Shown: positions 1-64,000 of the stretch, piece by piece
Position numbering within the stretch: the first letter of the stretch is position 1
How the letters are laid out: each line of letters begins with the position of its first letter
From: Bacillota bacterium
GTDB lineage: Bacteria > Bacillota > Desulfotomaculia > Desulfotomaculales > JBFMEU01
Length of the DNA stretch: 64,000 bases
Assembly (NCBI GenBank): GCA_040753155.1
Contig: JBFMEU010000003.1
Coordinates: forward strand, 5,045 to 69,044
Reading direction: 5' to 3'
Program-made: the position numbers and the translations under genes
The notes under the pieces: generated by a model
Told to the model about the DNA's origin: nothing
The model's input: the letters and a program-made list of their open reading frames with translations, nothing else
Database searches by the model: none

Positions 1-688
1 TGCGTTCGGGCCCGGCCTCGATCAGATGCGTTCCGCCAATAACTGCACGCACCCTGGGTATTCCGGTAAGGTCCACAGCATAATTGAGGATATTAACCAG
101 CCCGGAGTGGGCACAACCGGTTAGAATCACCAGCCCGTCCTGAACAGTTATTACTACGAATTGATCGTCCAGTAAAGGATCCACCCTGTAGCGGGCGCCC
201 TCCCTTACTAAATAGTAAGGGTTAACTATTTCAAAGGGTGTACGTCTGGGCACCTCGCCGCTAATAATGATTCCGGAGGCAACCTCCACCGGCTGCCGGG
301 ACATTTTAAACCGGGCCCCCCATTCCTCCAGGTTGCCCCAGGAGTGGGGAATGCCGATATATTTATGGCGGCCGCTGGAATCATATCTGTATTTGTCCTG
401 AAATATATAGGGGTGGGCAAAAACATCAACCGGGCCGTGCTTCAGAAGAAAGCTTTTTAACCCGCCGGTATGATCATAATGCCCGTGACTTATAGCTATA
501 AAGTCAAGCCCCTTCAGACTCAGCCCCAGTCGCCTGGCATTTAGCACCGGGGGGTAGCCCTGGCTGCAGTCAAAAATAAAGCGGTTGCCTCCGGCCTGAA
601 CCAGCAGGGACAAACCGTGCTCAGCAATCAGGCCGCGGACATGACAGCTGTCATCGGCAAGATTTGTAACTGTTACCTTATTGTACAT
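1..688 (-). CDS. MBL-fold metallo-hydrolase (C-terminus runs off the left edge)
   Basis: Absent from the ORF track because there is no stop in the window. Manual translation from the ATG (cat at 686-688) gives MYNKVTVTNLADDSCHVRGLIAEHGLSLLVQAGGNRFIFDC...DFIAISHGHYDHTGGL, which carries the HxHxDH-type metallo-beta-lactamase motif. Confidence 0.8.
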   Translation of the reverse strand, partial: MYNKVTVTNLADDSCHVRGLIAEHGLSLLVQAGGNRFIFDCSQGYPPVLNARRLGLSLKGLDFIAISHGHYDHTGGLKSFLLKHGPVDVFAHPYIFQDKYRYDSSGRHKYIGIPHSWGNLEEWGARFKMSRQPVEVASGIIISGEVPRRTPFEIVNPYYLVREGARYRVDPLLDDQFVVITVQDGLVILTGCAHSGLVNILNYAVDLTGIPRVRAVIGGTHLIEAGPER

Positions 689-736
689 ACCTGCCCCACC
701 TCTACACTATCCTGAAAATACATTTGTTTGGGGATC

Positions 737-869
737 TTATCACTGAACTAATCCGCCCTAAGACCCCCGCCTCTGTAGGCGGCGGGTTTCAAAGGGCGGT
801 TAAGTCCAGTATGGACTCGGCTAACATTCAGAGGGGGTTGAATCCCCCTCTGAATGAAGTCTCGTTCAA
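737..869 (-). repeat. Family A structured repeat, copy A1 (inverted relative to the other copies)
   Basis: Near-identical reverse complement of 1897-2029. It contains the 13-bp hairpin CATTCAGAGGGGG/CCCCCTCTGAATG. Its terminal TTGAAC supplies the TGA stop of the 866-1774 gene. Confidence 0.9.
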
Positions 870-1774
870 TGACGGGCAGGCGGGGTCAGATAACGTATCC
901 CGTCAGCAAGGCAAACCGGCTTAAAACCAAAATACTTTTCAACGGCATCAACATCCCCTATATTGTCCATATCCAGTTCCTTTAGTTCGACCATGGTTAC
1001 AGGCGGGTCCTTTAGAATACCAGCCATAAAAGGCGTCACCATCCGCATTACGGCCATGGGTATGGGCGCCTTGAACCTTTTCATCCCCCGCACCTGAAGG
1101 AGCAATTCCAGCATCTGACGGTAGCTTAGATGTTCCGGCCCCCCCAGGTCATAGATTCCGCCAATCAGATCAGGATTAGGCCAGGCTTTTAGAATACACT
1201 TTACAACATCCTCTACGGCAATGGGCTGGAATAAGGTGCGGCCACTACCAGGAACCGGCGCCAGGGGTGGTGGAAAAAAGCGCAAAGACTGCAGCAAACG
1301 ATCGAAAAAGCCAAAGCCTTCCCCATAGATTAAAGACGGCCGCAATATCGTCCACTCCAGACCGCTTTGCCGAACAGACTCCTCCCCCAGCCACTTGGAA
1401 TAAATATACCGGTACTCCGGACTGTTCCTTGCACCCATGGCGCTCAGGTGGATAAACCGGCGAACACCGGCCTGCCTCGCCTCAACAACAAGATTAATAG
1501 TTCCCTCAACATTAACCTTTTCAAAAGTATTACCGTCATGCTCGCGAATAATGGCCACCAAATGAATAATGCCCTCAACCCCTGCACAGGCCTCCCGCAG
1601 GCTTTTAGGGTCATTAATATCACCCTTGACCAACTCTACACCCTGTGGCAGGCCGGTCCTGGCACTGCCTGGATCCCGAACCATACAGCGCACAGGATAA
1701 TTTCCGGGCACCAGAGCCTTTATCAAATGTCTGCCTACAAAACCTGTCGCTCCAGTAACTAGTATCACCGACAT
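866..1774 (-). CDS. NAD(P)-binding SDR-family epimerase/dehydratase-like protein (NmrA/NDUFA9-like)
   Basis: 302-aa ORF. N-terminal Rossmann motif ILVTGATGFVGRHL. RBS GAAGGAGGG lies upstream of the ATG at 1774. Confidence 0.85.
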   Translation of the reverse strand: MSVILVTGATGFVGRHLIKALVPGNYPVRCMVRDPGSARTGLPQGVELVKGDINDPKSLREACAGVEGIIHLVAIIREHDGNTFEKVNVEGTINLVVEARQAGVRRFIHLSAMGARNSPEYRYIYSKWLGEESVRQSGLEWTILRPSLIYGEGFGFFDRLLQSLRFFPPPLAPVPGSGRTLFQPIAVEDVVKCILKAWPNPDLIGGIYDLGGPEHLSYRQMLELLLQVRGMKRFKAPIPMAVMRMVTPFMAGILKDPPVTMVELKELDMDNIGDVDAVEKYFGFKPVCLADGIRYLTPPARH

Positions 1775-1896
1775 TACCCTCCTTCACCCAAAAGGAAACA
1801 TCCTGTCCTGAAAATACATTTGCTCAGGGACGGATGCTTACCGGGTATTTTCATCCTCTGCTGGCACCGCTTCAGCGACATAGACGTCTAATTACC

Positions 1897-2029
1897 TTGA
1901 ACGAGACTTCATTCAGAGGGGGATTCAACCCCCTCTGAATGTTAGCCGAGTCCATACTGGACTTAACCGCCCTTTGAAACCCGCCGCCTACAGAGGCGGG
2001 GGTCTTAGGGCGGATTAGTTCAGTGATAA
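1897..2029 (+). repeat. Family A structured repeat, copy A2 (reference copy)
   Basis: 133 nt. Hairpin 1910-1941 has a 13-bp stem. Hairpin 1949-1963 pairs AGTCCA/TGGACT. Hairpin 1980-2000 pairs CCCGCC/GGCGGG and is enclosed by AACCGCCCT/AGGGCGG(A)TT (1965-2016). The closing pair is TGAAC/GTTCA (1898-1902 / 2018-2022). Confidence 0.9.
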
Positions 2030-2393
2030 AGCGTATCCTGACAGAATAATCTAATAAACATTGTGACTATAAATTAAATTTTCGACACTCTGGTATGATC
2101 TCCTTTTGAACAATCTTTTAAAACATACCACCGGAATCAAGATCCCAGATCTTTTTGTGGAAACAACCGGTAATTTAAAGGATTTTCTTAATTCTTCACG
2201 AAATTTAAGCTAGAAACAAAGCGCCGGAAGCCCGAACCCTGTGAACATACAGCCCGGCAAAAGGCTTTACAGCAATGACCAGGACGTCAGCCCATGGGTC
2301 ATTTTCTTTTAAGACATTTTTAAAAGCTAAATTGGGAATTATTTATTTAACTGCCCTTAACTGACAGTAAATTTGACTGCCTGGAAGGAATGA

Positions 2394-3164
2394 TTGATGT
2401 TGTTGGATCCTATTGCTTTTGAAATTGGCCCGGTTACCATCAGCTGGTACGGTATTATCTTGTCCTCTGCATTTTTAGCAGGTATACTGCTGGCCTATTT
2501 CCGGGCGGGACAAAACGGAGTTAACCCGGACCATATCATTACCATGGTTACCCTGATTATTCCCGCTGCCATAATTGGGGCCCGGGTTTATTATGTGGCC
2601 TTTGAGTGGGAGAACTATGCCGCCAACCCCCTTGACGCGCTGGCCATCTGGCATGGCGGACTGGCCATCCACGGCGGCCTTATCGGCGGCGTACTGGCAG
2701 GTCTCTGGTATGTGCGCAGGAATAACCTGCACTTATGGCTGGTGGCTGATATCGTTGCCCCCAGCCTGATCCTGGGCCAGGCCATCGGGCGCTGGGGCAA
2801 CTTCATTAACCAGGAGGCCCATGGAGGTTCTGTCAGCTATGAATTCATCAGCCACTTCCCCCGCTTCATCCAGGAACAGATGTATATAGCCGGCCAGTAC
2901 GTACATCCCACTTTTTTGTATGAGTCAGCCTGGAACCTGGCAGTTTTTGCAGTGCTCATCTGGCGCTGGCCCCGCAAACGTTTTCACGGTGAAATCGCCA
3001 TGTTCTACCTGATCCTGTATTCCCTGGGCCGCTTTTTTATTGAAGGCTTGCGCACCGATAGCTTGATGGCGGGAGAGTTGCGGGTAGCCCAGCTGGTCAG
3101 CCTGTTGATGATTGCCGCCGGGCTGACAGGCCTTTATTTTCTGGGCCGGCGTAAATTCATTTAA
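2394..3164 (+). CDS. lgt: prolipoprotein diacylglyceryl transferase
   Basis: 256-aa polytopic membrane ORF with Lgt signatures ISWYGIIL and GRWGNFINQEAHG. Confidence 0.95.
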   Translation: MMLLDPIAFEIGPVTISWYGIILSSAFLAGILLAYFRAGQNGVNPDHIITMVTLIIPAAIIGARVYYVAFEWENYAANPLDALAIWHGGLAIHGGLIGGVLAGLWYVRRNNLHLWLVADIVAPSLILGQAIGRWGNFINQEAHGGSVSYEFISHFPRFIQEQMYIAGQYVHPTFLYESAWNLAVFAVLIWRWPRKRFHGEIAMFYLILYSLGRFFIEGLRTDSLMAGELRVAQLVSLLMIAAGLTGLYFLGRRKFI

Positions 3165-3211
3165 ATCTGCCGGCAGTTATAACTGGCCCAACTTGCTTCA
3201 GTCCCCATTTT

Positions 3212-5545
3212 ATGGTAAGCTCAAAATATGTAGATTTGCGGATTTTTATGTCGGGAGGAAGAATCGTGTCCAAAACCCCCGGGGGATCTTTAAAATATGA
3301 AGTGCTTGGCTTAGCCATCATGACCCTGGCCGTACTGGGGATGGCCAGCTTATTGTTTGCCTCCGTGGGGGCCTTCGGCAACTTAATTAACCGGTTATTA
3401 CTGGCAGTGGCCGGAGATGGCCGCTTTCTACTGCCACCACTTCTATTTTTATTGGGTCTCAGGCTCTTACGACAGCGGAGCGCTACCAGCCTGCCTGTTC
3501 GCACCTACGGTCTGCTGGTCATATTTTTTAACTTGCTGATCTTCTTACACATGGGCATAACCCTTGAAATGGCCTGGGAAACAGGATTTCAGGGCCAGGG
3601 TGGCGGCATACTGGGGGCCGCCGGCAGCCTGATCTTGCGCCATGCCTTTGGCCAAGTGGGCACTTATATAATTCTAGCCTCCCTGACCATGTTAAGCTTA
3701 CTGCTCCTCACCGGTGTATCCATGGAAGAACTCGCCAGAGGCGCCTGGAGGCGCACTAAAATGACTGCTGCCACTACAGCCAGGAGTCTAACCGATTTTC
3801 TGTTTGAGGAAGTTGAGGACGAGCCTGAAGACAAGGACAAAAAATCCCCGGCTAAAAAAAAGCCCCGGGAGCAGGATACGGCTGGTGGCCGGGACCACCC
3901 GCCTGTTAATACCACCGACGGTGCAAACAAAGCCGACTGCGTCACCAGTACCGGCCAGGAATTGGAGTCCAAATCCCCCGCCGGAGAAATGGTGAGCCCG
4001 GCCATACCCTTTGGTGGCACATCCTTTGTCCTGCCCCCGACGAGCCTGCTGGCCTCCCCTAAACCCAAGGGTTCAGGGCTCCATTCGGAACAGGATATTC
4101 AGGACCGGATCCATGTACTGGAACAAACACTGGAAAATTTCGGTATCAAGGTTAAGGTGCTGGAAGTTTCCATAGGCCCGGCCATAACCAGGTATGAAAT
4201 CCAACCCCCCCCGGGGATCAAGGTCAGCCGGATTGTAGGTCTGGCTGATGATATTGCTCTGGGCATGGCAACTTCAGGTGTTCGCATTGAGGCCCCAATA
4301 CCCGGCAAGGCAGCGGTGGGCATAGAAGTGCCAAACCAATCTATTAACACCGTTCCCTTAAGAGAATTACTTGAGTCGGATGTCTTTATTAATCACCCGT
4401 CCAGACTGACCGTAGCTCTGGGTAAGGACATTGCCGGGACGCCGGTACTGGCTGACCTGGCCCGTATGCCCCACTTACTAGTGGCGGGCGCCACTGGCTC
4501 GGGGAAAAGCGTGTGTGTAAACACAATAATTTGCAGCATTCTATTTAAAGCCACCCCGGATGAAGTAAAATTCCTGATGATCGACCCCAAAATGGTCGAG
4601 CTTACCACTTATAACGGCATTCCCCACCTGGTAAGCCCGGTGGTTACCGATCCTAGAAAGGCTGCCGGGACCCTGCGCTGGGCGGTGCGGGAAATGGAGT
4701 CCCGTTACGAGCTTTTTGCCGCCGCAGGGGTGCGGGACATCACCAGGTATAATAACCTGTGCCTGGAGGAGACTGCCAGGCGGCAAAAGAGTATGCTCCC
4801 CAGAAATTCGGACGCCGCTCAAAGCCTGGCCAGGGCCGAACTTGCAGAGCCTGACCAGGTCAGACCGCTGCCCCTGATTGCTGTAATCATTGACGAACTG
4901 GCCGACTTGATGATGGTTGCGCCGGCGGATGTGGAAGATGCCATTTGCCGCCTGGCGCAAATGGCCAGGGCAGCAGGAATCCACCTGCTGGTAGCTACTC
5001 AGCGCCCGTCTGTGGATGTAATAACCGGGCTCATTAAAGCCAATATACCTTCCCGGATATCCTTTGCCGTGTCAAGCCAAACCGACTCCAGAACAATCAT
5101 TGACATGGGCGGGGCCGAGAAACTTTTAGGCAAAGGGGACATGTTGTTCTTTCCTGTGGGAGCGCCCAAACCACAGCGGGTGCAAGGGGCCTTTCTGTCA
5201 GATAAGGAAGTGGAAACACTGGTGGACTTCCTGAAGGATCAGGCCAGACCAACCTATAATGAAGAGGTGCTTAAGGACACACCACTGGAGGAACAGTGGA
5301 GTGACCAGGAAAACGACGACCTTCTCCCCCAGGCCGCCCTGCTGTTTATTGAAAGTGGCGCCGCCTCCATTTCCATGCTCCAAAGGCGTCTGCACATTGG
5401 CTACTCAAGGGCTGCCAGGCTGGTGGACCTGATGGAAAGAAGGGGCATTGTGGGTGGTTTTGAGGGCAGTAAGCCCCGGGCCGTGCTAATGACCATGGAA
5501 CAATATCAGCAGGCTTTCACCGAGGCTGATAACCGGGCCAGTTAG
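3212..5545 (+). CDS. ftsK: DNA translocase FtsK/SpoIIIE
   Basis: N-terminal TM segments, a proline/charge-rich linker, Walker A GATGSGKS, and a C-terminal gamma (winged-helix) domain MLQRRLHIGYSRAARLVD. The more likely start is GTG at 3266, preceded by GGGAGGA. Confidence 0.95.
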   Translation: MVSSKYVDLRIFMSGGRIVSKTPGGSLKYEVLGLAIMTLAVLGMASLLFASVGAFGNLINRLLLAVAGDGRFLLPPLLFLLGLRLLRQRSATSLPVRTYGLLVIFFNLLIFLHMGITLEMAWETGFQGQGGGILGAAGSLILRHAFGQVGTYIILASLTMLSLLLLTGVSMEELARGAWRRTKMTAATTARSLTDFLFEEVEDEPEDKDKKSPAKKKPREQDTAGGRDHPPVNTTDGANKADCVTSTGQELESKSPAGEMVSPAIPFGGTSFVLPPTSLLASPKPKGSGLHSEQDIQDRIHVLEQTLENFGIKVKVLEVSIGPAITRYEIQPPPGIKVSRIVGLADDIALGMATSGVRIEAPIPGKAAVGIEVPNQSINTVPLRELLESDVFINHPSRLTVALGKDIAGTPVLADLARMPHLLVAGATGSGKSVCVNTIICSILFKATPDEVKFLMIDPKMVELTTYNGIPHLVSPVVTDPRKAAGTLRWAVREMESRYELFAAAGVRDITRYNNLCLEETARRQKSMLPRNSDAAQSLARAELAEPDQVRPLPLIAVIIDELADLMMVAPADVEDAICRLAQMARAAGIHLLVATQRPSVDVITGLIKANIPSRISFAVSSQTDSRTIIDMGGAEKLLGKGDMLFFPVGAPKPQRVQGAFLSDKEVETLVDFLKDQARPTYNEEVLKDTPLEEQWSDQENDDLLPQAALLFIESGAASISMLQRRLHIGYSRAARLVDLMERRGIVGGFEGSKPRAVLMTMEQYQQAFTEADNRAS

Positions 5546-5590
5546 GCATCAGGCGTCAGGTAAAAGAAAAACTCCCCTGCGAGGAGATTC

Positions 5591-5763
5591 TATCTTCGCA
5601 CAGCCTGTAAGACCCCGCCCTCTTAGGTCGGGGTCTTACAGGCTGCAAACTCGAAATAAGTGCGACTAAGGTTTAGCGGTCAGGGGACACACCTCCTTCG
5701 GAGGAATGTCCCCAACGTATGGGTTAAAACCCCACCTGAACCAAGTCTTCTTTATCTTCGCAC
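5591..5763 (+). repeat. Family B structured repeat, copy B1 (with a 37-nt hairpin insert and a restart of the 5' end)
   Basis: Shares its core with 12203-12332 and 15464-15692. It has an extra perfect hairpin AGCCTGTAAGACCCCG/CGGGGTCTTACAGGCT. After the terminal TTTAT the first 8 nt (CTTCGCAC) repeat. Confidence 0.85.
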
Positions 5764-5882
5764 GGGATAAGCGTATACGGGATCTGGCGGAGGAAAACTC
5801 CCGGGACCGGGAGGCGCCAAGTCTGCCGGCCCCGGATATGATCTGGTATGGTCTGGTATGGAGCCACACTGGCAGCAGGGAA

Positions 5883-6140
5883 TCAGATGTCTTCTTCACC
5901 CCGGTCTTTCTCCGACAGCCGGGAAAACATCGCGGCCAGACTTCTTTTTTCTTCCTCGTTGCCTTCTTCCCAGAGATCTTTAAGCAGTCTTTGCTCCCGA
6001 TCGGCAGGATCAAAATTATTGACAAAAAACCGGCCGAACCGGTAGGTCAGATCTTCTATCCGGCTTTCGGAAACACCCACTGACTCAGCGGCATCCACAG
6101 CCTTGCCGAATAATCTTTTCCAGTTGGTCCCCAATTCCAT
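5883..6140 (-). CDS. DUF3243 (YmfJ-like) small protein
   Basis: 85-aa ORF. The pattern NW..L.G....A...G.S...I.DL....G........P....R.LKDLW resembles B. subtilis YmfJ as recalled from memory. Confidence 0.55.
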   Translation of the reverse strand: MELGTNWKRLFGKAVDAAESVGVSESRIEDLTYRFGRFFVNNFDPADREQRLLKDLWEEGNEEEKRSLAAMFSRLSEKDRGEEDI

Positions 6141-6263
6141 GTTATCACCTGGTTTCTAAAACACACTTGCAATAAACCAGGAATTTTCACCTCTTTCTTT
6201 TTAGATGCTTCAGCGGCATGGACGTCCAATTTAGCTTGCCCCGACCGGAGAATTATATTCCTG

Positions 6264-7418
6264 TTAAACAACTCCCTTATCCCTGAAACTATTAATTTCG
6301 TCAGCCTGGTAGCCCAGCCATTCCAATATCTCCATGGTATGCTGTCCCAGCACCGGCGGCGGAGTGGCGCCAACAGGTACCACGTCCCCCTGCAGCGGGT
6401 TACGCACCTGCGTCAGCAGACCTTCCACCGGATGCATAATATCCAGGGCCAGTTTTCGCCCGGCGGCATAATCACCGGACAACACCTCATCCATTTCTTC
6501 CACAGGTGAAAGGCAGCAGTCCACCGCACCGGCAAATTCAGCCCACTGCTCTTTCGTTCTTGATTTAAAAATTTCCTTGACAGCTTCAAAAACAGGATCA
6601 CCTTCAACAGCCAACGCCATAAAGCCCGGTAATAAATCCTCCCGGCCAAGGCCCAGGCAAAACGCCTGCCAAAATTTATCCTCCAGGGCTCCCAGAGCAA
6701 CATATTTATTGTCTGCCGTAAGATAAATGTTATAGCGCACCAGGGCGCCGGACAGCATATTATCATTCCTGCGCCCCGTTGCCAGTTGGTATGCTATTGG
6801 CATCAAGGAAATTGATACTAGCCCGTCCGTCATAGCCGCATCAATGTAAGATCCTTTACCCTCCCGCTGCTGGCGCCACAGACCGGACAGAACGCCGATA
6901 ACCGCATACAGGGCACCTGTAAGGTCCGCCATCTGAATTCCGGGCATGACCGGGGCGCCGCCCCGCTGCCTGTTCACCGAAAGCACCCCGCTGGTGGCCA
7001 GGTAATTGATGTCGTGGCCGGCCCGCTGCCGGTAGTGCCCGGTTTGGCCGTAACCGGTAAGGGAACAGTAAACAATGCCGGAGTTTATTTCCTTTACCGC
7101 CTCATAACCAATGCCCAGGGCATCGACCACCCCGGGGCGAAAGCTCTCGATTATCACATCTGAAGAACCGGCCAGCCGGAAAAATATTTCCCTTCCCTCA
7201 GCGGACTTAAGATTAAGGGTGACACTCTTTTTATTACGGTTTGCAGCCAGAAAAAAGGCGCTATCCTTTTTAACCAGGGGTATAAATTCCCGCATGTAGT
7301 CCCCCCGGCCAGGCTCCTCTATTTTTATTACCTCCGCCCCCATATCACCCAGCAGCATGGTGGCGTACGGTCCCGGAAGCAATCTGGACAAGTCCAGTAC
7401 CCTAACCCCTTTTAACAT
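6264..7418 (-). CDS. family III CoA-transferase (CaiB/BaiF / alpha-methylacyl-CoA racemase-like)
   Basis: Begins MLKGVRVLDLSRLLPGPYATMLLGDMGAEVIKIE, the typical family N-terminus. The ORF-track start at 7487 adds 23 unlikely residues; ATG 7418 is preferred. Confidence 0.85.
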   Translation of the reverse strand: MLKGVRVLDLSRLLPGPYATMLLGDMGAEVIKIEEPGRGDYMREFIPLVKKDSAFFLAANRNKKSVTLNLKSAEGREIFFRLAGSSDVIIESFRPGVVDALGIGYEAVKEINSGIVYCSLTGYGQTGHYRQRAGHDINYLATSGVLSVNRQRGGAPVMPGIQMADLTGALYAVIGVLSGLWRQQREGKGSYIDAAMTDGLVSISLMPIAYQLATGRRNDNMLSGALVRYNIYLTADNKYVALGALEDKFWQAFCLGLGREDLLPGFMALAVEGDPVFEAVKEIFKSRTKEQWAEFAGAVDCCLSPVEEMDEVLSGDYAAGRKLALDIMHPVEGLLTQVRNPLQGDVVPVGATPPPVLGQHTMEILEWLGYQADEINSFRDKGVV

Positions 7419-7515
7419 TAAATCACCAACCCTTCCATAAATAATTGCCCAATAATTATGGATCATTTCGCTATATCTCTGACACAATCCTGTTTTAGCT
7501 TTTCCCAGTTAAAGA

Positions 7516-7548
7516 CCCCGGGCATATGTGTCGCTCATATGCCCGGGG
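7516..7548 (-). terminator. 13-bp GC-rich hairpin between the SCP2 gene and the CoA-transferase gene (terminator or attenuator)
   Basis: CCCCGGGCATATG-7nt-CATATGCCCGGGG. Only a weak T-tract (TCTTTAA) follows on the minus strand. Confidence 0.45.
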
Positions 7549-7570
7549 CCTAGTCAAATCAAATAATAAG

Positions 7571-7894
7571 TTAACCCAGAAGTGACTGCAGCTTCATGGC
7601 CAGCATTATATCTCCCTGCACCTTCAGCTTGCCGCTCATAAAAGCAGCCATGGCGTTTAGCTGACCGCCGGCCACTGCCTTAAAATCATCAGCATCCATA
7701 ATCACGGTAATGTTGGCATCATCAGCCCCGCCATCATTAACCACAGCTTTCCCGTTGGCAAATACCACATGAAACTGGGCCGCCTGATCACCGGTCAGAT
7801 CAAAAAGGTAGGTGGCGTTTAATCCACCAACCCCGGCTGGATCAGCATTAAATTTGTTTTGCAGCTCAATTAGAATATCCTTAAGCTCGGCCAT
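7571..7894 (-). CDS. SCP2 sterol-binding-domain protein
   Basis: 107 aa. C-terminal motif AFMSGKLKVQGDIMLAMKL is typical of SCP-2 domains. Confidence 0.8.
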   Translation of the reverse strand: MAELKDILIELQNKFNADPAGVGGLNATYLFDLTGDQAAQFHVVFANGKAVVNDGGADDANITVIMDADDFKAVAGGQLNAMAAFMSGKLKVQGDIMLAMKLQSLLG

Positions 7895-7974
7895 CGTTCT
7901 TTAATCCCCCTCTTTTTCAATTATGAATGAATTGTCATTCACTAAGTATTAAAAAAAATTGCACCACAGACAAT

Positions 7975-8353
7975 AAAAGCACGGCCGTAAGCGAGATTCT
8001 GTTTCGGTAGTCATCCATCTAGAAAATCCCGGCTTTCACCGGCATCTCCTCCCCTTTAACGGGGTGCCCCTACCCGCAGCAAAGCTGCCTATTTGGGTTG
8101 CACGCTGGCGGAGTTTACCCTTGCACTCACCGGTCACCCGGTGAAATGGTTTCTGTGGCACTTTATGGCTACTGGAAACTCCCAAGAGCCTCTTTGGCCG
8201 TCGTCAGGTCGCCCTGCCCCGGCTTGCGCCGGGCACCATTTTACACCGGCTTGTAAAGCCGCTGTGCGTGTCTCGACTTTCCTCTGCCTGCCGTTAACCA
8301 GCCCTGCAAAAAGCGCCTGATTCCAGCAAACAGCGACTACCCACCGTACTTTT
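7975..8353 (-). ncRNA. rnpB: RNase P RNA, bacterial type A
   Basis: The reverse complement contains the universal blocks AGAGGAAAGUC (P4 5' strand), GGUAAACUCCGCC, CAAAUAGG and CUAGAUGGAUGACUACCGAAACAGAAUCUCGCUUA. P2 pairs GGUAGUC/GACUACC. P1 pairs AAAAGUACGGU/GCCGUGCUUUU. The ends are approximate to about 5 nt. Confidence 0.9.
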
Positions 8354-8399
8354 AAACTGTGGCTGTAAGTACTTATTTTATACCATAAAAGCAATTCAG

Positions 8400-8921
8400 T
8401 CAATGGCAAATAGAGCCAGCGTCGGTGCCCAGGAGCAGCCGAATTTCACCCCGGGCCACCATTTTCTTCAGGTCGTCCCGGGAGGCGCTGGTGAATACGT
8501 TGTCGTGCATAATGCCCGAACACTGGCTGCCAGCATAGATGGCAATTTTCTCCTCAGGCAACTCCTGGGAAATGTTTTCAGCCAGCCAGAAAACGGAGTC
8601 GTAATATTGGGAGAAAACAATGCATCCCATTTCCAGCCAGCCCCTGTTCAGCAGGCAGTCCATGACTACATCATACTTGGGGTCCCGCTCATTAACCTTT
8701 AGGGAGGCTACAAACCTTTGCAGCACCAGCTGCTCTTCGGGGGTAAGGCTCTTCATTTCCGGGCTGATGGGCGCATCGTCCTCCTCATCATCTTCAACCA
8801 CTACACACTGCCAGTCCCGCAGCATTTTTTCAGCCGTCAGGCGTCCGGCATAGATGGTGCTGCCCACCCGGCGCAGCAGCAGTGTTTTCAGGAAACCGGC
8901 CGCCTTTACCCGGTTGCCCAA
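8400..8921 (-). pseudogene. C-terminal fragment of an SNF2/DEAD-like helicase (truncated within motif V)
   Basis: Contains FLKTLLLRRVGST, then EEKIAIYAGS, then GEIRLLLGTDAGS followed by a stop. The N-terminal ATPase lobe and the distal C-terminus are missing, and the upstream sequence continues in other frames. Confidence 0.6.
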
Positions 8922-9633
8922 AAGGCTGGGGTCAGACGGATGGCATCCTCTTCCCGCTCGCCTAACAATTCAACTTTCTTCAGGTAGGGCTCGTTTGGTG
9001 TTTTTTCAACAGGCCCAGCAGCTTGTAGGTGTCCCCGGTGGTTTGGGGATACTGTTCCCGCTTCCAGACAGCCGGCCGGGCACCGGGTCGAGTTCTTCGG
9101 GTTCGGGACCACCTCCCCCGCCACCGCGCCATCTAATCTCCAGCCGGTGCTCATCAGATATAAGACCGCCTTTTTCGGCCACCGCCAGCACCAGCAAGGT
9201 GCCCGGGGGCACCGCAAAGGGTCCGTCATAGCTGCCTCCGGACAGCTTGGGGCTTGAGCCGTCGGTGGTGTAGCGGATGGGTGCCGGGGGCGCAGAGCGA
9301 AGTTCTACCATCTTTTCACCGCCGGGGCCGTGGAAGGTCCTTGATTTAATGGTGATCCGGTTGCGCCAAACCACCGGGTCCCCGGCCTGGTGCTTGCCGG
9401 CGGAGTCAATGCACAGGAAGGATACCTCCAGTTCACTGGTTTTAAAGGCCCGGGCATCTGCCACCGGCAGCGATGCCGTCCGGGTGCAAACCTCCCTGGT
9501 AGGGCTCGTAAATCACCAGGGTTACCTTGTCGGCCACAACCCTTATTTCATCCAGGGCGGGCAGCACCTGCAGGTCCTGGTACTGAAAGGCTTCCAGTTT
9601 TTTCAAGACGCAGGTTTTACCGTAAATCATCAA
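8922..9633 (-). pseudogene. frameshifted remnant of a large gene carrying a chitobiase/Fn3-associated-type motif (IRYTTDGSSP)
   Basis: Three overlapping minus-strand ORF pieces (9442-9633, 9006-9464, 8906-9229) read contiguously only if two frameshifts are allowed. No intact start is present. Confidence 0.4.
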
Positions 9634-9695
9634 CTAGTGACCCTTTAAAAACTGGGGCTTGTCCACATACACGCATCTTTGGATAACTGATGTTT

Positions 9696-10013
9696 TTATA
9701 AAGGCTTACCTTTTGAAATGATTTCATCATAAAGAAACTGGCCTTGTTTAACATTTTTATATTCGTCCAGGGAATAGGGCCTTGGAGAAATATCCAGGTC
9801 AATATCTTCACTAATTTCTTTGAGCAATATTGCTTCTTCCAGGTAATCCCGGCCAAAGTCAGGGGAAATGATAGCAATATCAATGTCGCTGTCTTCAGTT
9901 ACAGTCCCTTTGGCGCAGGATCCAAACAGGATGGCCTTCTCAACACGAATGTTTCTATTCCTCAGGGCCTGTATGTACTTACTCACGATTACTTCAACAT
10001 ACCTTTTAGCCAT
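9696..10013 (-). CDS. minimal nucleotidyltransferase (MNT-type, antitoxin-like)
   Basis: Motif LFGSCAKG-x8-SDIDIAI (GS-x10-DxD). AAGGAGG lies 7 nt upstream of the ATG at 10013. The ORF-track start at 10067 is an over-extension. Confidence 0.85.
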   Translation of the reverse strand: MAKRYVEVIVSKYIQALRNRNIRVEKAILFGSCAKGTVTEDSDIDIAIISPDFGRDYLEEAILLKEISEDIDLDISPRPYSLDEYKNVKQGQFLYDEIISKGKPL

Positions 10014-10390
10014 ATCACAGCCTCCTTTGACCGCTCTAATATCTCCTTTGTATGCTCCTGGTTGCACTTGGCCTCCAGGTCAGCCCGCTTGTCTGGATAT
10101 CTGGTTTCGATATAGTATAGCGAAAGGCGGCGCAGTAAGTCCTTCGTATCTTTTGCACACTGGTCAAGGATGCCGGCACTGCCTGCCAGCGAAATTAAAT
10201 CATGCTTTTTTGGTGGAGTCATACCGGTATTTTCGTAGTGCACAGCTTTTATAGCTTTCTCTACCGCCTGTTGACACATAAACATTGACCATAAAAACCT
10301 TTTTCCTATGAAACAATGCTCAGCGGCCTCCAAATCATCATCGGCAATGTCCATCCACACAGATGATTGAGCCCTCATGACTGCGCCCAC
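9989..10390 (-). CDS. HEPN-domain protein (toxin-like partner of the MNT)
   Basis: 133 aa. HEPN-type helices with A.EKAIKA, then YYIETRYPD. The 3' end overlaps the MNT start by 25 nt. Confidence 0.8.
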   Translation of the reverse strand: MGAVMRAQSSVWMDIADDDLEAAEHCFIGKRFLWSMFMCQQAVEKAIKAVHYENTGMTPPKKHDLISLAGSAGILDQCAKDTKDLLRRLSLYYIETRYPDKRADLEAKCNQEHTKEILERSKEAVIWLKGMLK

Positions 10391-10715
10391 ATCCTTCCAT
10401 ACTTTACCTGATTGCTGTTAAAAAGATAAACCTGACGTTTAAAATGAAAAATGCATCCGTGAGTAATGTACAAATTATACTTCTAATTCTATCCGCATTG
10501 AATTAAAGAGTCAAAAAATAACTAAAGAGCCTTAATCCCAGCCATTGAATTAAGATGTTTGATAAAGGCATCAGCTTGCTCTATTAATGCAGGTGGATTT
10601 GTTCCAAAAGGTGGTTTAGAACTCTCCCTGCACGGTGACAGTGGTTAAATGAGGAGCTATAATGATGATAGGGAGTATCAGCGTGGGCATTGGCCAGGTA
10701 TTATATCTACGCCCT

Positions 10716-10742
10716 TTGAACGAGACTTCATTCAGAGGGGGG
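10716..10742 (+). repeat. Family A fragment (5' 27 nt only), copy A3
   Basis: TTGAACGAGACTTCATTCAGAGGGGGG matches the A consensus and then diverges. Confidence 0.7.
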
Positions 10743-10910
10743 TAATATCCGAGATACTCTCCCGGCTCTGGATAATCCAGTTGTTCAAGATTTTTTACAG
10801 GATGTCATTAGCTATATTGAGGTAGCCGATGGCAAAGTAACAAAGATTGCCTTCAATTCTTCCCAGGGAGAAGTTATTCACAGGTTCGTTTACAAGTGAT
10901 TTAAAAAGCA

Positions 10911-10939
10911 TTGACACGTATATAAATACGTGTTATTAT
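10911..10939 (+). promoter_or_regulatory. sigma-A-type promoter of hicAB with an embedded palindromic operator candidate
   Basis: TTGACA (10911-10916), 17 nt, TATTAT (10934-10939). The spacer is the perfect inverted repeat ACACGTAT-ATAA-ATACGTGT (10914-10933). Confidence 0.5.
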
Positions 10940-10962
10940 ACTGTCATGAGAGGGGAAAAGTA

Positions 10963-11160
10963 TTGAAAAGTTACTCGTCCAGAGAAATAATACAAATTAT
11001 AACAAGAGATGGATGGTATCACGTCGAAACAGTTGGTGACCATCACCATTTCAAGCATCCAACTAAAAAAGGCAAGGTTACAGTAACCCACCCGATCAAA
11101 GATATACCCATAAAAACAGTAAAAAGCATATTCAAACAGGAGGGGATTACCCTAAAATAA
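10963..11160 (+). CDS. hicA: HicA mRNA-interferase toxin
   Basis: KSYSSREIIQIITRDGWYHVETVGDHHHFKHP..VTVTHP.KDI matches the HicA/YcfA pattern. A TTG start at 10963 lies 7 nt after GAGAGGGG. The ORF-track GTG at 10930 lies inside the promoter. Confidence 0.85.
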   Translation: MKSYSSREIIQIITRDGWYHVETVGDHHHFKHPTKKGKVTVTHPIKDIPIKTVKSIFKQEGITLK

Positions 11161-11191
11161 TTCCCGCCCAACAGTGAAAGGAGATTTAAAG

Positions 11192-11602
11192 ATGTTTAAA
11201 GACAGGTATATTTTCCCCGCGGTCTTTGACTATGCCGATGACGGTATATCAATTGAGTTTCCGGACCTGCCCGGTTGCTTACCCTGTGCCCACACTACAG
11301 AAGAGGCCTTTAAAAATGCCAGGGAAGCTATCGGCTTACATCTCTACAGCATGGAAAAAGATAAAGATAAAATACCTGAACCAACACCTGTAGAAAAAAT
11401 TCTTTTGGAACCAACCCAAGTCGTTGTTCTCGTTGAAGTTTGGATGCCTCTCATTAGAGATGCAATCGAAAACAGAGCAGTTAAGAAAACTCTTACTATA
11501 CCTAAGTGGCTTAATGACCTGGCCGAAGAAAAGCGCGTGAATTTCTCACACATTCTCCAAGAAGCCTTAAAAAACCATCTTGGCGTAAATGCTTTTAAAT
11601 AG
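11192..11602 (+). CDS. hicB: HicB antitoxin (RNase-H-like N-domain plus C-terminal RHH-like DNA-binding tail)
   Basis: FPAVFDYADDGISIEFPDLPGC is typical of HicB. The ATG at 11192 is preceded by AAAGGAG. Confidence 0.85.
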   Translation: MFKDRYIFPAVFDYADDGISIEFPDLPGCLPCAHTTEEAFKNAREAIGLHLYSMEKDKDKIPEPTPVEKILLEPTQVVVLVEVWMPLIRDAIENRAVKKTLTIPKWLNDLAEEKRVNFSHILQEALKNHLGVNAFK

Positions 11603-11645
11603 GAGAAACAAATTAACCCCCTCCGACATAGCTGACATAAAAAAA

Positions 11646-11682
11646 CTGCACCGCAGTATCAATTACTACGGTGCAGTTTTTT

Positions 11683-11683
<1 letters not shown>
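11646..11683 (+). terminator. bidirectional rho-independent terminator (ends hicAB on + and the tRNA operon on -)
   Basis: CTGCACCG-15nt-CGGTGCAG, flanked by A7 (11639-11645) and T7 (11677-11683). Confidence 0.7.
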
Positions 11684-11758
<75 letters not shown>

Positions 11759-11761
11759 TTA

Positions 11762-11837
11762 TGGTGACCCCTACGGGATTCGAACCCGTGTTACCGCCGT
11801 GAAAGGGCGGTGTCTTAGACCGCTTGACCAAGGGGCC
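11762..11837 (-). tRNA. tRNA-Glu (anticodon TTC), CCA encoded
   Basis: Reverse complement GGCCCCTTGGTCAAGCGGTCTAAGACACCGCCCTTTCACGGCGG...GGGGTCACCA. The anticodon loop is CTTTCAC. Confidence 0.95.
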
Positions 11838-11949
11838 TCTTATTAGAGGTTGGAGATTTGAGATTGGAAGTTGGATTTTTTATTGGAATTCGCCAGGGCG
11901 AATTCCTTCTAATCTAACCTCTAGCTTCCAACTTCAAACTTCCAGTGAG

Positions 11950-12024
11950 TGGTGGGCCCACCAGGATTCGAACCTGGAGCCAGCCGGTTATGAGCCGGAT
12001 GCTCTACCGTTGAGCTATGGGCCC
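11950..12024 (-). tRNA. tRNA with CAT anticodon (elongator Met, or possibly the Ile2/lysidine type), CCA encoded
   Basis: Reverse complement GGGCCCATAGCTCAACGGTAGAGCATCCGGCTCATAACCGGC...TGGGCCCACCA. The anticodon loop is CTCATAA. It lacks the three G-C pairs typical of initiator tRNA. Confidence 0.9.
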
Positions 12025-12028
12025 ATAT

Positions 12029-12103
12029 TGGCTCCTCGAGTAGGATTCGAACCTACAACCTACCGGTTAACAGCCGGTTGCTCTACCGTTGAGCTATCGA
12101 GGA
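12029..12103 (-). tRNA. tRNA-Asn (anticodon GTT), CCA encoded
   Basis: Reverse complement TCCTCGATAGCTCAACGGTAGAGCAACCGGCTGTTAACCGGTAGGTTGTAGGTTCGAATCCTACTCGAGGAGCCA. Confidence 0.95.
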
Positions 12104-12117
12104 GCGATGCAAGATTT

Positions 12118-12146
12118 ATTATACACAATCAACATGTACTGGTCAA
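12118..12146 (-). promoter_or_regulatory. strong sigma-A promoter of the tRNA operon
   Basis: On the minus strand: TTGACC (12146-12141), 17 nt, TATAAT (12123-12118), about 15 nt upstream of the tRNA-Asn 5' end. Confidence 0.7.
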
Positions 12147-12202
12147 GGGTTTTACATCGAACAATTTGTACCAGTTAAAAATCTCGTTCAACCAGCCCGG
12201 CA

Positions 12203-12332
12203 TTTATCTTCGCACAGCCTGTAAACTCGAAATAAGTGCGACCAAGGTTTAGCGGTCAGGGGACACATCTCCTTCGGAGGAATGTCCCCAACGTATGGGT
12301 TAAAACCCCACCTGAACCTTGGTCTTCTTTAT
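12203..12332 (+). repeat. Family B structured repeat, copy B2 (minimal 130-nt form)
   Basis: Layout is TTTAT-CTTCGCACAGCCTGTAA..GTGCGA..ACCAAGGTT[..GGGGACA-cATCTCC-TTC-GGAGGAa-TGTCCCC..]AACCTTGGT-CTTC-TTTAT, with nested stems visible by eye. Confidence 0.85.
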
Positions 12333-12357
12333 TATAACAGAAATGACTAAATTGAAC

Positions 12358-12383
12358 ACCCGGTGTTTTTGGATACACCGGGT
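12358..12383 (-). terminator. hairpin just downstream of sigA (possible terminator, weak U-tract)
   Basis: ACCCGGTGT-8nt-ACACCGGGT. Confidence 0.35.
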
Positions 12384-12389
12384 TGCTAC

Positions 12390-13481
12390 TTACTCAAGAT
12401 AATCTTTCAGCTTTTTACTGCGACTGGGGTGGCGCAGCTTGCGCAGTGTTTTGGCCTCTATTTGCCTGATGCGCTCCCTGGTAACACCAAAGCGCTGGCC
12501 CACTTCTTCCAGGGTCCGGGCCCGGCCGTCATCCAGCCCGAAACGCAGCCGTAAAACCTTCTGCTCCCTGTCCGTCAGGGTTTTCAGGACTTCATCCAGC
12601 TGTTCCCGCAGCAGGGTAAATGATGCTTCCTCCGCCGGGGCCCTGGCGTCATGGTCTTCAATGAAATCCCCCAGGTGCGAATCTTCTTCCTCACCAATGG
12701 GAGTCTCCAGGGAAACCGGTTCCTGGGCAATTTTCATTATTTCCCGCACCTTTTCCTCGGAAATGCCCATTTCCTTGGCAATTTCCTCGGGCATCGGGTC
12801 GCGGCCCAGTTCCTGTAACAGCTGCCGGCTGATCCGAATCAGCTTGTTGATGGTTTCCACCATGTGCACCGGAATCCTAATCGTCCTGGCCTGATCGGCA
12901 ATGGCCCTGGTAATGGCCTGCCTGATCCACCAGGTGGCGTAGGTGCTGAATTTATAGCCCTTACGGTAATCAAATTTTTCAACTGCCTTAATCAGGCCCA
13001 GGTTGCCTTCCTGAATCAGGTCAAGGAACAACATGCCCCGCCCCACGTACCTTTTAGCTATACTTACCACCAGGCGCAGGTTGGCCTCGGCCAGACGGCG
13101 CTTGGCCTCCTCATCGCCATCTTCCATTCTCTTGGCCAGTTCCACTTCATTCTCGGAGGTCAACAAGGGCACGCGGCCAATTTCTTTCAGGTACATCCGC
13201 ACCGGATCATCAATGCCTACACCCTCGGGAACTGTCAGGTCCACTTCTACTTCATCAGGGCCCGGTTCCATCGCATTTCCATCCAGGGAATCCAAATCAG
13301 GGGTTTCGGCAACCACCTCGATGCCCATGCCGGCCAGTTTTTCGTAGATATCATCAATTTGCTCCGGAGTGATCTCTGTTCCCTGCAAAGAATCCATAAT
13401 CTCGTTATAAGACAACACACCATTTTTTTTGCCCTTTTCAATTAAATCCTTCACATTTTCCAACCTGGGGTCTTCCCTCAT
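12390..13481 (-). CDS. sigA: primary RNA polymerase sigma factor (sigma-A/RpoD)
   Basis: 363 aa. Region 2-4 motifs are present: [33 protein letters not shown]. Confidence 0.97.
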
Positions 13482-13521
13482 ATCGCTATCCCCCTCTCAA
13501 TAAGGGTAGTAATATTCCACA

Positions 13522-15297
13522 TTAATAGGTTTGCTGAAGCAGACGCTGCAACTTATAGACCAGGTCCCAGTCACCGGCTCTCTCAGCCTCAGCAAGCTGG
13601 TTCATCAATTCCTCCCGGCTGTCCTTTCTTTGCCAATTCATAATGGTGTTCATGTAGCCGGTGAGTATTTCAACGGGGTTATCCCCGGGAATTGTCTCCG
13701 TCAGCACGGAGGTTAACAACTGCTGGTCTTCTTCACTTAGGTGGTGGTATAGATCGTCAAGTCTTTCCTGCTGCTGCTCCATCTTATTCAGTAACAGCTT
13801 AAAAATCCTATTGCAGCCCGGATATTTAAAAAACCCCGGGCCCAGTTTCCTTTGAACAGCTTCTGCCAGGTCAGGGTTTTCCATGATCAGGTGAAGCAGG
13901 CCCCTTTCAGCCTTGAACCTGGGATCGGCATCCCCCCGGTTAACAAATATATTATGCATACTTTTAACAGTATTATCCGGATTTGGCCAATTTTTTCGAT
14001 TTTTTATTAAAAATCTCTTTAATTCTCCGGCAACTGCATTCCAGGTAGTATGCAGGCGTGAGGCCACCAACTGGATGGCGTCCACCCGCTCAACCTCATC
14101 AGTAATTAAGGCCAGGTTGGGCAGTACCGCATCCAGGATGGCTGACTTGCCCCCGGCGGATGAATCAGGTCGCAGGGCCGCCTGCCTTATTTTAAACTCC
14201 AAAAGCTGCTCTGCGTTATTAAGCAGGGTTTGCCACCCTTCAGGGCCATTGTTTCTGATGAAATCATCAGGGTCCTCGCCCGGCGGAATATTAACCACCT
14301 TTACCCGGCAGCCCAATTCCTGCAGCAGATCAAGGCCCCTGACTGTTGCCGCCACCCCGGCCGTATCGGCATCATAGGCGATGAACACATTTTTGGTGAA
14401 TTTAAGCAGCAGCCGGCCCTGATCCCGGGTAAGGCTGGTTCCCAGCGAGGCCACGGCATTGTTGATCCCGCAGCGGTGGGCCGTGATTACATCCAGGTAC
14501 CCCTCCATTACAACGGCGCAACCCTTTTCCAGGATGCCCCGCTTTGCCAGGTCCAGGCCGAACAGCACGCGGCTCTTATTGAAAACAGAGGTTTCCGGGG
14601 AGTTTAGGTATTTCGGATGACTGCTGTCCAGCACCCGTCCCCCGAAACCGACCACCCGCCCCCGTTCATCCCGAATGGGAAACATAATCCTGCCCCGAAA
14701 CCGGTCGTAAACTCTTTTATCACCGTCCGATACCAGGCCTGCCTCCACCAGTTCCCGGGCCTTGTAGCCTCTGGTCCCGAGGTGCTTGAGCAAGCCGTCC
14801 CAGCTGTTGGGCGCATAACCAAGACTGAAAGTATCCTTTACTGCGGAACTGATTCCCCTTCGGGTTAGATAATTACCGGCCTCGGGGTAATTCTCCAGGC
14901 AACGCTGAAAATAAGCGACCGCCTCGGCGTTAATCTCCCTGGCCCTGCTCTCCTGCCGCACCCTTGCTTCCTGGCGGCCTGCAGATTCCGGAATACTTAT
15001 TCCGGCCCTTTCCGCCAGCGCGCGCACCGCCTCGGGAAATTCAAGATTATCCCGCAACATCAGAAACTTAAAGATATTACCGCCGGCATGACAGCCAAAG
15101 CAATAGAAAATCTGCTTTTCCGGGCTAACGGTGAAGGATGGATCCTTATCCTGATGAAAGGGGCAGTTTCCTATATAGTTTCTGCCCTTTTTCTCAAGGC
15201 GTACAGACTCTGAGATTATTTCGAGGATATCTATCTTGAAGCGGACAACCTCAATTAATTCTTCCGGAATGAACCCCCCCATCTGGATCACCTTCAA
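13522..15297 (-). CDS. dnaG: DNA primase
   Basis: 591 aa. Zinc ribbon CPFHQDKDPSF..CFGC and a TOPRIM domain EGYLDV. Sits in the classical dnaG-sigA pair. Confidence 0.97.
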   Translation of the reverse strand: MKVIQMGGFIPEELIEVVRFKIDILEIISESVRLEKKGRNYIGNCPFHQDKDPSFTVSPEKQIFYCFGCHAGGNIFKFLMLRDNLEFPEAVRALAERAGISIPESAGRQEARVRQESRAREINAEAVAYFQRCLENYPEAGNYLTRRGISSAVKDTFSLGYAPNSWDGLLKHLGTRGYKARELVEAGLVSDGDKRVYDRFRGRIMFPIRDERGRVVGFGGRVLDSSHPKYLNSPETSVFNKSRVLFGLDLAKRGILEKGCAVVMEGYLDVITAHRCGINNAVASLGTSLTRDQGRLLLKFTKNVFIAYDADTAGVAATVRGLDLLQELGCRVKVVNIPPGEDPDDFIRNNGPEGWQTLLNNAEQLLEFKIRQAALRPDSSAGGKSAILDAVLPNLALITDEVERVDAIQLVASRLHTTWNAVAGELKRFLIKNRKNWPNPDNTVKSMHNIFVNRGDADPRFKAERGLLHLIMENPDLAEAVQRKLGPGFFKYPGCNRIFKLLLNKMEQQQERLDDLYHHLSEEDQQLLTSVLTETIPGDNPVEILTGYMNTIMNWQRKDSREELMNQLAEAERAGDWDLVYKLQRLLQQTY

Positions 15298-15463
15298 TTT
15301 CAGTGCAACTATTGTTTACATTTTCTACAATTATTGCTGAATTCCTCTTTTGCAAATCTGTTTTTTATATGCGGCGGCTCGTTTTACATCTACTCGCTAT
15401 TGTCTATTCGCTATTGCTGATAATTATCCTCCCTTCATTCGACAACATTTTATTTCAGCCCTA

Positions 15464-15692
15464 TTTATCTTCGCACAGCCTGTAAGACCCCGCCCTCGCA
15501 TAAGGAAAGGGGACACACCTGCTGAAGCTTGGGTATTTCTCTGGGGACAGGAATGTCCCTAACTAATGGGATTAACAGGCTGTAAACTCGAAATAAGTGC
15601 TACTAAGGTTTAGCGGATAGGGGACACACCTCCTTCGGAGGAATGTCCCCAACGTATGGGTTAAAACCCCACCTGAACCAAGTCTTCTTTAT
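15464..15692 (+). repeat. Family B structured repeat, copy B3 (carries a ~100-nt insert that is itself a degenerate B-core module)
   Basis: Same termini and core as B2. The insert follows CAGCCTGTAA, is closed by AGCCTGT../..ACAGGCT, and contains GGGGACACACCTG...GGAATGTCCC. Confidence 0.85.
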
Positions 15693-15723
15693 CATTGCCA
15701 TTATCTGTAAGCAATAAACCATT

Positions 15724-16728
15724 TCAGCCCTGGGTTGTAAAGGCCCGGGGTATAAAAAGGCGCTCAAACTGGGCAATGGCATAACGGTCGGTCATGCCGG
15801 CTATATAATCACTTACAGCCCGCTCCACCCCAATCCGCCCGGCCCGGCGCATGTGCTCCGGAGGCATCAGCCCGGGGTGCTCTTTCAGGTGCCGGAAAAG
15901 ATACTGCACTACGTGGCGGGCCTTTTGCTCCTCCCGCTTGGCCTCCGAACCAATGTAAACATGCCGGAAAAGATATTCGCGCAAATCATCAGTTGCCTGC
16001 TGCACCCCCGGGCTCATTCGAATTACCTCCTGCCCCTGGCTGGAGCGAATCAGGTCCATGATCATATTGTTAATGCGTTCCCGGTGCTCACGCCCCAGCA
16101 GGGCCAGACATTCCGCCGGCAGTTGCTCCAACTGGATAATACCGCCCCTTAAGGCATCATCAATATCATGGTTGATATAGGCCACCCGGTCGGCAATCTT
16201 AACCACCTGCCCCTCCAGGGTAACCGGCCTTACCGGGCCGGTGTGGTTAAGAATGCCGTCCCGCACCTCCCAGGTCAGATTCAGCCCGCCGGCGCCCTCA
16301 AGCTCGTCAACCACCCGCAGGCTTTGCCGGTTGTGCTTAAACCCGCCCGCCACCACCTCATTCAAGGCCTGCTCACCGGCATGGCCAAAGGGTGTATGAC
16401 CCAGGTCATGGCCCAGGGCAATGGCCTCGGTCAGGTCTTCGTTCAACCGCAGGGCCCTGGCTATGGTGCGGGCTATTTGGGCTACTTCCAGGGTATGAGT
16501 CAGCCGGGTGCGGTAGTGATCACCCTCGGGGATGATAAACACCTGGGTTTTGTGTTTTAGGCGCCGAAAGCTCTTGGAGTGAATAATCCTGTCCCGGTCC
16601 CTCTGAAAGGAGGTGCGCACAAGGCAGGGTTCCTCATACCTGGCCCTCCCCCGGCTGGAGGCGCTGCGGCAGGCCACAGGTAAAAGCCAGCGGTCTTCCA
16701 GCATTTCCGTGTTAAGGCGAAGGTCCAT
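15724..16728 (-). CDS. dgt: dGTP triphosphohydrolase-like HD-domain protein
   Basis: 334 aa. Motifs FRRLKHKTQVF..DHYRTRLTHTLEV..GHDLGHTPFGH. Confidence 0.9.
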   Translation of the reverse strand: MDLRLNTEMLEDRWLLPVACRSASSRGRARYEEPCLVRTSFQRDRDRIIHSKSFRRLKHKTQVFIIPEGDHYRTRLTHTLEVAQIARTIARALRLNEDLTEAIALGHDLGHTPFGHAGEQALNEVVAGGFKHNRQSLRVVDELEGAGGLNLTWEVRDGILNHTGPVRPVTLEGQVVKIADRVAYINHDIDDALRGGIIQLEQLPAECLALLGREHRERINNMIMDLIRSSQGQEVIRMSPGVQQATDDLREYLFRHVYIGSEAKREEQKARHVVQYLFRHLKEHPGLMPPEHMRRAGRIGVERAVSDYIAGMTDRYAIAQFERLFIPRAFTTQG

Positions 16729-16841
16729 AGACCTCGACTCCCTTCCCGGGTTGGTTAATTCTGGCTGAAGCAGGAACTATATTCGACAGCCATAAAGGCA
16801 AATCCTCCTGAACTCCTGACATTCATGCGGCACCAGATGGA

Positions 16842-16882
16842 CAAAAATACCCCCGGGGGTAACATGCCCGCCGGGGGTATTA
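16842..16882 (-). terminator. rho-independent terminator of the flavoprotein gene
   Basis: AATACCCCCGG-14nt-CCGGGGGTATT, followed on the minus strand by TTTTTG. Confidence 0.7.
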
Positions 16883-16898
16883 AGCATACCCAACCTGC

Positions 16899-17507
16899 CT
16901 AACCGCCGCGGTGTAGCCGCAGGGCCGCCGTTGCCCCGGCCACCTCTAAAACCCTTCTGGCCAGAATACGGCTGCGTTTCAGAGCATCCGCATCCTCCAA
17001 GGCCGGTTGCTGGGAACAGACGCCCTGATGGCCGGCGTCGTCGGCTGCGAACCCGTCACCAACCACTGTCATTCCCTGGCATAGCATCATGTCATGGATT
17101 GCCCGCAGGGTGGTTTCCTGCCCACCAAAACGTGCCCCGCCCACGGCCAGGGCGCCCCCCACCACATTAACCAGCGCCTTGTCTTTGCGCAAGACCCTGG
17201 TCATATCCCACAAGATCTTGAGTTGGGCCGACACAGTGCTGAAATAAACAGGGCTTCCCACCAGGAGCCCGTCAGCCCTGCGGAAGAGATCAAAAACTCC
17301 CGCCAGGGGTGTGTCCGCATAGCACTTCCCACCGCAGGGATTGGAGCAGGCCTGGCAGTACGGTGTTTTAAGATGGGTCAGCAACTCGGAAACCTGTATA
17401 AAAACCCCGTCGGCGCCGGCGCCCTGCACTTCCGCCAGGGCCTCCCGCAGTATAACGGAAGTACTGCCATCTTTCCGGGGACTTCCGTTAATGGCAAGGA
17501 TCAACAT
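16899..17507 (-). CDS. NADPH-dependent FMN reductase / iron-sulfur flavoprotein-like flavodoxin-fold protein
   Basis: 202 aa. N-terminal ILAINGSPRKDGST, a Cys cluster C-x2-C-x3-C-x3-C, and SPVYF. Confidence 0.7.
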   Translation of the reverse strand: MLILAINGSPRKDGSTSVILREALAEVQGAGADGVFIQVSELLTHLKTPYCQACSNPCGGKCYADTPLAGVFDLFRRADGLLVGSPVYFSTVSAQLKILWDMTRVLRKDKALVNVVGGALAVGGARFGGQETTLRAIHDMMLCQGMTVVGDGFAADDAGHQGVCSQQPALEDADALKRSRILARRVLEVAGATAALRLHRGG

Positions 17508-17609
17508 GACAATCCCTCATTTCAAATATTATGAGTGCTTATAATTCAAATCGTTTTGTCATCATTAGTAAAAAATATGTTCCAGCTTCATTTTTTAGAC
17601 CTAATCCGA

Positions 17610-18185
17610 TTATTTGAGGCCTATTTTATCTAAAACAGTATATACCGGCCCCTGGCTGGTCAGCTTGCTTTCCATCAGATCCAGCTCTTTTACCACCACC
17701 GGCCCCCAGGCTGTCCCGACGGCCAGCTGCCCGGCCAGCCCGGTTAATTCCTCCGTCCCCCTGACCGACCTGAACCGGGCCAGGGTTAAGTGGGGTAAAA
17801 AACGCTTGTCCTCCGGAGCAAAGCCCAGTGGTACCAGGCTGCCCTCAACTTGGCGGCGCAGTTTCTTCAGCTTGTCCAGATCACCGGTCAGGCCGGCCCA
17901 CATGACCCTGGGGCGGCTGGCCGCAGGGAAAAAGCCCAGTCCCTGTATGCTCAGACTAAACCGCTCTGCACCTGACGCCGCATCTTTTACCGCGGCAGTA
18001 AGCAGCGCAATCCGGTTGGCCGGCACATCACCCAAAAATTTTACCGTAAGGTGCAGGTTTTGCTCCTCCACCCACTTGACATCGGCCGGCACGGACCTGA
18101 GCCGGCTGATCATATCGCCCAGGTAGGCTCTGGCCGGGACCGGCAGGTTGATGGCCCAGAACAGGCGCAGATTGGTCATATACAT
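17610..18185 (-). CDS. thpR: RNA 2',3'-cyclic phosphodiesterase (2H family, LigT/ThpR)
   Basis: Two HxT motifs are present (HLTVKFLG and HLTLARF). Confidence 0.85.
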   Translation of the reverse strand: MYMTNLRLFWAINLPVPARAYLGDMISRLRSVPADVKWVEEQNLHLTVKFLGDVPANRIALLTAAVKDAASGAERFSLSIQGLGFFPAASRPRVMWAGLTGDLDKLKKLRRQVEGSLVPLGFAPEDKRFLPHLTLARFRSVRGTEELTGLAGQLAVGTAWGPVVVKELDLMESKLTSQGPVYTVLDKIGLK

Positions 18186-18319
18186 CCCCCGACGCTATAT
18201 TTCGCTATTTTATCTGAAAACTCCTTCAACACAAGCTAAATTATCACCATGTGCTAAGGGGGCAGATTATAATGGACCCATAAAATGAGACACGATTTGA
18301 CAGGGTGAAAGCGACACCT

Positions 18320-18545
18320 ACGTCGAAGTGGTATATAACCTTAAACCGCACAGGTCTGTATCGTAAAGCTAAAGAGCCTACGGAACTGGAGGTTAAGATT
18401 AAGCACCTGATCGACAGAATACACACAAAGCATCCATTTAAAGGAGCCAGGCGCATCAGGGATGACATCAATGCCATGAATTTGGGCTTTAAGGTAAATC
18501 GCAAGCGTATCCAGCGCTATATGAGGGATATGGGCATTCAGGTCT
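18320..18545 (+). pseudogene. IS3-family transposase (OrfB N-terminal) fragment
   Basis: ...EVKIKHLIDRIHTKHPFKGARRIRDDINAMNLGFKVNRKRIQRYMRDMGIQ matches the HTH_21 region of IS3 OrfB. No DDE (rve) domain follows. Confidence 0.7.
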
Positions 18546-18661
18546 TCTGCCCGGGCCCGTTACACGAGGTACCTGTCCCCCTGTCCCTGTCCCCCCCTAG
18601 CTTGTTGTGTTGCGTGTCACAATTGTATATAATAAAGTATATCGACTTTGGAGGTGAAAAA

Positions 18662-18949
18662 ATGAAATTTATAACGATAAGGGATCTAAAATTTAAATCA
18701 CCAGAAGTCTGGCGCCGGTTGGAAGCAGAAAAAGATCTGGTTGTCACGTCCAACGGAAGACCGATTGCCATTTTAACAGGTATAAACGAAAACAACCTGG
18801 AAGAGTCACTGGCGGCTTTACGCCGCAGTCGAGCTGTCTTAGCAGTGAATAAACTCCAGTTGCAGTCGGTAGAAAAGGGTAAGGACAAGTTTTCAATGGA
18901 CGAAATCGAGACGGAAATAGATGAAGTACGCCGGGGCCGTAGTATATGA
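18662..18949 (+). CDS. Phd/YefM-type antitoxin
   Basis: MKFITIRDLKFKSPEVWRRLEAEKDLVVTSNGRPIAILTG. GGAGGTG lies 7 nt upstream of the ATG at 18662. The ORF track fuses it in frame to the IS3 fragment. Confidence 0.8.
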   Translation: MKFITIRDLKFKSPEVWRRLEAEKDLVVTSNGRPIAILTGINENNLEESLAALRRSRAVLAVNKLQLQSVEKGKDKFSMDEIETEIDEVRRGRSI

Positions 18950-19356
18950 AGATAGTGCTCGATACAAATGTTCTGATTTCGGGTCTCTTAAAGCCTTTTA
19001 GTACTTCCGGCTTGATCGTTAGGCAGGTTGCTGAAGGAACGATCAAGATAGTATTTGATTCTCGTATTCTGGCGGAGTATCGGGAAGTATTGAGAAGGGA
19101 AAAATTTGATTTTGACACTGAATTAGTCGATATACTGTTAAACCAGATCGAAACGGAAGGGCTATTAGTTTCAGGAAAACCAATTAAAAATAAGCTTCCC
19201 GACCCAAATGACGGCCCTTTTTTGGAAGTAGCACTTGCTATGGAAAGAATCATTATTGTTACTGGAAATAAAAAACACTTTCCTGAAGTTTGTGGCAAGA
19301 TTATCGTTATGGACCCAACGCAGTTTATTGATTATCTGTCCGAACATTGTGACTAA
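18946..19356 (+). CDS. PIN-domain toxin (VapC-like)
   Basis: MKIVLDTNVLISGLL...PDPNDGPFLEVA...IVTGNKKHF. Its ATGA overlaps the antitoxin stop. Confidence 0.85.
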   Translation: MKIVLDTNVLISGLLKPFSTSGLIVRQVAEGTIKIVFDSRILAEYREVLRREKFDFDTELVDILLNQIETEGLLVSGKPIKNKLPDPNDGPFLEVALAMERIIIVTGNKKHFPEVCGKIIVMDPTQFIDYLSEHCD

Positions 19357-19401
19357 CCCAAACTATGTGATATTCGTACTGGAAAGACCGGGCCGCGCAT
19401 C

Positions 19402-19700
19402 TTGAGGCTGAGAATGCAGACTTGGTGGCCTGAAGCAAACCGGCATTGTCCACAATGTGGTTTACCGTATGATCCATTTCCAGGCGACGAGACCTCGGAA
19501 GAAATCGACTGGCAAGTAAAAGCGGAACGGGTAGTACATAGACGCAAACGCTATCACAAAACCTGCCGGTGTCTTGGAGTTCAGACTATCATTACTGCTC
19601 CCCCGCCTCCCAAAGTTATTGCCAAAGGACTATTTACTGCCGGTTGCATTGCCCGTCTATTAATAGAGAAGTACGTACTGGGCTTGTCATGGATCCTTCC
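19402..19700 (+). pseudogene. IS66-family transposase fragment (zinc-ribbon / N-terminal region only)
   Basis: CPQCGLPY..EEIDWQVKAERVVHRRKRYHKTCRC..TIITAPPPPKVIAKGLFTAGCIARLLIEKYV matches the IS66 Tnp N-region. The catalytic domain is absent. Confidence 0.7.
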
Positions 19701-19750
19701 CGCAGCGCCGACGTACCCAAGAGGTTCTTCGGTTTAACAGGGCCCGGCGT

Positions 19751-19778
19751 ATTCAACTCCTGACTCCTGAGTAGTTAC
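19751..19778 (+). repeat. Family C element, right-terminus fragment (C1)
   Basis: ATTCAACTCCTGACTCCTGAGTAGTTAC matches the right TIR of C2, C4 and C5. It abuts the AT-rich cassette. Confidence 0.75.
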
Positions 19779-19779
19779 A

Positions 19780-20160
19780 TTATAACACCTCTAGTTCGTA
19801 TCTATCATAGAAAACATTGTGTCTCATGAACTGTTGTGGTGCAAAGAAAAATAAGTATTCTCTGTCTACATCACTTGAAAAGAACGGAACTTCCAGGTAT
19901 AATTCTTCTGATTTGAACCATTTGTTCATATATTGTGAACCTATAAATTTATAGTCTAATATTGCGGCAAGTTGCACTAATCTCTTATATTCAATTTCAG
20001 AGTATTCTTCTTTCTTTTTTACTTCATAATTATATAAGTCAGCATATTTTTCAAAGTCATTATATTTTATCGCATGAAGTAACTCACTTATTTTTAAGTT
20101 GAATATTTCCAAGTTATCTAGCTTAATTATATCCTCCATGATTAATTTATTATTTAACAT
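19780..20160 (-). CDS. hypothetical protein (126 aa), second gene of the AT-rich cassette
   Basis: Its ATG lies 1 nt after the TAG of the upstream gene (TAG-C-ATG). AT-rich codon usage. No recognisable motif. Confidence 0.5.
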   Translation of the reverse strand: MLNNKLIMEDIIKLDNLEIFNLKISELLHAIKYNDFEKYADLYNYEVKKKEEYSEIEYKRLVQLAAILDYKFIGSQYMNKWFKSEELYLEVPFFSSDVDREYLFFFAPQQFMRHNVFYDRYELEVL

Positions 20161-20161
20161 G

Positions 20162-20731
20162 CTAACACCCTCTCTCGTATAGTTCTTTTAATTTCTCGAT
20201 TACTGCCCTTCTAAAGCGTCCTATTATATTACCATGCGACTTGTTTCTTTCCCTGATTTTATTAAGTATAAAATACTGTTTTAATATTATGTCCAACTGC
20301 ATTTCATTAGTAATTCCAATCTTTTTTGCTAACATTACAGCATCATTTAAGTCTTTAGACATTCTTGCTGAATACAACTTCATAGCCAGCAACTGGTCAA
20401 TTCTAGGAAAATTAATCATCATGTTAGTTAACCCTAAATTAATTAATGTCAGGTCCTCTTTTATCATATCTTGAAAAACAACGTCTTTTACTGCTGAATT
20501 TAGCCAGTTCCCTTCTATTTTACGTCTCTTAGATACTAATTTTATAGCATCTTCAACTTCTTCTTCTGACTGCATAAATACCGCGTCTATATCCTCTGTT
20601 GCATATCTTAATGCATAAGCGCACATTACAAAACCACCATAAATGTTAAGTGTTACATACTTATTTTTTGCTTTAAATACATCGTTTAGCTCTTTTAATA
20701 GTTCTAGCAACTGATTATATGTATATTGCAT
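20162..20731 (-). CDS. putative nucleotidyltransferase (DUF6036/AbiEii-like minimal NTase fold)
   Basis: 189 aa. Motifs LNIYGGFVMCAYALRYATEDIDAVF (GG-x9-R-x-T-x-DID), WLN, LLAMKLYSARMSKDLNDA. The assignment is from memory of the family pattern. Confidence 0.55.
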   Translation of the reverse strand: MQYTYNQLLELLKELNDVFKAKNKYVTLNIYGGFVMCAYALRYATEDIDAVFMQSEEEVEDAIKLVSKRRKIEGNWLNSAVKDVVFQDMIKEDLTLINLGLTNMMINFPRIDQLLAMKLYSARMSKDLNDAVMLAKKIGITNEMQLDIILKQYFILNKIRERNKSHGNIIGRFRRAVIEKLKELYERGC

Positions 20732-20814
20732 TTAATCCCACACCCCCAATTATTTGTTTTCTCTTTTTCCCTTGATTTAATTAATTCTAGATGTTTTTGC
20801 TCCATAATACAAGA

Positions 20815-20856
20815 AATAAAAAAGGTATTGTCCTTAAAATTATTAAGGATAATACC
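20815..20856 (-). terminator. bidirectional terminator downstream of ppdK
   Basis: GGTATTGTCCTTAA-AATTA-TTAAGGATAATACC, flanked by an A-run (20817-20823) and a T-rich run (20857-20869). Confidence 0.7.
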
Positions 20857-20920
20857 CTTTCTTTATTTTCTCTCAAACCTTTGATATAAAGCTTTGGGGT
20901 TAACCAACCTATTTTAAGCC

Positions 20921-23578
20921 TTACTTCGATTGGTCTTTGTTGATTACAGCGGCCTGGGCGGCCGCCAGCCTGGCTATGGGTACCCGGTACGGCGAGCAGC
21001 TTACATAATCCAGTCCTATCAGGTGGCAAAACTCAATGGAGGAGGGCTCGCCGCCATGCTCGCCGCAAATCCCCACGAGCAGATCCGGCCTGGTCTGACG
21101 TCCCAGGTCCACCGCCATTTTCATAAGCTTGCCCACACCGGCCCGGTCCAGCACCACAAAGGGATTGTCCTTGATTATTTTTTTATCCAGGTAGTCGTGC
21201 ATAAACTTGGCCTCGGCGTCATCCCGGCTAAAGCCCAGGGTGGTCTGGGTCAGGTCGTTGGTGCCGAAGGAGAAGAAATCCGCCTCTTTGGCCACCTCGT
21301 CGGCCAGCAGGGCCGCCCTTGGCACTTCGATCATGGTGCCCACCAGATACTCCAGCTCAACCCCCGTCTCCTGCTGCACTTCCTCCGCCACACCCACCAC
21401 CGTCCGGCGCAGGTAGGCCAGCTCATTGACATCTATAATCAGCGGTATCTCAACCTCCAGGACAATGTGGCAGCCCTCTTTAACCAACTGGGCAGCTGCC
21501 TGGAAAATAGCCCTGGCCTGCATGGCATATACCTCGGGATAGCTGATGCCCAGCCGGCAACCCCGGTGGCCCAGCATGGGGTTGAACTCCGACAGTGACC
21601 GCACCTTTTTCAATAATTCTTCCTTACCATGCAGGGTATTAGCATCGCCGCCGGTGAGGCGCAGTCTGGTGATTTCCACCATCAATTCCTCGGCGTTGGG
21701 CAAAAACTCGTGCAGGGGCGGGTCAAGAAGGCGAATGGTTACCGGCAGTCCCTGCATGGCCTTGAGAATGCCATAAAAGTCACCCTGTTGCATGGGCAGC
21801 AGTTTGGCCAGGGCAACTTCCCGCTCCTCCAGACCGCCGGCTAAAATCATCTCCTGCACTAGGGGCAGGCGGTCCTGGGCCATAAACATGTGCTCGGTGC
21901 GCACCAGGCCAATGCCCTCGGCCCCGAATTCCCTGGCCTTGGCGGAATCCTCCGGCGTGTCGGCATTGGTACGCACGCCCAGGGTGCGAATTTCATCGGC
22001 CCATACCAGCAGATGCAGCAGTTCGGGGCTTAGCTCCGGCTCAATCATGGGCACCTCGCCCACTATTACGCTGCCGCTGCCGCCGTCAATGGAAATAAGG
22101 TCTCCTTTTTTTATGATCAAATCGCCAACTGTAAACAGCTGTCTGTCGTAATCGATGCGGATGCTCTCGCAGCCGCATACGCAGGGCTTGCCCATACCCC
22201 GGGCCACCACCGCGGCGTGGCTGGTCATCCCGCCCCGGGAGGTAAGAATACCCTCGGCGGCGACAATACCGTGGATGTCGTCGGGGGTAGTTTCCGTGCG
22301 CACCAGGATTATCTTGATCCCGTCATGAGCCATGTTTTCCGCCTCATCGGCATCAAAAACCACCACGCCGCCGGCTGCCCCCGGTGAGGCCGGCAGGCCC
22401 CTGGCGATTACATCCAATTGGGCAGCGGGATCAATGCGCCGGTGCAGCAAATTATCCAGGTGGGTGGCGTCCACCCGCAGCATGGCCTCTTCCTTACTAA
22501 TCAGCCCCTCATTTACCATATCCACCGCGATTTTGATGGCGGCCTGGGCGGTGCGCTTGCCGTTCCTGGTCTGAAGCATGTAAAGCCGGCCCCGCTCGAT
22601 GGTAAACTCAATATCCTGCATATTCCGGTAGTGTTTCTCCAGCAGCTGGCAAGTTTCCGCAAACTGGCGGTAAACCTCCGGCATTTCACCGGCCAGGGTG
22701 GCGATGGGCTGGGGCGTCCGGATTCCGGCCACCACATCCTCCCCCTGGGCGTTAATCAGGTATTCACCGTACAGTACCGGCGCCCCGGTGGACGGGTCCC
22801 GGGTAAAGGCGACACCGGTTCCGGAGTCATTGCCCATGTTGCCGAACACCATGGTTTGGATGTTCACGGCCGTGCCCAGGTCGTCGGGAATCTTGTTCAC
22901 CCGGCGGTAAACAATGGCCCGGTCACTGTCCCAGGAATTAAACACCGCATAAATGGCGCTGAAAAGCTGTTCCATGGGGTCCTGGGGGAAAGATTTGCCG
23001 GTTTCCCTTTCAATCAGGAACTTATAATCCCTGATCACGGCGCGCCAGTCTTTATCAGTCAACTGGCTATCAAAATCAACACCGCTTTTATTCTTCTGAC
23101 CCTCCAGGATCCGCTCAAACTTGTGGTGCTCAATGCCCAGCACCACGTCACCAAACATGTTCAAAAAGCGGCGGTAACAATCCAGGGCAAAGCGGTAATC
23201 GCCTGTTTCCACGGCCACGCCTTCCATTGTCGCGTCATTCAACCCCAGATTCAGGACTGTGTCCATCATCCCGGGCATGGAGATGGCCGCCCCGGAGCGA
23301 ACGCTTACCAGCAGCGGCCGTTCCGGGTCACCAAACTTCTTGCCTGTCTTTTGCTCCAGAGCCCGCATAACTTCTCTTACCTGGTCTTCCATGCCGGCGG
23401 GGAATTGCCTGTCCTGAACGTAGAACTCGTTGCAGGCCTCGGTGGTTACAATAAATCCCGGCGGAACGGTCAAGCCGATGTTGGTCATTTCTGCCAGATT
23501 GGCGCCCTTGCCCCCCAGCAGTCCCTTCATTTCAGCACTGCCTTCCTCAAACAGATAAACGTATTTTTGATCAGCCAT
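20921..23578 (-). CDS. ppdK: pyruvate, phosphate dikinase
   Basis: Starts MADQKYVYLFEEGSAEMKGLLGGKGANLAEM. Catalytic His region GGMTSHAAVVARG. PEP-utilizer C-terminus. The ATG at 23578 overlaps the upstream stop by 8 nt. The ORF-track start at 23629 is an over-extension. Confidence 0.97.
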   Translation of the reverse strand: MADQKYVYLFEEGSAEMKGLLGGKGANLAEMTNIGLTVPPGFIVTTEACNEFYVQDRQFPAGMEDQVREVMRALEQKTGKKFGDPERPLLVSVRSGAAISMPGMMDTVLNLGLNDATMEGVAVETGDYRFALDCYRRFLNMFGDVVLGIEHHKFERILEGQKNKSGVDFDSQLTDKDWRAVIRDYKFLIERETGKSFPQDPMEQLFSAIYAVFNSWDSDRAIVYRRVNKIPDDLGTAVNIQTMVFGNMGNDSGTGVAFTRDPSTGAPVLYGEYLINAQGEDVVAGIRTPQPIATLAGEMPEVYRQFAETCQLLEKHYRNMQDIEFTIERGRLYMLQTRNGKRTAQAAIKIAVDMVNEGLISKEEAMLRVDATHLDNLLHRRIDPAAQLDVIARGLPASPGAAGGVVVFDADEAENMAHDGIKIILVRTETTPDDIHGIVAAEGILTSRGGMTSHAAVVARGMGKPCVCGCESIRIDYDRQLFTVGDLIIKKGDLISIDGGSGSVIVGEVPMIEPELSPELLHLLVWADEIRTLGVRTNADTPEDSAKAREFGAEGIGLVRTEHMFMAQDRLPLVQEMILAGGLEEREVALAKLLPMQQGDFYGILKAMQGLPVTIRLLDPPLHEFLPNAEELMVEITRLRLTGGDANTLHGKEELLKKVRSLSEFNPMLGHRGCRLGISYPEVYAMQARAIFQAAAQLVKEGCHIVLEVEIPLIIDVNELAYLRRTVVGVAEEVQQETGVELEYLVGTMIEVPRAALLADEVAKEADFFSFGTNDLTQTTLGFSRDDAEAKFMHDYLDKKIIKDNPFVVLDRAGVGKLMKMAVDLGRQTRPDLLVGICGEHGGEPSSIEFCHLIGLDYVSCSPYRVPIARLAAAQAAVINKDQSK

Positions 23579-24401
23579 TCCTTTCCCCCCTGTAGTATAT
23601 TTCCAGAACCCGGCTGGCCGTTTCCTCAACCGCCTTGTTGCTAACGTCGATTATTGAGCAGCCGGCCCTGTGCATGATTCCGTGGGCGTAGTCCAGTTCT
23701 TTGAGAATCCTTTCCATGCTGGCATAGTCGGCATTGGAGGTAAGCCCCAGGGTCTTCAGTCGCTCCCGTCTGATTTCATTCAGCTGCTGGGGCTTGATGG
23801 TCAAGCCGATAATGCGGTGGGACGACAGGCCGTAGATTTCCTCCGGCGGTGAAACCTCGGGCACCAACGGCACATTGGCCGCCTTGACCCGCTTATGGGC
23901 CAAATACATGCACAAGGGTGTCTTGGAGGTGCGGCTAACCCCGATAACTACCAGATCCGCCCTCAGAATGCCCCGGGGATCCTTGCCGTCATCGTATTTG
24001 ACCGCGAACTCAATGGCCTCCACCTTGCGAAAATACTCCTGGTCCATCTTCCTGACCAGACCCGGCTCCAGTTTCGGCGGCCGGCCTTCCAGATTGGTCA
24101 GGGCATCCAGCATGGGGGTCATGATGTCCACCGTGGGGATGTCCCGCTTTGTAGCCTCTTTGATTAAAGCCTCCCTGAGTTCCGGCAGCACCAGGGTATA
24201 GGCAATCAAAGCTTTAAATTTTCCTGCCTCCTCAAGGAGTTCCGTTATTTCTTCCGGGCTGTTGACATAGGGTACCCGCCGGATGTCTATCCCGCCGTGG
24301 TTAAATTGGCTGGCCGCGGCCCTGGCAACCAGTTCGGCGGTTTCTCCAATGGAATCAGAAATAATGAATATAACAGGCCGGTTTTTATCTATGTGAATAA
24401 T
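23571..24401 (-). CDS. pyruvate,phosphate dikinase regulatory protein (PDRP, kinase/pyrophosphorylase, YqfL-like); non-canonical start
   Basis: The conserved N-terminus PVIFIISDSIGETAELVARAAASQF lies upstream of the first canonical start (TTG 24209). There is an in-frame stop at 24429-24431. AAGGAGG (24416-24410) lies 8 nt before ATT at 24401. Confidence 0.8.
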   Translation of the reverse strand: MIHIDKNRPVIFIISDSIGETAELVARAAASQFNHGGIDIRRVPYVNSPEEITELLEEAGKFKALIAYTLVLPELREALIKEATKRDIPTVDIMTPMLDALTNLEGRPPKLEPGLVRKMDQEYFRKVEAIEFAVKYDDGKDPRGILRADLVVIGVSRTSKTPLCMYLAHKRVKAANVPLVPEVSPPEEIYGLSSHRIIGLTIKPQQLNEIRRERLKTLGLTSNADYASMERILKELDYAHGIMHRAGCSIIDVSNKAVEETASRVLEIYYRGERNG

Positions 24402-24414
24402 GGGTAACCCCTCC

Positions 24415-25050
24415 TTAACTACCTTCCCCTAACTCCACAAACAGCCTGGTGATATTGGTCTTGCTCAGGCGCCCGACAACCTCCGGGCCGGCATCACTGC
24501 CGCCTTCCAGGGGCCTGACCACAGGCATGGCGTCTATTTCGTGGGTTATCAGCTTGCGGGCCGCCAGCCAGACGGATTCCCCCGGACTGACCGTGATTAC
24601 GTTGGGCATCCGGGTCATAAACACCCCCACCGGCAGCTTGTGAATATCCTGACCGCCCAGGGTTGATTTTAAAAAGTCTTTCCTGGAAATAACGCCTTCC
24701 AGGATGCCGCCCTCACTGACCACAAAAAGGGTGCCGACATCTTCAATAAACATGTTTACGATAGCATCATAAACCGAGCACTGCTCCGGCACTACAATGG
24801 GTACAGACTTAATCTCCCCCACCGTAACCCGGTGCAGCTTTTCTGCAAAAACCCGGCCGGTCGTCTTGCCGCTATAGAAATACCCCACCCGGGGCCGGGC
24901 TTCCAGCAAGCCGGACATGGTTAAGATGGCCATATCCGGCCTCAGAGTGGCCCTGGTCAGATTCAGGCGCTCAGCCACCTGCTCCCCTGTAATCGGCCCC
25001 TCTTTTTTTACAATGTCCAGAATTATCTCCTGCCTCCTGGTAAGTTCCAA
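24415..25050 (-). CDS. ccpN: CBS-domain transcriptional repressor CcpN
   Basis: N-terminal wHTH MELTRRQEIILDIVKKEGPITGEQVAERLNLTRATLRPDMAILT plus two CBS domains. The conserved ccpN-yqfL arrangement is present. Confidence 0.85.
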   Translation of the reverse strand: MELTRRQEIILDIVKKEGPITGEQVAERLNLTRATLRPDMAILTMSGLLEARPRVGYFYSGKTTGRVFAEKLHRVTVGEIKSVPIVVPEQCSVYDAIVNMFIEDVGTLFVVSEGGILEGVISRKDFLKSTLGGQDIHKLPVGVFMTRMPNVITVSPGESVWLAARKLITHEIDAMPVVRPLEGGSDAGPEVVGRLSKTNITRLFVELGEGS

Positions 25051-25162
25051 ATTTATCGCCCCTCACAGAGCATATATGATATACTATTTGCCAATTGCAG
25101 TTTAATAATATATATTATATGCCCGTTCAAAATTCCCTCCTTAGCCAAAAAATAATTTTTTA

Positions 25163-25368
25163 GTTACTATTCAGGTATTCAGAATTCAGGAGTCAGGAGT
25201 CAGAATGCCCTGAGAATATGCTTCCAGCAATTAGAGAAGTTTTGTTTCGTAAATATCACCGTATCCAAGATCCTTCGTAAGTATCAAGTAATATCAGCAT
25301 TCTTCAACAGAACCTTGGTTTTCTCATTCTGACTTCTGACTTCTGGCTCCTGACTCCTGAGTAGTTAT
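25163..25368 (+). mobile_element. Family C non-autonomous element C2 (internally deleted four-helix-bundle gene), TSD ATTTTTTA
   Basis: Left end is GTTACTATTCAGG..TCAGGAGTCAGGAGTCAGAAT. Right end is ATTCTGACTTCTGAC..CTCCTGAGTAGTTAT. An 8-bp direct repeat sits at 25155-25162 and 25369-25376. On the minus strand the interior reads ...GSVEEC*YYLILTKDLGYGDIYETKLL. Confidence 0.9.
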
Positions 25369-25405
25369 ATTTTTTATTTTAATTGATATATCTCTATGTC
25401 TGGCT

Positions 25406-27496
25406 TCAGCCTCCCTGGGTCACCACAATTTTATCGAAGTCAGCCACTGAGCTGATAAAAGTGGTAATCTGCCGCAGCAGGGCCAGCCGGTTCTCCCTTA
25501 CCCGGGCATCTTCGGCCATCACCAGCACGGAGTCAAAAAAGCGGGCCACCGGCTGCTGCAAGGCGGCAATTTCCCGCAACGCCGTCTGGTACTCCCGGCC
25601 GGCCAGCAAGGCTTCAGCCTTCTGCCTGGCCTCTACCAGCAGGTCGTACAGCTCCCGCTCCGCCGGGTCCTCCAGCAGCCCGGGACGAACCTCGGAGGAC
25701 ACAGCCTTTTTGCTCAGGTTATGGGCCCGGGTAAATACCGTAATCAGATCGGCAAAGGCCGGGTCACGCCGGAACTCCTCCACGGCGCCGGCCCGCTGCC
25801 AGACATCCGAAAAGTTATCGTAACCCGCGGCCAGGGACGCGTCAACGGTGTCGTAGGCAAGGCCCCGGTCAATGAAAATGCCCCGCAGGCGCTGCCGGAA
25901 GAACTCGGCCAGGTCCCCCGCCACCTGCTCCTGCCCCACCTGGAGCTTGATTTGACCGGCATAGCCGGCATAGGTTTGGGACAGCGCCTCACTGAGGGAT
26001 AAATCCAGACCCGCATCCAGAATGATGTAGCATACACCCAGGGCCTGACGGCGCAAGGCATAGGGGTCCTGGGAGCCCGTGGGCTGAATGCCTATGCCGA
26101 AGCAACCCACCAGGGTGTCCAGCTTGTCGGCCAGGCTCAGGGCGCGGCCGGGCAAGGTAGACGGCAGTTCATCACCGGCGTGCCGGGGCAGGTAGTGCTC
26201 AAAAACAGCCTCCGCCACCGCCGGCTCCTCACCCGAGCGGGAAGCATACTCCCGGCCCATAACACCCTGCAGCTCGGGAAACTCAAACACCATGTTCGTA
26301 ACCAGGTCGGCCTTGGCCAGCCGGGCCGCCCGGGCGGTTTGGGCCACCACTTCCGGAACCGCCCCCAGGGCCGCGGCCAGGTAGGAGGACAGGGCCTTGA
26401 TCCTTTCCACTTTGTCATAAACGGCGCCCAGGCTTTCCTGGTAGACAACTTTTTTCAGGTCCTCCACCCGCTGCGCCAGGGGTATTTTTAAATCCTCGTG
26501 CCAGAAGAAGGCGGCATCCGCCAGCCGCGCCCGGAGCACCTTTTCGTTGCCCGCCCGGACAATGTCCAGGTAATCGGCGCCGCCATTGCGCACGGCTACG
26601 AACTTGGGCAGCAGCTTGTGATCACCCCCCACCACCGGAAAGTACCTCTGGTGCTCGCGCATGGGGGTGACCAGCACCTCGCCGGGCAGATCCAGGTATT
26701 TCTCCTCAAAGCTGCCGCACAAGGCAGTGGGGTATTCCACCAGGTTGTTCACCTCATCCAGCAAGTCATCGTCCGGTTCCACCCGTCCGCCCTCCCGGGC
26801 GGCCGCTGACTGGACCTGCTGCCAGATGATTGACCGGCGCTCCCGGGGGTCAACCAGCACAAAGTTATCCTTCATTATCCCTTGATAATCATCCGGACTG
26901 GCGATTTCCAGCGGCCCGGAGCTTAAAAACCGGTGCCCGTAACTAACCCGGCCTGCCGTCAGGCCGGCATAGGCAAAGGGAATGATGCTTTTGCCCAGCA
27001 AGGCCACCAACCAGCGTATAGGCCGGGCAAAGCGCACCTCCAGGTGACCCCAGCGCATGGGCCGGGGAAAGTGCAGGCCCTCCACCAGCCGGGGGCAGAT
27101 TTCGGCCAGGACACCGGCCACCGGGCGGCCTGCCTCTTCCTTTACCGCAAACACATATTCAACTGTACCCAGTGTTTTAACCTTTAAATCCTTTACCTGG
27201 ACCTTTTGGCTTTTGGCAAATCCCAGGGCCGCCGGCGCAGGCTCCCCGGCCTGGTTAAAGGCCACCTTTACGGCCGGGCCCTTAACCTCCTGCAGCAAGG
27301 ACTCCTGTCTGTCCGCCAGACCCCGCACAAGCAGGGCCAGCCGCCTGGGGGTACTATACGTCTTTAATTCAGTATAAGCCAGGCGCTGCTCCCCCAGGGC
27401 CGCGGCGGCCAGATCCTTGAGTTGCTCTGTGGCCGGGTTTAGAAAACGGGCGGGCATTTCCTCAAATCCGATTTCCAGCAGGAAGTTGTTACCCAT
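25406..27496 (-). CDS. glyS: glycine--tRNA ligase beta subunit
   Basis: Starts MGNNFLLEIGFEEMPARF at ATG 27496, 2 nt after the glyQ stop. The ORF-track start at 27664 lies inside glyQ. Confidence 0.97.
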   Translation of the reverse strand: MGNNFLLEIGFEEMPARFLNPATEQLKDLAAAALGEQRLAYTELKTYSTPRRLALLVRGLADRQESLLQEVKGPAVKVAFNQAGEPAPAALGFAKSQKVQVKDLKVKTLGTVEYVFAVKEEAGRPVAGVLAEICPRLVEGLHFPRPMRWGHLEVRFARPIRWLVALLGKSIIPFAYAGLTAGRVSYGHRFLSSGPLEIASPDDYQGIMKDNFVLVDPRERRSIIWQQVQSAAAREGGRVEPDDDLLDEVNNLVEYPTALCGSFEEKYLDLPGEVLVTPMREHQRYFPVVGGDHKLLPKFVAVRNGGADYLDIVRAGNEKVLRARLADAAFFWHEDLKIPLAQRVEDLKKVVYQESLGAVYDKVERIKALSSYLAAALGAVPEVVAQTARAARLAKADLVTNMVFEFPELQGVMGREYASRSGEEPAVAEAVFEHYLPRHAGDELPSTLPGRALSLADKLDTLVGCFGIGIQPTGSQDPYALRRQALGVCYIILDAGLDLSLSEALSQTYAGYAGQIKLQVGQEQVAGDLAEFFRQRLRGIFIDRGLAYDTVDASLAAGYDNFSDVWQRAGAVEEFRRDPAFADLITVFTRAHNLSKKAVSSEVRPGLLEDPAERELYDLLVEARQKAEALLAGREYQTALREIAALQQPVARFFDSVLVMAEDARVRENRLALLRQITTFISSVADFDKIVVTQGG

Positions 27497-27498
27497 AT

Positions 27499-28377
27499 TT
27501 ATGCCCCCTCCTTTTTCAGCAGCGGATAGCCCATTTGCTCCCTCTGCTCCACATATTTGCCGGCGCAAGCCCGGGCCAGATTCCTTACCCGGGCGATGAA
27601 GCCGGTGCGCTCCGTTACGCTGATGGCGCCCCGGGCATCCAGCAGGTTGAAGGTGTGGGAGCACTTGAGCACATAATCGTAGGCCGGCAGCACCAGTCCT
27701 TTTTCTACGACCCGCTGAGCCTCGGCTTCGTACATTTCGAACAGGTTAAACAGCATGCCGGTGTCGGCAGCCTCAAAGTTGTAGTGGGAATGCTCCACCT
27801 CGCCCCAGTGATGCACATCCCCGTAAGTTATGTTATCCACCCAGCAAATGTCAAACACATTGTTCTTTTCCTGAATAAACATGGCCAGGCGCTCCAGGCC
27901 GTAAGTTATTTCAGCGCACACCGGGTGGCAGTCAATGCCCCCGCACTGCTGAAAGTAGGTGAACTGGGTGATTTCCATGCCGTCCAGCCATACTTCCCAG
28001 CCCAGCCCCCAGGCCCCCAGGGTGGGGGACTCCCAGTTGTCCTCCACGAAGCGAATATCATGTTTGAGGGGATCTATGCCCATGGCCCGCAGGCTGTCCA
28101 GATAAACTTCCAGCACATCGTCCGGTGAGGGCTTCAGGATCACCTGGTACTGGTAGTAATGCTGCAGGCGGTTGGGGTTCTCCCCGTAGCGCCCGTCGGT
28201 GGGCCGCCGGGAGGGCTCAACATAGGCCACCCGCCACGGCTCCGGACCCAGTGCCCGCAAGAAGGTGGCCGGATTCATGGTGCCGGCGCCCTTCTCTGTA
28301 TCGTAAGGCTGCTGGATAATACAGTTCCGGTCGGCCCAAAACTTATCCAGGGTAAGTATCAGCTCTTGAAAATTCAA
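27499..28377 (-). CDS. glyQ: glycine--tRNA ligase alpha subunit
   Basis: 292 aa. [26 protein letters not shown] is highly characteristic. Confidence 0.97.
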
Positions 28378-28406
28378 CTCTTGAACCTCCTTATTTGGTT
28401 ATAGTA

Positions 28407-28708
28407 TATATTCAGTGAAACCGGTGTTAAGGCACGGCATTATCATCGCTCACTCCAGTGCTCCGCGCCGACAGCACCTCGGCTTGTTTCGGACCGGACT
28501 AGCGACGCTGCAAAGGCGGCGATTGATTTATCTTCGGAAGGTGCCTGCTCTCCTCAAAGCACCTTGTTCTCAAACCCGTCGCCTTAGCAGTCCGCTGGTT
28601 TCGCGCCGCAGTCCGGTTACCCTCACTGCGCCGGGTGCTGTTACCGGCGCTCCGCAAGTCGTTCGCTAACGATAATGCCGTGCCTCCACCTGGTTTGCTG
28701 AATACTTA
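28407..28708 (+). mobile_element. Family D ~300-bp TIR element, copy D1 (inside the glyQS leader)
   Basis: TIRs are TTCAGTGAAACCGGTGTTAAGGCACGGCATTATC / GATAATGCCGTGCCTCCACCTGGTTTGCTGAA, flanked by TA...TA. About 90 percent identical to D2 and D3 by eye. Confidence 0.85.
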
Positions 28709-28736
28709 CTGGTTATTTACCCTGCGCGGCCCAAAC

Positions 28737-28980
28737 GCAAAACAACCCCCCGTCCCGGCAATTGCCAGGGACGGGAGGCATCTCCCGCGGTTCCACCCTG
28801 ATTGACCGTCACGCGGCCCACCTTCATCGGCGCAGGTTTTACTAATTCCGCCGGCAAATCGGCGCAACTTTCCTCCTGCGGCTCAGGAACCCCTTTCGAG
28901 CGGACTTATTTTACCGGCTTGCACCTGGCCCGGCTCTCTGCAAAAACTACCCCGCCTACTATCTCCCTCATCGCCTATAT
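28737..28980 (-). promoter_or_regulatory. T-box riboswitch leader of glyQS (with intrinsic terminator 28737-28778)
   Basis: On the minus strand: stem I start GGCGAUGAGGGAGAUAGUA, GCAGAGAGCC, distal-loop GGUGCAA, T-box sequence AAUCAGGGUGGAACCGCGGGA (28803-28783), and terminator CCUCCCGUCCC-loop-GGGACGGGGGG-UUGUUUU. A candidate Gly specifier lies within caGGAGGAaag. Confidence 0.8.
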
Positions 28981-29037
28981 ATCTTATAATTTACCAAATA
29001 TAGCGCCTAAAGTCAATCAGAACAGAATTATGATGTT

Positions 29038-29487
29038 TTAATGGGTAACTCCGGGCTCAGCATAACTGGTGTTCCGGATCATCTCATCTTCCCCCTCCGG
29101 CCAGTCCACCTCCAGGGTGTACCCCCTGGTCATGGCCATGACGGCACCGGCCACCATCAGGAGTGCAATTTCGTTGCTGAGCAAGGTTCCAATCAATCCT
29201 GCGGCCACTACTGATCCCGGCGCCTCGGCGACAGAACGGTCCCCGTCCATCAATCTGACCCTGGTGGCGTGGCTTTTACGCACCATGCCGCGCAGGCTGT
29301 TAGTCAGGTCAGCCCTCCTGTCCCGGAGCCTTTCGCCCATGTTCCCGGTTTTATCCTCCAGCCGGATCAGTGCCCGGGTAACGTCACCGCCGGCAGCTTC
29401 AAGTGCCCGGCGGGCCTCCTTATAACTTACGCCCATACGCATCCTTATAAAATCCACCTTTTCCAGTTCCCCGGTCAAACCAAACAC
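29038..29487 (-). CDS. DUF4342-like protein with N-terminal UBA/EF-Ts-N-like domain
   Basis: 149 aa. GVSYKEARRALEAAGGDVTRALIRLED is UBA/TS-N-like. The remainder is assigned by pattern memory only. Confidence 0.5.
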   Translation of the reverse strand: MFGLTGELEKVDFIRMRMGVSYKEARRALEAAGGDVTRALIRLEDKTGNMGERLRDRRADLTNSLRGMVRKSHATRVRLMDGDRSVAEAPGSVVAAGLIGTLLSNEIALLMVAGAVMAMTRGYTLEVDWPEGEDEMIRNTSYAEPGVTH

Positions 29488-29548
29488 ACCTCCTGTAAAG
29501 AGAGCATCTTTTAATATTTAACCCCCAAAAGGCGCTCTTTTATACAGG

Positions 29549-30316
29549 CTATTTCCCCTCCGGGCTGTAAAACGGACCTATAACTTCAAGAAAGCGCAGA
29601 GAGCGGGACTTTCGCTCCAGGTAATACTGGAGGTAGCCCTGCAGCACCTGGCGCAGCCGGTGCCCCATATCCGGCCCCGGCCTGATTCTGACCGCCTTGG
29701 CCGGGTCCCAGACCTGCAACTTCCGCAAGATCTCCAGGGCGCCCCGGTCCAGGTGTATGCCGTCGGCCCAGACGTCCCGGCAGCTCTGGCAGATGATCCC
29801 CCCTGCCTTGGAGCTGAAGGCCACCTGGCCGGCAACAGCCCCCTGGCAGTGTACGCAGGCGTCCAGCCGGGGCTCGTAGCCCAGCAGGCCCGCCAGCCTG
29901 ATCTCAAAAGACCGGGCCACCAGCTCGCTGTCGGCCGGCAGCCTGGCCAGCAGGCTGAAGCAGGTCAGCAGCAGGTGAAACACACCCCGGTTGGCCTCCT
30001 CCTCCGCCGTGAGGCTGTCCACCAACTCGGCCAGGTAGCTGGCATAAGTCAGCCTGCTCAAATCCTCCCGCAGGGGCGCAAACATCTCCAGACCCTGACA
30101 CTGGCTGACGGAATCAAGCTCCCGGCCCCGGTGGAGCAAAAAATCAGTGAGGCAGAAAGGCTGAACCGAGCCGCGCTTGCGGCTGGAAGGCTTGTTGACC
30201 CCGTGGGCCACGGCCCGCAGCTTGCCCCGCTCCAGAGTGTAAAGGGTCAGCATCCGGTCCGCCTCCCGCATTTCCCTGGACTTTAGTACAATGCCTTTAA
30301 CTTTATATAGCTTCAT
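29549..30316 (-). CDS. recO: DNA repair protein RecO
   Basis: 255 aa. N-terminal OB fold MKLYKVKGIVLKSREMREADRMLTLYT and a zinc motif C-x2-C-x17-C-x2-C. Confidence 0.95.
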   Translation of the reverse strand: MKLYKVKGIVLKSREMREADRMLTLYTLERGKLRAVAHGVNKPSSRKRGSVQPFCLTDFLLHRGRELDSVSQCQGLEMFAPLREDLSRLTYASYLAELVDSLTAEEEANRGVFHLLLTCFSLLARLPADSELVARSFEIRLAGLLGYEPRLDACVHCQGAVAGQVAFSSKAGGIICQSCRDVWADGIHLDRGALEILRKLQVWDPAKAVRIRPGPDMGHRLRQVLQGYLQYYLERKSRSLRFLEVIGPFYSPEGK

Positions 30317-30374
30317 ACTTTTGTTCCCGCCCTGAATGAAGTAAAATTAGAGCATTAATATCTCGGAGGTTGCC

Positions 30375-30944
30375 ATGCGTATTATTGTCGGCATTACCGG
30401 GGCCAGCGGCGCCGTTTACGGCCTCAGGCTGGTGGAGCAGCTCAAGCTGCTGGAGGTGGAAACCCACCTGGTGCTTAGCGACTGGGCCCGCCGCACCATT
30501 AAGCTGGAAACCGGGCTGGACCCGGACGAAGTGGCCCGGGCCGCTGACGTCTGCTACGAGGCCGGCAACCTGGCCGCGCCGCCTGCCAGCGGCTCCTTTA
30601 TCCGCCACGGCATGGTCGTCGCCCCCTGCAGCATGAAAACTCTGGCCGCCATAGCCTGCGGCTTCACGGACAACCTGATCGTCCGGGCGGCCGACGTGAC
30701 CCTCAAGGAGGGGCGCCAACTGATTCTGCTGCCCCGGGAAACGCCCTTAAACCCCATCCACCTGGAGAACATGCTCAAGCTGGCCCGCACCGGGACCGTC
30801 ATCATGCCCCCCGTACCGGCTTTTTACCACCAGCCCCGGAGTATCGACGACATCGTGCTGCACACCGTGGGGCGGGTACTGGACAGGTTCGGCCTGGAGC
30901 ACAGCCTGGTCAAAAGGTGGACCGGCTACGGGGAAGGGGAGTAA
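30375..30944 (+). CDS. ubiX: flavin prenyltransferase UbiX/Pad1
   Basis: MRIIVGITGASGAVYGLRLVEQL..APCSMKTLAAIA is typical of UbiX. Confidence 0.9.
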   Translation: MRIIVGITGASGAVYGLRLVEQLKLLEVETHLVLSDWARRTIKLETGLDPDEVARAADVCYEAGNLAAPPASGSFIRHGMVVAPCSMKTLAAIACGFTDNLIVRAADVTLKEGRQLILLPRETPLNPIHLENMLKLARTGTVIMPPVPAFYHQPRSIDDIVLHTVGRVLDRFGLEHSLVKRWTGYGEGE

Positions 30945-31036
30945 TCAGCATCTACAGTACGATAAAATCTTTGGGCTACTCACTGTATACAAAATGTACA
31001 TAGGGCCGGCGGGCATTTTTCCCGACAGGCGATGTA

Positions 31037-31230
31037 GCGTAGCGCCGCTAAAAAGACTTGGTGCAGGAGTTTAGCGGGGCTAAGGCCCGAAACGTGCCGG
31101 CATAACTACCTTAGTTATATATTAATTCGAAATCCCATATAACTTTTGTAAGCAGTGAAGTATATCGCGCACAATTTGCAGGGCCTGTAGCCCCGCTTAA
31201 CGACAAGCCCTAGTCTTTTCGGCGCGAAGC
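31037..31230 (+). repeat. long imperfect inverted repeat (~50-bp arms, ~92-nt loop); single copy in the window
   Basis: Arm 31037-31088 (GCGTAGCGCCGCTAAAAAGACTTGG..TTTAGCGGGGCTAAGGCCC) pairs with arm 31181-31230 (GGGCCTGTAGCCCCGCTTAA..CTAGTCTTTTCGGCGCGAAGC). Confidence 0.4.
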
Positions 31231-31274
31231 TCTCTGAGCCTGGAGGGATAATGACTGCCGGCACATCGTTTACA

Positions 31275-31406
31275 TTGAACGAGACTTCATTCAGAGTGGG
31301 ATTCAACCCCCTCTGAATGTTAGCCGAGTCCATACTGGACTTAACCGCCCTTTGAAACCCGCCGCCTACAGAGGCGGGGTCTTAGGGTGGATTAGTTCAG
31401 TGGTAA
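31275..31406 (+). repeat. Family A structured repeat, copy A4
   Basis: 132 nt with 4-5 differences from A2. It sits directly against the truncated C3 element. Confidence 0.9.
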
Positions 31407-31470
31407 ATCTTCAAATGTTTTCGCTGGTTTTTTCATTCTGACTCCTGACCCCTGACTCCTGAGTAGTTGC
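31407..31470 (+). repeat. Family C element, right-hand portion (C3), truncated at its junction with A4
   Basis: ATCTTCAAATGTTTTCGCTGGTTTTTTCATTCTGACTCCTGACCCCTGACTCCTGAGTAGTTGC aligns with the right part of C4. Confidence 0.8.
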
Positions 31471-31563
31471 GAATACTTAGCAGTAAAGGGAGGCACGCAG
31501 TCCTCCCTTCCATTTTATCACGTTTAGAATCAGGGGCAACTGCCCTGATAATGACCGCACCCT

Positions 31564-32919
31564 TCAGCGCAGGAGGATTATCGTGGCCAGGGTAAAGTAG
31601 ATGAGCATGCTGGTCACATCCATGACCGTGGTGATAAAGGGACCGGAGGCCAGGGCCGGGTCAATGCCCAGCCGGTTGATCACCAGGGGGAACAGGCTGC
31701 CCAGCATGGTGGCCATCACCATATTGATGGCCAGGGTCAGACCCACCACCAAACCCAGCAGAGGGCTACCCTGCCAGGCAAAGCCAATGATCGCCAGCGC
31801 CAGGCCGCATACCGCGCCCAACAAAAAGCCCACCCGCACTTCCTTCCAGACGACGGAGAGAATACTCAGGGAATTAACCTCTCCCGTGGCCAGGCCCCGC
31901 ACCACCACGGCCATGGACTGGGTGGCCACGTTGCCGGGACCGCCGGCCAGGACTGTTATGAATATCGCCAGAACTGCAAGCTGCTCCAGGACACCCAGAA
32001 AGCCTTCAATGACGTTGCCGGCCAGCAGTGAGCCGCACATTAAAACCAGCAGCCAGGGCAGGCGCAGCATGGCCCTTCTAAGGGGACCGGCGTCAAGGTC
32101 CCGGGCCTCCCCGTCGATGTTGGCGGTCATGCGCAGAATGTCCTCGGTGGCCTCCTCCTGGATAACGTCCAAGACATCGTCAACGGTTACAATGCCCAGC
32201 AATTCACGGTCGTCGTTGACCACCGGGATGGCCAGGAAGTCATACTTGGCCACCAGTTTGGCCACCTCTTCCTGGTCGGTGCGCACGTGCACGGTTATAA
32301 AATTGGTGCGCATGATGTCTTCAATTAAAGTAGTTGGTCCGGCAATAATTAATTCCCGCAGGGAAATAACGCCCACCAGCTGGTTTTCCGCATTCACCAC
32401 GTAAACATAGTACACTGTCTCGGCGTCCGGCGCCGTTTTGCGCAGCACCTGGATAGCCTGCTCCACAGTGATACCCTGACGGATGGCCACGTATTCCGTG
32501 GTCATGATTCCGCCGGCCGTCTCCTCGCCATACTCCAAAAGCTCTTTGACGTCCTTGGCGTCGGCGGCCTGCATCAGACCCAGCAAGAGCTCCTTCTTGT
32601 CCCCGGGCATCTCACCCAGCAGATCGGCAGCGTCATCAGTGAACATTTCGGCCAGAATTTCAGCCGTCCGGTGTCTGCCCAGTCCCTCCAGCAGGGGCGG
32701 GACAAGATCCCGGTCCAGTTCCATAATTACCATGGCCGCCCTGTCGCTGTCCATAACCTTGAGCACCTTAACCCGCTGGGCCAGATTGATCCCGGGCATA
32801 ACCTCGGCAATATCCACCGGGTGCAGGTCCTGCAGACACTGCCGCAGTTTTTCGGTAGCCACTTCCTCCAGGCAGCTTTGCACCGTCCGGAGGGTCTCCT
32901 TGCTATACATGGGGCACAC
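31564..32919 (-). CDS. mgtE: magnesium transporter MgtE
   Basis: 451 aa with an N-domain, two CBS domains and a 5-TM C-terminal channel domain. Confidence 0.95.
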   Translation of the reverse strand: MCPMYSKETLRTVQSCLEEVATEKLRQCLQDLHPVDIAEVMPGINLAQRVKVLKVMDSDRAAMVIMELDRDLVPPLLEGLGRHRTAEILAEMFTDDAADLLGEMPGDKKELLLGLMQAADAKDVKELLEYGEETAGGIMTTEYVAIRQGITVEQAIQVLRKTAPDAETVYYVYVVNAENQLVGVISLRELIIAGPTTLIEDIMRTNFITVHVRTDQEEVAKLVAKYDFLAIPVVNDDRELLGIVTVDDVLDVIQEEATEDILRMTANIDGEARDLDAGPLRRAMLRLPWLLVLMCGSLLAGNVIEGFLGVLEQLAVLAIFITVLAGGPGNVATQSMAVVVRGLATGEVNSLSILSVVWKEVRVGFLLGAVCGLALAIIGFAWQGSPLLGLVVGLTLAINMVMATMLGSLFPLVINRLGIDPALASGPFITTVMDVTSMLIYFTLATIILLR

Positions 32920-32949
32920 CTCCCTATTTAGGGACGGCCCCGCCCTCCA

Positions 32950-33082
32950 TTGAACGAGACTTCATTCAGAGGGGGATTCAACCCCCTCTGAATGTTAGCC
33001 GAGTCCATACTGGACTTAACCGCCCTTTGAAACCCGCCGCCTACAGAGGCGGGGGTCTTAGGGCGGATTAGTTCAGTGATAA
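32950..33082 (+). repeat. Family A structured repeat, copy A5 (in the mgtE 5' UTR region)
   Basis: 133 nt, essentially identical to A2. It ends 30 nt upstream of the mgtE ATG. Confidence 0.9.
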
Positions 33083-33263
33083 ATGGCGCCGCCGGACCGC
33101 CCCTGTGAGTTATACAATTATACGCGCGACTACTTGGGCCCGCGTCCACAACACCACCTCCATTCGACAATACGGTGATATTTACAATCACCCTAACAAA
33201 TTTACCAATAAACCACCCTTTGTGTCAAGTTGTCAAGGAAACGGGCACATCAGGACCCGGTGT

Positions 33264-34160
33264 TTACTCATCGGCATAGCCAAAATTCTTAATGTCCGCC
33301 GGCCTGTTGCGCCAGTCTTTTTTTACCTTTACCCAGAGCTCCAGGAAAATCTTTGAGCCCAGCAGAGCCTCGGCCTCAACCCGGGCCAGCCTGCCAATCT
33401 CCTTTAGCATTTGCCCCTTTTTGCCAATGAGGATGCCTTTTTGGGAGTCCCGCTCCACATAAATAACGGCCTCCACCACCACCAGCCCGTTGGCCTGCTC
33501 CTCCATGCGCTCCACCACCACCGTCACCGCGTGGGGCACTTCCTGCCCGGTAAGGTGCAGCACCTTTTCCCGGATGATCTCGGCCACAATAAACCGCTCC
33601 GGCTTGTCCGTAACCATATCGTCAGGGTAGTACCTGGGGCCCGGGGGCAGGCTGGAGATGATTAAATCCACCAGACGGCCCACATTATCCCCGGTTAAAG
33701 CCGACAATGGTATGACTTCGGCAAACTTGCCCCGGCCGGCAAACCCTGCGATGACAGGCAAAAGATTATCTTTGGAGGCCAGATCAACCTTGTTGATGAC
33801 CAGAAAAACCGGGCAGTCCACCTGCCTTAGCTGATCCATTATAAACAGGTCCCCGGCGCCCGGCAGCTCCGGCTCCACCAGAAACAAAACCAGGTCCACC
33901 TCCCGCAGGGCCTTTAAGGCGGTTTCCACCAGCTGCTCCCCCAGCCGGTGTTTGGGTTTGTGCACGCCGGGGGTGTCCAAAAACACCACCTGGGCATTCT
34001 CTGTCGTTACTACGGCTGATATTTTATGCCGGGTGGTCTGGGGCTTATCGGACATGATGGCCACCTTTTGACCCACCAGGCGGTTCACCAGGGTTGACTT
34101 GCCCACGTTGGGCCGCCCCACAACGGCCGCAAAACCGGATCTGAATGCTTGCTCCTCCAC
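33264..34160 (-). CDS. era: GTPase Era
   Basis: G1 motif GRPNVGKST, G3 motif DTPG, G4 motif NKVD, and a C-terminal KH domain. Confidence 0.97.
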   Translation of the reverse strand: MEEQAFRSGFAAVVGRPNVGKSTLVNRLVGQKVAIMSDKPQTTRHKISAVVTTENAQVVFLDTPGVHKPKHRLGEQLVETALKALREVDLVLFLVEPELPGAGDLFIMDQLRQVDCPVFLVINKVDLASKDNLLPVIAGFAGRGKFAEVIPLSALTGDNVGRLVDLIISSLPPGPRYYPDDMVTDKPERFIVAEIIREKVLHLTGQEVPHAVTVVVERMEEQANGLVVVEAVIYVERDSQKGILIGKKGQMLKEIGRLARVEAEALLGSKIFLELWVKVKKDWRNRPADIKNFGYADE

Positions 34161-34217
34161 AGTACACCATCCTTTGGCAACCAGGAATCATTTTATTTGC
34201 TAAAGAACTATTACCGG

Positions 34218-34607
34218 CTATTTTAACTGGAAGGTTTCCGGCAACAGCTCGGCGATAGTCCTGACCTTATATTCTCCCCGCCGGTTGGCCATGATTACCC
34301 TGATCTGCGGACCAAACTCAGCTATAACCTGCCGGCAGGCGCCGCAGGGTGAGCAGTAACTGTCGGTGTCCGCATATACCGCGATGGCCGCAAATTCCCT
34401 TTGGCCCTCACTTACAGCCTTATAGACAGCAGTACGCTCGGCGCAAATGGTCAGGCCGTAGGAGGCGTTTTCCACATTGCAGCCGGTTACCACGCTGCCG
34501 TCCGCCAGCAGCAGGGCGGCGCCCACGGAAAAGTTGGAATAGGGGGCATAGGCATTTTTGCCGGCCTGGCGGGCCTGCTCAATCAGCTGTTCGTCCAGCC
34601 TGGTCAT
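34218..34607 (-). CDS. cdd: cytidine deaminase
   Basis: 129 aa. Motifs CAERTA...CSPCGACRQ. Confidence 0.95.
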   Translation of the reverse strand: MTRLDEQLIEQARQAGKNAYAPYSNFSVGAALLLADGSVVTGCNVENASYGLTICAERTAVYKAVSEGQREFAAIAVYADTDSYCSPCGACRQVIAEFGPQIRVIMANRRGEYKVRTIAELLPETFQLK

Positions 34608-34798
34608 AGCCTGTCGCCCCCCCGGCCCGGGCCGTCCCGGGCCCTGTCGATCATTAATAGCCTGACGGCGCCAAAGGCGGCGGTCAGCAGAAAAGTAAAG
34701 CTCCAGTCAATGGTACCCCTGATGACAAACTGGGCAATTATGGCCGCAGCCATAATCGCCGCCATAAAAAAGATATTGAAAATAACAGAGTCCATCAT
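34604..34798 (-). CDS. small hydrophobic protein (2 predicted TM helices), translationally coupled to cdd
   Basis: 64 aa, MMDSVIFNIFFMAAIMAAAIIAQFVI...FTFLLTAAFGAV. Its TGA overlaps the cdd ATG (ATGA). Confidence 0.45.
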   Translation of the reverse strand: MMDSVIFNIFFMAAIMAAAIIAQFVIRGTIDWSFTFLLTAAFGAVRLLMIDRARDGPGRGGDRL

Positions 34799-34833
34799 AT
34801 CCCCCTTGCTAGTGCCCCCAAAGCCGCTGTATA

Positions 34834-35130
34834 TATTCAGTGAAACCGGTGTTAAGGCACGGCGTTATCACCGCTCACTCCAGTGCTCCGCGCCGGCAGC
34901 GCCCCGGCTTGTTTCGGACCGGACTAGCGGCGCTGCAAAGGCGGCGATAGATTTGTAATGGAAGGCGCCTGCTCTCATCAAAGCACCTTGTTCTCAAACC
35001 CGTCGCCTTAGTAGTCCGCTGGTTTCGCGCCGCAGTCCGGTTACCCTCACTGCGCCGGGTGCTGTTACCGGCGCTCCGCAAGTCGTTCGCTAACGATAAC
35101 GCCGTGCCTCCACCTGGTTTACTGAATACT
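34834..35130 (+). mobile_element. Family D TIR element, copy D2 (overlaps the 3' end of dgkA)
   Basis: Same TIRs as D1 with TA flanks. The last codons of dgkA and its TAA stop lie in the element end. Confidence 0.85.
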
Positions 35131-35502
35131 TACAAGTCGCTGCAGGTGCGGGCCAAAGATCAGCGCCCCGGCCACCACAGCATGCAGAGCGGCCAGCAGT
35201 ACGGCCCCGGCAGCTATATCCTTGGCCCGCCCGGCCAGGGGGTTTGGTCCCGGAGAAACCAGGTCCACCACTGTTTCCACGGCGGTATTCAGCGCCTCGG
35301 CCACCAGGACCAGAAATATGGCCAGGAGTAAAAAAAGCCACTCCTCCCTGCTCAGTTCCAGCAAGCCGGCCAGCGCCAGCACAGCAGCCGTTGCCAGCAG
35401 GTGAATTTTCATGTTGCGCTGGGTAGTCACCGTCCTGGCCAGGCCGGATCCCGCCCGGTAAAAAGCCTTCCAAAAGTTTCCCCGCCACTCCACGCCCGGC
35501 AT
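35119..35502 (-). CDS. dgkA: diacylglycerol/undecaprenol kinase
   Basis: 127 aa, three TM helices, motif EALNTAVE. In the conserved ybeY-dgkA-cdd order. Confidence 0.9.
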   Translation of the reverse strand: MPGVEWRGNFWKAFYRAGSGLARTVTTQRNMKIHLLATAAVLALAGLLELSREEWLFLLLAIFLVLVAEALNTAVETVVDLVSPGPNPLAGRAKDIAAGAVLLAALHAVVAGALIFGPHLQRLVSIQ

Positions 35503-35973
35503 CTACTTATCCCCGCGGGCGAGCCCGGCCCCGGCCAGGGCCGCCTCTTCCTTATCCCTCATCTCCCGGCGCCCGGCTTCCGTTGCATGGTCATAGCCCA
35601 GCAGGTGCAGCACCCCGTGCACCGTCAGGTAGGCCACCTCCCGGGCGAAAGAGTGGCCGTATTCTTCGGCCTGCCTTTGGGCGGCGGGCAGGGAAATCAC
35701 CACATCTCCCAGTACAGCCTCCTCCCCCGGCATGCCGGCCAGAGGCTCGCCCTCCTCCATGGCAAAGCTCAGCACGTCGGTGGGGGCGTCAATGCCCCTG
35801 TACTCCAGGTTAAGCTGCCGGATATACTCATCATCAACAAAGACCAAGCCGGCCTCCGCCCCTTCCGGACGCCCCTCTCCGGCCAAGAGTCTGTCCGCCA
35901 GCGCTGCGAGGGAGTCGATTAAATCATCATTTACCGTTATTCTTTCTTGCAAATTGCTTACGTAAACCGCCAC
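35503..35973 (-). CDS. ybeY: rRNA maturation endoribonuclease YbeY
   Basis: Motif HGVLHLLGYDH. Confidence 0.95.
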   Translation of the reverse strand: MAVYVSNLQERITVNDDLIDSLAALADRLLAGEGRPEGAEAGLVFVDDEYIRQLNLEYRGIDAPTDVLSFAMEEGEPLAGMPGEEAVLGDVVISLPAAQRQAEEYGHSFAREVAYLTVHGVLHLLGYDHATEAGRREMRDKEEAALAGAGLARGDK

Positions 35974-38119
35974 CGCTACTTTTTCTCCTTTCCATGTCCC
36001 GGGCGTCGGGATATTCTATGCGGGAGTGATAAATCCCTGATAAAACCCGCAAAAAGGAGTTGGCAATGGTGTCCAGGTCCTTCAGGGTCAGATCACACTC
36101 ATCCAACTGGCCGTCCATGAGCTTGTCCTTGATAATTTTCCGCACCAGGCCTTCGATCCGGCCCTGGTTTGGACTCTGCAAGGAGCGCACCGCAGCCTCC
36201 ACCGAATCGGCCAGCATAACAATGGCCGCCTCCTTGGTCTGGGGACGGGGGCCTTCGTAGCGGAACTCATCTTCAGTCAAGTTATCGTTACGTCCGTTTT
36301 CGATGGCTTTGTGATAGAAGAAGGAGCAAACGCTGGAGCCGTGATGCTGCTCAATGATATCGATTACCGCCTGGGGCAATTTGTTCTCCCTGGCCATTTC
36401 CACCCCGTCCTTGACGTGGGAGGTCAAGATCAGCGTGCTCAAAGACGGAGCAATTTTATCATGGGGGTTGTCGGACGCCATCTGGTTCTCTATAAAAAAG
36501 TAGGGCCTTTTAATTTTACCGATGTCATGGTAATACGCCCCCACCCGTACCAGCAACGGCTCTCCCCCCACCGCCTCGGCGGCGGTTTCCGCCAGGTTGC
36601 CCACAATGATGCTGTGGTGGTAGGTGCCCGGGGCCTCGGTGAGCAGCTGCTTGAGCAGCGGGTTGCTGGGGTGGGAGATTTCCAGCAGCCTTACCGACGA
36701 GGTAATACTGAAGGTGCTTTCCAGGTAGGGCAGCGCCCCGTTGGTGAGAATGGAGGAAAGCAGGCCGTTCAAGAGCCCCAGAAACAGGCTGGAGATAATC
36801 AGCAGGCTCCAGGGGGTGTTGGTAATCAGCCCCATGGTAAAGATAGCGGCCATGGTGGACAGGCCTGTATAAAAGCCGGCCCGGGCCAGATCACCCCGCT
36901 GGCTGAGCTTGCTGACAGAGTAGATACCCGTAATCCCGCTGATTAGCCCCACAACACCAAAACGTGTTTCGCCGCCGGTCATCAGGCCCAGCATGAAGCT
37001 CATCACCGCCACCACCAGCACCGCCAGACGGGAATCCAGCAGGATGGCAATCAGCATCCCGGCCGCCGCCATGGGGACGGCATAGCCGAACAAAGCCCCC
37101 AGCTCCGGCCACTGGCTTACATTGATGGCAATCACCGCCTTGCCCACCGCCAGCACACCGGCCACAATCAGGCCGATGAGATACAGGTGCCCGGCATTGC
37201 GGTAAATCTCCCGGTTCTGCTGGTAAAGGTAAAACAGCACCACCATCATTAAGAGGGCCACCAGCATCCCGGCCCCCACCAGTCCCGAAAAGGCCGTACC
37301 GGGCCTGATCAGCCCCAGGGCCTCCAGCTTGGCCAGATGCTCCTCGGTAACGATTTCACCTTCACCGATAATTTTTTCCTTTTCCTGAATCGAGCGCTGC
37401 ACCGGCGGCACCGACTCCCGGGCGATATTCTGCAGCAGGCGTGTTTTTTCCTGGTCGTAAAACATGTTGGGCCGAATGAAATTGGTAATCAGGCCCTGGC
37501 CCAGATTCTTATAGGCGGCGGGCAGGTCCAAATCCCGCACCCGGCCGGCCAGATTCTCTTTGACCGCTTCTTCATCACCCGAAGGGATGCCCTTTTCCGC
37601 CTCCATAGCCTGCTGTACCAGACCGGCCAGGTTTTCCTGGAGGCTGCGCGCATCCTGGGGGTTGTCCCTGGATAAAAATTGCAGGTCAGCCCGGGACAGG
37701 GTAAAGGGTATTACCTCCTGCAGCCTGTCCACCCGCTGGGCCTCATTCAGGTTCTCATCAGTCTGAACGGCCCGGACCTGGCCCAGGGTCTCGTTTATTT
37801 CAGTCTGCACAGCGCTGCTCACCCGAGGGTCCTTGCTGTACTGCCGGTCAACTTCCTCCGCCGCCTTGCGCCTGACTTCCTCGGTTTTTGCCCGGTCCTC
37901 ATAAACAACACTGCGCGGCGCAAATATAGACGCGGGGGAAACCTGCCCGGGCTGGAGATCCACCTTGGGCGGCACTACGTCCACCGCAATGATCAGTGTT
38001 ATCAACACAAAGAACAGCACCGCAGCGCTGCCTCGCCGGAATTTTCTCTTTTTCAGCAAGTTGCCCACACCGGCAACCGCCTTACCCCTGAATTGCTTTA
38101 GGGGAAGCATTTTGTTCAC
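35927..38119 (-). CDS. pgpH: 7TM-HD membrane phosphohydrolase (YqfF/PgpH-type cyclic-di-AMP phosphodiesterase)
   Basis: 730 aa with an extracellular N-domain, seven TM helices and an HD domain (HSIIVGNL..YHDIGK). Confidence 0.9.
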   Translation of the reverse strand: MNKMLPLKQFRGKAVAGVGNLLKKRKFRRGSAAVLFFVLITLIIAVDVVPPKVDLQPGQVSPASIFAPRSVVYEDRAKTEEVRRKAAEEVDRQYSKDPRVSSAVQTEINETLGQVRAVQTDENLNEAQRVDRLQEVIPFTLSRADLQFLSRDNPQDARSLQENLAGLVQQAMEAEKGIPSGDEEAVKENLAGRVRDLDLPAAYKNLGQGLITNFIRPNMFYDQEKTRLLQNIARESVPPVQRSIQEKEKIIGEGEIVTEEHLAKLEALGLIRPGTAFSGLVGAGMLVALLMMVVLFYLYQQNREIYRNAGHLYLIGLIVAGVLAVGKAVIAINVSQWPELGALFGYAVPMAAAGMLIAILLDSRLAVLVVAVMSFMLGLMTGGETRFGVVGLISGITGIYSVSKLSQRGDLARAGFYTGLSTMAAIFTMGLITNTPWSLLIISSLFLGLLNGLLSSILTNGALPYLESTFSITSSVRLLEISHPSNPLLKQLLTEAPGTYHHSIIVGNLAETAAEAVGGEPLLVRVGAYYHDIGKIKRPYFFIENQMASDNPHDKIAPSLSTLILTSHVKDGVEMARENKLPQAVIDIIEQHHGSSVCSFFYHKAIENGRNDNLTEDEFRYEGPRPQTKEAAIVMLADSVEAAVRSLQSPNQGRIEGLVRKIIKDKLMDGQLDECDLTLKDLDTIANSFLRVLSGIYHSRIEYPDARDMERRKSSGGGLRKQFARKNNGK

Positions 38120-39090
38120 TCCTCGGTAGCGGCTGTTATCTCCCGTTCATAGGCCGTTATAATCTTCTGAACCAGGGGGTGCCGCACAATGTCATCACCA
38201 GTGAGGTATTGAAATGACAGGCCGCCAACCCCTTGCAAAACCTCGCTGGCATGGACCAATCCCGAAACCTGGCCCCTGGGCAGATCGACCTGGGTAATGT
38301 CCCCGGTAATAACCGCTCTGGAGCCGAAGCCCAGGCGGGTAAGAAACATCTTCATTTGCTCCGGGGTGGTATTTTGGGCCTCATCCAGGATGATGAAGGC
38401 ATCGTCCAGGGTACGGCCGCGCATGTAGGCCAGGGGCGCAACCTCAATGGTTTGGCGCTCCAGGTACTTCTGGGTGGTTTCAAAGCCCAGCACGTCATAC
38501 AAGCTGTCGTAAATTGGGCGCATATAAGGATTAACCTTCTCCTGCAAGTCACCGGGCAAAAAGCCCAGTTTTTCCCCGGCCTCCACCGCCGGCCTGGTCA
38601 GCACCAGCCGGTTAACCTCCTTGTTGCGCAGCGCCCTGATGGCCATAACCACCGCCAGGTAGGTCTTGCCTGTACCGGCAGGCCCAATGGCAAATACAAT
38701 ATCATGCTTGCGCATGGCCCCAAGATAATTTTTCTGGCCAAAGGTTTTGGGCTTGATTTGCTTGCCCCGGGCGGCCACCAGGGTAATATCCCGGGCCAGT
38801 TCCTTCAAAACATCGGACATACCGGCGTTAACCGCCTTGACTGCATAATTTATCTCGTGCAGCGTCAGCCGGTTGCCGGCCTGGTAGTATTCCTGCAACA
38901 GCTCCAAAACCCGGCCGGCCCGGGCCACCTGCTCCGGCGGTCCGATGATTACCAACTCCTGACCCCGGGCCACGATGCGCACGTTCAGAGACTTTTCCAA
39001 CAGGGACAGATGCTCATCATGCCGGCCGAATATTTCAGCCACCGCCCCTATATCTTCAAGAAGCAATTTCGACTCCGTATAGTCTGTCAA
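38116..39090 (-). CDS. phoH: PhoH-like ATPase
   Basis: Walker A GPAGTGKT, plus ILDEAQN. Confidence 0.95.
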   Translation of the reverse strand: MTDYTESKLLLEDIGAVAEIFGRHDEHLSLLEKSLNVRIVARGQELVIIGPPEQVARAGRVLELLQEYYQAGNRLTLHEINYAVKAVNAGMSDVLKELARDITLVAARGKQIKPKTFGQKNYLGAMRKHDIVFAIGPAGTGKTYLAVVMAIRALRNKEVNRLVLTRPAVEAGEKLGFLPGDLQEKVNPYMRPIYDSLYDVLGFETTQKYLERQTIEVAPLAYMRGRTLDDAFIILDEAQNTTPEQMKMFLTRLGFGSRAVITGDITQVDLPRGQVSGLVHASEVLQGVGGLSFQYLTGDDIVRHPLVQKIITAYEREITAATEE

Positions 39091-40346
39091 TTCGCTGCAA
39101 TTCCTCCTTCAGGTTTAAAAGGCTCGATTGCCCCTATGTCCTCCAGGGTCTCCACAAAGGCTTTGACCCTGATGATGCCCTCGGGCCGGCCGGCATTAAC
39201 TTCCTCCACCCGCTCTTCCAGTACTTTGGCATCCCGGGGCAAATGCTCCCGAATACCCGCCAGGGCTTTTCCCCGGGCCAGGACGAGAGCCTCGGCGCGG
39301 CTGTGCTCAGTTCTGAAATCAACCAGCTCATAGTGTTTCCTGGTAATCAGTTCGACGGGCAGATTAATATTCCTCCATTGAAGCGTTCTTTTAGCAACGG
39401 TCTCCGATTGAAAAGCTTCAAAGGGAACTTTTCCGGGACCTATTACAATTATTTCCTTACCCTGCAATTTAATACAAAATGCGCTGGCCAGGCGGCCGGA
39501 GCGCTTCTGTCCCGTTTCCACCAGGCTTATCTCGCCATAGCCGTCATACCACACCCTGGCCCGGACAATGCCCTTGGCCCTTACATATTCCGGTCCCGGC
39601 AAAGGCTCCGCCAGTTCCGGCACACCGATACCCGGATTTTCCTCCTGAACCGGGGGCGGGATTTCCCCGGAAATGAGCACCTGACCCTTGAGCACCGTAT
39701 CCCCCTCCTTGACCAGAGGATTGCCGCTGAGGACCAGCATCTCCTTGATCAGCCCCTCCTTGGAGGCCACAAGGTGGGCCGGGCCGGTGCCGTCATCATC
39801 AGGCAAAGTTTTTTCCGCAATCTCAATAATCACCCTGGTTCCCTCGACGTACACAGCCGCCCAGGAAACAGCCGGCAACTGATCCCTGATGGCTTCCTCC
39901 ACCGCTGTTTGACTCAACGTCCATTTCATGGCGCCCTTATGCAGGCCGGCCCGCTGGGCGGCGGAAAGAATTTCCGCCCCGGAAACATCCTGGTTACCCC
40001 TGACCTCAATGAACCAGACCATCGATGAGAGCAGGTAAAGGGACACTGCAAACAACACCGCGCCAGCCACCAGGGCCTTGCGCCGGCGCAGCCTGGACAA
40101 AACAAAAGGCAGACCCTCCCGCTCCTGAAAATAAAAGCGGCAGCGGGCCCGGCGGCCAATATGCCTGAGCGGCCTGACGGCGCTGAGGCGAACCTTGACC
40201 AGAATTTCATTATCGGCCACCCAGGTTATGTCCCACAAATAGATACCCCGGCTTACGGCCAGGTTGATAAATTTTTCAATATCCCCGCCCCGCACCAGAA
40301 CAGTAACATAACCAATAATATATGACATGAGCCTGGTAAGAAACAA
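39087..40346 (-). CDS. yqfD: sporulation protein YqfD
   Basis: 419 aa. Sits in the conserved yqfC-yqfD-phoH order and has one TM segment. Confidence 0.85.
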   Translation of the reverse strand: MFLTRLMSYIIGYVTVLVRGGDIEKFINLAVSRGIYLWDITWVADNEILVKVRLSAVRPLRHIGRRARCRFYFQEREGLPFVLSRLRRRKALVAGAVLFAVSLYLLSSMVWFIEVRGNQDVSGAEILSAAQRAGLHKGAMKWTLSQTAVEEAIRDQLPAVSWAAVYVEGTRVIIEIAEKTLPDDDGTGPAHLVASKEGLIKEMLVLSGNPLVKEGDTVLKGQVLISGEIPPPVQEENPGIGVPELAEPLPGPEYVRAKGIVRARVWYDGYGEISLVETGQKRSGRLASAFCIKLQGKEIIVIGPGKVPFEAFQSETVAKRTLQWRNINLPVELITRKHYELVDFRTEHSRAEALVLARGKALAGIREHLPRDAKVLEERVEEVNAGRPEGIIRVKAFVETLEDIGAIEPFKPEGGIAAN

Positions 40347-40375
40347 TGCCGGGCCCTCCTTTCGCGGCTGCCTTG

Positions 40376-40675
40376 CTAAGGCTGCTGGTCCAGATTTACG
40401 AAATTAAGGGATAGGATCTTCCCCTCCACCAGAATCTCGTCTGTTATAATGGTTCTTAGCACCAGGTCCTCGCCGGTCAGCTCAAGCATACCCTTGCCAA
40501 TGCTGATACGGACCAGGCGGGGTGTGTACTCCTGAATGCCCCGGTGGTTCTCAATCTGAACCTGGAGGTTGCCCATGAGCACAATCCGGGGCAAGTCCAA
40601 CAACACATCGCCGGGAATCTCCAACAGATCGGAGAATTGCTTTTTTAATTTACGTCTCATATCGTCCCAAGCCAT
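40376..40675 (-). CDS. yqfC: sporulation protein YqfC
   Basis: Motifs DLPRIVLMGNLQVQIENHRGI and LELTGEDL. GGGAGGGG lies 7 nt upstream of the ATG at 40675. Confidence 0.85.
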   Translation of the reverse strand: MAWDDMRRKLKKQFSDLLEIPGDVLLDLPRIVLMGNLQVQIENHRGIQEYTPRLVRISIGKGMLELTGEDLVLRTIITDEILVEGKILSLNFVNLDQQP

Positions 40676-40755
40676 AAAAAAACCCCTCCCTTGCATAAAT
40701 TTTTATGCATCAGGGAGAGGAAACATTACACAATACTGGTTAAACCTGGCTTTTG

Positions 40756-41115
40756 CTAGTTTTGAACCTGACCGGCCTTGATTTCTTTAATCGCATCGGC
40801 AATCATGTCCATCGACAGCCCGCCGTGAAACCGGGGCTGTCCGTTAATAGCTGTTAAAGGCAACCTTACCCGGCTCAGTATGCCTGATATATCAGGATAC
40901 TTCTCCAAATCCGGGGTCATGACATCAACAAACACAAGTTCCACGTCATCGCCAAAGCTATCCCTTAAAGCTATACCCAGCTCCTCAGCCTCTTCCTTCA
41001 TTGTCTTGGAAGACCCGCAGCCTGCGGGGTCCGGGGCAGGACCTCAGCCACCGCCGCAGGAAGGCGCCGGCGCATTTATACCAAATACGGCTACAGTAAT
41101 AGATTGGTCTGCCAT
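40756..41115 (-). CDS. candidate small selenoprotein (119 codons, in-frame TGA at 41044-41046; C-x3-U motif; thioredoxin-like/YuzD-DUF1462-like)
   Basis: GGAGG-6nt-ATG at 41115, then MADQSITVAVFGINAPAPSCGGG-TGA-GPAPDPAGCGSSKT-MKEEAEELG... in one frame. A GC hairpin lies 3' of the UGA. The gene is adjacent to selD and yedF. Confidence 0.65.
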
Positions 41116-41490
41116 GTTAAACCTCCTTCTGGTACATTATTTACCGTGATTGCCGTTTTATATTTTATCACAACTATAGTTGAAAAGTCTAACTATAAAA
41201 GTACACCTGATTCCACTGCAAAAAACCCCATAGAATAACCGGTTTAAACCGGGATAATATTTTTGTTTTTAATTCTCATAATGCCCTTTACAGGCAATAA
41301 TTAAAAGGTTATGTTTGCGGTAGGCGAAAAAATTATATTCATCATTCGTATTCTCTTAATTCGTCACTATAACTATTTTTTTTGCCCGGGGGAGTTTCCA
41401 TAAATTAAATTTATAGCATTTATAAAGGAAACCGTCTATCAAAACCAGAAAACCTGGTATTATAAGTAATGTTGAAAGGGGGCGTCACCT

Positions 41491-42525
41491 TTGGAATTCA
41501 AGTTGACGGAAATGACCAAAACCTCCGGGTGAGCGGCCAAGGTGGGTCCCCAGACCCTGTCGCAGGTTCTGCGACACCTTCCCCCCATACAGGACGCCAA
41601 TTTACTGGTGGGGCTTGACAAATCGGATGACGCCGCGGTGTACAAGCTGGGGCCGGACCTGGCCCTGATCCAGACCGTAGACTTTTTTACCCCGGTGGTT
41701 GATGACCCTTATTTATTTGGCCAAATTGCGGCGGCCAACGCCCTCAGTGATGTCTATGCCATGGGGGGCAGGCCCCTTTTGGCGCTGAATATTGTGTGCT
41801 ATCCCTCCTGCCTGCCTCCGGAGATCCTGGGCGCCATCCTCAGGGGCGGGGCGGACAAAGTTATTGAGGCCGGGGCTGTAATCGCCGGGGGGCATACCGT
41901 CCAGGACGATGAGCCCAAGTACGGCCTGGCTGTGGCCGGGCTGGTTCACCCGGACCGGATCTTTACCAATGCCGGGGCCCGGCCCGGGGACCGGCTGGTG
42001 TTAACCAAGCCCCTGGGAACCGGCATTATTAATACCGGGATTAAGGCCAGGCTGGTTTCCGAAGAGGCTGCCCAAAAGGCTGTGGAAACCATGGCCGGGC
42101 TGAACCGCGGGGCCGCCCGGGCCATGGCTGAGGCCGGCGCCCACGCCTGTACCGATATAACCGGCTTCGGGCTGCTGGGCCACGCCGCCGAAATGGCCGA
42201 AGCCAGCGGGATAAGCCTGGCCATCAACTGGGCCTCCGTACCCCTGCTGCCGGAAACAATGGACACCGCCGCCCTGGGATTGATTCCGGGCGGGGCCTAT
42301 AGCAACAGGGACTATCTGGGTGACCGGGTAAGCTTTGCCGGCGGCATCACACCCACCCAGCAGGCCGTGCTGTTTGACCCCCAGACCTCGGGGGGACTGT
42401 TAATCGCCGTGGGCGAGGAAAGGCTGGGCCTGCTGCTGGACCTGCTGCAACGCTCCGGAATTGACGCCGCAGTAATTGGCAGAGTTTTGCCCGTCGCCGG
42501 GGCGCAAATAGCAGTCACTGTTTAG
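41491..42525 (+). CDS. selD: selenide, water dikinase (selenophosphate synthetase), Sec-containing form
   Basis: TTG at 41491 sits 8 nt after AAGGGGG. Translation reads LEFKLTEMTKTSG-TGA(41530-41532)-AAKVGPQTLSQVL, matching the conserved GxG(C/U)xxK active-site loop. The ORF track starts only after the UGA. Confidence 0.9.
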
Positions 42526-42565
42526 AATCATTAAAGGATATATCCCCATCCTAAAAAAATGAATT

Positions 42566-43207
42566 ATGGAGGAGTTTAGCTTGAGTAATATAACAATCCT
42601 TGACTGCAGGGGCCTGGCCTGCCCCCAGCCGGTGCTTAAAACCAAGGGGGAGCTTGACCGGCCCGGAGCCGGAAAGCTGCAGGTAATCGTGGATAATCCC
42701 ACGGCCAGGGAAAATGTTACCCTGCTGGCACGGAACCTGGGCCACCAGGTAGAGGCGGAGGAAAGGGGCGGGCTGCATTACATTAACATTACCCGGGCCG
42801 GGGCGGCGGGGGCCGGCGCAAACATCAGCGTTCAGGAAACCGCCCCGGCAAGAGCCGCCTCAACTTCGGCTGTGGACACCGTGTACTTTATAACCACCAG
42901 CACCCTGGGCCAGGGCTCCCCCGACCTGGGCCAGGTTTTGATGAAGAGTTTATTTGTAACCCTGGCCGAACAGCCGGCCCCGGCGGCCATTTTACTCCTG
43001 AACACCGGTGTCCACCTGGCGCTGGAGGGCTCTCCGGTGCTGGAGTTCCTGGCCCGCCTGGCTGAAGGCGGCGCCGAGGTGCTGGCCTGCGGTACCTGCC
43101 TGGACTACTACCGGGTGCGGGAAAAGTTGGCCCTGGGCGCGGTGTCCAATATGTACGAGATCCACAGCCGCCTGGACCGGGCCGCCAAGGTGATCACCGT
43201 GGCCTGA
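42566..43207 (+). CDS. yedF: YedF-type selenium-metabolism protein (TusA/SirA-like domain fused to a DsrE-like domain)
   Basis: CRGLACPQPVL (CPxP TusA motif) at the N-terminus, a DsrE-like C-terminal half with ACGTCLDYY, and a position immediately after selD. Confidence 0.85.
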   Translation: MEEFSLSNITILDCRGLACPQPVLKTKGELDRPGAGKLQVIVDNPTARENVTLLARNLGHQVEAEERGGLHYINITRAGAAGAGANISVQETAPARAASTSAVDTVYFITTSTLGQGSPDLGQVLMKSLFVTLAEQPAPAAILLLNTGVHLALEGSPVLEFLARLAEGGAEVLACGTCLDYYRVREKLALGAVSNMYEIHSRLDRAAKVITVA

Positions 43208-43241
43208 CCGGACACAGGCAAGGGGACAAAGCAGAAGAGCG

Positions 43242-43284
43242 AAAAGCGCCTCCTGCCCTCGTTCTGGCAGGAGGCGCTTTTTTC
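43242..43284 (+). terminator. rho-independent terminator of selD-yedF
   Basis: AAAAGCGCCTCCTGCC-8nt-GGCAGGAGGCGCTTTT-TTC. Confidence 0.85.
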
Positions 43285-43329
43285 ATTCGGCAATAGGCAA
43301 TAAGTTAACAAGTGAGGTGCCTGGCACCA

Positions 43330-43506
43330 CTAGTATCTATTACGTTTCCTGGCCGCCTCGGACTTTTTCTTTCTTCTTACACTCGGTTTTTCATAATGCT
43401 CGTGCTTTCTTGCCTCAGCAAGCACACCAGCTTTTTGACATGTCCTTTTAAAACGACGGAGGGCACTGTCCAGTGTTTCGTTTTTTCCAACCTTAACTTC
43501 TGCCAC
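43330..43506 (-). CDS. rpsU: 30S ribosomal protein S21
   Basis: Below the ORF-track size cutoff. GTG start after GGAGGGAGGG. Translation is [58 protein letters not shown]. Confidence 0.95.
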
Positions 43507-43591
43507 TGCTTCTTCCCTCCCTCCGCTTTACCATAACACAGTTCAAGACCAACTAAAACGAACCCCCACTAACTTTTTGTCATACCTTTTT

Positions 43592-43621
43592 AGTATACAG
43601 GAATACTTTAATTTGCGTCAA
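43592..43621 (-). promoter_or_regulatory. candidate sigma-A promoter of rpsU
   Basis: On the minus strand: TTGACG (43621-43616), 18 nt, TATACT (43597-43592). Confidence 0.4.
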
Positions 43622-43966
43622 CTATCCCGGCGGCCACTGGAGGGGCCTTCCGGCCAAAAAATGATAATGGATGTGGAAGACCAGCTGGCCGGCATCCTTG
43701 TTGCAATTGGAGACCAACCGGAAACCCTTTTCATTCAGGCCGTACCGGCGGCCGAGATCAGCGGCGGCCTTTTGCACCTGGCCCATAATTACAAGGTCAT
43801 CTTCCTGTATATCAAAAAAGGTAGGAATGTGTTTTTTCGGAATAAGAAGGAGATGTATGGGCGCAGCCGGGCGAATGTCCTTAAAGGCCAGAACACTGTC
43901 GTTTTCATAAACTATTTCGGCCGGGATCTCCCTCTTAATGATCTTGCAAAAAATACAATCCTGCAC
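43622..43966 (-). CDS. HIT-family (histidine triad) nucleotide hydrolase
   Basis: DCIFCKII...HIHYHFL triad. The likely GTG start at 43966 follows GGGAGGAGG. Confidence 0.9.
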   Translation of the reverse strand: MQDCIFCKIIKREIPAEIVYENDSVLAFKDIRPAAPIHLLLIPKKHIPTFFDIQEDDLVIMGQVQKAAADLGRRYGLNEKGFRLVSNCNKDAGQLVFHIHYHFLAGRPLQWPPG

Positions 43967-44057
43967 TGGAACACCTCCTCCCAGCTGCAAATTGACCAGG
44001 GTTCACGCATACAGCATATTCCTATTCAACATAACCTGCGTTAAATCCTGCTTAACT

Positions 44058-45368
44058 CTAAATTATTCTGCCTTCCAGGCGTTCGTCAACTTGGCGCCCG
44101 GCCAGCACATTTACCAGGGTATTGCGCAGGCTGATGTCTCCGGGAAAAATAACGCGCAGGTAATTGCCGGTGTGTCCCTCCAGCCAGCCCTTCCTTTCCC
44201 GGGCCGGCTGCTCCACCAACACCTCCAGCTGCCGGCCGACATGCCTTGAGACGTATGACCGGGCCAGCTCCCGCCCAATATTGATCAGCTCCCGGCTGCG
44301 CTCCTCCTTTTCAGCAGGGTCCACCTGGTCCGGCCAGCCGGCGGCCGGGGTGCCCCGGCGGGGGGAATATTTGAACACGTGCAGGCCGGCAAAGGCCACC
44401 TTGTTTACCAGGCGGCGGGTATTGGCAAACTGCTCCCGGGTTTCTCCGGGAAACCCCACAATAACGTCACCAGTTATAGCAATTCCGGGAATGCTGGCCC
44501 TGATCACCTGCGCCAGACGGGCAAATTCCCCGGCGGTGTAATTCCTGCCCATACGCCGTAAAACAGTGTCATCGCCGCTTTGCAAGGGTATATGCAGGTG
44601 GGGGCAGGCCACCTTGGAGCCGGACAGAATATAGATTAATTCAGGGGTGATGTCATTGGGCTCAACGGAGCTCAGACGCAGGCGCAGCAGGCCCGGCAGG
44701 GTCAACAATTGCTCCACCAACCCCGCCAATCCCGGATCACCCGGGAGGTCCCGCCCGTAGGCGCCAGTATGAATGCCGGTCAGCACAATTTCCCGGTAGC
44801 CCCGGCCCAGCAGGAAGCGGGCTTCGGCCAGCACACCTGCGGGCGGGCGGCTTCTCAGGGGCCCCCTGGCATGAGGTACAATGCAGTAGGCGCAATAGCT
44901 GTCACACCCCTCCTGAATTTTCAGAAAGGCGCGCACCCGCCCCTGCTCCACCGGCGGCGGCAACTCTTCGAACTCCCGTGCCCCGCTGATATCCCGCACC
45001 AGGACTTCAGACCCCGGCCCTTTAACGGCGGACTCCACCAAATCCACCAGATGGCCCCTGTCTCCCAAACCCACCACCAGGTCAACCTCCGGCAGGGCCG
45101 CCACCTCACCGGGAGAAGTTTGGGCATAGCACCCGGTAACCACCACCAGGGCCCCGGGATTAGTCCGGGCCGCCCGGCGGATAAGCTGGCGTGACTTGCG
45201 GTCGCCCAGGTGAGTGACCGTGCAGGTGTTGATCAGGTAAACGTCCGCCGCATCGCTGAAATCCACCACCTGATAGCCCCGCTCCCGGAACATGCCCTCC
45301 AGGGCCGCCGACTCATACTGGTTGACCTTGCAGCCCAGGGTATGCACCGCAACTTTCTTACCCCTCAT
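44058..45368 (-). CDS. mtaB: tRNA t6A37 methylthiotransferase MtaB (radical SAM, YqeV)
   Basis: N-terminal MTTase domain TLGCKVNQYES, radical-SAM motif CDSYCAYC, and a TRAM domain. Confidence 0.9.
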   Translation of the reverse strand: MRGKKVAVHTLGCKVNQYESAALEGMFRERGYQVVDFSDAADVYLINTCTVTHLGDRKSRQLIRRAARTNPGALVVVTGCYAQTSPGEVAALPEVDLVVGLGDRGHLVDLVESAVKGPGSEVLVRDISGAREFEELPPPVEQGRVRAFLKIQEGCDSYCAYCIVPHARGPLRSRPPAGVLAEARFLLGRGYREIVLTGIHTGAYGRDLPGDPGLAGLVEQLLTLPGLLRLRLSSVEPNDITPELIYILSGSKVACPHLHIPLQSGDDTVLRRMGRNYTAGEFARLAQVIRASIPGIAITGDVIVGFPGETREQFANTRRLVNKVAFAGLHVFKYSPRRGTPAAGWPDQVDPAEKEERSRELINIGRELARSYVSRHVGRQLEVLVEQPARERKGWLEGHTGNYLRVIFPGDISLRNTLVNVLAGRQVDERLEGRII

Positions 45369-46137
45369 CTTTATCCGATCCCCCCAGGTCGCCCCACAAA
45401 TACATGAGCACAGCCAGAAGCGCAGGGCCTGCGGTTTCCGTGCGCAAAATCCTGGGTCCCAGGGATACGGTCACCGCCCCCCTGGACCTGGCCAACTCCA
45501 CCTCCGCCGGCTCAAAGCCCCCTTCGGGGCCAATTAATATGTATACAACAACTTCCCCGCCCGCGACTCCCGGGCATTGTTCCAGAACCTGCCGGAGTGA
45601 GCGGACTGTTTCGCCCTCCCAGGGCATCAATACCAGGCTGCCCGGCGGCAGGCTGTCCATCACCCCGGCCCAGGGGCGGGGCGCCTCAACCCGGGGCGCC
45701 ACGGCCCGCCGGCACTGCTTGGCGGCCTCCAGGGCCACCCGCTGCCAGCGCTCCCGCCTCTCCAGGGCCTTGCGGCCCTCCAGGCGCACCACCGACCGGG
45801 CGCACTGGGCCGGCATCAGACCGGCCAGGCCCAGCTCGGTGCCCTTTTGAATAATGGCCTCCATCTTGTCCCCCTTGGGCAGGCCCTGCACCAGGATGAC
45901 CTTTAGCGGTGGCTCGCCCCCGGCCGGTTCCCGGGACAGTACCCGGCACTGCGCCCTCCCGCCGGAAAACCCGCTGATGGCGGCCTGATAAGCATTACCT
46001 TGCCCATCAAGAATCGTTATTATGTCACCCGGCCGCAGGCGCAGCACCTGCCGCAGATGCCTGACCTCCGGGCCTGCAAGCTCAATGAAGTCACCCCGGA
46101 TTTGTTCCGGGTCAACAAAAAAGCGCGCCATAGTCAA
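45358..46137 (-). CDS. rsmE: 16S rRNA m3U1498 methyltransferase RsmE
   Basis: MARFFVDPEQI.. and C-terminal IGPEGGF..E; conserved position. Confidence 0.9.
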   Translation of the reverse strand: MTMARFFVDPEQIRGDFIELAGPEVRHLRQVLRLRPGDIITILDGQGNAYQAAISGFSGGRAQCRVLSREPAGGEPPLKVILVQGLPKGDKMEAIIQKGTELGLAGLMPAQCARSVVRLEGRKALERRERWQRVALEAAKQCRRAVAPRVEAPRPWAGVMDSLPPGSLVLMPWEGETVRSLRQVLEQCPGVAGGEVVVYILIGPEGGFEPAEVELARSRGAVTVSLGPRILRTETAGPALLAVLMYLWGDLGGSDKDEG

Positions 46138-46198
46138 CCCCCGCTAAAAAGGCGCGCTAAAACCGGTTCTCCATAGGCGCGCCTGCAACTATCTTTTT

Positions 46199-46377
46199 GT
46201 TACTATTCAGGTATTCAGAATGGACCGTATAGCTCATACTTCGGAAACGCCATAGATAAACGATAAATCGCAAGTACGAACAGGTGCGCCTTCTGCCATA
46301 CCAGTAATCTTCAAACGCTTTCGCTGGTTTTCTCATTCTGACTCCTGACTTCTGACTCCTGACTCCTGAGTAGTTAC
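46199..46377 (+). mobile_element. Family C non-autonomous element C4 (retains the N-terminal part of the four-helix-bundle gene), TSD ATCTTTTT
   Basis: An 8-bp direct repeat sits at 46191-46198 and 46378-46385. On the minus strand the interior reads ATGAGAAAACCAGCGAAAGCGTTTGAAGA(-1 nt)..LLVWQKAHLFVLAIYRLSMAFPKYELYG. Confidence 0.9.
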
Positions 46378-46390
46378 ATCTTTTTTATAA

Positions 46391-47338
46391 TTAAAAACGC
46401 CAGGTTTCCTTGCCGGCCACCAGGGCCAGCCACTGGCCGTCCATACACACCTGCTCGACATCCAGCCCAGCCGCATGGATTGCCCGCCTGACCTCCCCGC
46501 CACGATTTTTTATTATGCCCGAGGCGATAAACCTGCCCCCGGGCGCCAAAACCCGGCCAACCTCCGGGACCATGGTGATAACTACATCGGCCAGGATATT
46601 GGCCACAACCAGGTCAGCCCGGCCAAAAACCATGTCCAGAAGGTTGCCCCGGGCAACTTGAACTACATCCTCCAGGCCGTTGCGGGCCACATTTTCCCGG
46701 GCCGCCTGCACCGCCAGCTCATCCAGGTCCACGGCCAGCACCCGCCGGGCTCCCAGGTGGGCGGCGGCAACGGCCAGTATGCCCGAACCCGTGCCCACAT
46801 CGCAAACCATCTCGCCACCCCGGATATACTCCTCCAGCAGGCGCAGGCACATGGAGGTGGTGGGATGGGCGCCGCAGCCAAAGGCCAGGCCGGGATCCAG
46901 GGTGATCACCAGTTCATTGGCGACGGGGCCGTACTCCTCCCAGACCGGCCGCACCACCAGACGCCGGCCCACCTTTACCGGCTTATAGTATGCCCGCCAG
47001 ACCGCATTCCAGTCCTGCCGGGCCACCTGCCTGGTTTTCAGATTATAGTCCCCGGACTGCATAATCCTCCCCAGGGCCTGCCGGATTTCCTCCAGCACCC
47101 CGGGCAGTGACCCGTCCACCGGAAAATAAGCCTTTACGGCAGGCGCAATGGCTGCCTGCTCCGGCTGCAGGGCCACGGTTTCAACCGACCCCCGATCTAT
47201 CAGGTCAGCAAGCAGGGCAGGGTCTTCCAGCACCACCCCGCCGGCGCCGGATTCGATTAAAATAATACTAACCAGATCCATACTTTGCCGGTATTCCTCA
47301 ACCGGCAAAGTTATTTCCACTTCCAGCCAGTGTTCCAT
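46391..47338 (-). CDS. prmA: ribosomal protein L11 methyltransferase
   Basis: SAM motif VCDVGTGSGILA; position after dnaJ is conserved. Confidence 0.95.
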   Translation of the reverse strand: MEHWLEVEITLPVEEYRQSMDLVSIILIESGAGGVVLEDPALLADLIDRGSVETVALQPEQAAIAPAVKAYFPVDGSLPGVLEEIRQALGRIMQSGDYNLKTRQVARQDWNAVWRAYYKPVKVGRRLVVRPVWEEYGPVANELVITLDPGLAFGCGAHPTTSMCLRLLEEYIRGGEMVCDVGTGSGILAVAAAHLGARRVLAVDLDELAVQAARENVARNGLEDVVQVARGNLLDMVFGRADLVVANILADVVITMVPEVGRVLAPGGRFIASGIIKNRGGEVRRAIHAAGLDVEQVCMDGQWLALVAGKETWRF

Positions 47339-47402
47339 TACTTCCTCCTGCGATCTCCGGCCCTGCGCTTCTTATACCTGATGCGGGAGCCAAGGTTGGT
47401 CA

Positions 47403-48518
47403 TTACCCTGTGAAGGCGTCCCGCACCTTCTCGAAAAAACCCTTTTCCACCCCGGGAACTTTTTTGTCCCCGCCGCTCTCGGCAAACTCCCGCAGCAGTT
47501 CCTTTTGGCGCTCGTTGAGCTTAACCGGAGTTACCACTTTAACCCGCACATGCTGGTCCCCGCGGCCATAGCCGCTAACGTCGGTGACACCCCGGCCCCG
47601 CAGCCTGAACACGGTACCGCTCTGGGTGCCTTCCGGCACCTTCAGGCTGATATTGCCCTCCAGGGTGGGAACTTCTATCTCATCCCCCAGCGCAGCCTGC
47701 ACAAAGGTAACGGGTATTTCGCAAATAAGGTCGTTCCCCTGCCTGGCAAAATCCTTGTGGGGACGCACATGAATATATACATAAAGGTCGCCCCGGGGTC
47801 CTCCCCGCAGGCCGGCCTCACCTTCCCCGGATACCCGCAGGCGGGTGCCGTTATCCACCCCGGCGGGAATTTTAACATCAATGCTCCGGGTGCGGCGCAC
47901 CTGGCCGCTGCCATGACACGTGGCGCAGGGTTTTTCTATAACCTTGCCCTTGCCCCGGCAGCGGTCACAGGCGCGGGACTGCACAATACGGCCAAAAGGG
48001 GTGCTCTGGGCGAACTGGACCTGGCCGGTCCCCGCGCAAGCAACACAGGATTGGGGGCTGGTCCCCGGCGCGGCGCCATTTCCGCCGCAGGTACCGCAAT
48101 TTTCGGTACGGGGCACCTTAACCTCTTTCTCCAGGCCAAACACAGCCTCCTCCAGAGTCAGCTCCAGATCCACCCGCAGGGCGGCACCCCGCTCGGGGCC
48201 GCGGCGCTGCCGCCCGGTGCTGAAAAACATTTCGAAAATATCCTCGAAACCGCCAAAATTGCCGGCGCTACCGCCAAAGCCGCCGAAGCCCTGGCCGTTG
48301 CCGGCGTGGCCGAACCTGTCGTACCGGGCCCGCTTTTCCTGGTCCACCAGCACCTCGTACGCCTCATTGATTTCTTTTATTTTAGCGTCTGCATCCTGCG
48401 AGCCGGGGTTGGCGTCCGGGTGATATTTCCGGGCCAGTTTGCGGTAAGCCTTTTTAATTTCTTCCGTACCGGCATCCCGGGAAACCCCCAGCACCTCATA
48501 GTAGTCCCGCTTCGCCAT
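47403..48518 (-). CDS. dnaJ: molecular chaperone DnaJ
   Basis: J-domain with HPD, a G/F region, and four CxxCxGxG zinc motifs. Confidence 0.97.
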
Positions 48519-48548
48519 GGTCGCACCACCCCTTTAGCCTGTTCAAAA

Positions 48549-48659
48549 GTTACTATTCAGGTATTCAGAATTCAGGATTCAGAATGGACCTGTTTTCGCT
48601 GGTTTTCTCATTCTGACTTCTGACTCCTGACTTCTGACTCCTGACTTCTGAGTAGTTAC
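48549..48659 (+). mobile_element. Family C miniature element C5 (111 bp), TSD GTTCAAAA
   Basis: An 8-bp direct repeat sits at 48541-48548 and 48660-48667. Both TIRs are present, with almost no interior. Confidence 0.9.
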
Positions 48660-48804
48660 GTTCAAAACACCATTAGGAGGGCAGCCTCCGCATCTGGTGC
48701 GGCACGGCGCCCTCCTGCCGTGTTCTGGATTAATCGGTACTCAACTGTCTTGCCTGACCTCTATTTATTTTATTAAGGTTTGGCTATTCTGTCACCTATT
48801 TTTT

Positions 48805-49102
48805 ATTATTCAGTGGAACCAGTGTTAAGGCACAGCGTTATCACCGCTCACTCCAGTGCTCCGCGCCGACAACACCACGGCTTGTTTCGGACCGGACTAG
48901 CGGCGCTGCAAAGGCGGTGATAGATTTATACTGGAAGGCGCCTGCTCTCCTCAAAACACCTTGTTCTCAAACCCGTCGCCTTACTAGTCCGCTGGTTTCG
49001 CGCCGCAGTCCGGTTACCCTCACTGCGCCGGGTGCTGTTACCGGCGCTCCGCAAGTCGTTCGCTAACGATAACGCCGTGCCTCCACCTGGTTTACTGAAT
49101 GT
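48805..49102 (+). mobile_element. Family D TIR element, copy D3 (5 nt downstream of the dnaK stop)
   Basis: Aligns end to end with D1 and D2. Flanks are TA / TG. Confidence 0.85.
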
Positions 49103-49107
49103 TTACC

Positions 49108-50970
49108 CTATTTTTTATTCCCTTCATCCTTGACCTCGTAGTCGGCATCCACTACGTTGTCCTGCCGGGTGCCCTGGCCTTGATCCTGGCCATGTTCGTG
49201 GCTGCAGGTTCCGGCGCCGCAGCCGCCCCCCTGCTGCCCCGGCTGCTGGTAAATGACTGCCGAGAACTCATGCAGCAGCCTGGTGGCGGCCTCCAGTTTG
49301 GCCTTGATCATTTCGATGTCGTTGCCCTTAAGGGCCTCTTTAAGTTCATCCACCGCCTGCTGGACCTTTTGAGCCAGGGCCGGGTCAACCTTATCCTTGT
49401 TCTCGCCAAGGGTTTTCTCCGCCTGGTACACCATGCTGTCAGCCTGGTTGCGGACCTCCACCTCTTCCTTGCGCCTTTTGTCGGCCTCGGCATTTTTTTC
49501 GGCTTCCTTCACCATTTTGTCAATTTCATCGTCTTTAAGGTTGGAGCTGCCGCTTATGGTGATGCTTTGCTCCTTGCCGGTGCCCAGGTCCTTAGCCGAG
49601 ACATTGACAATGCCGTTAACGTCAATGTCAAATTTCACTTCGATTTGCGGAATACCCCGGGGCGCCGGGGCAATACCGCTCAACTGAAACCGGCCCAGGG
49701 TCTTGTTGTCCGCCGCCATGGGCCGCTCACCCTGCAGCACGTGAATGTCCACCGTGGTCTGGCCGTCCGCCGCCGTTGAAAAGATCTGGCTCTTGGATGT
49801 GGGGATGGTGGTATTGCGCTCAATGAGCACGGTATTAACACCGCCCAGGGTTTCAATGCCCAGGGAAAGGGGCGTTACGTCCAGCAGCAGGACATCCTTA
49901 ACCTCGCCGGCCAGCACGCCGGCCTGAATGGCCGCGCCCAGAGCAACACACTCATCCGGGTTAATCCCCTTATGAGGCTCTTTGCCCAGATACTTTTTAA
50001 TTGCCTCGTAAACCGCCGGGATCCTGGTGGAGCCCCCCACCAGCAGAATCCGGTCAATATCCTTGGGCTCAAGTCCGGCGTCGGCCATGGCCTGCTTGGT
50101 GGGCCCCATGGTTTTATCCACCAGATCCGAGGTCAGCTCATCAAATTTGGCCCGGGTCAGGTTAATATCCAGGTGCTTGGGCCCCTCGGCGTCCGCCGTA
50201 ATGAAGGGCAGGTTGATGTTGGTGGTATGCACGCCGCTCAGCTCGATTTTGGCCTTTTCCGCCGCTTCTTTCAGCCGCTGCATGGCCATGCGGTCCTTGC
50301 TCAGGTCAATGCCGGCATCTTTTTTAAACTCCGCCACCAGGTGATTAATCACCCGCTGGTCAAAATCGTCCCCACCCAGGCGGTTGTTGCCGCTGGTGGC
50401 CTTAACCTCAAACACGCCGTCACCCAGCTCCAGGATGGAAACGTCGAAGGTGCCGCCCCCCAGATCGAACACCAGGATGGTCTGGTCGTTGGCTTTGTCC
50501 AGGCCGTAGGCCAGAGCCGCGGCTGTGGGCTCATTGATAATCCGCAGTACCTCCAGGCCGGCAATCCGCCCGGCGTCCTTGGTGGCCTGACGCTGGGAGT
50601 CGGTGAAGTAGGCGGGTACGGTAATAACCGCTTTTTCGACCCTGGCCCCCAGGTAGGCCTCGGCGTCGGCCTTCATTTTTTGCAGGATCATGGCCGAGAT
50701 TTCCTGGGGCGTATAGTCTTTGCCGTCTATGTTAACCTTGTGGTCCGTGCCCATGTAGCGTTTGATCGACTGCACGGTACGGTCGGGGTTGCTGACCGCC
50801 TGCCGCTTGGCCACCTGGCCCACCAGGCGCTCCCCGGTTTTGGAGAAGCCGACCACCGAGGGCGTGGTGCGCCCCCCCTCGGCATTGGGAATAACCACTG
50901 CCTCACCGCCCTCCATTACCGCCACACAGGAGTTGGTTGTTCCCAGGTCAATTCCTATAACTTTAGACAC
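49108..50970 (-). CDS. dnaK: molecular chaperone DnaK
   Basis: (M)[17 protein letters not shown]... The likely GTG start at 50970 is 7 nt after GGAGGG. The ORF-track TTG at 50985 overlaps the RBS. Confidence 0.97.
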
Positions 50971-51009
50971 ATCTATTCCCTCCAATTTTTTTGGTTTGTT
51001 TTCTCTTGC

Positions 51010-51582
51010 TTAACAATTACGGGCCACCTTGACCATAGCTGGCCGGATTACCTTATCCTTTAAATAATAACCCTTTTGCAATTCTTCCAGCACCGTGTTA
51101 TCCGGGTGCTCCCCGCTTTCCTGCTGCAGCATGGCCTCGTGGCAGGCCGGATCAAAAATTTCCCCCCGGGCCGGAATGGGCTTCAGCCCCTCCCGGGTAA
51201 GCACCTCCTGCAGCTGGCGGTAAATCATCCCGACACCTTCAATTACCCTGGCCGGGTCATTATCCCCGGCCGCCAGGGCCCGCTCAAAATTGTCCAATAC
51301 CGGCAGCAGGGCTACAATTATCTGCTCCGAGGCGTACTTCCACAACTCTTCCTTTTCCTTCCGGGTTCGCCGGCGATAGTTTTCAAAGTCTGCCTGGAGC
51401 CGGGCCAGGCGCCCGTATAATTCATCCGCCCTGGCCAGGGCCTCATCAACCTTCTGCCGCCACTCCTCCGGGGTCGGTTCATCTGCTGTTTCGGATGCCT
51501 CCTCCGCTGCGACGCCGGTATCCGGCTCGTTGTCAACGATATCCTGTTCGTCCCGACGCAGTTTATCATCCACTGGGATCAC
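51010..51582 (-). CDS. grpE: nucleotide exchange factor GrpE
   Basis: 190 aa. Motifs RLQADFENYRRR and a C-terminal beta-domain. Confidence 0.95.
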   Translation of the reverse strand: MIPVDDKLRRDEQDIVDNEPDTGVAAEEASETADEPTPEEWRQKVDEALARADELYGRLARLQADFENYRRRTRKEKEELWKYASEQIIVALLPVLDNFERALAAGDNDPARVIEGVGMIYRQLQEVLTREGLKPIPARGEIFDPACHEAMLQQESGEHPDNTVLEELQKGYYLKDKVIRPAMVKVARNC

Positions 51583-51629
51583 CTCACAAATAACTTATCG
51601 TTAATGCCGTTTGGACACTTGTTTTCTCA

Positions 51630-53204
51630 CTAAAAACTTTTCCCGACATGCTCCGGGGCCGGCTGAGATTTTTCTTCGCGTTTTTTAATGATGGTATCTA
51701 TCCTTAGAATGGCCTCGGCAATTTCACCCGCCGCCTTCAAAGCATATATCTTAACCGGGGCCGGGTCGACAACCCCCGCCTCCAACATATCCGCTATATT
51801 TCCGGTGTCACAGTCCACGGCCAGGCTTTCCCGCCCGGTTTCCGCCTGGGCCGAAATTACGTCGCCTATTTTCTCCAGGGGATTGAACCCGGCGTTGGCC
51901 ACAATCTGGGACATGGGCCGCTTCAGGGCCTCAATGGCACAGTCCACCCCGTAGGCCGCCATGCCCCTGATCCCGGCCCGGGTTTGCTCCACCTCCCTGA
52001 CCACCGCCAGTTCCATGGCACCGCCCCCGGGCACAATGCCGCCCCTTACCGCAGCCTGCACCGAGGCCGCCGCATCTTTGGCAATGCGCTCCCGCTCACC
52101 AACCACTTCCGCCGTGGAGGCGCCCACCAGCACTGTGGCCATGGGCTTGCCGCCGCCGTCCAGCACCCAGACCTGCTCCAGCTTCTCATCGTTGTATACC
52201 CTGTCCGCCCGGCCCAGCCAGCCCCGGATTACTTCCAGGTCCCTCTTCAGGCCGGTGCGCTTGATCATCCTGGCACCGGTGTGCTCGGCAGCCTTTTGCA
52301 GCTCCCGGTGGGCCACCCGCTGCACAACCATGATGCCGGCGTCGGTGAGCATCTCCTCGGCTGTGTCATCAACACCGCGGTCCACCAGCACCAGGGCGGC
52401 GCCCAGGTCAATAATTTTTTGCACGTTCTTCCGAAACTGTCCCTGCAACTCCATGTAGCGGTTAAAACCGGCCTCGGTGGCCAGGGCCTCTTCCTCAATT
52501 TCCTCGGGCTCCAGGGCGTCATCAATCACCAGCACCCCTGCTTTCAGTACTTCCCCGGGCATCTGGCGGTTCATGCGCTCCTTATTAATAATCACGCCCC
52601 TGAATACCAGGTTTTCGGCGCCCTCCTCGGCCAGCACGGTGTCGGAAAACTTGAAGGACTGCTCAATCAGCTTTTCCCTGCCAATCAGCCGGGCCGCCTC
52701 AACCACCAGATCAGCTATATCATGGTGCTCACGCCCGGCCACCAGGGCCACCTGGCGCAGTACCGGATCAGTCATGTCCTCAACTGGGCGGGTCTTGGCC
52801 CGAATAACCTCCAGACCTCGCTGCACCCCCGCCTTAAGGCCCTCGATGACTCTGGCCACCGGCACCCCCCGGGCCACCTGCTCCACCCCGGCGCTCACCA
52901 TGGCCCCGGCCATAACGGTAGCCGTGGTGGTTCCATCGCCAATTTCATCCTGCTGGGCCCGGGCAACGTTAATCAGCATTTTGGCCGCCGGGTGGTTGGC
53001 CTCCATCATGGTCAGAATGGTAACCCCGTCATTGGTGATCACAACTTCACCAAACCGGTCCACCAGCATGGTATCCAGGCCCTTGGGCCCCAAAGTCCCC
53101 TCCACGGCGGCGGAAACCGCCCGGACGGCATTGGCGTTGGTCACCAGGGCCGCCATTTTCTCGTCGATATCAGCGCCGGCGCCGGTCTGCTGCTTCAGGC
53201 TCAA
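51630..53204 (-). CDS. thermosome-like (archaeal-type, group II/III) chaperonin, Cpn60/TCP-1 family
   Basis: 524 aa. Motifs GPKGLDTMLV, ITNDGVTIL, HPAAKMLINVARAQQDEIGDGTTTATVMAG and VPGGGAMELAV match thermosome/CCT signatures rather than GroEL. Confidence 0.9.
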   Translation of the reverse strand: MSLKQQTGAGADIDEKMAALVTNANAVRAVSAAVEGTLGPKGLDTMLVDRFGEVVITNDGVTILTMMEANHPAAKMLINVARAQQDEIGDGTTTATVMAGAMVSAGVEQVARGVPVARVIEGLKAGVQRGLEVIRAKTRPVEDMTDPVLRQVALVAGREHHDIADLVVEAARLIGREKLIEQSFKFSDTVLAEEGAENLVFRGVIINKERMNRQMPGEVLKAGVLVIDDALEPEEIEEEALATEAGFNRYMELQGQFRKNVQKIIDLGAALVLVDRGVDDTAEEMLTDAGIMVVQRVAHRELQKAAEHTGARMIKRTGLKRDLEVIRGWLGRADRVYNDEKLEQVWVLDGGGKPMATVLVGASTAEVVGERERIAKDAAASVQAAVRGGIVPGGGAMELAVVREVEQTRAGIRGMAAYGVDCAIEALKRPMSQIVANAGFNPLEKIGDVISAQAETGRESLAVDCDTGNIADMLEAGVVDPAPVKIYALKAAGEIAEAILRIDTIIKKREEKSQPAPEHVGKSF

Positions 53205-53218
53205 ATCTCATATCCTCC

Positions 53219-54265
53219 TTATTTGCCGCAACCCCGGAGAAATCTTTCCAGGGCCAGGGAAAGGTTCTTGGTCATATAGTCCACCACGGTAACCATCCTG
53301 GCGTAGTCCATCCGGGTGGGTCCCAGCACACCCACAGAGCCCTGGGGCCTGCCGTCCACCGTGTAGGTTGCCATGACCATACTACATTCCCGCATCTGGT
53401 CATGGCTGATTTCGCCGCCAATGCGCACCGTAACGCCACTGACGCGGCAGCCGTCGGACATGATGTTGGAAACCAACTTTTCTTGCTCCAGGAGGCTAAG
53501 TAAAGTTTTAACTTTCTCCACATTGTGAAATTCTGGCTGGTTTAGGATATTAAATACCCCGCCTAGATAGATTTTATCCTTAATATCCGGGGCCAGGCTG
53601 TCACTGACCAGTTCCAGAGCCATATTCAATATCTGATCGTGTTTGGCCAACTCAAAATAGATTTCCTTAAGCAGGGTCATCTTGATGCTTTCCATGGTCC
53701 GCCCCTGCAATTTAGCGTTTAGCACAGTAGAAATGGTATCTAGATCCCCCTGGGTGATACTTTCGGAAATCTCAATCATCCGGTGGTGAACGGTGCTGTT
53801 GTCCATCACTACAATCAACAACGCCTTTTCCGTCGTCATTTGCACCAACTGGATATGCCTGAAGGCGGTGTTTCCCGTCTGAGTTGACAGTACCACCGCG
53901 GCGCAGTTGGTGAGCTGGGCCAGGAGTTGCCCTGTATATTGAATAATTTCCCCGACGCCTTTAACCTTGGCCTCATACCTCTGACGGACCAACTCCTGCT
54001 CATCGTTGGTAAGCTCTTCCCGCTGCATTAAATAGTCCACGTAATAGCGGTAGCCCCGCTCCGAGGGTATCCGGCCGGCCGATGTGTGAGGCTGCTCAAT
54101 ATAGCCCGTTTCCTCCAGGTCGGCCATTTCATTGCGTATAGTTGCCGGGCTGATCCCCAAACTGTATTTCCGCGCTATGGTCCGTGAACCAACCGGCTCA
54201 GCAGTAGCAATATAGTCGTGGATAATGGCCATGAGAATCTGCTGCTTCCGGCTGTCCATCTTCAT
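53219..54265 (-). CDS. hrcA: heat-inducible transcription repressor HrcA
   Basis: Motifs RKQQILMAIIHDYIATAEPVGSRTIA and VLGPTRMDY. Confidence 0.95.
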   Translation of the reverse strand: MKMDSRKQQILMAIIHDYIATAEPVGSRTIARKYSLGISPATIRNEMADLEETGYIEQPHTSAGRIPSERGYRYYVDYLMQREELTNDEQELVRQRYEAKVKGVGEIIQYTGQLLAQLTNCAAVVLSTQTGNTAFRHIQLVQMTTEKALLIVVMDNSTVHHRMIEISESITQGDLDTISTVLNAKLQGRTMESIKMTLLKEIYFELAKHDQILNMALELVSDSLAPDIKDKIYLGGVFNILNQPEFHNVEKVKTLLSLLEQEKLVSNIMSDGCRVSGVTVRIGGEISHDQMRECSMVMATYTVDGRPQGSVGVLGPTRMDYARMVTVVDYMTKNLSLALERFLRGCGK

Positions 54266-54283
54266 CCCTGAGCACCCCCCTTT

Positions 54284-54310
54284 GTTAGCACTCTCTTTAA
54301 TTGAGTGCTA
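54284..54310 (-). promoter_or_regulatory. CIRCE operator (HrcA binding site)
   Basis: Perfect TTAGCACTC-N9-GAGTGCTAA. A candidate promoter, TTGACA (54352-54347) with TATTTT, lies just upstream on the minus strand. Confidence 0.95.
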
Positions 54311-54348
54311 ATACCCTAGCTAAAAAATAGCACTTATTATGCCGTTTG

Positions 54349-56148
54349 TCAAGGGAAATCAATGCTTAACACAGCCATGAAGGCTTCTTGGGGAATTTCC
54401 ACGTTCCCCACCTGCTTCATCCGCTTTTTACCTTCCTTCTGCTTCTCCAAAAGCTTGCGCTTACGGGTGATGTCGCCGCCGTAGCACTTGGCCAGCACAT
54501 CCTTGCGCCGGGCTTTGACGGTTTCCCGGGCAATGATTTTATTGCCGACAGCCGCCTGGATGGGTATTTCAAACAAGTGCCTGGGGATCAATTCCCTGAG
54601 CTTTTCGGCCAGGGCCCGGCCCCGCTGCTCCGCTTTGTTCCGGTGCACTATGCTGGACAGGGCGTCCATTACCTCCCGACCGATGAAGATGTCCATTTTC
54701 ACCAGCTTTGAGCGGCGGTAACCGGTCACCTCGTAGTCCAGGGAGGCGTAGCCCCGGGTGCGGGACTTCAGGTGGTCGAAAAAGTCGTAGATTATTTCGC
54801 TCAAAGGCAGGTCATAAGTCAGCATAACCCGGTTTTCACCCAGGTACTCCATATTGTTAAAGACACCCCGCCGGTTCTGGCATAACTCCATGACAGGTCC
54901 GACATAGTCCTTGGGCGCCATGACGGTGGCCCGGACATAGGGCTCCTCCATGAATTCAATTTTGCCTGAGGGCGGCAGCTTGGAGGGATTTTCAACCATC
55001 AGCACATCACCGCCGGTGGTGGTAACCCGGTACACCACGTTGGGGGCGGTAGTGATCAGGCTCAGGTTGTACTCCCGCTCCAGGCGCTCCTGGACGATTT
55101 CCATGTGCAACAGCCCCAAAAACCCGCAACGAAAACCAAAGCCAAGGGCCTCGGAGGTTTCCGCCTCGTAAACCAGGGCGGGGTCGTTTAGCTTGAGCTT
55201 GTCCAGGGCGTCCCTCAGGTCCTCATAATCCATGGTTTCCACAGGGTATAGGCCGCAGTAAACCATGGGGGTGATTTTTCGATAGCCCGGCAAAGGCTCT
55301 TTAGCTTGCCGGCGGGCATCGGTGATGGTGTCCCCCACCCGGGTGTCCTTGACATTTTTCATACTGGCGGACACAAAGCCCACCTGCCCCGCCCGCAGTT
55401 CGTCGGTCAGGGTCATGGCCGGGCGAAAAATGCCCACCTCATTAACCTCAAACTCCTTGCCCGTGGACATCATCCTGATAGGCAGGCCCTTTTTCAGGAC
55501 CCCTTCCATCACCCGGACATAAGCAATGACCCCCTTGTAGGAATCATAGTGGGAGTCAAAAATCAGCGCCCGCAAGGGGGCCTGCTCATCACCCCGGGGA
55601 GGCGGGATCTTGCTGACAATTTGCTCCAAGATCTCCTCCACACCGGCGCCGTCCTTGGCCGAGGCCATAACCGCACCGGACATATCCAGGCCAATAACGT
55701 CCTCAATCTCTTTTTTAACCCGTTGGGGATCGGCCGCGGGCAGGTCAATTTTATTAATTACCGGAATGATTTCCAGGTTGTGGTCCAGGGCCAGGTAGAC
55801 GTTGGCCAGGGTCTGGGCCTCAATGCCCTGGGCGGCGTCCACCACCAAAAGCGCCCCCTCACAGGCGGCCAGACTCCGGGACACCTCGTAGGTAAAGTCA
55901 ACATGGCCCGGTGTGTCAATCAGGTTAAGCTGGTATTCCCGGCCGTCCCTGGCCCGGTAGATCAGACGCACCGCCTGGGCCTTAATGGTAATACCCCGCT
56001 CCCGCTCCAGATCCATCTGGTCCAGCACCTGCTCGGACATCTCCCGCTCGGTGAGAGTACCGGTAAACTCCAGCAAGCGGTCGGCCAGGGTCGACTTGCC
56101 GTGATCTATGTGGGCAATAATACAAAAATTGCGTATCCGTTCTTGCAT
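54349..56148 (-). CDS. lepA: translation elongation factor 4 (LepA)
   Basis: [20 protein letters not shown], 599 aa. Confidence 0.97.
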
Positions 56149-56191
56149 ATTCTCAAAAAGGCCTCCTTATTGGCGCAACAACTCATACCTT

Positions 56192-56390
56192 GTAACTACT
56201 CAGGTATTCAGAATTCAGGAGTCAGGAGTCAGAATACCCCGAAACTATGCTTCCAGCAATTTACTAACCTCTTGCAAGAGAAGTTTTGTTTCGTAAGTAT
56301 CACCATATCCAAGATCCTTCGTAAGTATCAAGTAATATCGGCATTCTTCAACAGAACCTTGTGCAATGTTTAAAAAACGCGAGTAGTTAC
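56192..56390 (+). mobile_element. Family C non-autonomous element C6 (retains the C-terminal ~45 codons of the four-helix-bundle gene), TSD CATACCTT
   Basis: An 8-bp direct repeat sits at 56184-56191 and 56391-56398. Termini are GTAACTACTCAGG / CGAGTAGTTAC. On the minus strand the interior reads RFLNIAQGSVEECRYYLILTKDLGYGDTYETKLLLQEVSKLLEA*. Confidence 0.9.
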
Positions 56391-56437
56391 CATACCTTTG
56401 CATTATAACACTTTGGGCAGGCCTCCGAAAAGGTATA

Positions 56438-56481
56438 TATTCAGTGAAACCGGTGTTAAGGCACGGCGTTATCACCGCTCA
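56438..56481 (+). repeat. Family D left-end fragment (D4)
   Basis: TATTCAGTGAAACCGGTGTTAAGGCACGGCGTTATCACCGCTCA, after which homology ends. Confidence 0.8.
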
Positions 56482-56487
56482 AAAGAA

Positions 56488-57609
56488 TCAATCTCTTACC
56501 TGACCGGTTTCCGCCAGATACACGGCCAGCACTTTTGCCAGCAAACGGGCGCTGGCCACGGCCTCCCCGGTTGAATTGGCCACGGTGCCCATCTCCAGCA
56601 GGATGGCGCCCGGGTGCAAGTACTGGTTGTAACGGCCCTCCTTAACCCGGACCCCCAGGGAAAGCCCCGGGTACATACTATCCATTTTGTCCGACAGGCC
56701 CCGGGCAAAGTTGTAATTTTGCCGCCATTCGGGGTGGGAGGCCCGGGCGTCGGAGCCGATGACAATTAAAATGGGGGCCACTTCCCGGCCGTTTACGGTA
56801 ACCAGGCTGTTCTGCCTGGACTTGCCGGCATCCCGGTGGATATCCAGCACAGTCACCAGGTGCGGGTGCTGGGCCAGCAGTTCCCGCGCCACTTTTTCCG
56901 ACTCGGCATAAGAGGTGCTGTAAACGGCGTCGCAAATCTGGTCCGATCTGGCCACCCGGATGCCGTAGCGGGTTTCCAGTTCCTCCTGCAGGGCGGCGGC
57001 CACGGTGACCACTCCCCCCCGCTTGCCGTCAAGACGTTCCATGCCGTCGGTGAGAGCATAGGTCTCCCCGGTGTGGGTGTTGTAAATGGCCACCAGGCAG
57101 TGCTTGGAAAGCTCCGGCGGCCCTGCTGCCTCCTCTAATTCCTCAGGCTCTTCCGCCGGCGGCGGGGAAGCGCCGGCGGAAGACACCGGCCCCTGCTCGG
57201 TGGCCAGGGCCAGCAGGGATATTTCGCTGTGCAACAAATCCAGGGGCTCACTGAAGCGCAGCTGAAAAGCAGTAAGCGCCCCGGTGACGGCATAACGGGG
57301 GGTCACGGCCGAGGGCGCATCATCCGCCGCCCCGGACCGGGCCAGCAGCGGCATGGCCAGTAGCAGCACACCCCGGGGATCCTGCTCATCCATAACCAGA
57401 GACTGCCAAACGATTCTTGGTACGCTGTCTTTAAGCGCCATTGCCGGGTGGCCTAACTGGTTGATGATAATAAAGACCAGGCCCGGGATAATAATTATAA
57501 GCTTAAGCAAGATGGCCGGCCGAAACTTATTAGCTCTTCTGATGTTCCCCGTACAGGCCCGCTGCATGAAAATACCCCCCATAATGGCAAAATACTGTCC
57601 ATAGTACAA
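56488..57609 (-). CDS. spoIIP: stage II sporulation protein P
   Basis: C-terminal amidase-like domain IYNTHTGETY...VLDIHRD...LLEMG. Position next to lepA is conserved. The start is uncertain. Confidence 0.85.
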   Translation of the reverse strand: MYYGQYFAIMGGIFMQRACTGNIRRANKFRPAILLKLIIIIPGLVFIIINQLGHPAMALKDSVPRIVWQSLVMDEQDPRGVLLLAMPLLARSGAADDAPSAVTPRYAVTGALTAFQLRFSEPLDLLHSEISLLALATEQGPVSSAGASPPPAEEPEELEEAAGPPELSKHCLVAIYNTHTGETYALTDGMERLDGKRGGVVTVAAALQEELETRYGIRVARSDQICDAVYSTSYAESEKVARELLAQHPHLVTVLDIHRDAGKSRQNSLVTVNGREVAPILIVIGSDARASHPEWRQNYNFARGLSDKMDSMYPGLSLGVRVKEGRYNQYLHPGAILLEMGTVANSTGEAVASARLLAKVLAVYLAETGQVRD

Positions 57610-57658
57610 GTATATATGCCTTTACTGCGGGGGGTATTCCTTTGTTATTACTCTGCCC

Positions 57659-58009
57659 TTAGCGCAGCACGGTAGGTACAACGGCATCAATAATGCCAAT
57701 TACGAACGCCGCAATAAGCGCTCCCACCAGGGTAACTGTAAGCAGACCGGGAATAATAAACTGGGCCACATAAATAACTACCGCGGCTGTGATAAAGCCA
57801 ACCAGGCCCCGGCTCTGGGGAGTAATCCGATCCCCCAGCAGGGCCTCGGCCACATAACCCAGCAGCGCAATGACAGCAGCGGCAATGAGCGCCCCGATAA
57901 AACCGCCCTGCACCACAAATCCCGGGGCCAGCCAACTAACAACAATCAATACAAGAGCAGAAACAACAAACCTGATGGCCAGTCCAATCCATTGCATTAA
58001 CGATGTCAC
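57659..58009 (-). CDS. DUF360 / phage-holin-4-like small membrane protein (YvlD-like)
   Basis: 116 aa, four hydrophobic segments, family-typical length. Confidence 0.6.
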   Translation of the reverse strand: MTSLMQWIGLAIRFVVSALVLIVVSWLAPGFVVQGGFIGALIAAAVIALLGYVAEALLGDRITPQSRGLVGFITAAVVIYVAQFIIPGLLTVTLVGALIAAFVIGIIDAVVPTVLR

Positions 58010-58126
58010 CTCCTTAATATAAAATCATTCAATATATTTGACCAAATTATCCATCTGTATACAACGCCCTTGCTTTTTTTTACTGTGCGTGATAAAATTG
58101 TTGCTGCCGGGGGAGGTGAAAACGCA

Positions 58127-58393
58127 ATGGCCAACATAAAATCCGCAGTTAAAAGGGTTAAAATAGCTCAAAAGCGGAGACTTCGCAACGCCCGCATCAA
58201 GTCCACCGTCCGGACCTCCATTCGCAAATTCGAGGATGCCTTGACCGCAGCCGGCCGGGAAGAGGCCCAGACAAGTTTGCGCAAGGCTCTGATCATGCTT
58301 GATAAAGCTGTTACCAAGGGTGTTTTACATAAAAACACCGCAGCCCGCAAGAAATCCCGCCTGACCAAAAGATTCAACAAAACGGCGGGGTAA
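58127..58393 (+). CDS. rpsT: 30S ribosomal protein S20
   Basis: MANIKSAVKRVKIAQKRRLRN. GGGGGAGGTG lies upstream of the ATG at 58127. Confidence 0.95.
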   Translation: MANIKSAVKRVKIAQKRRLRNARIKSTVRTSIRKFEDALTAAGREEAQTSLRKALIMLDKAVTKGVLHKNTAARKKSRLTKRFNKTAG

Positions 58394-58441
58394 CAAAAAG
58401 TTTCCCTGGCAAACCATTTTTGAATACAGACTAAATAAAGT

Positions 58442-58473
58442 GTTGCCCGCAAAAAAGGGACAGGCAACTTTTT
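58442..58473 (+). terminator. terminator of rpsT
   Basis: GTTGCC..GGCAAC followed by TTTTT. Confidence 0.55.
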
Positions 58474-58515
58474 CGCAAAGCGAAAATAGTAGCCTGTCTT
58501 TTTGGTCTAAGCCAC

Positions 58516-58571
58516 CTGAATTACGCTGGTTTTCTCATTCTGACTCCTGACTTCTGACTCCTGACTCCTGA
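58516..58571 (+). repeat. Family C right-end remnant (C7) fused to the 3' end of holA
   Basis: CTGAATTACGCTGGTTTTCTCATTCTGACTCCTGACTTCTGACTCCTGACTCCTGAG. The terminal GTAGTTAC is missing. Confidence 0.8.
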
Positions 58572-59599
58572 GATTGGCAGAGCTTTAAAACCAGCATTTC
58601 CATGGCCGGGTAGAAGTCCAGGCGTCCGGTCTTGGTCTTGACATCAATTTCCCCCAGGCTGTCCAGTAACTCCAAAAGCTGGGCAGTTGTGAAGTTGCGC
58701 CCCTGCTCCTGAACCTTTTTGGCCACAAAGGGGTGCGCCCCCAGCCGGGCGGCCAGTTCGGGCCCGGAACAGCCCTCCCGCCGCAGCTCCCCGGCCAGTA
58801 AAATAAGCCGGAACTGCCTGACCACCATAGCCAGGATGTAGTGGGGCTGCACCCGGCATAAAAGTAAATCCCTGATCCCCTGCAACGCTCTGGCGCACTG
58901 CTTCTCCCCGATGGCGTCAACCACCGCAAAGATACTGTCCTCCAGCTTTTCCGGCACCAGGTCCCTGACCTCCCGGGGCGTGATGGTTGTACCGGGAGCT
59001 GTATAGTTAATCAACTTCTCCATTTCCTGATACAAGCTGATCAGGCTTTTTCCGCGCCGGCGCAGCATTTCTTCCGAGGCCTCCCGCTGGATGCCCCGGC
59101 CCTCCTGCCGGGCCCGCTGCTCCAGCCAGCGGTAGATCTCCGTTGGCTTTAACAGACTGAACTCCACCACCCGGCCCTTAGCGGCCACCAATTTGTAAAT
59201 TTTCCGGCGCTTGTCCACGGCTTCCCCGGCATCGAAAACCAGGCAGGTTTCTGCCGCCGGCTGCTCCAAATAGCTCCGCAGCAAGGCCTCCCCGGGCCTT
59301 TCCCCGGACTCCCCGGCCCCGGCCCTGGCAGGGCGAAACAGCCCGGCCTGGCGGACAATGACCAGGCGCCTGGCGGCCAGCAGCGGCGGAAGGCCGGCAG
59401 CAGCCACAATGGCGTCCGGGCCGGTGCCTTCCCCGTCCAGGAGGTCCAGATTAAATTCCGCTGTGGCCGGTTCCAGCAAGATCTCCTTAAAACGGGCCAG
59501 GGCCTGTTCCCGCAGGTACACCTCAGGGCCGTAAAAGAGATACACGGGGGCAATATTCCCCCGCTTTAAGCTGTCCAGTAAATCAAGATAGTACTTCAA
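58535..59599 (-). CDS. holA: DNA polymerase III delta subunit
   Basis: 354 aa. Starts PVYLFYGPEVYL and is in the conserved position. The last 13 codons (QSQESGVRSQESE) are encoded by repeat C7. Confidence 0.9.
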   Translation of the reverse strand: MKYYLDLLDSLKRGNIAPVYLFYGPEVYLREQALARFKEILLEPATAEFNLDLLDGEGTGPDAIVAAAGLPPLLAARRLVIVRQAGLFRPARAGAGESGERPGEALLRSYLEQPAAETCLVFDAGEAVDKRRKIYKLVAAKGRVVEFSLLKPTEIYRWLEQRARQEGRGIQREASEEMLRRRGKSLISLYQEMEKLINYTAPGTTITPREVRDLVPEKLEDSIFAVVDAIGEKQCARALQGIRDLLLCRVQPHYILAMVVRQFRLILLAGELRREGCSGPELAARLGAHPFVAKKVQEQGRNFTTAQLLELLDSLGEIDVKTKTGRLDFYPAMEMLVLKLCQSQESGVRSQESE

Positions 59600-59615
59600 A
59601 TGGCAACCCCACCAT

Positions 59616-59915
59616 CTATAGCTTTTGCTCCACCGCCGCCACCTTGCCCGCCATGGTTACGGGCCGATCCCGCCGGTCGTCAACCTTGATGGTAGTCAGC
59701 ACCCGGACCACCCCGGCCTTGAAGGGCTCCTCGTGCATTTGCCGCGCCAGTTCCAGCACCCGGTCAAGATCGCCCTCAATGATGGTTCCCATGGGAGTTA
59801 ACTGATAGCTAACACCCTCCGCCCCCTGCAGTAACCTGACACAGCCGGCCACATAATCGCTGAGCCCGGCGCCCGTGGTACCCAGGGGCACTACACTAAC
59901 TTCAACCACCGCCAT
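59616..59915 (-). CDS. MTH1187/YkoF-family (DUF77) thiamine-binding-like protein
   Basis: MAVVEVSVVPLGTTGAGLSDYVA...MGTIIEGDLD. The ATG at 59915 follows AAGGGGGG. The ORF-track start at 60050 lies inside moaC. Confidence 0.75.
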   Translation of the reverse strand: MAVVEVSVVPLGTTGAGLSDYVAGCVRLLQGAEGVSYQLTPMGTIIEGDLDRVLELARQMHEEPFKAGVVRVLTTIKVDDRRDRPVTMAGKVAAVEQKL

Positions 59916-59931
59916 ACTGCAACCCCCCTTA

Positions 59932-60441
59932 TTATGGATTCCAAAGCTCCTCGCCCTCCCGCCTGTACTCACCGCTCCGGCCGCCGGATTTGCTGACCAG
60001 CCGTATTTTTTCCACCCGCATACCCTTATCCACAGCCTTACACATATCATAAACGGTCAGGGCTGCCACGGAGACCGCCGTCAGCGCTTCCATTTCCACC
60101 CCGGTCTTGCCGGTGGTACGCACCCTGGCTTCAATTTCTACCGTGTCGGGCTGCCGCAGCCGGAAATTTACGTTAACCCCGGTCAGATTGATGGGATGGG
60201 CCATGGGAATCAGACGTCCGGTTTCCTTGGCCGCCATAATGCCGGCCACCCGGGCCACCCCCAGTACATCACCCTTGGTCATACCACCGGACGCCACCAG
60301 GGTCAAGGTCTCCGGCTGCATGATAATCTCGCCCCGGGCCACGGCCTCCCGCAGGGTCTCCCCTTTTTCGCTAATGTCCACCATGCGGGCCCGGCCGCCG
60401 GCATCAAAATGGCTAAGCCCGCTAAAACTATCATTTTCCAT
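59932..60441 (-). CDS. moaC: cyclic pyranopterin monophosphate synthase MoaC
   Basis: Motifs [17 protein letters not shown] and MCKA.DK. Confidence 0.95.
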
Positions 60442-60745
60442 GGCTCTTACCCCCTACAGAAGATCCTGTCTTTATGGTCCCAAGGCCCGGCGATATTATG
60501 CCTTAACTATTCGTTGCCAGAAATGCAAAATCCTTTTCCGCAAAACAGGGCGACATAATTTTCAATAACCCTTGCCTGGCTGACCCGGCAGGATTTCAAG
60601 GCCTAGGGTAGAAGTATTTAGAAGTTATCCCGGGAAATGGCCCCGGAAGGGTAATTGTTCAATCCACGAAGATAAAACACTGTGGTGGTGTTTTAGAGCC
60701 ACTTCAGGGGACACTACCAGATGAGCATAAGGAGCGATGTATTAA

Positions 60746-61045
60746 ATGTCCCAGATGAAGGAACTGCCCCGGGGCAACCGGATCATCATCAGCGTACTGG
60801 GTCCCGACCGGGTGGGCATTATCGCCGGCGTTGCCAACGTGCTGGCCGCCAACAACATTAACATCCTGGATATCAGCCAGACCATTTTGCAGGAATTTCT
60901 GGTCATGGTACTCATTGCCGACATGGAAGGAAGCAAAATAGACCTGGCCACCGTCAAGGAACTGCTCAACGCCAGGGGCCGGGAACTGGGTGTGCGCATC
61001 GACGCCCAACACGAGGACGCTTTTAGTTTCATGCACCGCATTTAA
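60746..61045 (+). CDS. ACT-domain protein (UPF0237 family)
   Basis: IIISVLGPDRVGIIAGVANVLA..NINILDISQT. It is paired with the downstream UPF0210 gene. Confidence 0.85.
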   Translation: MSQMKELPRGNRIIISVLGPDRVGIIAGVANVLAANNINILDISQTILQEFLVMVLIADMEGSKIDLATVKELLNARGRELGVRIDAQHEDAFSFMHRI

Positions 61046-61186
61046 TATGCGCTAAAACGATGGGCAGGCAGGCAACATCCCACCGGGCCAAAAGGTTTCA
61101 CGCCGAAAGGACCATGACCGGGAGGCATAAGCCACTACCGGCCACTCAGGATTTTAACGGAACTGAAATTGGAGGTTGAATCCGCA

Positions 61187-62545
61187 ATGCTGACCATGCA
61201 GGAAATACTTGAAACAATAAAAATGGTTCAGGAGGAAAACCTGGACATCCGCACCATCACCATGGGTATCAGCCTGCGGGACTGCAGTCACCCGGACGCT
61301 GACATCGCCTGCCGCAAAATTTATGACAAGGTCACCCGCCTGGCCGGCAATCTAGTCCGGGTGGGGGAGGATATTGCCCGGGAATACGGCGTTCCCATTG
61401 TGAACAAGCGCATTTCCGTGACCCCCATGGCTCTGGTGGCCGAGCCCAGTTCTCCCGCAAACTATTTTAAATTTGCCCAAACCATGGACCGGGCGGCGGA
61501 AACTGTGGGGGTCAACTTCATTGGGGGCTTTTCCGCCCTGGTACATAAGGGCTTTACCACCGGTGACGGCAACTTAATTGAAGTTATTCCCGCCGCCCTG
61601 GCGGAAACGGAAAGGGTCTGCGCCTCGGTAAACGTGGCCACCACCAAGGCGGGCATCAATATGGACGCAGTTTACCGGATGGGCCGGGTGATCAAGGAGA
61701 CCGCCCGGCTCACCGCGGACCGGGACGGGCTGGGCTGCGCCAAACTGGTTGTATTTGCCAACGTCCCCGAGGATAATCCCTTCATGGCCGGGGCCTTCCA
61801 CGGTGTGGGGGAGCCCGAGTGCGTCGTCAACGTGGGAGTTAGCGGCCCGGGGGTGGTCAAAAATGCCGTGGAGCGGGTCAGGGGGGCTGATTTTGGCGCC
61901 CTGGCGGAAACGGTAAAAAAGACCGCTTTCAAGATCACCCGCATGGGCGAGCTGGTGGGCCGCACAGCGGCCGGCCGGCTGGGTGTGCCCTTTGGGATTG
62001 TGGACATTTCCCTGGCCCCCACCCCGGCGGTGGGCGACAGTGTGGCCGAAATTTTGGAGGCCATGGGCCTGGAGCGCTGCGGCGCCCACGGCACCACCGC
62101 CGCCCTGGCGCTGCTAAATGACGCCGTTAAAAAGGGCGGGGCCATGGCCTCATCTTACGTGGGCGGGCTGTCCGGGGCCTTTATCCCCGTCAGCGAGGAC
62201 GCCGGCATGATCCGGGCGGTGGAGGAGGGTGCCCTGAACATCGCTAAACTGGAAGCCATGACCTGCGTTTGCTCCGTGGGCCTGGACATGATCGCGGTGC
62301 CGGGGGACACCCCGGTGGAAACCCTGGCCGCCATCATTGCCGATGAGGCCGCCATCGGGGTGATCAATCAAAAAACAACCGCTGTAAGAATTATCCCCGC
62401 CCCGGGTAAAGTGGTGGGGGATTTCGTGGAATACGGCGGGCTCTTGGGGCGGGCCCCGGTAATGGCGGTAAATCCCTTTTCAGCCGTTGACTTCGTGCGC
62501 CGGGGCGGGCGGATTCCCGCCCCCATCCACAGCTTGAGCAACTAA
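61187..62545 (+). CDS. UPF0210/DUF711 family protein (PFL-like fold, function unknown)
   Basis: [30 protein letters not shown] is a typical N-terminus. The ATG at 61187 follows GGAGG. Confidence 0.85.
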
Positions 62546-62550
62546 GGCCA

Positions 62551-62563
62551 CCTGAATAGTAAC
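62551..62563 (-). repeat. solo 13-nt terminus of a Family C element (inverted orientation)
   Basis: CCTGAATAGTAAC is the exact reverse complement of the left TIR tip GTTACTATTCAGG. Confidence 0.5.
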
Positions 62564-62599
62564 ACCAGTTGCAATTACACCGGCAGGAGGTTCAAATAA

Positions 62600-64000
62600 A
62601 TGTTATACCGGAGTACCAGGGGAGAGGACCTGTCCGTGTCATCTTCCGAAGCCATCAAAATGGGCCTTGCCCCTGACGGGGGCCTGTTTGTGCCCGCCAG
62701 CCCGGTTACCGTCAGCAGTGATTTCCTGGCCGGCCTGGTTAAAGCAAGCTACCACCACCGGGCCAGGGCCATCCTGGAGCTTTTCCTGACGGATTTCACC
62801 CCGGAAGAACTGGACGGCTGTGTTGCCGGGGCATACAGCAGCGAAAAATTTAACCATCCGGACATTGCGCCGGTGGTCATGCTAAACAACCGGGAGTATA
62901 TCCTGGAACTCTGGCACGGCCCCACCTGCGCCTTTAAGGACATGGCCCTGCAAATACTGCCCCGGCTGATGCCCCTGGCGGCAACCAAAACCGGCGAGCA
63001 GGACGAGATCGTGATTCTGGTGGCCACCTCAGGAGATACGGGCAAGGCAGCCCTGGAGGGCTTTATGGATGTGCCCGGGACCCGGATCATCGTATTCTAC
63101 CCGGAAGAAGGAGTAAGCCAGGTTCAAAAAACACAAATGGTGACTCAGGAGGGCCGCAATGTCAGCGTGGTGGCTGTAAGGGGAAACTTTGACGACGCCC
63201 AGACCGGGGTTAAGGAAATTTTCAGCGACCGGGCTCTCAGCCGGTCCCTCAAACAGTCCGGCTACCGCTTTTCTTCGGCCAACTCCATCAACTGGGGACG
63301 CCTGGTGCCGCAGATTGTTTATTACTTTTCCGCCTACCTGGACCTGATCAGGGACGGGGAAATAACCGCCGGCCAGCCGGTTAACTTTGTGGTGCCCACG
63401 GGCAATTTCGGCAATATTCTGGCCGGCTGCTATGCCCGCCGCATGGGCCTGCCGGTGGGACGCCTGATCTGCGCCGCCAACCGCAACAACGTGCTTACGG
63501 ATTTTATCCGCACCGGCGTCTATGACCGGAACCGCGCCTTCCACCGGACCACCTCACCGTCCATGGACATTCTAATCTCCAGCAACCTGGAGCGGCTCCT
63601 TTTTGAAATAACCCGCAGCCCCGGCCAGGTGGGTGATTGGATGCGGCAACTGCGGGAAACCGGCCGCTATACAGTTGACCCGGCCACCCGCCAGGAAATT
63701 CAGGACATTTTCTGGTCGGACTTTGCCGATGATTTGGAAACTGCCCGGACCATCAGGGAAACCTACCTCAAGCACGGTTATGTCATGGACACTCACACCG
63801 CCGTGGGCCGCAACGTTTATACCAAATACCGGCAGGAAACCGCGGACGGCGCCAGAACCATCCTGGTTTCCACAGCCAGTCCCTTTAAGTTTAATGAGAG
63901 TGTGGTCAGGGCCATTCTGGGGCCGGCAGCCATAAGCGGCAAAACTGAGTTTCAGCTGCTGGAAGTGTTATCCCGGACCACCGGCCTGACCATCCCCCGG
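62600..64000 (+). CDS. thrC: threonine synthase (3' end beyond the window)
   Basis: Absent from the ORF track because there is no stop in the window. AGGAGG-9nt-ATG at 62600. Translation reads MLYRSTRGEDLSVSSSEAIKMGLAPDGGLFVP...HGPTCAFKDMALQ (PLP lysine)...ATSGDTGKAA. Confidence 0.9.
   Translation, partial: MLYRSTRGEDLSVSSSEAIKMGLAPDGGLFVPASPVTVSSDFLAGLVKASYHHRARAILELFLTDFTPEELDGCVAGAYSSEKFNHPDIAPVVMLNNREYILELWHGPTCAFKDMALQILPRLMPLAATKTGEQDEIVILVATSGDTGKAALEGFMDVPGTRIIVFYPEEGVSQVQKTQMVTQEGRNVSVVAVRGNFDDAQTGVKEIFSDRALSRSLKQSGYRFSSANSINWGRLVPQIVYYFSAYLDLIRDGEITAGQPVNFVVPTGNFGNILAGCYARRMGLPVGRLICAANRNNVLTDFIRTGVYDRNRAFHRTTSPSMDILISSNLERLLFEITRSPGQVGDWMRQLRETGRYTVDPATRQEIQDIFWSDFADDLETARTIRETYLKHGYVMDTHTAVGRNVYTKYRQETADGARTILVSTASPFKFNESVVRAILGPAAISGKTEFQLLEVLSRTTGLTIPR

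Follow-up and report, generated by a model that had tools for sequence, protein, structure and literature searches.

Of four families of small repeats (A to D) that mostly lie the same way round in this stretch of a Bacillota bacterium genome, D alone keeps a strict orientation when further sequence of the species is sampled. We analysed the whole 64,000-nt stretch (the window), and its pattern is largely an ordinary bias of an already described kind, orientation bias of IS families in Firmicutes being already known. The best overall explanation, which we hold at about even confidence, combines selection on D within operons with sampling and labelling effects in the other three families.

The window represents one replichore of a Firmicute chromosome, the rpoD-dnaG ... 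hrcA-grpE-dnaK-dnaJ-lepA region. The GC skew of its plus strand is negative in every 4-kb subwindow, and 48 of the 61 genes called (79%) are on the minus strand, which is thus the leading strand. Our gene calls match those of JGI for a locus of a near-identical strain (L001) and fit the Pfam results for 20 flanking genes. We recovered the coordinates of the repeats (Table 1), with plus-oriented copies numbering 4/5 for A, 3/3 for B, 7/7 for C and 4/4 for D, together with one inverted 15-nt scrap of C; by label, 18 of 19 window elements are co-oriented. These counts, and the leading-strand assignment, bear out an earlier reading made from the sequence alone (the sequence-only reading), as do two of its corollaries, namely that the gene carried by C is co-directional with host genes in the window and that at sites flanked by minus-strand genes A, B and D enter host transcripts as their reverse complements. 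The plus label of each family is arbitrary, so the statement that all four families point the same way rests on arbitrary consensus labels, and the testable quantity is co-orientation within a family. Tested in this manner, the window gives p values of 0.375 (A), 0.25 (B), 0.016 (C) and 0.125 (D), with a Fisher's combined p of 0.028, or of 0.22 with copies shorter than 100 nt set aside.

Table 1. Repeat copies, repeat fragments and an IS66-family gene fragment in the window (strand relative to the consensus of the sequence-only reading)
Feature	Position	Strand	Remarks
A copy	737-870	-	only copy inverted relative to the consensus
A copy, 134 nt	1897-2030	+	TTGAACGAG...GTTCAGTG + ATAAA; divergent intergenic region
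A scrap, first 26 nt alone	10716-10741	+	
A copy	31275-31408	+	convergent intergenic region; C right-end fragment directly after
A copy	32950-33083	+	flanked by two minus-strand genes
B copy with 5′ hairpin module	5594-5755	+	CTTCGCAC...GTCTTCTTTAT; after CTAT; convergent region past ftsK
B copy, short form	12208-12332	+	after TTTAT; between rpoD and tRNA cluster
B copy with extra ~110-nt module	15469-15692	+	after TTTAT; between dnaG and HD-domain gene
IS66-family transposase (TnpC) N-terminal fragment	19402-19737	+	NF033517, E = 2.4e-10; zf-IS66
C right-terminus scrap	19756-19778	+	CTCCTGACTCCTGAGTAGTTAC; directly after IS66 fragment
C copy	25163-25368	+	3′ part of IVP gene on minus strand; 8-bp TSD ATTTTTTA
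C right-end fragment	31406-31470	+	
C copy	46199-46377	+	5′ part of IVP gene on minus strand; 8-bp TSD ATCTTTTT
C minimal copy, two ends only	48549-48659	+	8-bp TSD GTTCAAAA; dnaK-dnaJ spacer
C copy	56192-56390	+	8-bp TSD CATACCTT; gene remnant on minus strand
C right-end fragment	58524-58572	+	overlaps holA 3′ end
C left-terminus scrap, inverted, 15 nt	62550-62564	-	ACCTGAATAGTAACA; between two plus-strand genes
D copy	28404-28709	+	between T-box leader 28764-28980(-) and glyQ 27499-28377(-)
D copy	34829-35133	+	between dgkA and cdd; TSD AAGCCGCT/AAGTCGCT; right end overlaps dgkA stop codon
D copy	48802-49106	+	1 nt past dnaK stop codon; TSD CCTATTTT
D left-end fragment, 49 nt	56433-56481	+	

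Judged from their sequences, the four families constitute two kinds of small non-autonomous mobile elements, and are hence not unrelated as had been supposed: both ends are common to B and the reverse complement of A, while C and D have GTAA-type termini and 8-bp TSDs in common. A and B appear IS200/IS605-like, being hairpin-rich, free of TIRs and TSDs, and inserted 3′ of TTTAT. Specifically, B and A (reverse complement) have their LE and RE hairpins in common, and the similarity score of neither end is equalled in any of 500 shuffles. The ends of A (TTGAACGAG..., ...GTTCAGTG) do not match one another in inverted form, and neither do those of B (CTTCGCAC..., ...TCTTCTTTAT), so that both families lack a TIR. 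Of nine B copies, five have TTTAT as their 5′ flank and the others differ from it by one mismatch; at its 3′ side, B itself invariably ends in TTTAT. Insertions nested in C have occurred without duplication, giving the junctions GCGGTTTAT / B / CGTTTATC and CGTTTAT / A (reverse complement) / CCATGGCG. Folding energies are −72.5 kcal/mol for A and −52.5 kcal/mol for B (z = −8.6 and −6.0 against shuffles), the two strands of A folding alike (−72.5 and −75.5 kcal/mol).

When the homologous ends are used to set the orientation, A and B run in opposite directions within the window. [quoted passage not shown] The earlier proposal of single-stranded (IS200/IS605-type) transposition is a sensible candidate for A and B, given their lack of TIRs and TSDs. 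Two of the five window copies of A lie between co-directional genes, and these two are in mutually opposite orientations. The copies at 737-870 and 1897-2030 form an inverted pair bracketing an epimerase gene, 866-1726(-), whose stop codon the former overlaps. Neither the window nor about 300 kb of related loci contained a cognate Y1 (HUH) TnpA with A/B ends. A Y1_Tnp gene in a locus of a different organism (L100) was considered as a partner of A and B and rejected, its ends being unrelated.

C and D are probably IS66-like, as suggested by their inverted GTAA-type termini and 8-bp TSDs. The TIRs start with GTAACTACTCAGG / GTTACTATTCAGG in C and with GTAAGTATTCAG / GTATATATTCAG in D, and match the canonical GTAAGCG only over GTAA(G); those of C are built of heptamer repeats. 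In addition to the TSDs in Table 1, C has the 8-bp TSDs AAAATAAG and ATCCACGG, and C and D together provide eight cases plus one empty site. C is a cassette with a gene for a 121-aa four-helix-bundle protein of the 23S-rRNA-IVP family, or remnants of it; the copy at 56192-56390 keeps the last ~46 codons (PF05635, E = 1.4e-8; TIGR02436). In a single instance, the TnpC fragment reads towards a C terminus that begins 18 nt onward. A search from this fragment for an autonomous IS66 element with C or D ends returned only short fragments that lack the ends of C and D. Tracing full-length IVP proteins led to other organisms, which are without A, B and D and in which a full-length C cassette was shown, and a genome-collection scan with an 18-nt C motif (TGGTTTTYTCATTCTGAC) gave, among the matches listed, chance ones in unrelated taxa. 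Shortly past the window end, a full copy of C retains the window orientation despite plus-strand neighbours.

D is a 305-nt near-palindromic foldback with near-identical ends (108 pairs, −144 kcal/mol), and its internal arms are strikingly conserved, even among relatives. The copy at 48802-49106 is missing in a 99.97%-identical strain (L001; empty site CACCTATTTTTTATTCCC), which shows that it is a recent insertion and that D has been mobile recently. Every D copy seen in the species lies between two co-directional genes, in the same strand of the mRNA, often abutting the upstream stop codon. The copy located between the T-box leader and glyQ is thus within the glyQ 5′ UTR, and one window copy separates dnaK from dnaJ; elsewhere, D is lodged between methylmalonyl-CoA mutase subunits or two moeA genes, or follows rsmH. 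Among plus-strand genes just past the window end, a D fragment is inverted, i.e., it follows the genes. A six-frame chimeric translation of D, used as a protein query for ORFs inside it, gave zero matches. An outward promoter at the left end of D (TTAACA-16-TATACT) was rejected as a general explanation, since it needs a flanking base and occurs in one copy only.

The wider sample adds about 250 kb of the same species to the window. One scan with a chimeric query yielded 55 loci, mostly from Ga0048257, of which L057 corresponds to window positions 31427-33069 at 99.45% identity and also has the A copy at 32950-33083; L001 and L099 are from the 99.97%-identical strain. These are fragmented short-read assemblies that break at repeats, and some contigs have one flank in common (L041/L042, L061/L062), so that the following counts are approximate. 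Relative to flanking genes, copies oriented as in the window and reversed number 12:0 for D (p = 5e-4; Pfam-verified contexts), 9:4 for C, 16:10 for A and 6:5 for B, the last three being individually non-significant. Most copies of each family are co-oriented in the window, and in the wider sample the bias is strict for D alone. Outside the window, A and B come near the 50:50 ratio that the sequence-only reading had named as contrary to its pattern, and D does not. With relatives included, A reaches 26:13 (p = 0.053; co-oriented with genes or G-rich skew). Scored by the sign of the GC skew rather than by gene strand, A and C look more biased (about 20:6 and 15:2), with most contigs in the 1-9 kb range, where GC skew mainly mirrors gene strand and is an unreliable proxy of replication; given these ratios, a replication-linked component may be underestimated.

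We propose that the apparent co-orientation of four families would mostly reflect arbitrary strand labels, small numbers and the placement of 79% of genes on one strand. Because the two ends of D are nearly identical, we ascribe its bias to purifying selection acting once a copy has inserted: those landing in operons in the reversed orientation would disturb read-through or expression and would be lost. Selection had been put forward earlier for elements with TIRs and TSDs, and is a sensible candidate for both C and D. An intrinsic terminator as the cause of the D bias is a weak hypothesis. A consensus scan places hairpin-plus-T-tract motifs on the D plus strand only, with stems of 5 bp, while an energy-based scan gives marginal candidates on both strands, and D relatives that have lost both T-tracts are oriented 3:4. 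As to the other families, any bias of A is weak at most and of the lagging-strand-template kind, the gene of C tends less strongly to run with its neighbours, and B has no orientation tendency.

Coupling to the replication fork could instead set the bias of all families at insertion, with A and B integrating single-stranded into the lagging-strand template, like IS608 and ISDra2, and C and D being oriented by an asymmetric transpososome and the beta sliding clamp, as proposed for many Firmicute IS families. This explanation, which we consider unlikely, would fit the placement of all window elements on one replichore with 18/19 co-oriented by label, the position of the A top strand (about 26:13 overall) and the full C copy that keeps its orientation among plus-strand genes past the window end. 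It would also agree with the published family-specific biases in Firmicutes (PMC3971601) and with the targeting of the lagging-strand template by IS608 as related in PMC5027513. However, B has the ends and TTTAT target of A, yet its top strand is opposite in 3/3 window copies, with 6:5 overall; A is only 16:10 within the species, and exceptions in C amount to 4/13. As for D, its near-symmetric ends would give a transpososome little orientation to read, its fragment among plus-strand genes is inverted, and its relatives are found both ways round. Replication direction and gene direction are confounded in our data, that D fragment being the one element that discriminates between them, with the direction of replication past position 64000 taken as an assumption; D may also have a replication-coupled insertion bias.

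In a second alternative, no biological bias would exist, and the pattern would come from chance, arbitrary labels, fragments taken as copies and non-independent copies such as composite C::A units. The window p values, the non-significance of A, B and C in the wider sample and the recurrence of C::A composites with one same junction in three loci (L041, L044, L089) all suit such an account. We nevertheless regard it as very unlikely in view of the 12:0 ratio of D across independent Pfam-verified gene contexts, the location of 12/12 D copies within co-directional gene pairs, and the ratio of A with relatives included. It is highly improbable that the elements are functional plus-sense RNAs, antisense to host genes and held in one orientation for that reason. 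A, B and D do fold far better than shuffles, and the internal arms of D are conserved even in relatives, but folding is equally good on the minus and plus strands, and the mobility signatures (TSDs, the empty site and nested insertions) account for the repeats without RNA function. Furthermore, Rfam gave zero matches for A, B, C and D, whether cut at the gathering score or relaxed to an E of 5. Wobble-creating substitutions, which had been read as favouring the plus sense, are, in a larger set of copies, about equally common in both senses (plus- versus minus-sense G·T events 20 and 17 in A, about 18 and 17 in D, 1-2 and 3 in B). A further reading, quite unlikely in our estimation, makes D a mobile orientation-dependent intra-operon module whose minus-sense copy would act on the processing, stability or translation of flanking cistrons; it would explain the arms conserved across species, the abutment to stop codons and the 12:0 ratio. 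Candidate sites for such a module are dnaK/dnaJ, T-box leader/glyQ and the mutase subunits.

From the orientation bias of mobile DNA, inferences are drawn on single- versus double-strand movement and on the policing of insertions by genomes, and one local window easily suggests a false general rule. Strictly oriented inside essential operons, D would be a clean system in which to separate insertion bias from selection, and the natural occurrence of near-identical strains with and without a D copy makes it more useful still. Our analysis also yields working definitions of ends, target and TSD for four families, apparently undescribed so far, of an uncultured syntroph-like Firmicute.

The orientation bias of IS relative to replication is family-specific and strongest in Firmicutes, with p < 1e-6 for IS200, about 1e-4 for IS200/IS605 and 0.019 for IS66a (Gomez et al. 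2014, PMC3971601). Many IS families, with IS66 among them, are thus biased in Firmicutes, contradicting the expectation of the sequence-only reading that TIR/TSD elements should not show replication-linked bias. Among members of IS200/IS605, IS608 and ISDra2 target the lagging-strand template (Ton-Hoang 2010, as cited in PMC5027513). Our case likewise involves a Firmicute host and several families mostly co-oriented in one replichore. It differs in that the elements are non-autonomous and 110-310 nt long rather than full IS, that the strictest family is the near-symmetric TIR element D, which tracks operon context, and that A and B, although related and both IS200/IS605-like, do not agree in orientation.

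The IS66 family has IRs of 20-30 bp starting with GTAAGCG and 8-bp direct repeats, as quoted in PMC11946415. C and D resemble IS66 and its MITEs in their 8-bp TSDs and in termini that start with GTAAC, GTTAC, GTAAG or GTATA, and in C the likeness extends to the TnpC fragment abutting a C terminus (19402-19778). Unlike in IS66, the termini of C and D match GTAA(G) only, C has heptamer-repeat TIRs and a passenger four-helix-bundle gene, and no autonomous copy with C/D ends was recovered.

Non-autonomous elements derived from IS200/IS605 include palindrome-associated transposable elements (PATEs), to which the REP/REPIN-RAYT systems are related. A and B share with these the lack of TIRs and TSDs, strong subterminal hairpins and one-strand insertion 3′ of a short motif (TTTAT). 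They differ in that no Y1 transposase sharing their ends turned up and in an orientation bias that is weak in A and absent in B; compared with REPs, A and B are larger and more modular, with nested arm expansions in B.

Other short repeats with TIRs or hairpins that occupy spacers within operons and are co-transcribed with the adjoining genes are the Correia elements of Neisseria, RUP/BOX of pneumococci and ERIC/REP of enterobacteria; their documented effects on termination, processing or promoters depend on orientation. D has no sequence relationship to these repeats and is known from sequence alone; it is, at about 305 nt, an almost full-length foldback.

Among the four families (A to D) of small non-autonomous mobile elements in this stretch, only family D has a robust orientation bias, and the explanation we favour for it is selection inside operons. 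Repeat finding and BLAST for each family reproduced the copy counts of the sequence-only reading exactly: plus in four of five A copies (one of the plus copies a 26-nt scrap), all three B copies, all seven C copies, including three end fragments, and all four D copies, including one 49-nt scrap. The statement built on these counts, that the four families point the same way, is empty of content, because the plus label is arbitrary for every family. The testable quantity is co-orientation inside each single family, for which the window gives p values of 0.375 (A), 0.25 (B), 0.016 (C) and 0.125 (D), with a Fisher's combined p of 0.028 for all window copies and 0.22 for copies of at least 100 nt only. 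Just two A copies out of five have co-directional genes on both sides, and these two are mutually opposite in orientation.

The window is a segment of a Firmicute chromosome carrying rpoD, dnaG, ftsK, lgt, glyQ, hrcA-cpn-grpE-dnaK-dnaJ-prmA, lepA, spoIIP, holA and four tRNAs. Genes were called by codon likelihood, trained on Pfam-supported genes and concordant with JGI calls on contig L001. The plus-strand GC skew is negative in all 4-kb windows and 48 of 61 genes lie on the minus strand, bearing out the earlier assignment of minus as the leading strand. The dnaK operon includes a thermosome-type chaperonin gene; archaeal-like chaperonins at this place in the operon are known in Carboxydothermus and its relatives. 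Two low-GC islands carry toxin-antitoxin and defence-like genes (HEPN, HicB-like, a fusion of Phd with an IS3 HTH fragment, PIN, DUF6036) and the IS66 fragment.

To the window we added 55 loci (233 kb) from a metagenome scan, whose chimeric query joined A, B and D in stop-free translation and was used in each of its three parts, together with two contigs (L001 and L099) of a 99.97%-identical strain. Most scan loci come from project Ga0048257, and one of them matches window 31427-33069 at 99.45% identity, so that these loci are conspecific with the window or derive from a very near relative. BLAST located all four families, and the orientation of each copy was compared with that of the adjoining gene or genes; copies between convergent or divergent genes were excluded, and contigs with a flank in common were merged. 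Pfam bore out 20 of 20 flanking genes checked, both as real genes and in their called strand. Within the species, window included, the ratio of copies oriented as in the window to reversed copies is 12:0 for D (two-sided p=5e-4), 9:4 for C (p=0.27), 16:10 for A (p=0.33) and 6:5 for B (p=1). The claimed bias thus stands as a set of window counts but was overstated as a phenomenon, being robust for D only. With relatives from other metagenomes, A reaches 26:13 (p=0.053); D relatives from other metagenomes divide 3:4. B has the ends and target of A, yet is unbiased. For C there is a moderate tendency for the internal gene to run with its neighbours, with exceptions at L061, L073, L083 and a copy past the window end, and at L112 in other taxa.

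Family D is a 305-nt near-perfect foldback, with internal arms that are strongly conserved, relatives included. All 12 copies are flanked by co-directional genes, the known contexts being the glyQ 5' UTR 3' of a T-box leader, dgkA-cdd, dnaK-dnaJ, the two methylmalonyl-CoA mutase subunits, two moeA genes and a position downstream of rsmH. Several lie directly against the stop codon of the upstream gene or extend over it. At glyQ, a 306-nt element is wedged between the T-box leader and the start codon. Contig L001 (JGI, metagenome 3300040748) matches window 46334-64000 at 99.97% identity, yet the D copy between dnaK and dnaJ (see table) is absent from it, and its empty site reads CACCTATTTTTTATTCCC. 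Window and L001 thus form a natural filled/empty pair within an essential operon. In relatives from other metagenomes (about 83% identity), long internal stretches are invariant, the termini and central loop are divergent, and both orientations relative to genes occur.

A rival, less favoured account of the D bias is insertion coupled to replication. In Firmicutes specifically, many IS families, IS66 among them, have a documented orientation bias with respect to replication, for which a link to the beta clamp has been made (PMC3971601); this corrects the earlier premise that elements with terminal inverted repeats and target-site duplications should be free of such bias. In addition, gene strand and replication direction are inseparable in short contigs. 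The D ends, about 80% identical over 40 nt, would nonetheless give a transposase little basis to choose an orientation, and past the window end, where genes lie on the plus strand, a D fragment is inverted, that is, in step with the genes, while the full C copy beside it is not inverted. We therefore favour post-insertion selection, by which copies would survive only in the orientation that lets the operon be expressed. In a consensus scan, sites with a hairpin and T-tract occur on the D plus strand only, and relatives in which both T-tracts have been lost are found either way round. The stems are short, however, and marginal candidates on both strands emerge from an energy-based scan.

A separate argument held that G-U changes favour a plus-sense RNA. 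Among 25 distinct A, 10 D and 6 B copies, with consensus-wobble pairs set aside, the events in predicted stems that give plus-sense G·T and those that give A·C (minus-sense wobble) are about equal in number (A, 20 versus 17; D, about 18 versus 17; B, 1-2 versus 3), and A folds equally well on either strand. Neither these stem substitutions in A, D and B nor the strand folding of A gives evidence of a functional plus-sense RNA.

Judged by their terminal signature, C and D are probably IS66-type elements. Their inverted termini start GTAAC/GTTAC (C) and GTAAG/GTATA (D), continue with TATTCAG/TACTCAG in both, and are flanked by target duplications of 8 bp (eight read); GTAA-type ends combined with 8-bp repeats characterise IS66 (PMC11946415). 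The terminal inverted repeats of C are runs of heptamers (GAGTCAG/AAGTCAG), the source of the Shine-Dalgarno sequence AGGAG and the start codon ATG of its passenger gene, which encodes a 121-aa four-helix-bundle protein of the 23S-rRNA-IVP family (PF05635, TIGR02436) on the minus strand of the earlier consensus. In the window only deletion remnants of this gene are present, and full-length C copies exist outside it. Full-length cassette proteins with 77-93% identity occur in MAGs labelled Bacillota, Clostridia, Desulfotomaculaceae, Phosphitispora, Oscillospiraceae, Verrucomicrobiota and Lentisphaerae, and a Syntrophales MAG holds a remnant with identical start and heptamers. The sequences suggest that C is a non-autonomous gene cassette that has ends of IS66 type and has been transferred widely. 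At two loci, C and D fragments are adjacent or fused, in a relative orientation opposite to that in the window; such adjacency is consistent with the two families sharing a type of target or a transposase.

Families A and B are hairpin-dominated and have neither terminal inverted repeats nor target-site duplications. All B copies terminate ...GTCTTCTTTAT, and their 5' flank is TTTAT or differs from it at one position. Such variation in the flank is not matched by variation at the end of the element itself, so that TTTAT is a target motif and not a duplication. A/B-type ends read TTTAT|CACTGAAC... or CTTCGCAC.... Copies nested in family C provide clean before/after sites, with no duplication, on GCGGTTTAT|CGTTTAT|CTATGG: B inserted after the first TTTAT (L073), and reverse-complement A after the second (L041, L044 and L089). 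The C::A composite appears to be copied as one unit; composites with identical junctions recur, so not every A copy is an independent event. Reverse-complement A and plus-strand B have in common a left-end hairpin (TAAGACCCCGCC..TCT.TAGG) and a right-end hairpin with linker (GGGGTT.AA.CCCC..CTGAA..AAGTCT), with scores matched by 0 of 500 shuffles at either end; A and B are therefore related. When oriented by this homology on the top strand, A lies on minus in four of five window copies and B on plus in three of three, so that these two families, said to point the same way, run in opposite directions. In three places an inverted pair of A copies encloses one small gene (for an NAD-epimerase, a TetR regulator or a 57-aa ORF); these pairs may form composite units or just mark hot spots. 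B is modular, with symmetrically expanded hairpin arms, and in some copies a further module of about 110 nt adds a second hairpin, GGGGACA...TGTCCCC.

Coordinates of features in the window and in metagenome loci (L numbers)
Feature	Location	Strand	Remark
Family A inverted pair	window 737-870 and 1897-2030	minus and plus	
Family A inverted pair	L083:2-77 and 827-907		
Family A inverted pair	L099:8139-8272 and 8701-8834		
Class B RNase P RNA	window 7983-8348	minus	
Low-GC islands	window 9600-11600 and 18300-20900		GC 0.45-0.47
Family B, extra module	window 15469-15692		
IS66 TnpC N-terminal fragment	window 19402-19737		C right terminus 18 nt further on
C passenger-gene remnants	window 56192-56390, 46199-46377, 25163-25368		
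T-box leader	window 28764-28980	minus	upstream of glyQ; 76 bits (Rfam gathering score 93), E=1e-14
Family D, absent from L001	window 48802-49106		
Empty D site	L001:17030-17042		
Chaperonin gene (Cpn60_TCP1, 524 aa)	window 51630-53204	minus	hrcA/grpE interval
Family C inverted 15-nt terminus	window 62550-62564		neighbours are plus-strand genes
Family C cassette outside the window	L100:9880-10390; L039		
A nested in C	L044:120-446, L041:216-440, L089:2327-2510		
B nested in C	L073:5093-5483		
Adjacent or fused C and D	L073:1373-1565		
Adjacent or fused C and D	L001, locus 1648-1985		past window end
Family B, three tandem half-arms per side	L087:2829-3021		
Family D relatives	L091:6647-6951, L092:3122-10122, L082/L085, L086		other metagenomes

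IS200/IS605-type elements have as hallmarks hairpins near their ends and the insertion of a top strand 3' of a short motif (PMC5027513), and A and B, from their ends and target sites, behave like non-autonomous members of this type; a cognate Y1 transposase for A and B was looked for and not found in the window or in about 300 kb of related loci. The four families, previously taken as unrelated, are therefore two pairs, A and B by homology and C and D by shared IS66-type traits, rather than four independent witnesses of bias. That mobile elements of Firmicutes can be biased in orientation is already well established; families A to D are new, and the kinds to which they belong are already known.

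Follow-up and report, generated by a model that had tools for sequence, protein, structure and literature searches.

Family A, a 129-nt interspersed repeat of anaerobic Firmicutes that looks like a protein-less IS200/IS605-type element

Copies of Family A and their surroundings

The window, a 64-kb stretch of DNA from a Bacillota bacterium, contains four full copies of a short interspersed repeat (hereafter Family A) and a 27-nt right-end remnant (10716–10742, − strand) that consists of the 3' arm of hairpin 1 and the tail. Copy 1 (741–869, 129 nt) has its top strand, the one taken to be active, on the + strand, where it reads CACTGAACTAA...GTCTCGTTCAA; its boundaries were placed using the empty site in a related locus (L056), and its target motif (TAM), CTTAT (736–740, +), is located directly 5' of the left end. 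For the other three copies the top strand is on the − strand. These are copy 2 (1897–2025, 129 nt), the copy originally flagged, with a TAM at 2026–2030 (−; ATAAA on the + strand, TTTAT on the top strand), copy 3 (31275–31402, 128 nt), which is decayed and has the flank GTAAA at 31403–31407, corresponding to a TAM of TTTAC, and copy 4 (32950–33078, 129 nt), with a TAM at 33079–33083 (ATAAA on the + strand).

The initial annotation had described four full copies and one fragment at these positions, the full copies differing by a few bases and sharply bounded, and on all of these points it was borne out. A 32-nt hairpin core matched the window four times (≤1 mismatch), compared to zero matches in 100 dinucleotide-preserving shuffles, and the occurrence of the copies is far beyond chance. 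Three copies were 100% identical over the 133-nt arms returned by a repeat finder (737–869, 1897–2029, and 32950–33082), the fourth (31275–31406) was slightly decayed (three substitutions and one deletion), and in the alignment of the copies identity gave way to noise within 1–2 bases at both ends. The short ORFs drawn through the copies are annotation artefacts. Repeats of this kind explain assembly breaks in these organisms. A metagenomic contig (L054, ENA ERZ22146367), apparently from the same strain, is identical to the window for 2.4 kb around copy 4 (32950–33078) apart from three SNPs, all of which are within that copy; either the copies have undergone gene conversion or the assembly may have mixed repeats.

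The genes neighbouring the copies in the window are housekeeping in nature, including an SDR epimerase, lgt, ftsK, recO, a flavoprotein, mgtE, and era. Copy 4 is 39 nt upstream of the mgtE start codon (32910), with its top strand corresponding to the mgtE sense strand, while copies 1 and 2 flank the epimerase gene (866–1774, −). A composite transposon, formed by two perfect inverted copies around the epimerase, was considered and rejected, as the enclosed SDR gene is housekeeping and has the same neighbours in a relative without the copies. A gene for a LapA-domain protein (139 aa) occurs between lgt and the epimerase in L056, the closest relative, and is absent from the window (2030–2394 compared to L056:2344–2763). 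Further, a 17-nt motif, TCCTGAAAATACATTTG, occurs on either side of the epimerase gene (704–727 and 1803–1826), in one case immediately outside and in the other immediately inside the flanking pair of Family A copies.

Several other repeats share the window. Two interspersed families, one of ~300 nt (28410–28709, 34834–35133, and 48807–49106) and one of ~131 nt (5631–5761, 12207–12337, and 15568–15698), each have three copies and do not possess the Family A tail. Arrays of the heptamer TGACTCC/TGACTTC, with the leader TGGTTTTCTCATTC in common, are present at 25316–25375, 31425–31484, 46325–46384, 48600–48659, and 58527–58586, one of them 20 nt from copy 3, and similar CTGAGYY arrays occur in Lutispora loci. 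A scan of the window with Rfam identified a class B RNase P RNA and four clustered tRNAs on the − strand (7983–8348 and 11686–12103), which fits a Firmicute host, and nothing at the Family A copies.

Insertion sites and hairpin structure

Using 61 non-redundant genomic copies, it was possible to define the sequence into which Family A inserts. The 5 nt beyond ...GTTCAGTG follow the consensus W-T-A-A-A (A38/T17, T58, A44, A51, A56), with a WTRA flank in 40/61 copies compared to a background of 2.5% (p = 4e-49), and the opposite flank has no consensus. The left-end flanks of 74 metagenomic matches included TTTAT (n = 27), TTTAA (n = 12), TTCAA (n = 10), and TTGAT (n = 6). The mobile unit is TTGAAC...GTTCAGTG, 129 nt in length, directly 5' of WTAAA (on the other strand, 3' of TTTAW). 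The repeat first annotated as a 133-nt unit is real, but it is 129 nt long, its final ATAA being target DNA that is present in empty sites.

Five comparisons of filled and empty sites, which comprised L056 versus the window at the epimerase stop codon and L036, L011, L089, and L126 versus uninterrupted homologues, revealed no base gained or lost and an ATAAA-like motif that existed beforehand. For the copies that had landed in other repeat families the comparison was with uninterrupted members, and for L126 with a homologous uninterrupted counterpart; at these four further joins ATAAA, AAATA, or TTAAT was already present at the junction. L056, in which the epimerase is 86% identical, possesses neither of the copies that flank the gene in the window. 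At the 3' site of the gene L056 reads CCCG-CTGC-TAA-G and the window reads CCCG-TCA-(129 nt)-A-TAA-G, and epimerase homologues stop ≤3 residues from the same position. This TAA is therefore the original stop codon of the epimerase and belongs to the host. A target site duplication of TTGA/WTRA was rejected because the element-side TTGAAC never varies and the other side varies and is present in empty sites. The retention of an in-frame stop at reconstructed empty sites was discounted as a trivial outcome of the geometry; the frame bias of genes that end at the TGA of the element (9:2:1) and the real empty site were counted instead. A separate repeat family has an uninterrupted member at 46207–46305 of the window, and in L089 this family is split by Family A at ...CCATGG/ATAAA....

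The original description of Family A as lacking TIR, TSD, and ORF is correct, and the classical features of a MITE (TIR and TSD) are absent. The ends (CACTGAACTAA... and ...GTCTCGTTCAA) are not terminal inverted repeats and share just a 5-nt subterminal complementarity, TGAAC/GTTCA. The end motif of the element, TTCAA, differs from the target TTTAT at positions 3 and 5, and approximately one quarter of insertions are mismatched at TAM position −3.

On the top strand the target TTTAT is followed by CACTGAACTAA–hairpin 3–hairpin 2–CTAA–hairpin 1–AAGTCTCG-TTCAA, the reverse complement of the (inactive) strand on which the initial annotation was based. For copy 2, with all features on the − strand, the left terminus CACTGAACTAA (TTAGTTCAGTG on the + strand; 2015–2025) is nearly invariant and leads into hairpin 3 (1964–2017), an imperfect, two-tier left-end hairpin with a conserved bulge and compensatory pairs at 71–118, 75–114, and 89–103. 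A putative left DNA guide, AAGA (TCTT on the + strand; 2003–2006), is directly 5' of the upper stem of hairpin 3. Hairpin 2 (AGTCCA-TAC-TGGACT; 1949–1963) is possibly a second left-end hairpin, and hairpin 1 (1910–1941), at the right end, has 13 bp that are perfect in the window and include one mismatched position in most relatives. The right-end tail AAGTCTCGTTCAA (1897–1909), which ends in the transposon-end motif (TEM), TTCAA (1897–1901), is invariant in all copies.

Amongst 27 distinct copies of standard form, 95% of cells at the proposed pairs were standard, compared to 32–53% with slid partners, and both-sided changes occurred at five pairs in hairpins 1 and 3. Hairpin 1 is fully re-coded in a diverged metagenomic copy (L074). 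In the multi-stem fold proposed by eye, the 13-bp hairpin and the two-tier stem were confirmed, and both are kept by compensatory changes in other genomes. The columns of the 6-bp hairpin and of the closing TGAAC/GTTCA pair are almost invariant, such that this part of the fold is indistinguishable from an alternative in which the left terminus pairs with half of hairpin 2; the rare changes slightly favour the alternative. Overall, the termini are invariant or nearly so, and the interior varies and takes insertions.

Either strand of Family A folds far better than shuffled sequence (z = −9 to −10), both equally well as RNA, and the non-top strand folds well as DNA too. Such folding could be expected of a structured-RNA gene, for example an omega-RNA-like scaffold borne by a PATE (a protein-less IS200/IS605-type derivative) and used by TnpB/IscB in trans, with a top-strand transcript that reads into the right-end flank as guide. 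PATEs have been reported often to carry omega RNAs that are used in trans by TnpB (PMC10055086), the 129-nt unit is within the size range of scaffolds, and a pseudoknot would fit the complementarity between the TTGAA loop of hairpin 1 and the terminal TTCAA, as well as the TTAAA that faces TTTAA in the L074 variant. However, the hairpin-1 loop is replaced in several copies in which the terminus is unchanged, and conservation is highest at the termini, as for transposase sites, rather than at loops or junctions. G-T and A-C mismatches are balanced, with no pairing preference for one RNA strand, a scan of the copies for promoters and terminators found nothing above shuffles, and copies occur in both orientations relative to genes, with some inside ORFs. 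Nor was tnpB or iscB seen near any copy. With Rfam, at gathering and permissive thresholds on both strands, no family matched Family A above noise; there were only hairpin-driven matches below threshold, and those to mir-4599, sbcD (22 bits versus a gathering threshold of 40), and engA (21 versus 46) were rejected as homologues. An RNA gene is consequently considered unlikely, and the suggestions of a guide-RNA-like scaffold or a dispersed ncRNA family made for the flagged copy did not find a counterpart in an Rfam match, a strand asymmetry, or a promoter or terminator. An integron attC site, a group II intron, and a self-cleaving ribozyme were rejected on the basis of misfitting core motifs, the lack of an Rfam match, and the housekeeping context.

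Distribution, variant forms, and effects on genes

Family A extends well beyond the window, with >130 copies identified from Lutispora, Paradesulfitobacterium, a Thermoanaerobacterales MAG, and digester and fermentation metagenomes, where the initial annotation had proposed a search of relatives for copy number. An exact scan with the 5' 22-mer of the originally annotated strand against contigs representing one genome per species recovered at least 53 loci. Hosts among the matches listed were Lutispora saccharofermentans, two Lutispora MAGs, a Clostridiaceae MAG, Paradesulfitobacterium ferrireducens, and the Thermoanaerobacterales MAG. Searching metagenome contigs with the opposite end added 74 further loci from digester and fermentation samples. 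BLASTN against plasmid and phage collections and an exact 22-mer search of IMG/VR gave no Family A match. L. saccharofermentans and P. ferrireducens belong to different orders, and Family A is present in two or more orders of Clostridia and in a third lineage, that of the organism in the window. The latter is a Desulfotomaculum-like Firmicute, the best named homologues of its proteins being only ~60% identical. Between hosts of different orders the copies are 91–96% identical, which, together with the three identical copies in the window, indicates recent transposition and horizontal spread.

This degree of identity also bears on whether Family A could be a host-domesticated repeat of the REP/BIME type, spread by a RAYT/TnpA-REP and with a role in mRNA stability, termination, or the nucleoid. 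RAYTs are relatives of the IS200/IS605 TnpA, and Family A is likewise hairpin-rich, mostly intergenic, high-copy, and mosaic, and co-occurs with other hairpin repeat families. Against this, 91–96% identity across host orders points to horizontal spread and not vertical domestication, and copies are also found inside genes. Family A is a defined 129-nt unit with two different ends, a specific pentanucleotide target, and demonstrable empty sites, as opposed to a single 20–40-nt palindrome with a GTAG-type head. A REP/BIME-like origin is accordingly very unlikely.

The standard form is 128–130 nt with three hairpins, and it is accompanied by short forms of 56 nt (hairpin 1 only) and ~22 nt (no hairpin) and by long forms of 170–220 nt, the loops of which contain a 45-nt hairpin module or other inserts. 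An orthologous site is occupied by the 56-nt form in the Clostridiaceae MAG and by the standard form in L. saccharofermentans, and the 74 nt absent from the former are bounded by the direct repeat GTTAG, on which basis the short forms are read as in-situ deletions. The ultra-short ones match a deletion between CTGAA repeats. The 45-nt module (AAGGTGAATTGCCCCGCAGGGGCAAGAGAAGGTGCCCTGGGGTAC) is found inside Family A at eight loci (L009, L012, L016, L018, L030, L031, L040, and L043) in three positions (the loops of hairpins 2 and 3 and the internal loop of hairpin 3), usually after ATAC and ending in GTAC, and may be a still smaller mobile element that follows the same logic on the opposite strand. 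In addition, the right-end tail AATGAAGYCTCGTTYWA is common to other small elements with different hairpins (L014:~3700–3820; L015:~2860–2960; L017, reverse complement 150–214; and L029:~7240–7317), one of which also has TTTAT/CACT... at its left end. The shared tails suggest a superfamily served by one type of transposase.

Insertion has consequences for the genes concerned. In the window, the present TGA stop codon of the epimerase (866–868, −) is supplied by the terminal TTCAA/TTGAA of copy 1, and the original TAA (−) is within the ATAA at 737–740, where it overlaps the TAM. Including this gene, nine non-redundant genes end at the TGA in the terminal TTGA of the element (frame bias 9:2:1); the target, ATAA or TTGA, contains a stop codon, for which the element substitutes its own. 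In the opposite (top-strand) orientation the element presents an open frame of 43 codons (NTGLTRPKSPASIGGGCQRAVKSSMDSTNIQRGGTPPLNEVSF), and in-frame copies, with the top strand as the sense strand, are present inside a GGDEF-EAL protein (the EAL domain of which is split in two), a CCG/Fe-S oxidoreductase, a MASE3 histidine kinase, and a DUF4430 protein. These copies are at L013:4890–5018, L023:4464–4592, L051:4393–4482, and L007:1227–1313, adding 43 codons in the full-length copies of L013 and L023 and fewer in the shorter copies of L051 and L007. Family A can therefore rewrite gene ends, by supplying TGA, and add 43 codons in frame to real genes.

The in-frame copies resemble Rickettsia palindromic elements, which are hairpin-forming repeats of ~100–150 nt able to occupy protein-coding genes without breaking the frame. 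Family A has a defined target motif and a visible guide logic, whereas a mechanism and target are not known for the Rickettsia elements, and there is no sequence relation between the two. It is a rather improbable extension of the PATE reading that Family A, as an orphan PATE spread horizontally across orders of Clostridia with no cognate autonomous IS, would be more than selfish, its 129-nt top-strand transcript acting in trans as an omega-RNA-like guide scaffold for a distantly encoded TnpB or IscB, or its 43-codon frame forming a tolerated or exapted peptide module of signalling and redox proteins.

Guide/target covariation and likely mode of movement

Watson-Crick complementarity links the final base of the TAM to the base that directly precedes the left hairpin (the upper stem of hairpin 3) on its 5' side. 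Amongst genome loci there were 26 A:T and 12 T:A combinations compared to one discordant case (38/39 concordant), and amongst 65 independent metagenomic sites the corresponding numbers were 36 and 21 compared to one (57/58 A/T cases; Fisher p = 6.6e-15). Copies with the guide AAGA adjoin ...TTAT and copies with the guide AAGT adjoin ...TTAA. As the TAM is host DNA, chosen anew for each insertion, this covariation is not linkage within the element, and, judged from sequence, it is the signature of a putative guide-directed choice of target. In IS608, the left cleavage site and the target are read by a tetranucleotide that adjoins the left hairpin foot on its 5' side, with pairs −4:G2, −3:G1, and −1:G4 and an unpaired A at −2 (PMC3201880). 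Both AAGA:TTAT and AAGT:TTAA fit this pairing rule, and the top-strand A at −2 is the most conserved position of the TAM (58/61), which by analogy would fit the special role of that base in IS608. At the right end, a TEM of TCAA requires GAxT; GACT occurs 2 nt off the foot of hairpin 1, with GGCT in the window, and the bases directly 5' of the stems (CTAA and CAGT) are an incomplete fit to the right-guide rule. Two other small Lutispora elements with the same right-end tail also follow the left-guide rule, with AACA at TTAT and AAAT at TTAA.

The guide base argues against mobilisation by another system that creates neither TIR nor TSD, such as an IS110/IS1111 DEDD transposase, an IS91/Helitron-like rolling-circle enzyme, or a site-specific recombinase, for which the similarity of TTGAA and ATAAA would serve as a crossover core. 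The absence of TIR and TSD, the resemblance of the target to one end of the element, and the failure to find TnpA in the window and 133 loci are all compatible with such a mobiliser. However, the covarying base is 23 nt inside the element, by the hairpin foot and not in a terminal core, the pairing pattern with an unpaired, conserved A at −2 is specifically IS608-like, the TAM/TEM pair matches that of ISGst2, and no recombinase gene of this kind recurs near the copies. Such a mobiliser is therefore considered most improbable.

Family A is interpreted instead as a palindrome-associated transposable element (PATE), a protein-less IS200/IS605-type derivative that moves by single-strand 'peel-and-paste', with a probability of approximately 0.78. 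The hallmarks of IS200/IS605 elements are an absence of TIR and TSD, insertion 3' of a tetra- or penta-nucleotide, subterminal imperfect hairpins, and a right cleavage motif borne by the element (PMC7290912, PMC3201880). The interpretation is based on the target logic, the lack of duplication, the subterminal hairpins, a TEM that is like the target, and the guide covariation, and it agrees with the palindrome-associated IS200/IS605-type reading that the initial annotation listed first, which the TTTAT-like target, hairpins, TEM, and guide/target covariation support. Family A would move as single-stranded DNA, mobilised in trans by a Y1 HUH TnpA encoded elsewhere. TnpA would bind the two hairpins, the left guide AAG[A/T] would pair with the TAM and a right guide with the TEM, and after cleavage the top strand would form a circle and be joined to single-stranded DNA 3' of another TTTAT-like site. 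The short (56-nt) and ultra-short (~22-nt) forms would arise as in-situ deletions between short direct repeats, and the longer forms carry other small hairpin modules nested in their loops. Overall, Family A looks like a new family of a known kind and not a new class of RNA.

Confidence in this interpretation is limited to ~0.8 by the lack of a transposase or parent, the lack of an orientation bias, the differing hairpins, and the poorly placed right-end guide. A tblastn search with an IS200 TnpA query (validated as 100% identical to IS200F) returned no Y1 transposase in the 64-kb window or 133 loci, and all of the copies found via either end (>130) were PATE-sized or truncated, with no autonomous parent amongst them. 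A parent element with tnpA, tnpB, or iscB, which had been suggested as a possible neighbour, was not seen near any copy. No transposase, TnpB, or reverse transcriptase gene recurs beside the copies; the families that do recur there are common paralogues (ABC ATPases, sigma-54 activators, and S-layer proteins). Based on local GC skew, the bias in orientation to the lagging-strand template was 36:26 and not significant (p = 0.25); published IS200/IS605 families are also mixed in orientation (PMC7290912, Table 1). The left and right hairpins of Family A are dissimilar in sequence, unlike those of IS608, and the two hairpins are not identical in all IS200/IS605 members (PMC7290912).

The closest known systems are the PATEs of Haloquadratum walsbyi and the PATE-like elements of Geobacillus stearothermophilus (ISGst; PMC10055086) and Halanaerobium hydrogeniformans (PMC7290912). 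As with these, Family A has no protein gene, TIR, or TSD, possesses subterminal hairpins, inserts 3' of a penta-nucleotide, is multicopy, and is presumably mobilised in trans. In contrast to these, it occurs in several orders of Clostridia, with frequent in-situ deletions, nested hairpin modules, and no cognate IS found. Family A is also much smaller, at 129 nt compared to ~270–600 nt for the examples from Halanaerobium and Haloquadratum. Strings of the Family A sequence were in no paper covered by a full-text literature search.

In its target logic, Family A is closest to ISGst2 and IS608. ISGst2, a member of the IS605 group from G. stearothermophilus, has the TAM TTTAT and the TEM TTCAC, which differ at positions 3 and 5 (PMC10055086). 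Compared by published motifs, Family A shares this TAM and has TTCAA in place of TTCAC as its TEM; both have a Firmicute host and DNA guidance from the ends (putative in Family A, at the left end) that covaries with the TAM, and they differ in that ISGst2 encodes TnpB together with an omega RNA and is served by a cognate tnpA. The right cleavage motif of IS608 (Helicobacter pylori), TCAA, is identical to the last four bases of the Family A TEM, and the two have in common a guide tetranucleotide (putative in Family A) directly 5' of the left hairpin foot, an identical pairing pattern, imperfect bulged hairpins, and possibly a second hairpin in the left end. The distance between cleavage site and hairpin is 19 nt in IS608 and 23 nt in Family A at the left end, and ~10 nt and 9–13 nt, respectively, at the right end. 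IS608 differs in targeting TTAC, in its identical left and right hairpins, and in encoding tnpA and tnpB.

The two guide alleles (A and T), each occurring with its own target allele (TTTAT and TTTAA), amount to a natural guide-swap experiment. Once its cognate transposase is identified, a 129-nt element for which the target would be set by one internal base is a possible minimal substrate for TnpA-based insertion engineering, and Family A adds a compact (129 nt), natural, high-copy family to the single-strand transposons of strictly anaerobic Firmicutes.

Follow-up and report, generated by a model that had tools for sequence, protein, structure and literature searches.

Short hairpin repeats of a Desulfotomaculia-type Bacillota genome are best explained as PATE-like mobile DNA carrying a second, nested repeat

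Main

IS200/IS605 'peel-and-paste' elements and PATEs have neither inverted termini nor target duplications, and share a fixed pentanucleotide at the insertion site, an end motif of their own and subterminal hairpins (PMC7290912; PMC3119063). PATEs are known from Haloquadratum (PMC3119063), Halanaerobium (PMC7290912) and Geobacillus (bioRxiv 10.1101/2023.03.14.532601). For ISGst2, an IS200/IS605 element of Geobacillus, the TAM/TEM pair TTTAT/TTCAC has been shown experimentally, and the same genome also contains PATE derivatives (bioRxiv 10.1101/2023.03.14.532601).

Here we analyse Family B, a repeat in a 64,000-nt stretch of Bacillota DNA (hereafter the window) that a first-pass annotation had described as a structured element of three copies. 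Like PATEs, Family B elements are gene-less, fall within 60–270 nt, lack terminal inverted repeats (TIRs), carry hairpin-rich ends on one strand, insert 3′ of a fixed pentanucleotide, have their own right-end motif, occur in many copies per genome and are presumed to be mobilised in trans. They differ in that the searches turned up no autonomous tnpA/tnpB element whose ends match those of Family B, which leaves any parent IS hypothetical, in that minimal forms have a single hairpin, and in that one and the same motif serves as target and as terminus. We conclude, with a probability of roughly two in three, that Family B is non-autonomous mobile DNA of IS200/IS605 type, a PATE-like 'ends-only' element. 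It is thus best explained as a known kind of selfish DNA and not as a new RNA gene, and it carries a second, nested repeat. Resolving an apparent candidate structured RNA into a mobile-element family avoids a false RNA annotation and reveals a PATE-like superfamily widespread in Desulfotomaculia-type Bacillota and related metagenomes, with at least three subfamilies, roughly one copy per 10–25 kb here, and target and end motifs that nearly match those of the experimentally characterised Geobacillus element.

Seven full-length superfamily members in the window

A 31-nt core of Family B, GGGGACACAYCTCCTTCGGAGGAATGTCCCC, occurs three times in the window at no more than one mismatch, with 0 occurrences expected (100 shuffles). 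The three copies had been placed on the plus strand, and both their positions and their strand are correct, but the set was not complete: four more full-length superfamily members are present, three of them on the minus strand. These emerged from a covariance model (CM R1) trained only on base elements of types A and B, 24 in all and taken from metagenomes, with no type D sequence, which finds seven full-length members in the window, namely B1, B2, B3 and four type D copies (E-values 3e-16 to 5.5e-7). Type D is homologous to the model over its full length (E = 1e-15 to 5e-12) and corresponds to the window's 'D2' repeat read on the other strand, with TTTAT on the left followed by an element of the form CACTGAACTAATCCGCCCTAAGA...TTCAGAGGGGGTTGAATCCCCCTCTGAATGAAGTCTCGTTCAA. 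The all-plus orientation of the three Family B copies was chance. The features of the window are as follows, with the evidence for each in brackets.

736–869, plus strand: type D copy, left flank CTTAT, element CACTGAACTAATCC...TTCAGAGGGGGTTGAATCCCCCTCTGAATGAAGTCTCGTTCAA (CM R1, 79 bits, E = 2e-15, full length)
1897–2030, minus strand: type D copy, left TTTAT, end TTCAA, right side without TTTAT (CM R1, 81.2 bits, E = 6e-16)
5589–5593, plus strand: B1 left-flank target motif TCTAT, a one-base variant of TTTAT (sequence)
5594–5755, plus strand: B1, a full base element with one nested GGGGACA module, 162 nt (CM R1 full-length match, 82.5 bits, E = 3e-16; alignment to base elements)
5601–5645, plus strand: B1 hairpin 1 (alignment to base elements)
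5665–5747, plus strand: B1 hairpin 2 (alignment to base elements)
5677–5718, plus strand: nested module in B1, CGGTC-AGGGGACACACCTCCTTCGGAGGAATGTCCCC-AACGT, between TTYAG and ATGGG of hairpin 2 (base copies without the module read GGTTCAGATGGGGTTAAAACCCC)
5751–5755, plus strand: B1 terminal TTTAT
5756–5763, plus strand: 8-nt CTTCGCAC just 3′ of the B1 terminal TTTAT, repeating the element start (sequence)
10713–10742, minus strand: type D remnant, 5′-truncated, consisting of the 3′ half of hairpin 2 and TCGTTCAA (repeat family D12; sequence)
12203–12207, plus strand: B2 left-flank TTTAT (sequence; flank census)
12208–12332, plus strand: B2, hairpin 1 lost, one nested module at 12253–12294 (CM match, 41.3 bits, E = 5.5e-7)
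15464–15468, plus strand: B3 left-flank TTTAT (sequence)
15469–15692, plus strand: B3, a base element with two nested modules, 224 nt (CM match; precise insertion relative to loci L121, L124 and L125)
15508–15559, plus strand: B3 module of the 52-nt form, in the loop of hairpin 1
15620–15650, plus strand: B3 module of the 31-nt form, in hairpin 2
31275–31407, minus strand: type D copy, left flank TTTAC (CM R1, 63.7 bits, E = 5e-12)
32950–33083, minus strand: type D copy, left flank TTTAT (CM R1, 81.2 bits)
46263–46267, minus strand: unoccupied target, a single TTTAT (blast of joined flanks, alignment; filled in L195)

TTTAT had been reported to bound every Family B copy, reduced to TAT on the left of B1; this holds for B2 and B3, and B1 has TCTAT on its left and TTTAT as its terminal motif. 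The end previously assigned to B1, 5763, overshoots the true end at 5755 by the 8-nt CTTCGCAC. Judged by its sequence, this stub is probably the remnant of a tandem second copy, consistent with insertion of a new copy at an older one's terminal TTTAT. All window copies are intergenic: B1 follows ftsK, B2 lies between the sigA terminator (12383–12358, minus strand) and the promoter of a tRNA cluster (12146–12118, minus strand), and B3 occupies the gap between a dGTPase gene and dnaG. B2 and B3 both sit within a conserved dGTPase-dnaG-sigA-tRNA region. The window derives from an uncultivated Bacillota bacterium, and its DnaG is 100% identical to a protein annotated 'MAG: Bacillota bacterium'; the next relatives of this DnaG have 70% identity, and Desulfotomaculia about 50%.

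Base-element anatomy reverses core and module

A metagenome scan for the conserved hairpin 2 sequence GGGTYAAAACCCCACCTGAA returned 96 loci with 68 distinct complete elements; the apparent invariance of inner hairpin 2 in this set is partly circular because the scan required that 20-mer. The base form of type A, the subfamily of the window, is about 121 nt long and has no GGGGACA hairpin. It is organised from left to right as follows.

Left part: left-flank TTAT, cut, linker CTTCGCA, hairpin 1 (CAGCCTGTAAGACCCCG-loop-CGGGGATTAACAGGCTG), linker TAAACTCGAAATAAGTGC
Right part: hairpin 2 (GACTAAGGTTCAG ATG GGGTTAAAACCCC A CCTGAACCAAGTC), end TTCTTTAT, cut

Hairpin 1 starts 7–12 nt from the left cut, and 8 nt separate hairpin 2 from the right cut. 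Type B, a second subfamily in which TTTAT is followed by an element starting with CCGATGAATAA, aligns with type A column for column. The element start CTTCGCACAGCC and end CCAAGTCTTCTTTAT are not complementary, and the same is true of types B and D, so no subfamily has terminal inverted repeats. No open reading frame (ORF) was found within Family B elements. The ORF check and the base-element alignments therefore bear out the original view of a discrete, ORF-less element without TIRs. A separate 310-nt repeat in the window, D1, has TIRs of about 45 bp, unlike Family B.

Because the metagenomic base forms possess hairpin 1 and lack the GGGGACA hairpin, the roles assigned to two parts of the element have to be exchanged. 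The hairpin after CAGCCTGTAA that had been regarded as an optional module is the ancestral hairpin 1 of the base element, deleted in B2, and the supposedly invariant core GGGGACA..TGTCCCC is an inserted module, which 10 of the 34 type A copies lack, as do almost all copies of types B and D. The B2 deletion lies between the near-direct repeats CAGCCTGTAA and CAGGCTGTAA, and locus L182 has the same kind of deletion. Internal deletions are frequent among copies and nested insertions are tolerated; many deletion derivatives occur, the shortest consisting of TTTAT, hairpin 2 and TTTAT.

The pairings read by eye from the three copies are present, with the exception that B3 has GTGCTA in place of GTGCGA. 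The B1 hairpin after CAGCCTGTAA exists, with a stem of 17 bp (CAGCCTGTAAGACCCCG / CGGGGTCTTACAGGCTG) rather than 16, its outer arm including CAGCCTG. The long-range stem, which forms the outer stem of hairpin 2, is indeed made perfect in B2 by compensating changes (ACCAAGGTT/AACCTTGGT), but this perfection is peculiar to B2, the family consensus being GACTAAGGTTCAG...CTGAACCAAGTC with a conserved internal loop.

Copies insert 3′ of TTTAT

Two pairs of empty and filled sites define the insertion point. The B3 site is empty in L121, L124 and L125, relatives with the same dGTPase-dnaG-sigA order and a DnaG 70% identical to that of the window: these read ...TTCAACCTTA(A/C)CCTAT directly followed by CATTGCCATTATCTGTAAG, and the window reads ...CCCTATTTAT, then 224 nt ending in TTTAT, then CATTGCCATTATCTGTAAG, with which a blast search of the joined flanks agrees. 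Conversely, the window carries the empty form of a site that is occupied in L195, a related metagenomic contig. Here ...GCGATTTAT directly precedes CGTTTATC, and in L195 a 263-nt type A element stands between ...GCTGTTTAT and CGTTTATC, inside a four-helix-bundle (pseudo)gene. The comparison of empty and filled sites proposed in the first-pass annotation thus shows, at two loci, precise insertion 3′ of (T)TTAT, the pairs together giving (Y)TTAT as the sequence immediately upstream. Syntenic relatives lack B2 and B3 altogether. Loci L001 and L002, from the same species, offer no empty site because their copies are identical to those of the window.

Of 61 family members, 42 have TTTAT as their left flank, and most others differ from it by one base; over 61 independent copies, the five left bases are T in 52, T in 56, T in 57, A in 60 and T in 59. 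By contrast, the 14 bases beyond the right end are unconserved in the same 61 copies. Since the terminal motif of Family B equals its target motif, Family B junctions alone are ambiguous between no duplication and a 5-bp TTTAT duplication. The homologous type D copies separate the two: they have TTTAT, TTTAC or CTTAT on the left, end in TCGTTCAA (TTCAA) and continue into unrelated bases. Since the left TTTAT of type D is paired with a TTCAA end and with no TTTAT on the right, TTTAT is a target-adjacent motif and not a duplication. From these sequences, the right-end TTTAT of Family B appears to belong to the element, which was one of the two options originally left open; the other, a 5-bp target duplication, does not agree with the type D ends. 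Head-to-tail tandems with one common TTTAT occur at L179, L161, L202 and L222, and an 8-nt stub like that of B1 occurs at L189.

The motifs of type D also invite comparison with ISGst2 of Geobacillus stearothermophilus, another Firmicute host, whose TAM is the same TTTAT and whose TEM, TTCAC, is one base off the type D TTCAA. The comparison covers these motifs, and ISGst2 differs in carrying tnpB and an omega RNA.

A covarying fold with a candidate target guide

Folded as RNA, B2 reaches −46.7 kcal/mol (z = −4.5 against shuffles); folded as DNA it has z = −3.7, and the family's hairpins fold well as DNA, with z = −3.7 to −8.6. We assessed covariation by RNAalifold and by explicit pair counting. 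In the alignment 93.4% of cells are paired, compared with 27–55% when partners are slid by one to three columns; 14 of 32 pairs are changed on both sides, and all 7 pairs of the hairpin 1 outer stem covary. Both hairpins covary, and loop and bulge sequences are conserved. Aligning many copies, as had been suggested, thus reveals strong structure-supporting covariation, which implies that the fold is selected and applies equally to RNA and single-stranded DNA.

An internal ATAA/GGATAA lies 3–4 nt 5′ of hairpin 2 and is complementary to the left TTAT(CC), with 88.9% of cells paired and one covarying pair. For the TTCAA end of type D, the candidate guide is limited to a TGAAC/GTTCA pairing in the DNA fold. 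Guide pairing in known IS200/IS605 elements is partly non-canonical.

A probable IS200/IS605-type element, presumably mobilised in trans

The PATE-like reading follows from the combination of absent inverted termini, absent duplication, a fixed pentanucleotide, an end motif of the element's own, subterminal hairpins, the internal ATAA/GGATAA as a candidate guide, and the precedent of ISGst2. The subterminal hairpins occur at both ends and on one strand. The two hairpins of Family B do not resemble each other, which counts against the reading, although the two end hairpins of Halanaerobium IS605 elements are dissimilar too (PMC7290912). In the mechanism we propose, a Y1 HUH tyrosine transposase encoded elsewhere, either TnpA or a domesticated RAYT-like relative, would bind the hairpins on single-stranded DNA and cut after the left-flank TTTAT and again after the terminal motif of the element. 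A single-stranded circle would be released and pasted 3′ of another TTTAT, leaving the target unduplicated, and the internal ATAA/GGATAA may act as the DNA guide for TTAT.

The searches found no such enzyme near the copies, which counts against the reading. Neither TnpA nor TnpB is among the best 25 of the 116 Pfam families matched by ORFs of the window, which is weak evidence of absence because just these 25 families are listed. Crude motif filters detected neither protein in 1.62 Mb around about 220 related loci, and none of about 100 right-end matches belongs to a long form with an ORF between left and right ends. A 2.98-kb spacing between a left and a right end at L197 was considered as a full-length element and ruled out, as no transposase lies inside. 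It had been allowed that the copies might prove to be fragments of a larger known IS, and this did not materialise: 0 of about 100 copies adjoin a transposase. A blastn comparison of base elements with plasmids and phages gave no match, scans of viral contigs gave one uninformative match each, and a literature search with sequence strings returned only unrelated primer matches.

Active IS608 and ISDra2 show a strong replication-strand bias. Four of the seven window copies lie on the C-rich plus strand and three on the minus strand, and of 101 copies the G-rich strand of the locus carries 59 and the C-rich strand 42; by these crude proxies no replication-strand bias was found, which also weighs against the reading, and old insertions may have lost the signal. 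Should a partner TnpA or TnpB be found, the family would supply naturally occurring minimal substrates in a graded set, the smallest being a single hairpin with TTTAT on either side, that would help to study how little DNA a Y1 transposase needs.

Two other kinds of repeat can be set beside Family B. BOX elements of Streptococcus pneumoniae (boxA-boxB(n)-boxC) are likewise modular intergenic repeats with strong folds and a variable number of internal modules, but they are linear cassettes of one family without a TTTAT insertion rule, whereas Family B varies by nesting of another repeat and by hairpin deletions. A classical MITE derived from a DDE transposase was rejected, given the lack of TIRs and of a duplication in type D.

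Alternative explanations

The conserved, covarying fold with its conserved loop and bulge sequences would also suit copies that are primarily RNA genes, either guide (omega) RNAs that serve, in trans, a TnpB or IscB nuclease whose gene lies elsewhere, hairpin 2 then forming the scaffold end and the right flank supplying the guide, or structured small RNAs of another sort. PATEs reportedly often encode omega RNAs on which proteins act in trans, and the TTTAT motif is that of a characterised TnpB (bioRxiv 10.1101/2023.03.14.532601). We nevertheless judge this explanation, which is compatible with a mobile element and does not exclude one, to be improbable. No promoter-like site was found within or before the copies. 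Their orientation relative to flanking genes is random (19 same/same versus 18 opposite/opposite), so that read-through transcription would reach either strand. A single G-U pair had been taken as a hint of a plus-sense RNA; over 24 copies there are 13 G:T and 21 A:C mismatches, with no G:T excess, and neither this count nor the random orientation sustains the hint. Rfam searches of the window and 32 related loci gave no match over any copy at gathering or permissive thresholds, as the first-pass annotation had anticipated in seeing no known RNA family; the best Rfam 15 score in this set was 18.6 bits for RsmY, on the opposite strand, against a gathering score of 57. (The Rfam search of the window does identify a class B RNase P RNA at 7983–8348.) Motif filters found no TnpB-like ORF in related loci totalling 1.6 Mb, and the frequent internal deletions and tolerated nested insertions likewise speak against an RNA gene.

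Mobility by another mechanism, through a tyrosine or serine recombinase acting at a TTTAT core on a circular form or a transposase that always duplicates TTTAT, would account for TTTAT at both Family B junctions with one TTTAT at the empty site, for tandems that share exactly one TTTAT, and for the lack of a Y1 transposase by motif filters in the related loci. It is distinctly improbable in view of the homologous type D right junction without TTTAT and of copies whose two junctions differ, TTTAC left and TTTAT right at L019 and TCTAT left and TTTAT right for B1; moreover, a DDE enzyme would lack its inverted termini, and the sequence to the right of the element has none of the conservation that a recombinase core site would need. 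Hardest to credit is that the copies are host-selected cis elements, such as terminators, mRNA stabilisers or protein-binding sites of the kind suggested for certain REP/BIME sequences, their repetitive look being incidental. Their intergenic location, their very stable hairpins, the placement of B2 and B3 within the conserved dGTPase-dnaG-sigA-tRNA region, and stand-alone GGGGACA hairpins near TATAAT boxes or ribosomal-protein genes would fit such a role. Yet syntenic relatives do without B2 and B3, the L195 copy disrupts a (pseudo)gene, orientation is random, no U-tract follows the hairpins in window copies, and orthologous conservation of individual copies across species was not seen.

A second repeat nested in Family B

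The GGGGACA hairpin is a second, independent REP-like repeat that has colonised two sites within Family B, the loop of hairpin 1 and the position between TTCAG and ATGGGG of hairpin 2. To survey it beyond the window, we scanned 185,579 species-representative genomes for AGGGGACACAYCT and GGAATGTCCC separated by 5–35 nt, which identified at least 117 loci in at least 71 assemblies, all from Bacillota, with Desulfotomaculum, Pelotomaculum, Desulfocucumis, Syntrophomonas, Dethiobacter, Desulfosporosinus, Formimonas, Tissierella, Sedimentibacter and others among the matches listed. The closed genome of Candidatus Formimonas warabiya (CP017634) also carries the module. In most of the genomes scanned that have it, the module stands alone, and it is therefore an independent unit. 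Conservation extends over TAAGGWM-AGGGGACACACCT...AGGAATGTCCCC-AAYKNATG, with an apex that varies from a tetraloop to about 30 nt or is occupied by another module. The fold comprises a 7-bp stem, a 2x2 mismatch (a C-A/A-A internal loop) and a covarying second stem, which is Watson-Crick in 16 of 16 and 14 of 16 cases with 3 and 2 pair types, respectively. Some modules are solitary, others form direct tandem arrays that repeat every 62 nt (L057, L117 and L060), and still others are stacks in which left and right half-sites differ in number (L081, L107, L058 and L022), stacked half-sites also being present at L084. About 120 of 160 module matches fall outside ORFs, and orientation relative to flanking genes is random (42 versus 32).

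The best analogy is with REP/RAYT systems. Like REP/BIME sequences and REPINs, the module is a short, imperfect and intergenic palindrome; conserved bases precede its stem on the 5′ side, its copies number in the hundreds and no transposase was found nearby. REPs are lineage-specific and typically form inverted pairs, whereas the module retains 23 identical bases in many classes of Bacillota and is arranged singly, in direct tandem or as stacked half-sites. Motif filters found no HUH/Y1-like ORF in 826 kb around the 117 module loci, and the same loci revealed neither a flanked RAYT gene nor inverted REPIN/BIME pairs. By this analogy the module appears to behave like a REP-type repeat, a likeness that does not extend to its cross-class conservation and its stacking. 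A more speculative view, which we regard as rather unlikely, would make the module a distinct new class of mini-element, or a host-factor binding site, that preferentially settles in the loops of other hairpins including those of PATEs, as a parasite of a parasite, and grows by stacked half-sites; in parallel, Family B copies would encode guide RNAs through which a TnpB encoded far away protects each of them, in trans, against loss. Small hairpin inserts within IS605 right ends have been reported in Halanaerobium (PMC7290912).

Several other identities for the module were considered and set aside. The 62-nt tandems are not a CRISPR array, as their units are whole hairpins arranged head to tail with no unique spacers. 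A resemblance of GTTGGGG to the GTTRRRY of integron attC sites was discounted, the flanking AAC having no complementary partner and no cassette ORFs being present. The CUGAAG of the 52-nt module misfits the core of a hammerhead or other ribozyme and has no Rfam match, and the internal loop, being C-A/A-A and not tandem G-A, is no K-turn. Mini-ORFs in tandem modules, one array of which has overlapping ATGA start and stop codons, are broken in frame by module lengths of 29 to 58 nt. Present in at least 71 species-level genomes, the module is the more curious part of these elements and may deserve a study of its own. In other genomes, some stand-alone GGGGACA hairpins lie directly after TATAAT boxes or before ribosomal-protein genes.

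Filled and empty forms of a Family B site

Window positions 46263-46267 on the minus strand are the empty form of a site whose filled form, on a related metagenomic contig (L195:75-338), holds a 263-nt Family B element. The element lies there inside a four-helix-bundle (23S rRNA IVS-type) gene, and the window counterpart of this gene is a frameshifted remnant. At B1, the terminal TTTAT is followed directly, at 5756-5763, by 8 nt identical to the element's own start (CTTCGCAC), and then by unrelated sequence. Locus L189 has this 8-nt stub too, and its occurrence in both suggests either aberrant excision that recurs or a point at which tandem copies are truncated.

A sister subfamily and unrelated repeats

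Family B has a sister subfamily in the 134-nt type D repeat, which shares its architecture and has TTTAT on the left side and TTCAA at its right terminus; the repeat is probably one of the other families listed in the first-pass annotation. Type D copies stand on either side of both an epimerase gene and mgtE.

Type D repeats and flanked genes in the window
736-869 (+), type D
866-1774, epimerase gene
1897-2030 (-), type D
10713-10742, type D remnant
31275-31407 (-), type D
31564-32916, mgtE
32950-33083 (-), type D

Separate from and unrelated to Family B, a classical MITE-like repeat of ~310 nt carries long inverted repeats at its termini (TATTCAGTGAAACCGGTGTTAAGGCACGGCGTTATC ... GATAACGCCGTGCCTCCACCTGGTTTACTGAATA). 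Multi-copy four-helix-bundle protein genes, whose start is ATGAGAAAACCAGCGAAA..., are directly preceded by runs of the heptamer CTGACTY (read as AGTCAGG/AGTCAGA on the opposite strand). The same heptamer array is present at L087, a locus that also carries the GGGGACA..TGTCCCC module.

Other repeats in the window
28404-28715, 34829-35140, 48802-49110, ~310-nt repeat
56433-56481, fragment of the ~310-nt repeat
25316-25375, 31425-31484, 46325-46384, 48600-48659, 58527-58586, also 19756-19780, CTGACTY runs
25155-25317, 56184-56361, additional shared blocks

The GGGGACA module in other genomes

At least 71 species-level Bacillota genomes (loci L004-L120) contain the GGGGACA..TGTCCCC module, with 23 invariant bases, either singly, as 62-nt direct tandems, or as stacked left halves followed by right halves in unequal number (examples, L057:7207-7381; L117:2317-2555, reverse strand; L081:1676-1800; L107:560-720). 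In some Clostridia a TATAAT box lies 4-6 nt before the module, a position that would make it the 5′-terminal part of a transcript. Low-GC genomes repeatedly have the module, in opposite orientation, just upstream of the RBS of several ribosomal-protein-cluster genes. These placements (two groups of loci: L007:2489, L018:1927, L034:4336, L087 on the minus strand, L035:5229; and L048, L049, L103, L116, L119) hint that the module acts at the RNA level in those lineages. Within the window, a weak look-alike (AGGGGACAC...AAATGTCCC) at 60705-60753, covering an ACT-domain gene's RBS and start codon, may be a chance match or a decayed copy.

Gene content and RNA genes

A toxin-antitoxin-like block sits between a LigT-like gene and ppdK, which adjoin without it in two syntenic relatives of the B3 region (L121 and L124). 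The tRNA cluster has a strong promoter-like site at 12146-12118, just beyond B2.

Genes in the window
7983-8348 (-), class B RNase P RNA
11686-12103 (-), cluster of four tRNA genes
18305-20731, toxin-antitoxin-like gene block (HTH_21/PhdYeFM fusion, PIN, others)

Follow-up and report, generated by a model that had tools for sequence, protein, structure and literature searches.

What is the 300-bp sequence that recurs among the housekeeping genes of this uncultured bacterium, and what moves it? The window, i.e. the whole stretch of 64 kb that was analysed, has a G+C content of 54.9% and holds a repeat family, hereafter family D, which the first-pass annotation had described as a MITE-like non-coding element with imperfect inverted repeats, present in three full copies and a left-end fragment, all on the plus strand. 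This census was borne out. D1 (28404-28709, 306 bp), D2 (34829-35133, 305 bp), D3 (48803-49106, 304 bp) and D4, a solo left-end fragment (56433-56481, 49 nt, 100% identical to D2), all lie on the plus strand, the two end motifs of the family occur four and three times in the window where none is expected by chance, and a repeat finder recovered the family. The similarity of the copies also stands, at a slightly higher figure than the "about 90 percent" estimated by eye, with pairwise identities of 93-95% among full copies. We propose that family D consists of non-autonomous DNA transposons (MITEs) of ~305 bp, most probably moved by a transposase of the ISBst12 group, a reading to which we assign a probability of roughly 0.8.

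The ends of the element had been placed at TTCAG...CTGAA, with a TA abutting each side, and this turned out to be 7 nt too short on either side. When the copies are aligned with their flanks, conservation extends to GTATATA-TTCAG...CTGAA-TACTTAC, with unrelated sequence outside. The conserved element is thus 5'-GTATATATTCAGTG...CTGAATACTTAC-3', and the TA is internal to its terminus. The copies belong to a longer conserved unit, a possibility raised by the annotation, only in this trivial sense. Across copies the left end reads GTATA(T/C)ATTCAGTG and the right end CTGAATACTTAC. The outermost 12 nt are GTATATATTCAG on the left and GTAAGTATTCAG on the right, the latter read as the reverse complement, so that the inverted repeat also reaches the corrected ends. 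This repeat is imperfect, as annotated: it spans ~42 bp, with ~36-37 identical positions in the first 42-44 aligned columns and three small indels. In D1 the left and right repeats, ~42 nt each, occupy 28404-28445 (starting with GTATATATTCAGTG) and 28668-28709 (the reverse complement of which starts with GTAAGTATTCAGCA), both given on the plus strand, and the left end is identical to the reverse complement of the right one at 36 of 45 positions. The left terminus of D3 is degenerate, with TTATTA in place of GTATATA. The GC-rich, non-coding interior is self-complementary almost throughout, and a comparison of the three copies found no ORF common to them, in agreement with the lack of a credible ORF in the annotation. 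With a length of 304-306 bp (the limit for MITEs being ~600 bp), terminal inverted repeats of ~42 bp and no transposase ORF, D shows every property of a MITE that could be tested.

Once the ends are corrected, the sequences that flank the copies are 8-bp direct repeats. D1 lies between TGGTTATA (28396-28403) and TGGTTATT (28710-28717), which match at 7 of 8 positions, and D2 between AAGCCGCT (34821-34828) and AAGTCGCT (35134-35141), which differ by one mismatch (7/8). The two repeats of D3 are perfect (8/8; CCTATTTT at 48795-48802 and again CCTATTTT at 49107-49114, the latter including the dnaK stop codon). At this copy the direct repeat continues over 13 nt, to 48807 on the left and to 49119 on the right, and TTATT, identical to the flank, stands where the canonical GTATAT terminus would be. 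This anomaly may have arisen when the element inserted aberrantly, or later, by conversion from the other copy of the repeat. The targets of D are mostly AT-rich and intergenic, and in total 8-bp direct repeats were found at 13 insertions of D and of the related family E described below.

Evidence for mobility comes from empty sites. When D2 and one copy of its repeat are excised in silico, dgkA is predicted to encode a protein of 126 aa ending in ...LQRLWGH, and a database search showed that this protein exists (P0001, 100% identity over 100% coverage). It is encoded on contigs L012 (JGI 3300040748) and L013 (Logan SRR22746113), which share 99.3-99.7% identity with the window and both read ...CCCCCA AAGCCGCT GCAGGTG... 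at this site, with the 8-mer once and the element absent. A look-up with lepA gave a further contig, L021, from the same JGI sample as L012, which differs from the window by four mismatches in 13,042 bp (99.97% identical). D3 is missing from L021, and the interval between dnaK and dnaJ holds CCTATTTTTTATT once. The insertion of D1, on the other hand, is shared by L010 and L012. Hence, two of the three full copies (D2 and D3) are polymorphic between near-identical strains, and since the empty sites hold a single copy of the target, D is mobile and duplicates 8 bp, not TA. Family D is recently active, its insertions being so recent that strains four substitutions per 13 kb apart differ in the elements they carry. 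In principle, precise excision by slippage between the 8-bp repeats could have produced the empty sites, which would then not represent the state before insertion; the 8-bp duplication stands either way. The MITE-like character proposed at first is thereby strengthened into demonstrated mobility, and the mechanism proposed with it has to be replaced, since empty sites that lack a TA duplication are the very outcome which the annotation had named as refuting it. A search for the locus based on RecO yielded nothing but a Dehalococcoidia MAG with 41% identity, of no use for empty sites, and SpoIIP and DnaK, as delimited here, had no database record.

Which enzymes use such ends and duplicate 8 bp? 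Inverted repeats of the IS66 family begin with GTAAGCG and its direct repeats are 8 bp long (PMC11946415). A string search of the literature with the termini matched only the paper on ISDge4, a single-ORF element of the ISBst12 group in the IS66 family, with terminal inverted repeats GTGACTACTCAGCA / GTAACTGCTCAGCA, an 8-bp direct repeat and copy-and-paste behaviour (PMC12898284). We found similar ends on plasmid pHTA426 of Geobacillus kaustophilus, around an "IS66-like element ISGka4 family transposase" (GTATCTATTCAGCCC / GTAACTATTCAGCCC, duplication GACGAGTT). Searched by tblastn, this transposase has relatives on 191 plasmids, of which five were retrieved and three had clear boundaries. IS66 family elements thus delimited include those of B. 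thuringiensis (GTAACTACTCAGCTT at both ends, duplication TCAAATTG / TCAAATTA), Chlorohelix (ends GTAACAATTCAGCC / GTAACAGTTCAGAC, duplication AATTATTT) and Acaryochloris (GTTACTGCCCAGGC at both ends, duplication CTTCATTC). Together, five independently retrieved elements of the ISBst12 group from four phyla, and ISDge4, share GT(A/T/G)AC(T/A)(A/G)(T/C)(T/C)CAG.

The termini of D, GTAAGTATTCAG / GTATATATTCAG, agree with the consensus of the ISBst12-group elements examined (GTnACnnnTCAG). Of their 12 positions, 10-11 are the same as in the elements of Geobacillus and B. thuringiensis, and the resemblance is apparent both to the Geobacillus ends (GTAACTATTCAG / GTATCTATTCAG) and to those of ISDge4 (GTGACTACTCAG / GTAACTGCTCAG). 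The ISBst12-group elements also share with D the slight asymmetry between left and right ends, GTAT/GTAA in D as in the Geobacillus element, and the 8-bp target duplication, which D makes at insertion as IS66/ISBst12 elements do. ISBst12-group elements are 1.4-1.6 kb long and encode a DDE transposase of ~450-485 aa, whereas D has 305 bp and no ORF; the inverted repeats of D (~42 bp) are longer than theirs, and its interior is unrelated to the ISBst12-type transposase gene. Beyond the terminal 12-14 nt, the inverted repeat of D resembles no known IS. The literature searched describes no MITE that is linked to the ISBst12 group.

The window contains a second family, E, with ends GTWACTAYTCAGG and termini GT(T/A)ACTA(T/C)TCAGG, identical at 12 of 12 positions to the B. 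thuringiensis terminus. Its four complete copies in the window are all on the plus strand and have perfect 8-bp duplications: 25163-25368 (ends GTTACTATTCAGG...GAGTAGTTAT, duplication ATTTTTTA), 46199-46377 (ATCTTTTT), 48549-48659 (GTTCAAAA; between D3 and dnaJ) and 56192-56390 (CATACCTT; between D4 and lepA), the last of which holds the remnant of a gene for a four-helix-bundle protein. Family E is also polymorphic between strains: L012 has a copy (duplication AAAAGATG) between recO and a DUF4342 gene, where the window is empty. D and E have in common a 12-nt terminus, GTWAnTAyTCAG, and the length of the duplication, which suggests that one enzyme moves both and that they probably belong to the same transposition system.

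Full-length copies of E, found in L014 and L012, are cassettes of ~450 bp in which the gene of a 121-aa protein lies between ISBst12-type ends. The protein is a four-helix-bundle, or 23S-rRNA-intervening-sequence, protein (PF05635) whose relatives at E <= 1e-10 number more than 7,900; the best 120 of these are 74-95% identical to it and come from many metagenomes.

The left-end pattern of D has no match among the representative genomes of the genome collection, from which we conclude that the species is absent from these, and searches of plasmids, phages and viral contigs for D were likewise negative. The pattern does match nine contigs of metagenome Ga0048257, which adds at least 10 left ends to the four copies of the window. 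Some are derivatives of 117-122 nt that kept only the two ends and have their own 8-bp duplications at different loci (L001 CCCTAAAA, L008 TATTTTGC). D/E/D chimeras, with the other repeat in place of the centre of D, occur there as well as in L012, again between duplications (L003 AATCTTTT, L012 GAAGCATG), and it is evident from them that D and E recombine or nest. Several fragments on the Ga0048257 contigs retain only the left end. Deletion derivatives and chimeras thus propagate, which means that the interior of D is dispensable and the ends are what is retained.

No transposase was annotated in the window, and our searches agree: a Pfam scan of its non-housekeeping ORFs found none, with an IS3-like HTH_21 remnant as the sole trace, and a tblastn search with the Geobacillus ISBst12-type transposase found none in the window and related contigs (~198 kb; best E = 0.07). 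We therefore infer the partner from the 12-14 terminal nucleotides and the length of the duplication, which point with good probability to an IS66-family transposase of the ISBst12 group elsewhere in the genome. A DDE transposase encoded there, most probably a single-ORF member of this group, would move D in trans. It would recognise the termini and insert the element at a staggered cut of 8 bp, the repair of which would leave the 8-bp target duplication. Transposition might follow the copy-and-paste mode, as reported for ISDge4.

GlyQ of the window falls in a 90% cluster with proteins of Pelotomaculum, Peptococcaceae and Desulfotomaculaceae MAGs, and the genes around the insertions form a cluster conserved in Bacillota, entirely on the minus strand: spoIIP, lepA, hrcA, grpE, dnaK, dnaJ, then phoH, yqfF, ybeY, dgkA, cdd, era, recO, glyQ and glyS. 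Insertions of D hit essential housekeeping operons of this uncultured, syntroph-like and Pelotomaculum-like member of the Bacillota. D1 is inserted between the T-box leader of glyQS (28764-28980, minus strand, E = 5.8e-17) and the ribosome-binding site and start codon (28377) of glyQ. The element and its target duplication separate the leader from glyQS by 314 bp, a distance that annotation should take into account, and D1 would thus act on its host by setting the T-box apart from the coding region. The insertion of D2 hit the final codons of dgkA (minus strand; identified by Pfam). The stop codon now used (35119-35121) lies within the element, the 3' end of the gene is element-encoded, and the last three residues of DgkA are exchanged for four others; this rewriting of the protein terminus is another likely side effect of transposition. 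D3 is found between the stop codon of dnaK and dnaJ, together with one E copy, and D4 immediately downstream of the spoIIP stop codon, again with one E copy between spoIIP and lepA. Within such operons, D would be co-transcribed as a long hairpin. Both D and E are missing from the syntenic 20 kb of a related species, including the interval between T-box and glyQ; this species has ~70% nucleotide identity, the same gene order and a GlyQ of the same 90% cluster.

The orientation of D relative to transcription is biased. Ten copies could be oriented, four in the window and six on metagenome contigs (the gene strands were verified with Pfam), and in all ten transcription enters D at the GTAAG end (two-sided binomial p ~0.002). 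This bias is not predicted by simple random transposition, and an added assumption is needed. The opposite strand of D1 and D2 carries weak motifs of a hairpin followed by a T-run, and since such motifs would be read only in the orientation that is not seen, selection against polar insertions is the simplest account. The bias may also come from strand-specific insertion linked to the direction of replication. We also considered an outward promoter as a feature of the family and rejected it: the candidate (TTAACA-16-TATACT) spans the left end of D1, needs the flanking sequence and has no counterpart at D2 or D3.

The first-pass annotation had assigned D to a TA-duplicating transposase of the IS630/Tc1-mariner type. 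A TA does adjoin the TTCAG...CTGAA core in D1 and D2, and the size and inverted repeats of D are typical of MITEs moved by such enzymes. Yet this TA lies inside a 7-nt block (GTATATA / TACTTAC) that is conserved at unrelated loci, the empty sites of L012, L013 and L021 miss all that runs from GTATATA to TACTTAC plus 8 bp, and 8-bp repeats accompany thirteen D and E insertions, so we give this mechanism almost no credence. The palindromic nature of D, and an orientation bias so strict that it could reflect strand-specific, replication-coupled insertion, bring to mind REP/BIME-like or IS200/IS605-derived palindromes (PATEs) moved in single-stranded form by a Y1 (HUH) transposase. Elements of this kind (IS200/IS605, REP/RAYT) make no target duplication and have no terminal inverted repeats, which is at odds with the 8-bp duplications and 42-bp inverted repeats of D and makes such an origin extremely improbable. 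Several other IS families (IS256, ISL3, IS6, IS1595 or similar) do make 8-bp duplications, and one of them, or an undescribed enzyme, might move D, the likeness to ISBst12 being a coincidence. That ~198 kb contain no partner transposase and that only 12-14 terminal nucleotides match is compatible with this view. Yet these families have ends of the GG or GA type, whereas ISBst12-group termini match those of D at 10-11 of 12 positions and those of E at up to 12 of 12; we thus find it unlikely.

A different question is whether D is there for its RNA. The internal complementarity reported in the annotation is stronger than was claimed: on either strand, a single long hairpin takes in the entire element (-143 and -154 kcal/mol; z = -8.1 and -9.5). 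D might hence be a structured non-coding or cis-regulatory RNA kept by the host, e.g. a hairpin for RNase III processing or stability, its mobility being incidental or ancestral. Such a role would suit the extreme stability of the fold (z = -8 to -9.5), the single orientation of the 10 copies with co-directional flanking genes (p ~0.002) and the position of copies within operons at gene boundaries. It would also suit one concerted change that keeps a pair, from G-C to A-T in D1 (columns 34/271). But this is the only compensatory change among the predicted pairs of the three copies, next to 10 one-sided changes that preserve a wobble and 8 broken pairs. The check for covariation, suggested together with the MITE reading, therefore finds nothing convincing; these are the numbers expected without structural selection, and they give no support for a selected RNA structure in D. 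The copies differ by substitutions that look neutral. The fold is equally good on either strand, as it would be in a DNA palindrome, and the apical two-thirds of the hairpin are deleted or replaced in derivatives that propagate. Strains with 99.3-99.97% identity differ in whether a copy is present, so the element is not required, and the species of the same gene order with ~70% identity does without it upstream of glyQ. Rfam 15 gave no match to D at the gathering threshold or at E values up to 10, the one chance hit, to a miRNA fragment, lying outside the element. We thus consider a host RNA very unlikely, and an ISBst12-mobilised MITE remains our preferred account of family D.

One might speculate further that the hairpins of D, with their single orientation in essential operons, are more than neutral passengers and serve as a module for RNase III processing or stability and that, at the same time, the ISBst12-type machinery moves the PF05635 cassettes. 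The two propositions taken jointly are unlikely. If they were true, a near-perfect duplex of ~300 nt would rewire essential operons (T-box/glyQS, dnaK/dnaJ, dgkA/cdd), and the spread of 23S-rRNA-IVS genes, a long-standing puzzle, and perhaps also that of rRNA intervening sequences, would be linked to trans-mobilisation by the IS66 family.

Family D is a new family of MITEs of an ordinary, well-known kind. Like other bacterial MITEs, such as the Correia elements of Neisseria, it is small, non-coding and multi-copy, has terminal inverted repeats, occupies intergenic and intra-operonic sites, is likely to be co-transcribed as a hairpin and is polymorphic between strains. Correia elements have ~100-155 bp and duplicate TA, whereas D has ~305 bp, an 8-bp duplication and ends of the IS66 type. 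Another comparison is with mobile insertion cassettes (MICs; IS231/MIC231), in which IS ends flank a passenger gene. Family E is of this type, as it has D-type termini, an 8-bp duplication and a PF05635 gene instead of a transposase; D differs from MICs in having no passenger gene. What changes relative to the initial description is the mechanism, now one of 8-bp duplications and IS66/ISBst12-type ends, not of TA and mariner. Should the partner be confirmed, D and E would extend the known reach of the ISBst12 group, whose transposases are poorly characterised.

The insertions also have practical uses and consequences. Given their recent polymorphism, they are useful strain markers. The repeats are a likely cause of breaks in assemblies, as contigs of the same lineage end there: those that carry DnaJ stop 57 nt upstream of dnaJ, at the repeats.

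Family E, the sister of the D elements with termini of the same type (GTWACTAYTCAGG), shows sub-terminal heptamer repeats, (TCAGGAG)n, and perfect 8-bp target duplications. In full length, an E element forms a cassette of some 450 bp. The cargo of this cassette is a gene for a 121-aa protein of the four-helix-bundle / 23S_rRNA_IVP family (PF05635), the start and stop codons of which fall inside the repeat regions. At E <= 1e-10 the homologues of this protein number more than 7,900, and the best 120 of those listed show identities of 74-95%. These observations suggest that the enigmatic four-helix-bundle / 23S_rRNA_IVP genes travel as mobile insertion cassettes of the IS66/ISBst12 type. In Phosphitispora fastidiosa (GCA_019008365.1) a homologous gene inserted in a flagellar operon is preceded by a tandem array of 7-nt units, (NAGGAGN)n, some 400 nt long (L033, 5920-6310). 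This array looks like an expanded version of the sub-terminal repeats of family E.

Complete copies of E lie in the window at 25163-25368, 46199-46377, 48549-48659 and 56192-56390, and partial ends at 19778, 31425-31470, 58527-58572 and 62563. Relative to the full-length form, the window copies have internal deletions. Further copies were found at 1401-1852 of contig L014 and at 15685-15884 and 16991-17390 of L012, a contig from a near-identical strain. In L012 the D1 orthologue carries a full-length E cassette, inserted in its terminal ATATAC (16980-17000), directly upstream of the position that glyQ occupies in the window; this is a further polymorphism between strains. The same contig carries a D/E/D chimera at 3980-4260, with the duplication GAAGCATG, bordering a segment (L012 1-4000) that encodes a 1,774-aa DUF4011/AAA_11/AAA_12 helicase. 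Since this segment is missing from the window at the corresponding position, about 41240, it may be a strain-specific island.

A glyQS T-box leader was found at 28764-28980 on the minus strand, with 76 bits (E = 5.8e-17), below the Rfam gathering score of 93. The D1 insertion and its duplication, 314 bp in all, part this leader from the start of glyQ. Regulation of glyQS must either read through the D1 hairpin or be bypassed. D3, the copy between dnaK and dnaJ, is anomalous: its target duplication is of 13 nt (CCTATTTTTTATT, at 48795-48807 and 49107-49119) and it lacks the left terminus GTATAT. The 13-mer is single-copy in the empty allele of the near-identical contig L021. The anomaly reflects either an aberrant insertion or a conversion of the terminus.

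Small repeats are unusually abundant in the window. Two further intergenic families, of about 131-145 nt and 82-100% identical, lie at 737-881 (minus strand), 1897-2030, 31273-31408 and 32948-33084, this first one having a CATTCAGAGGGGG...CCCCCTCTGAATG hairpin, and at 5631-5761, 12207-12337 and 15568-15698. An ORF at 18305-18949 (plus strand) holds both an IS3-type HTH_21 and a Phd/YefM antitoxin domain; there is an inverted repeat at 18636-18670 / 19102-19136. The ORF probably represents what is left of an IS3 element, either fused to a toxin-antitoxin module or next to one. In metagenome contig L008, a short D copy has an IS110-type transposase gene (GIDVHK motif; 4740-5975) at a distance of some 300 nt. 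Finally, a class B RNase P RNA (7983-8348) and four clustered tRNA genes (11686-12103), all on the minus strand of the window, fit a Bacillota origin.
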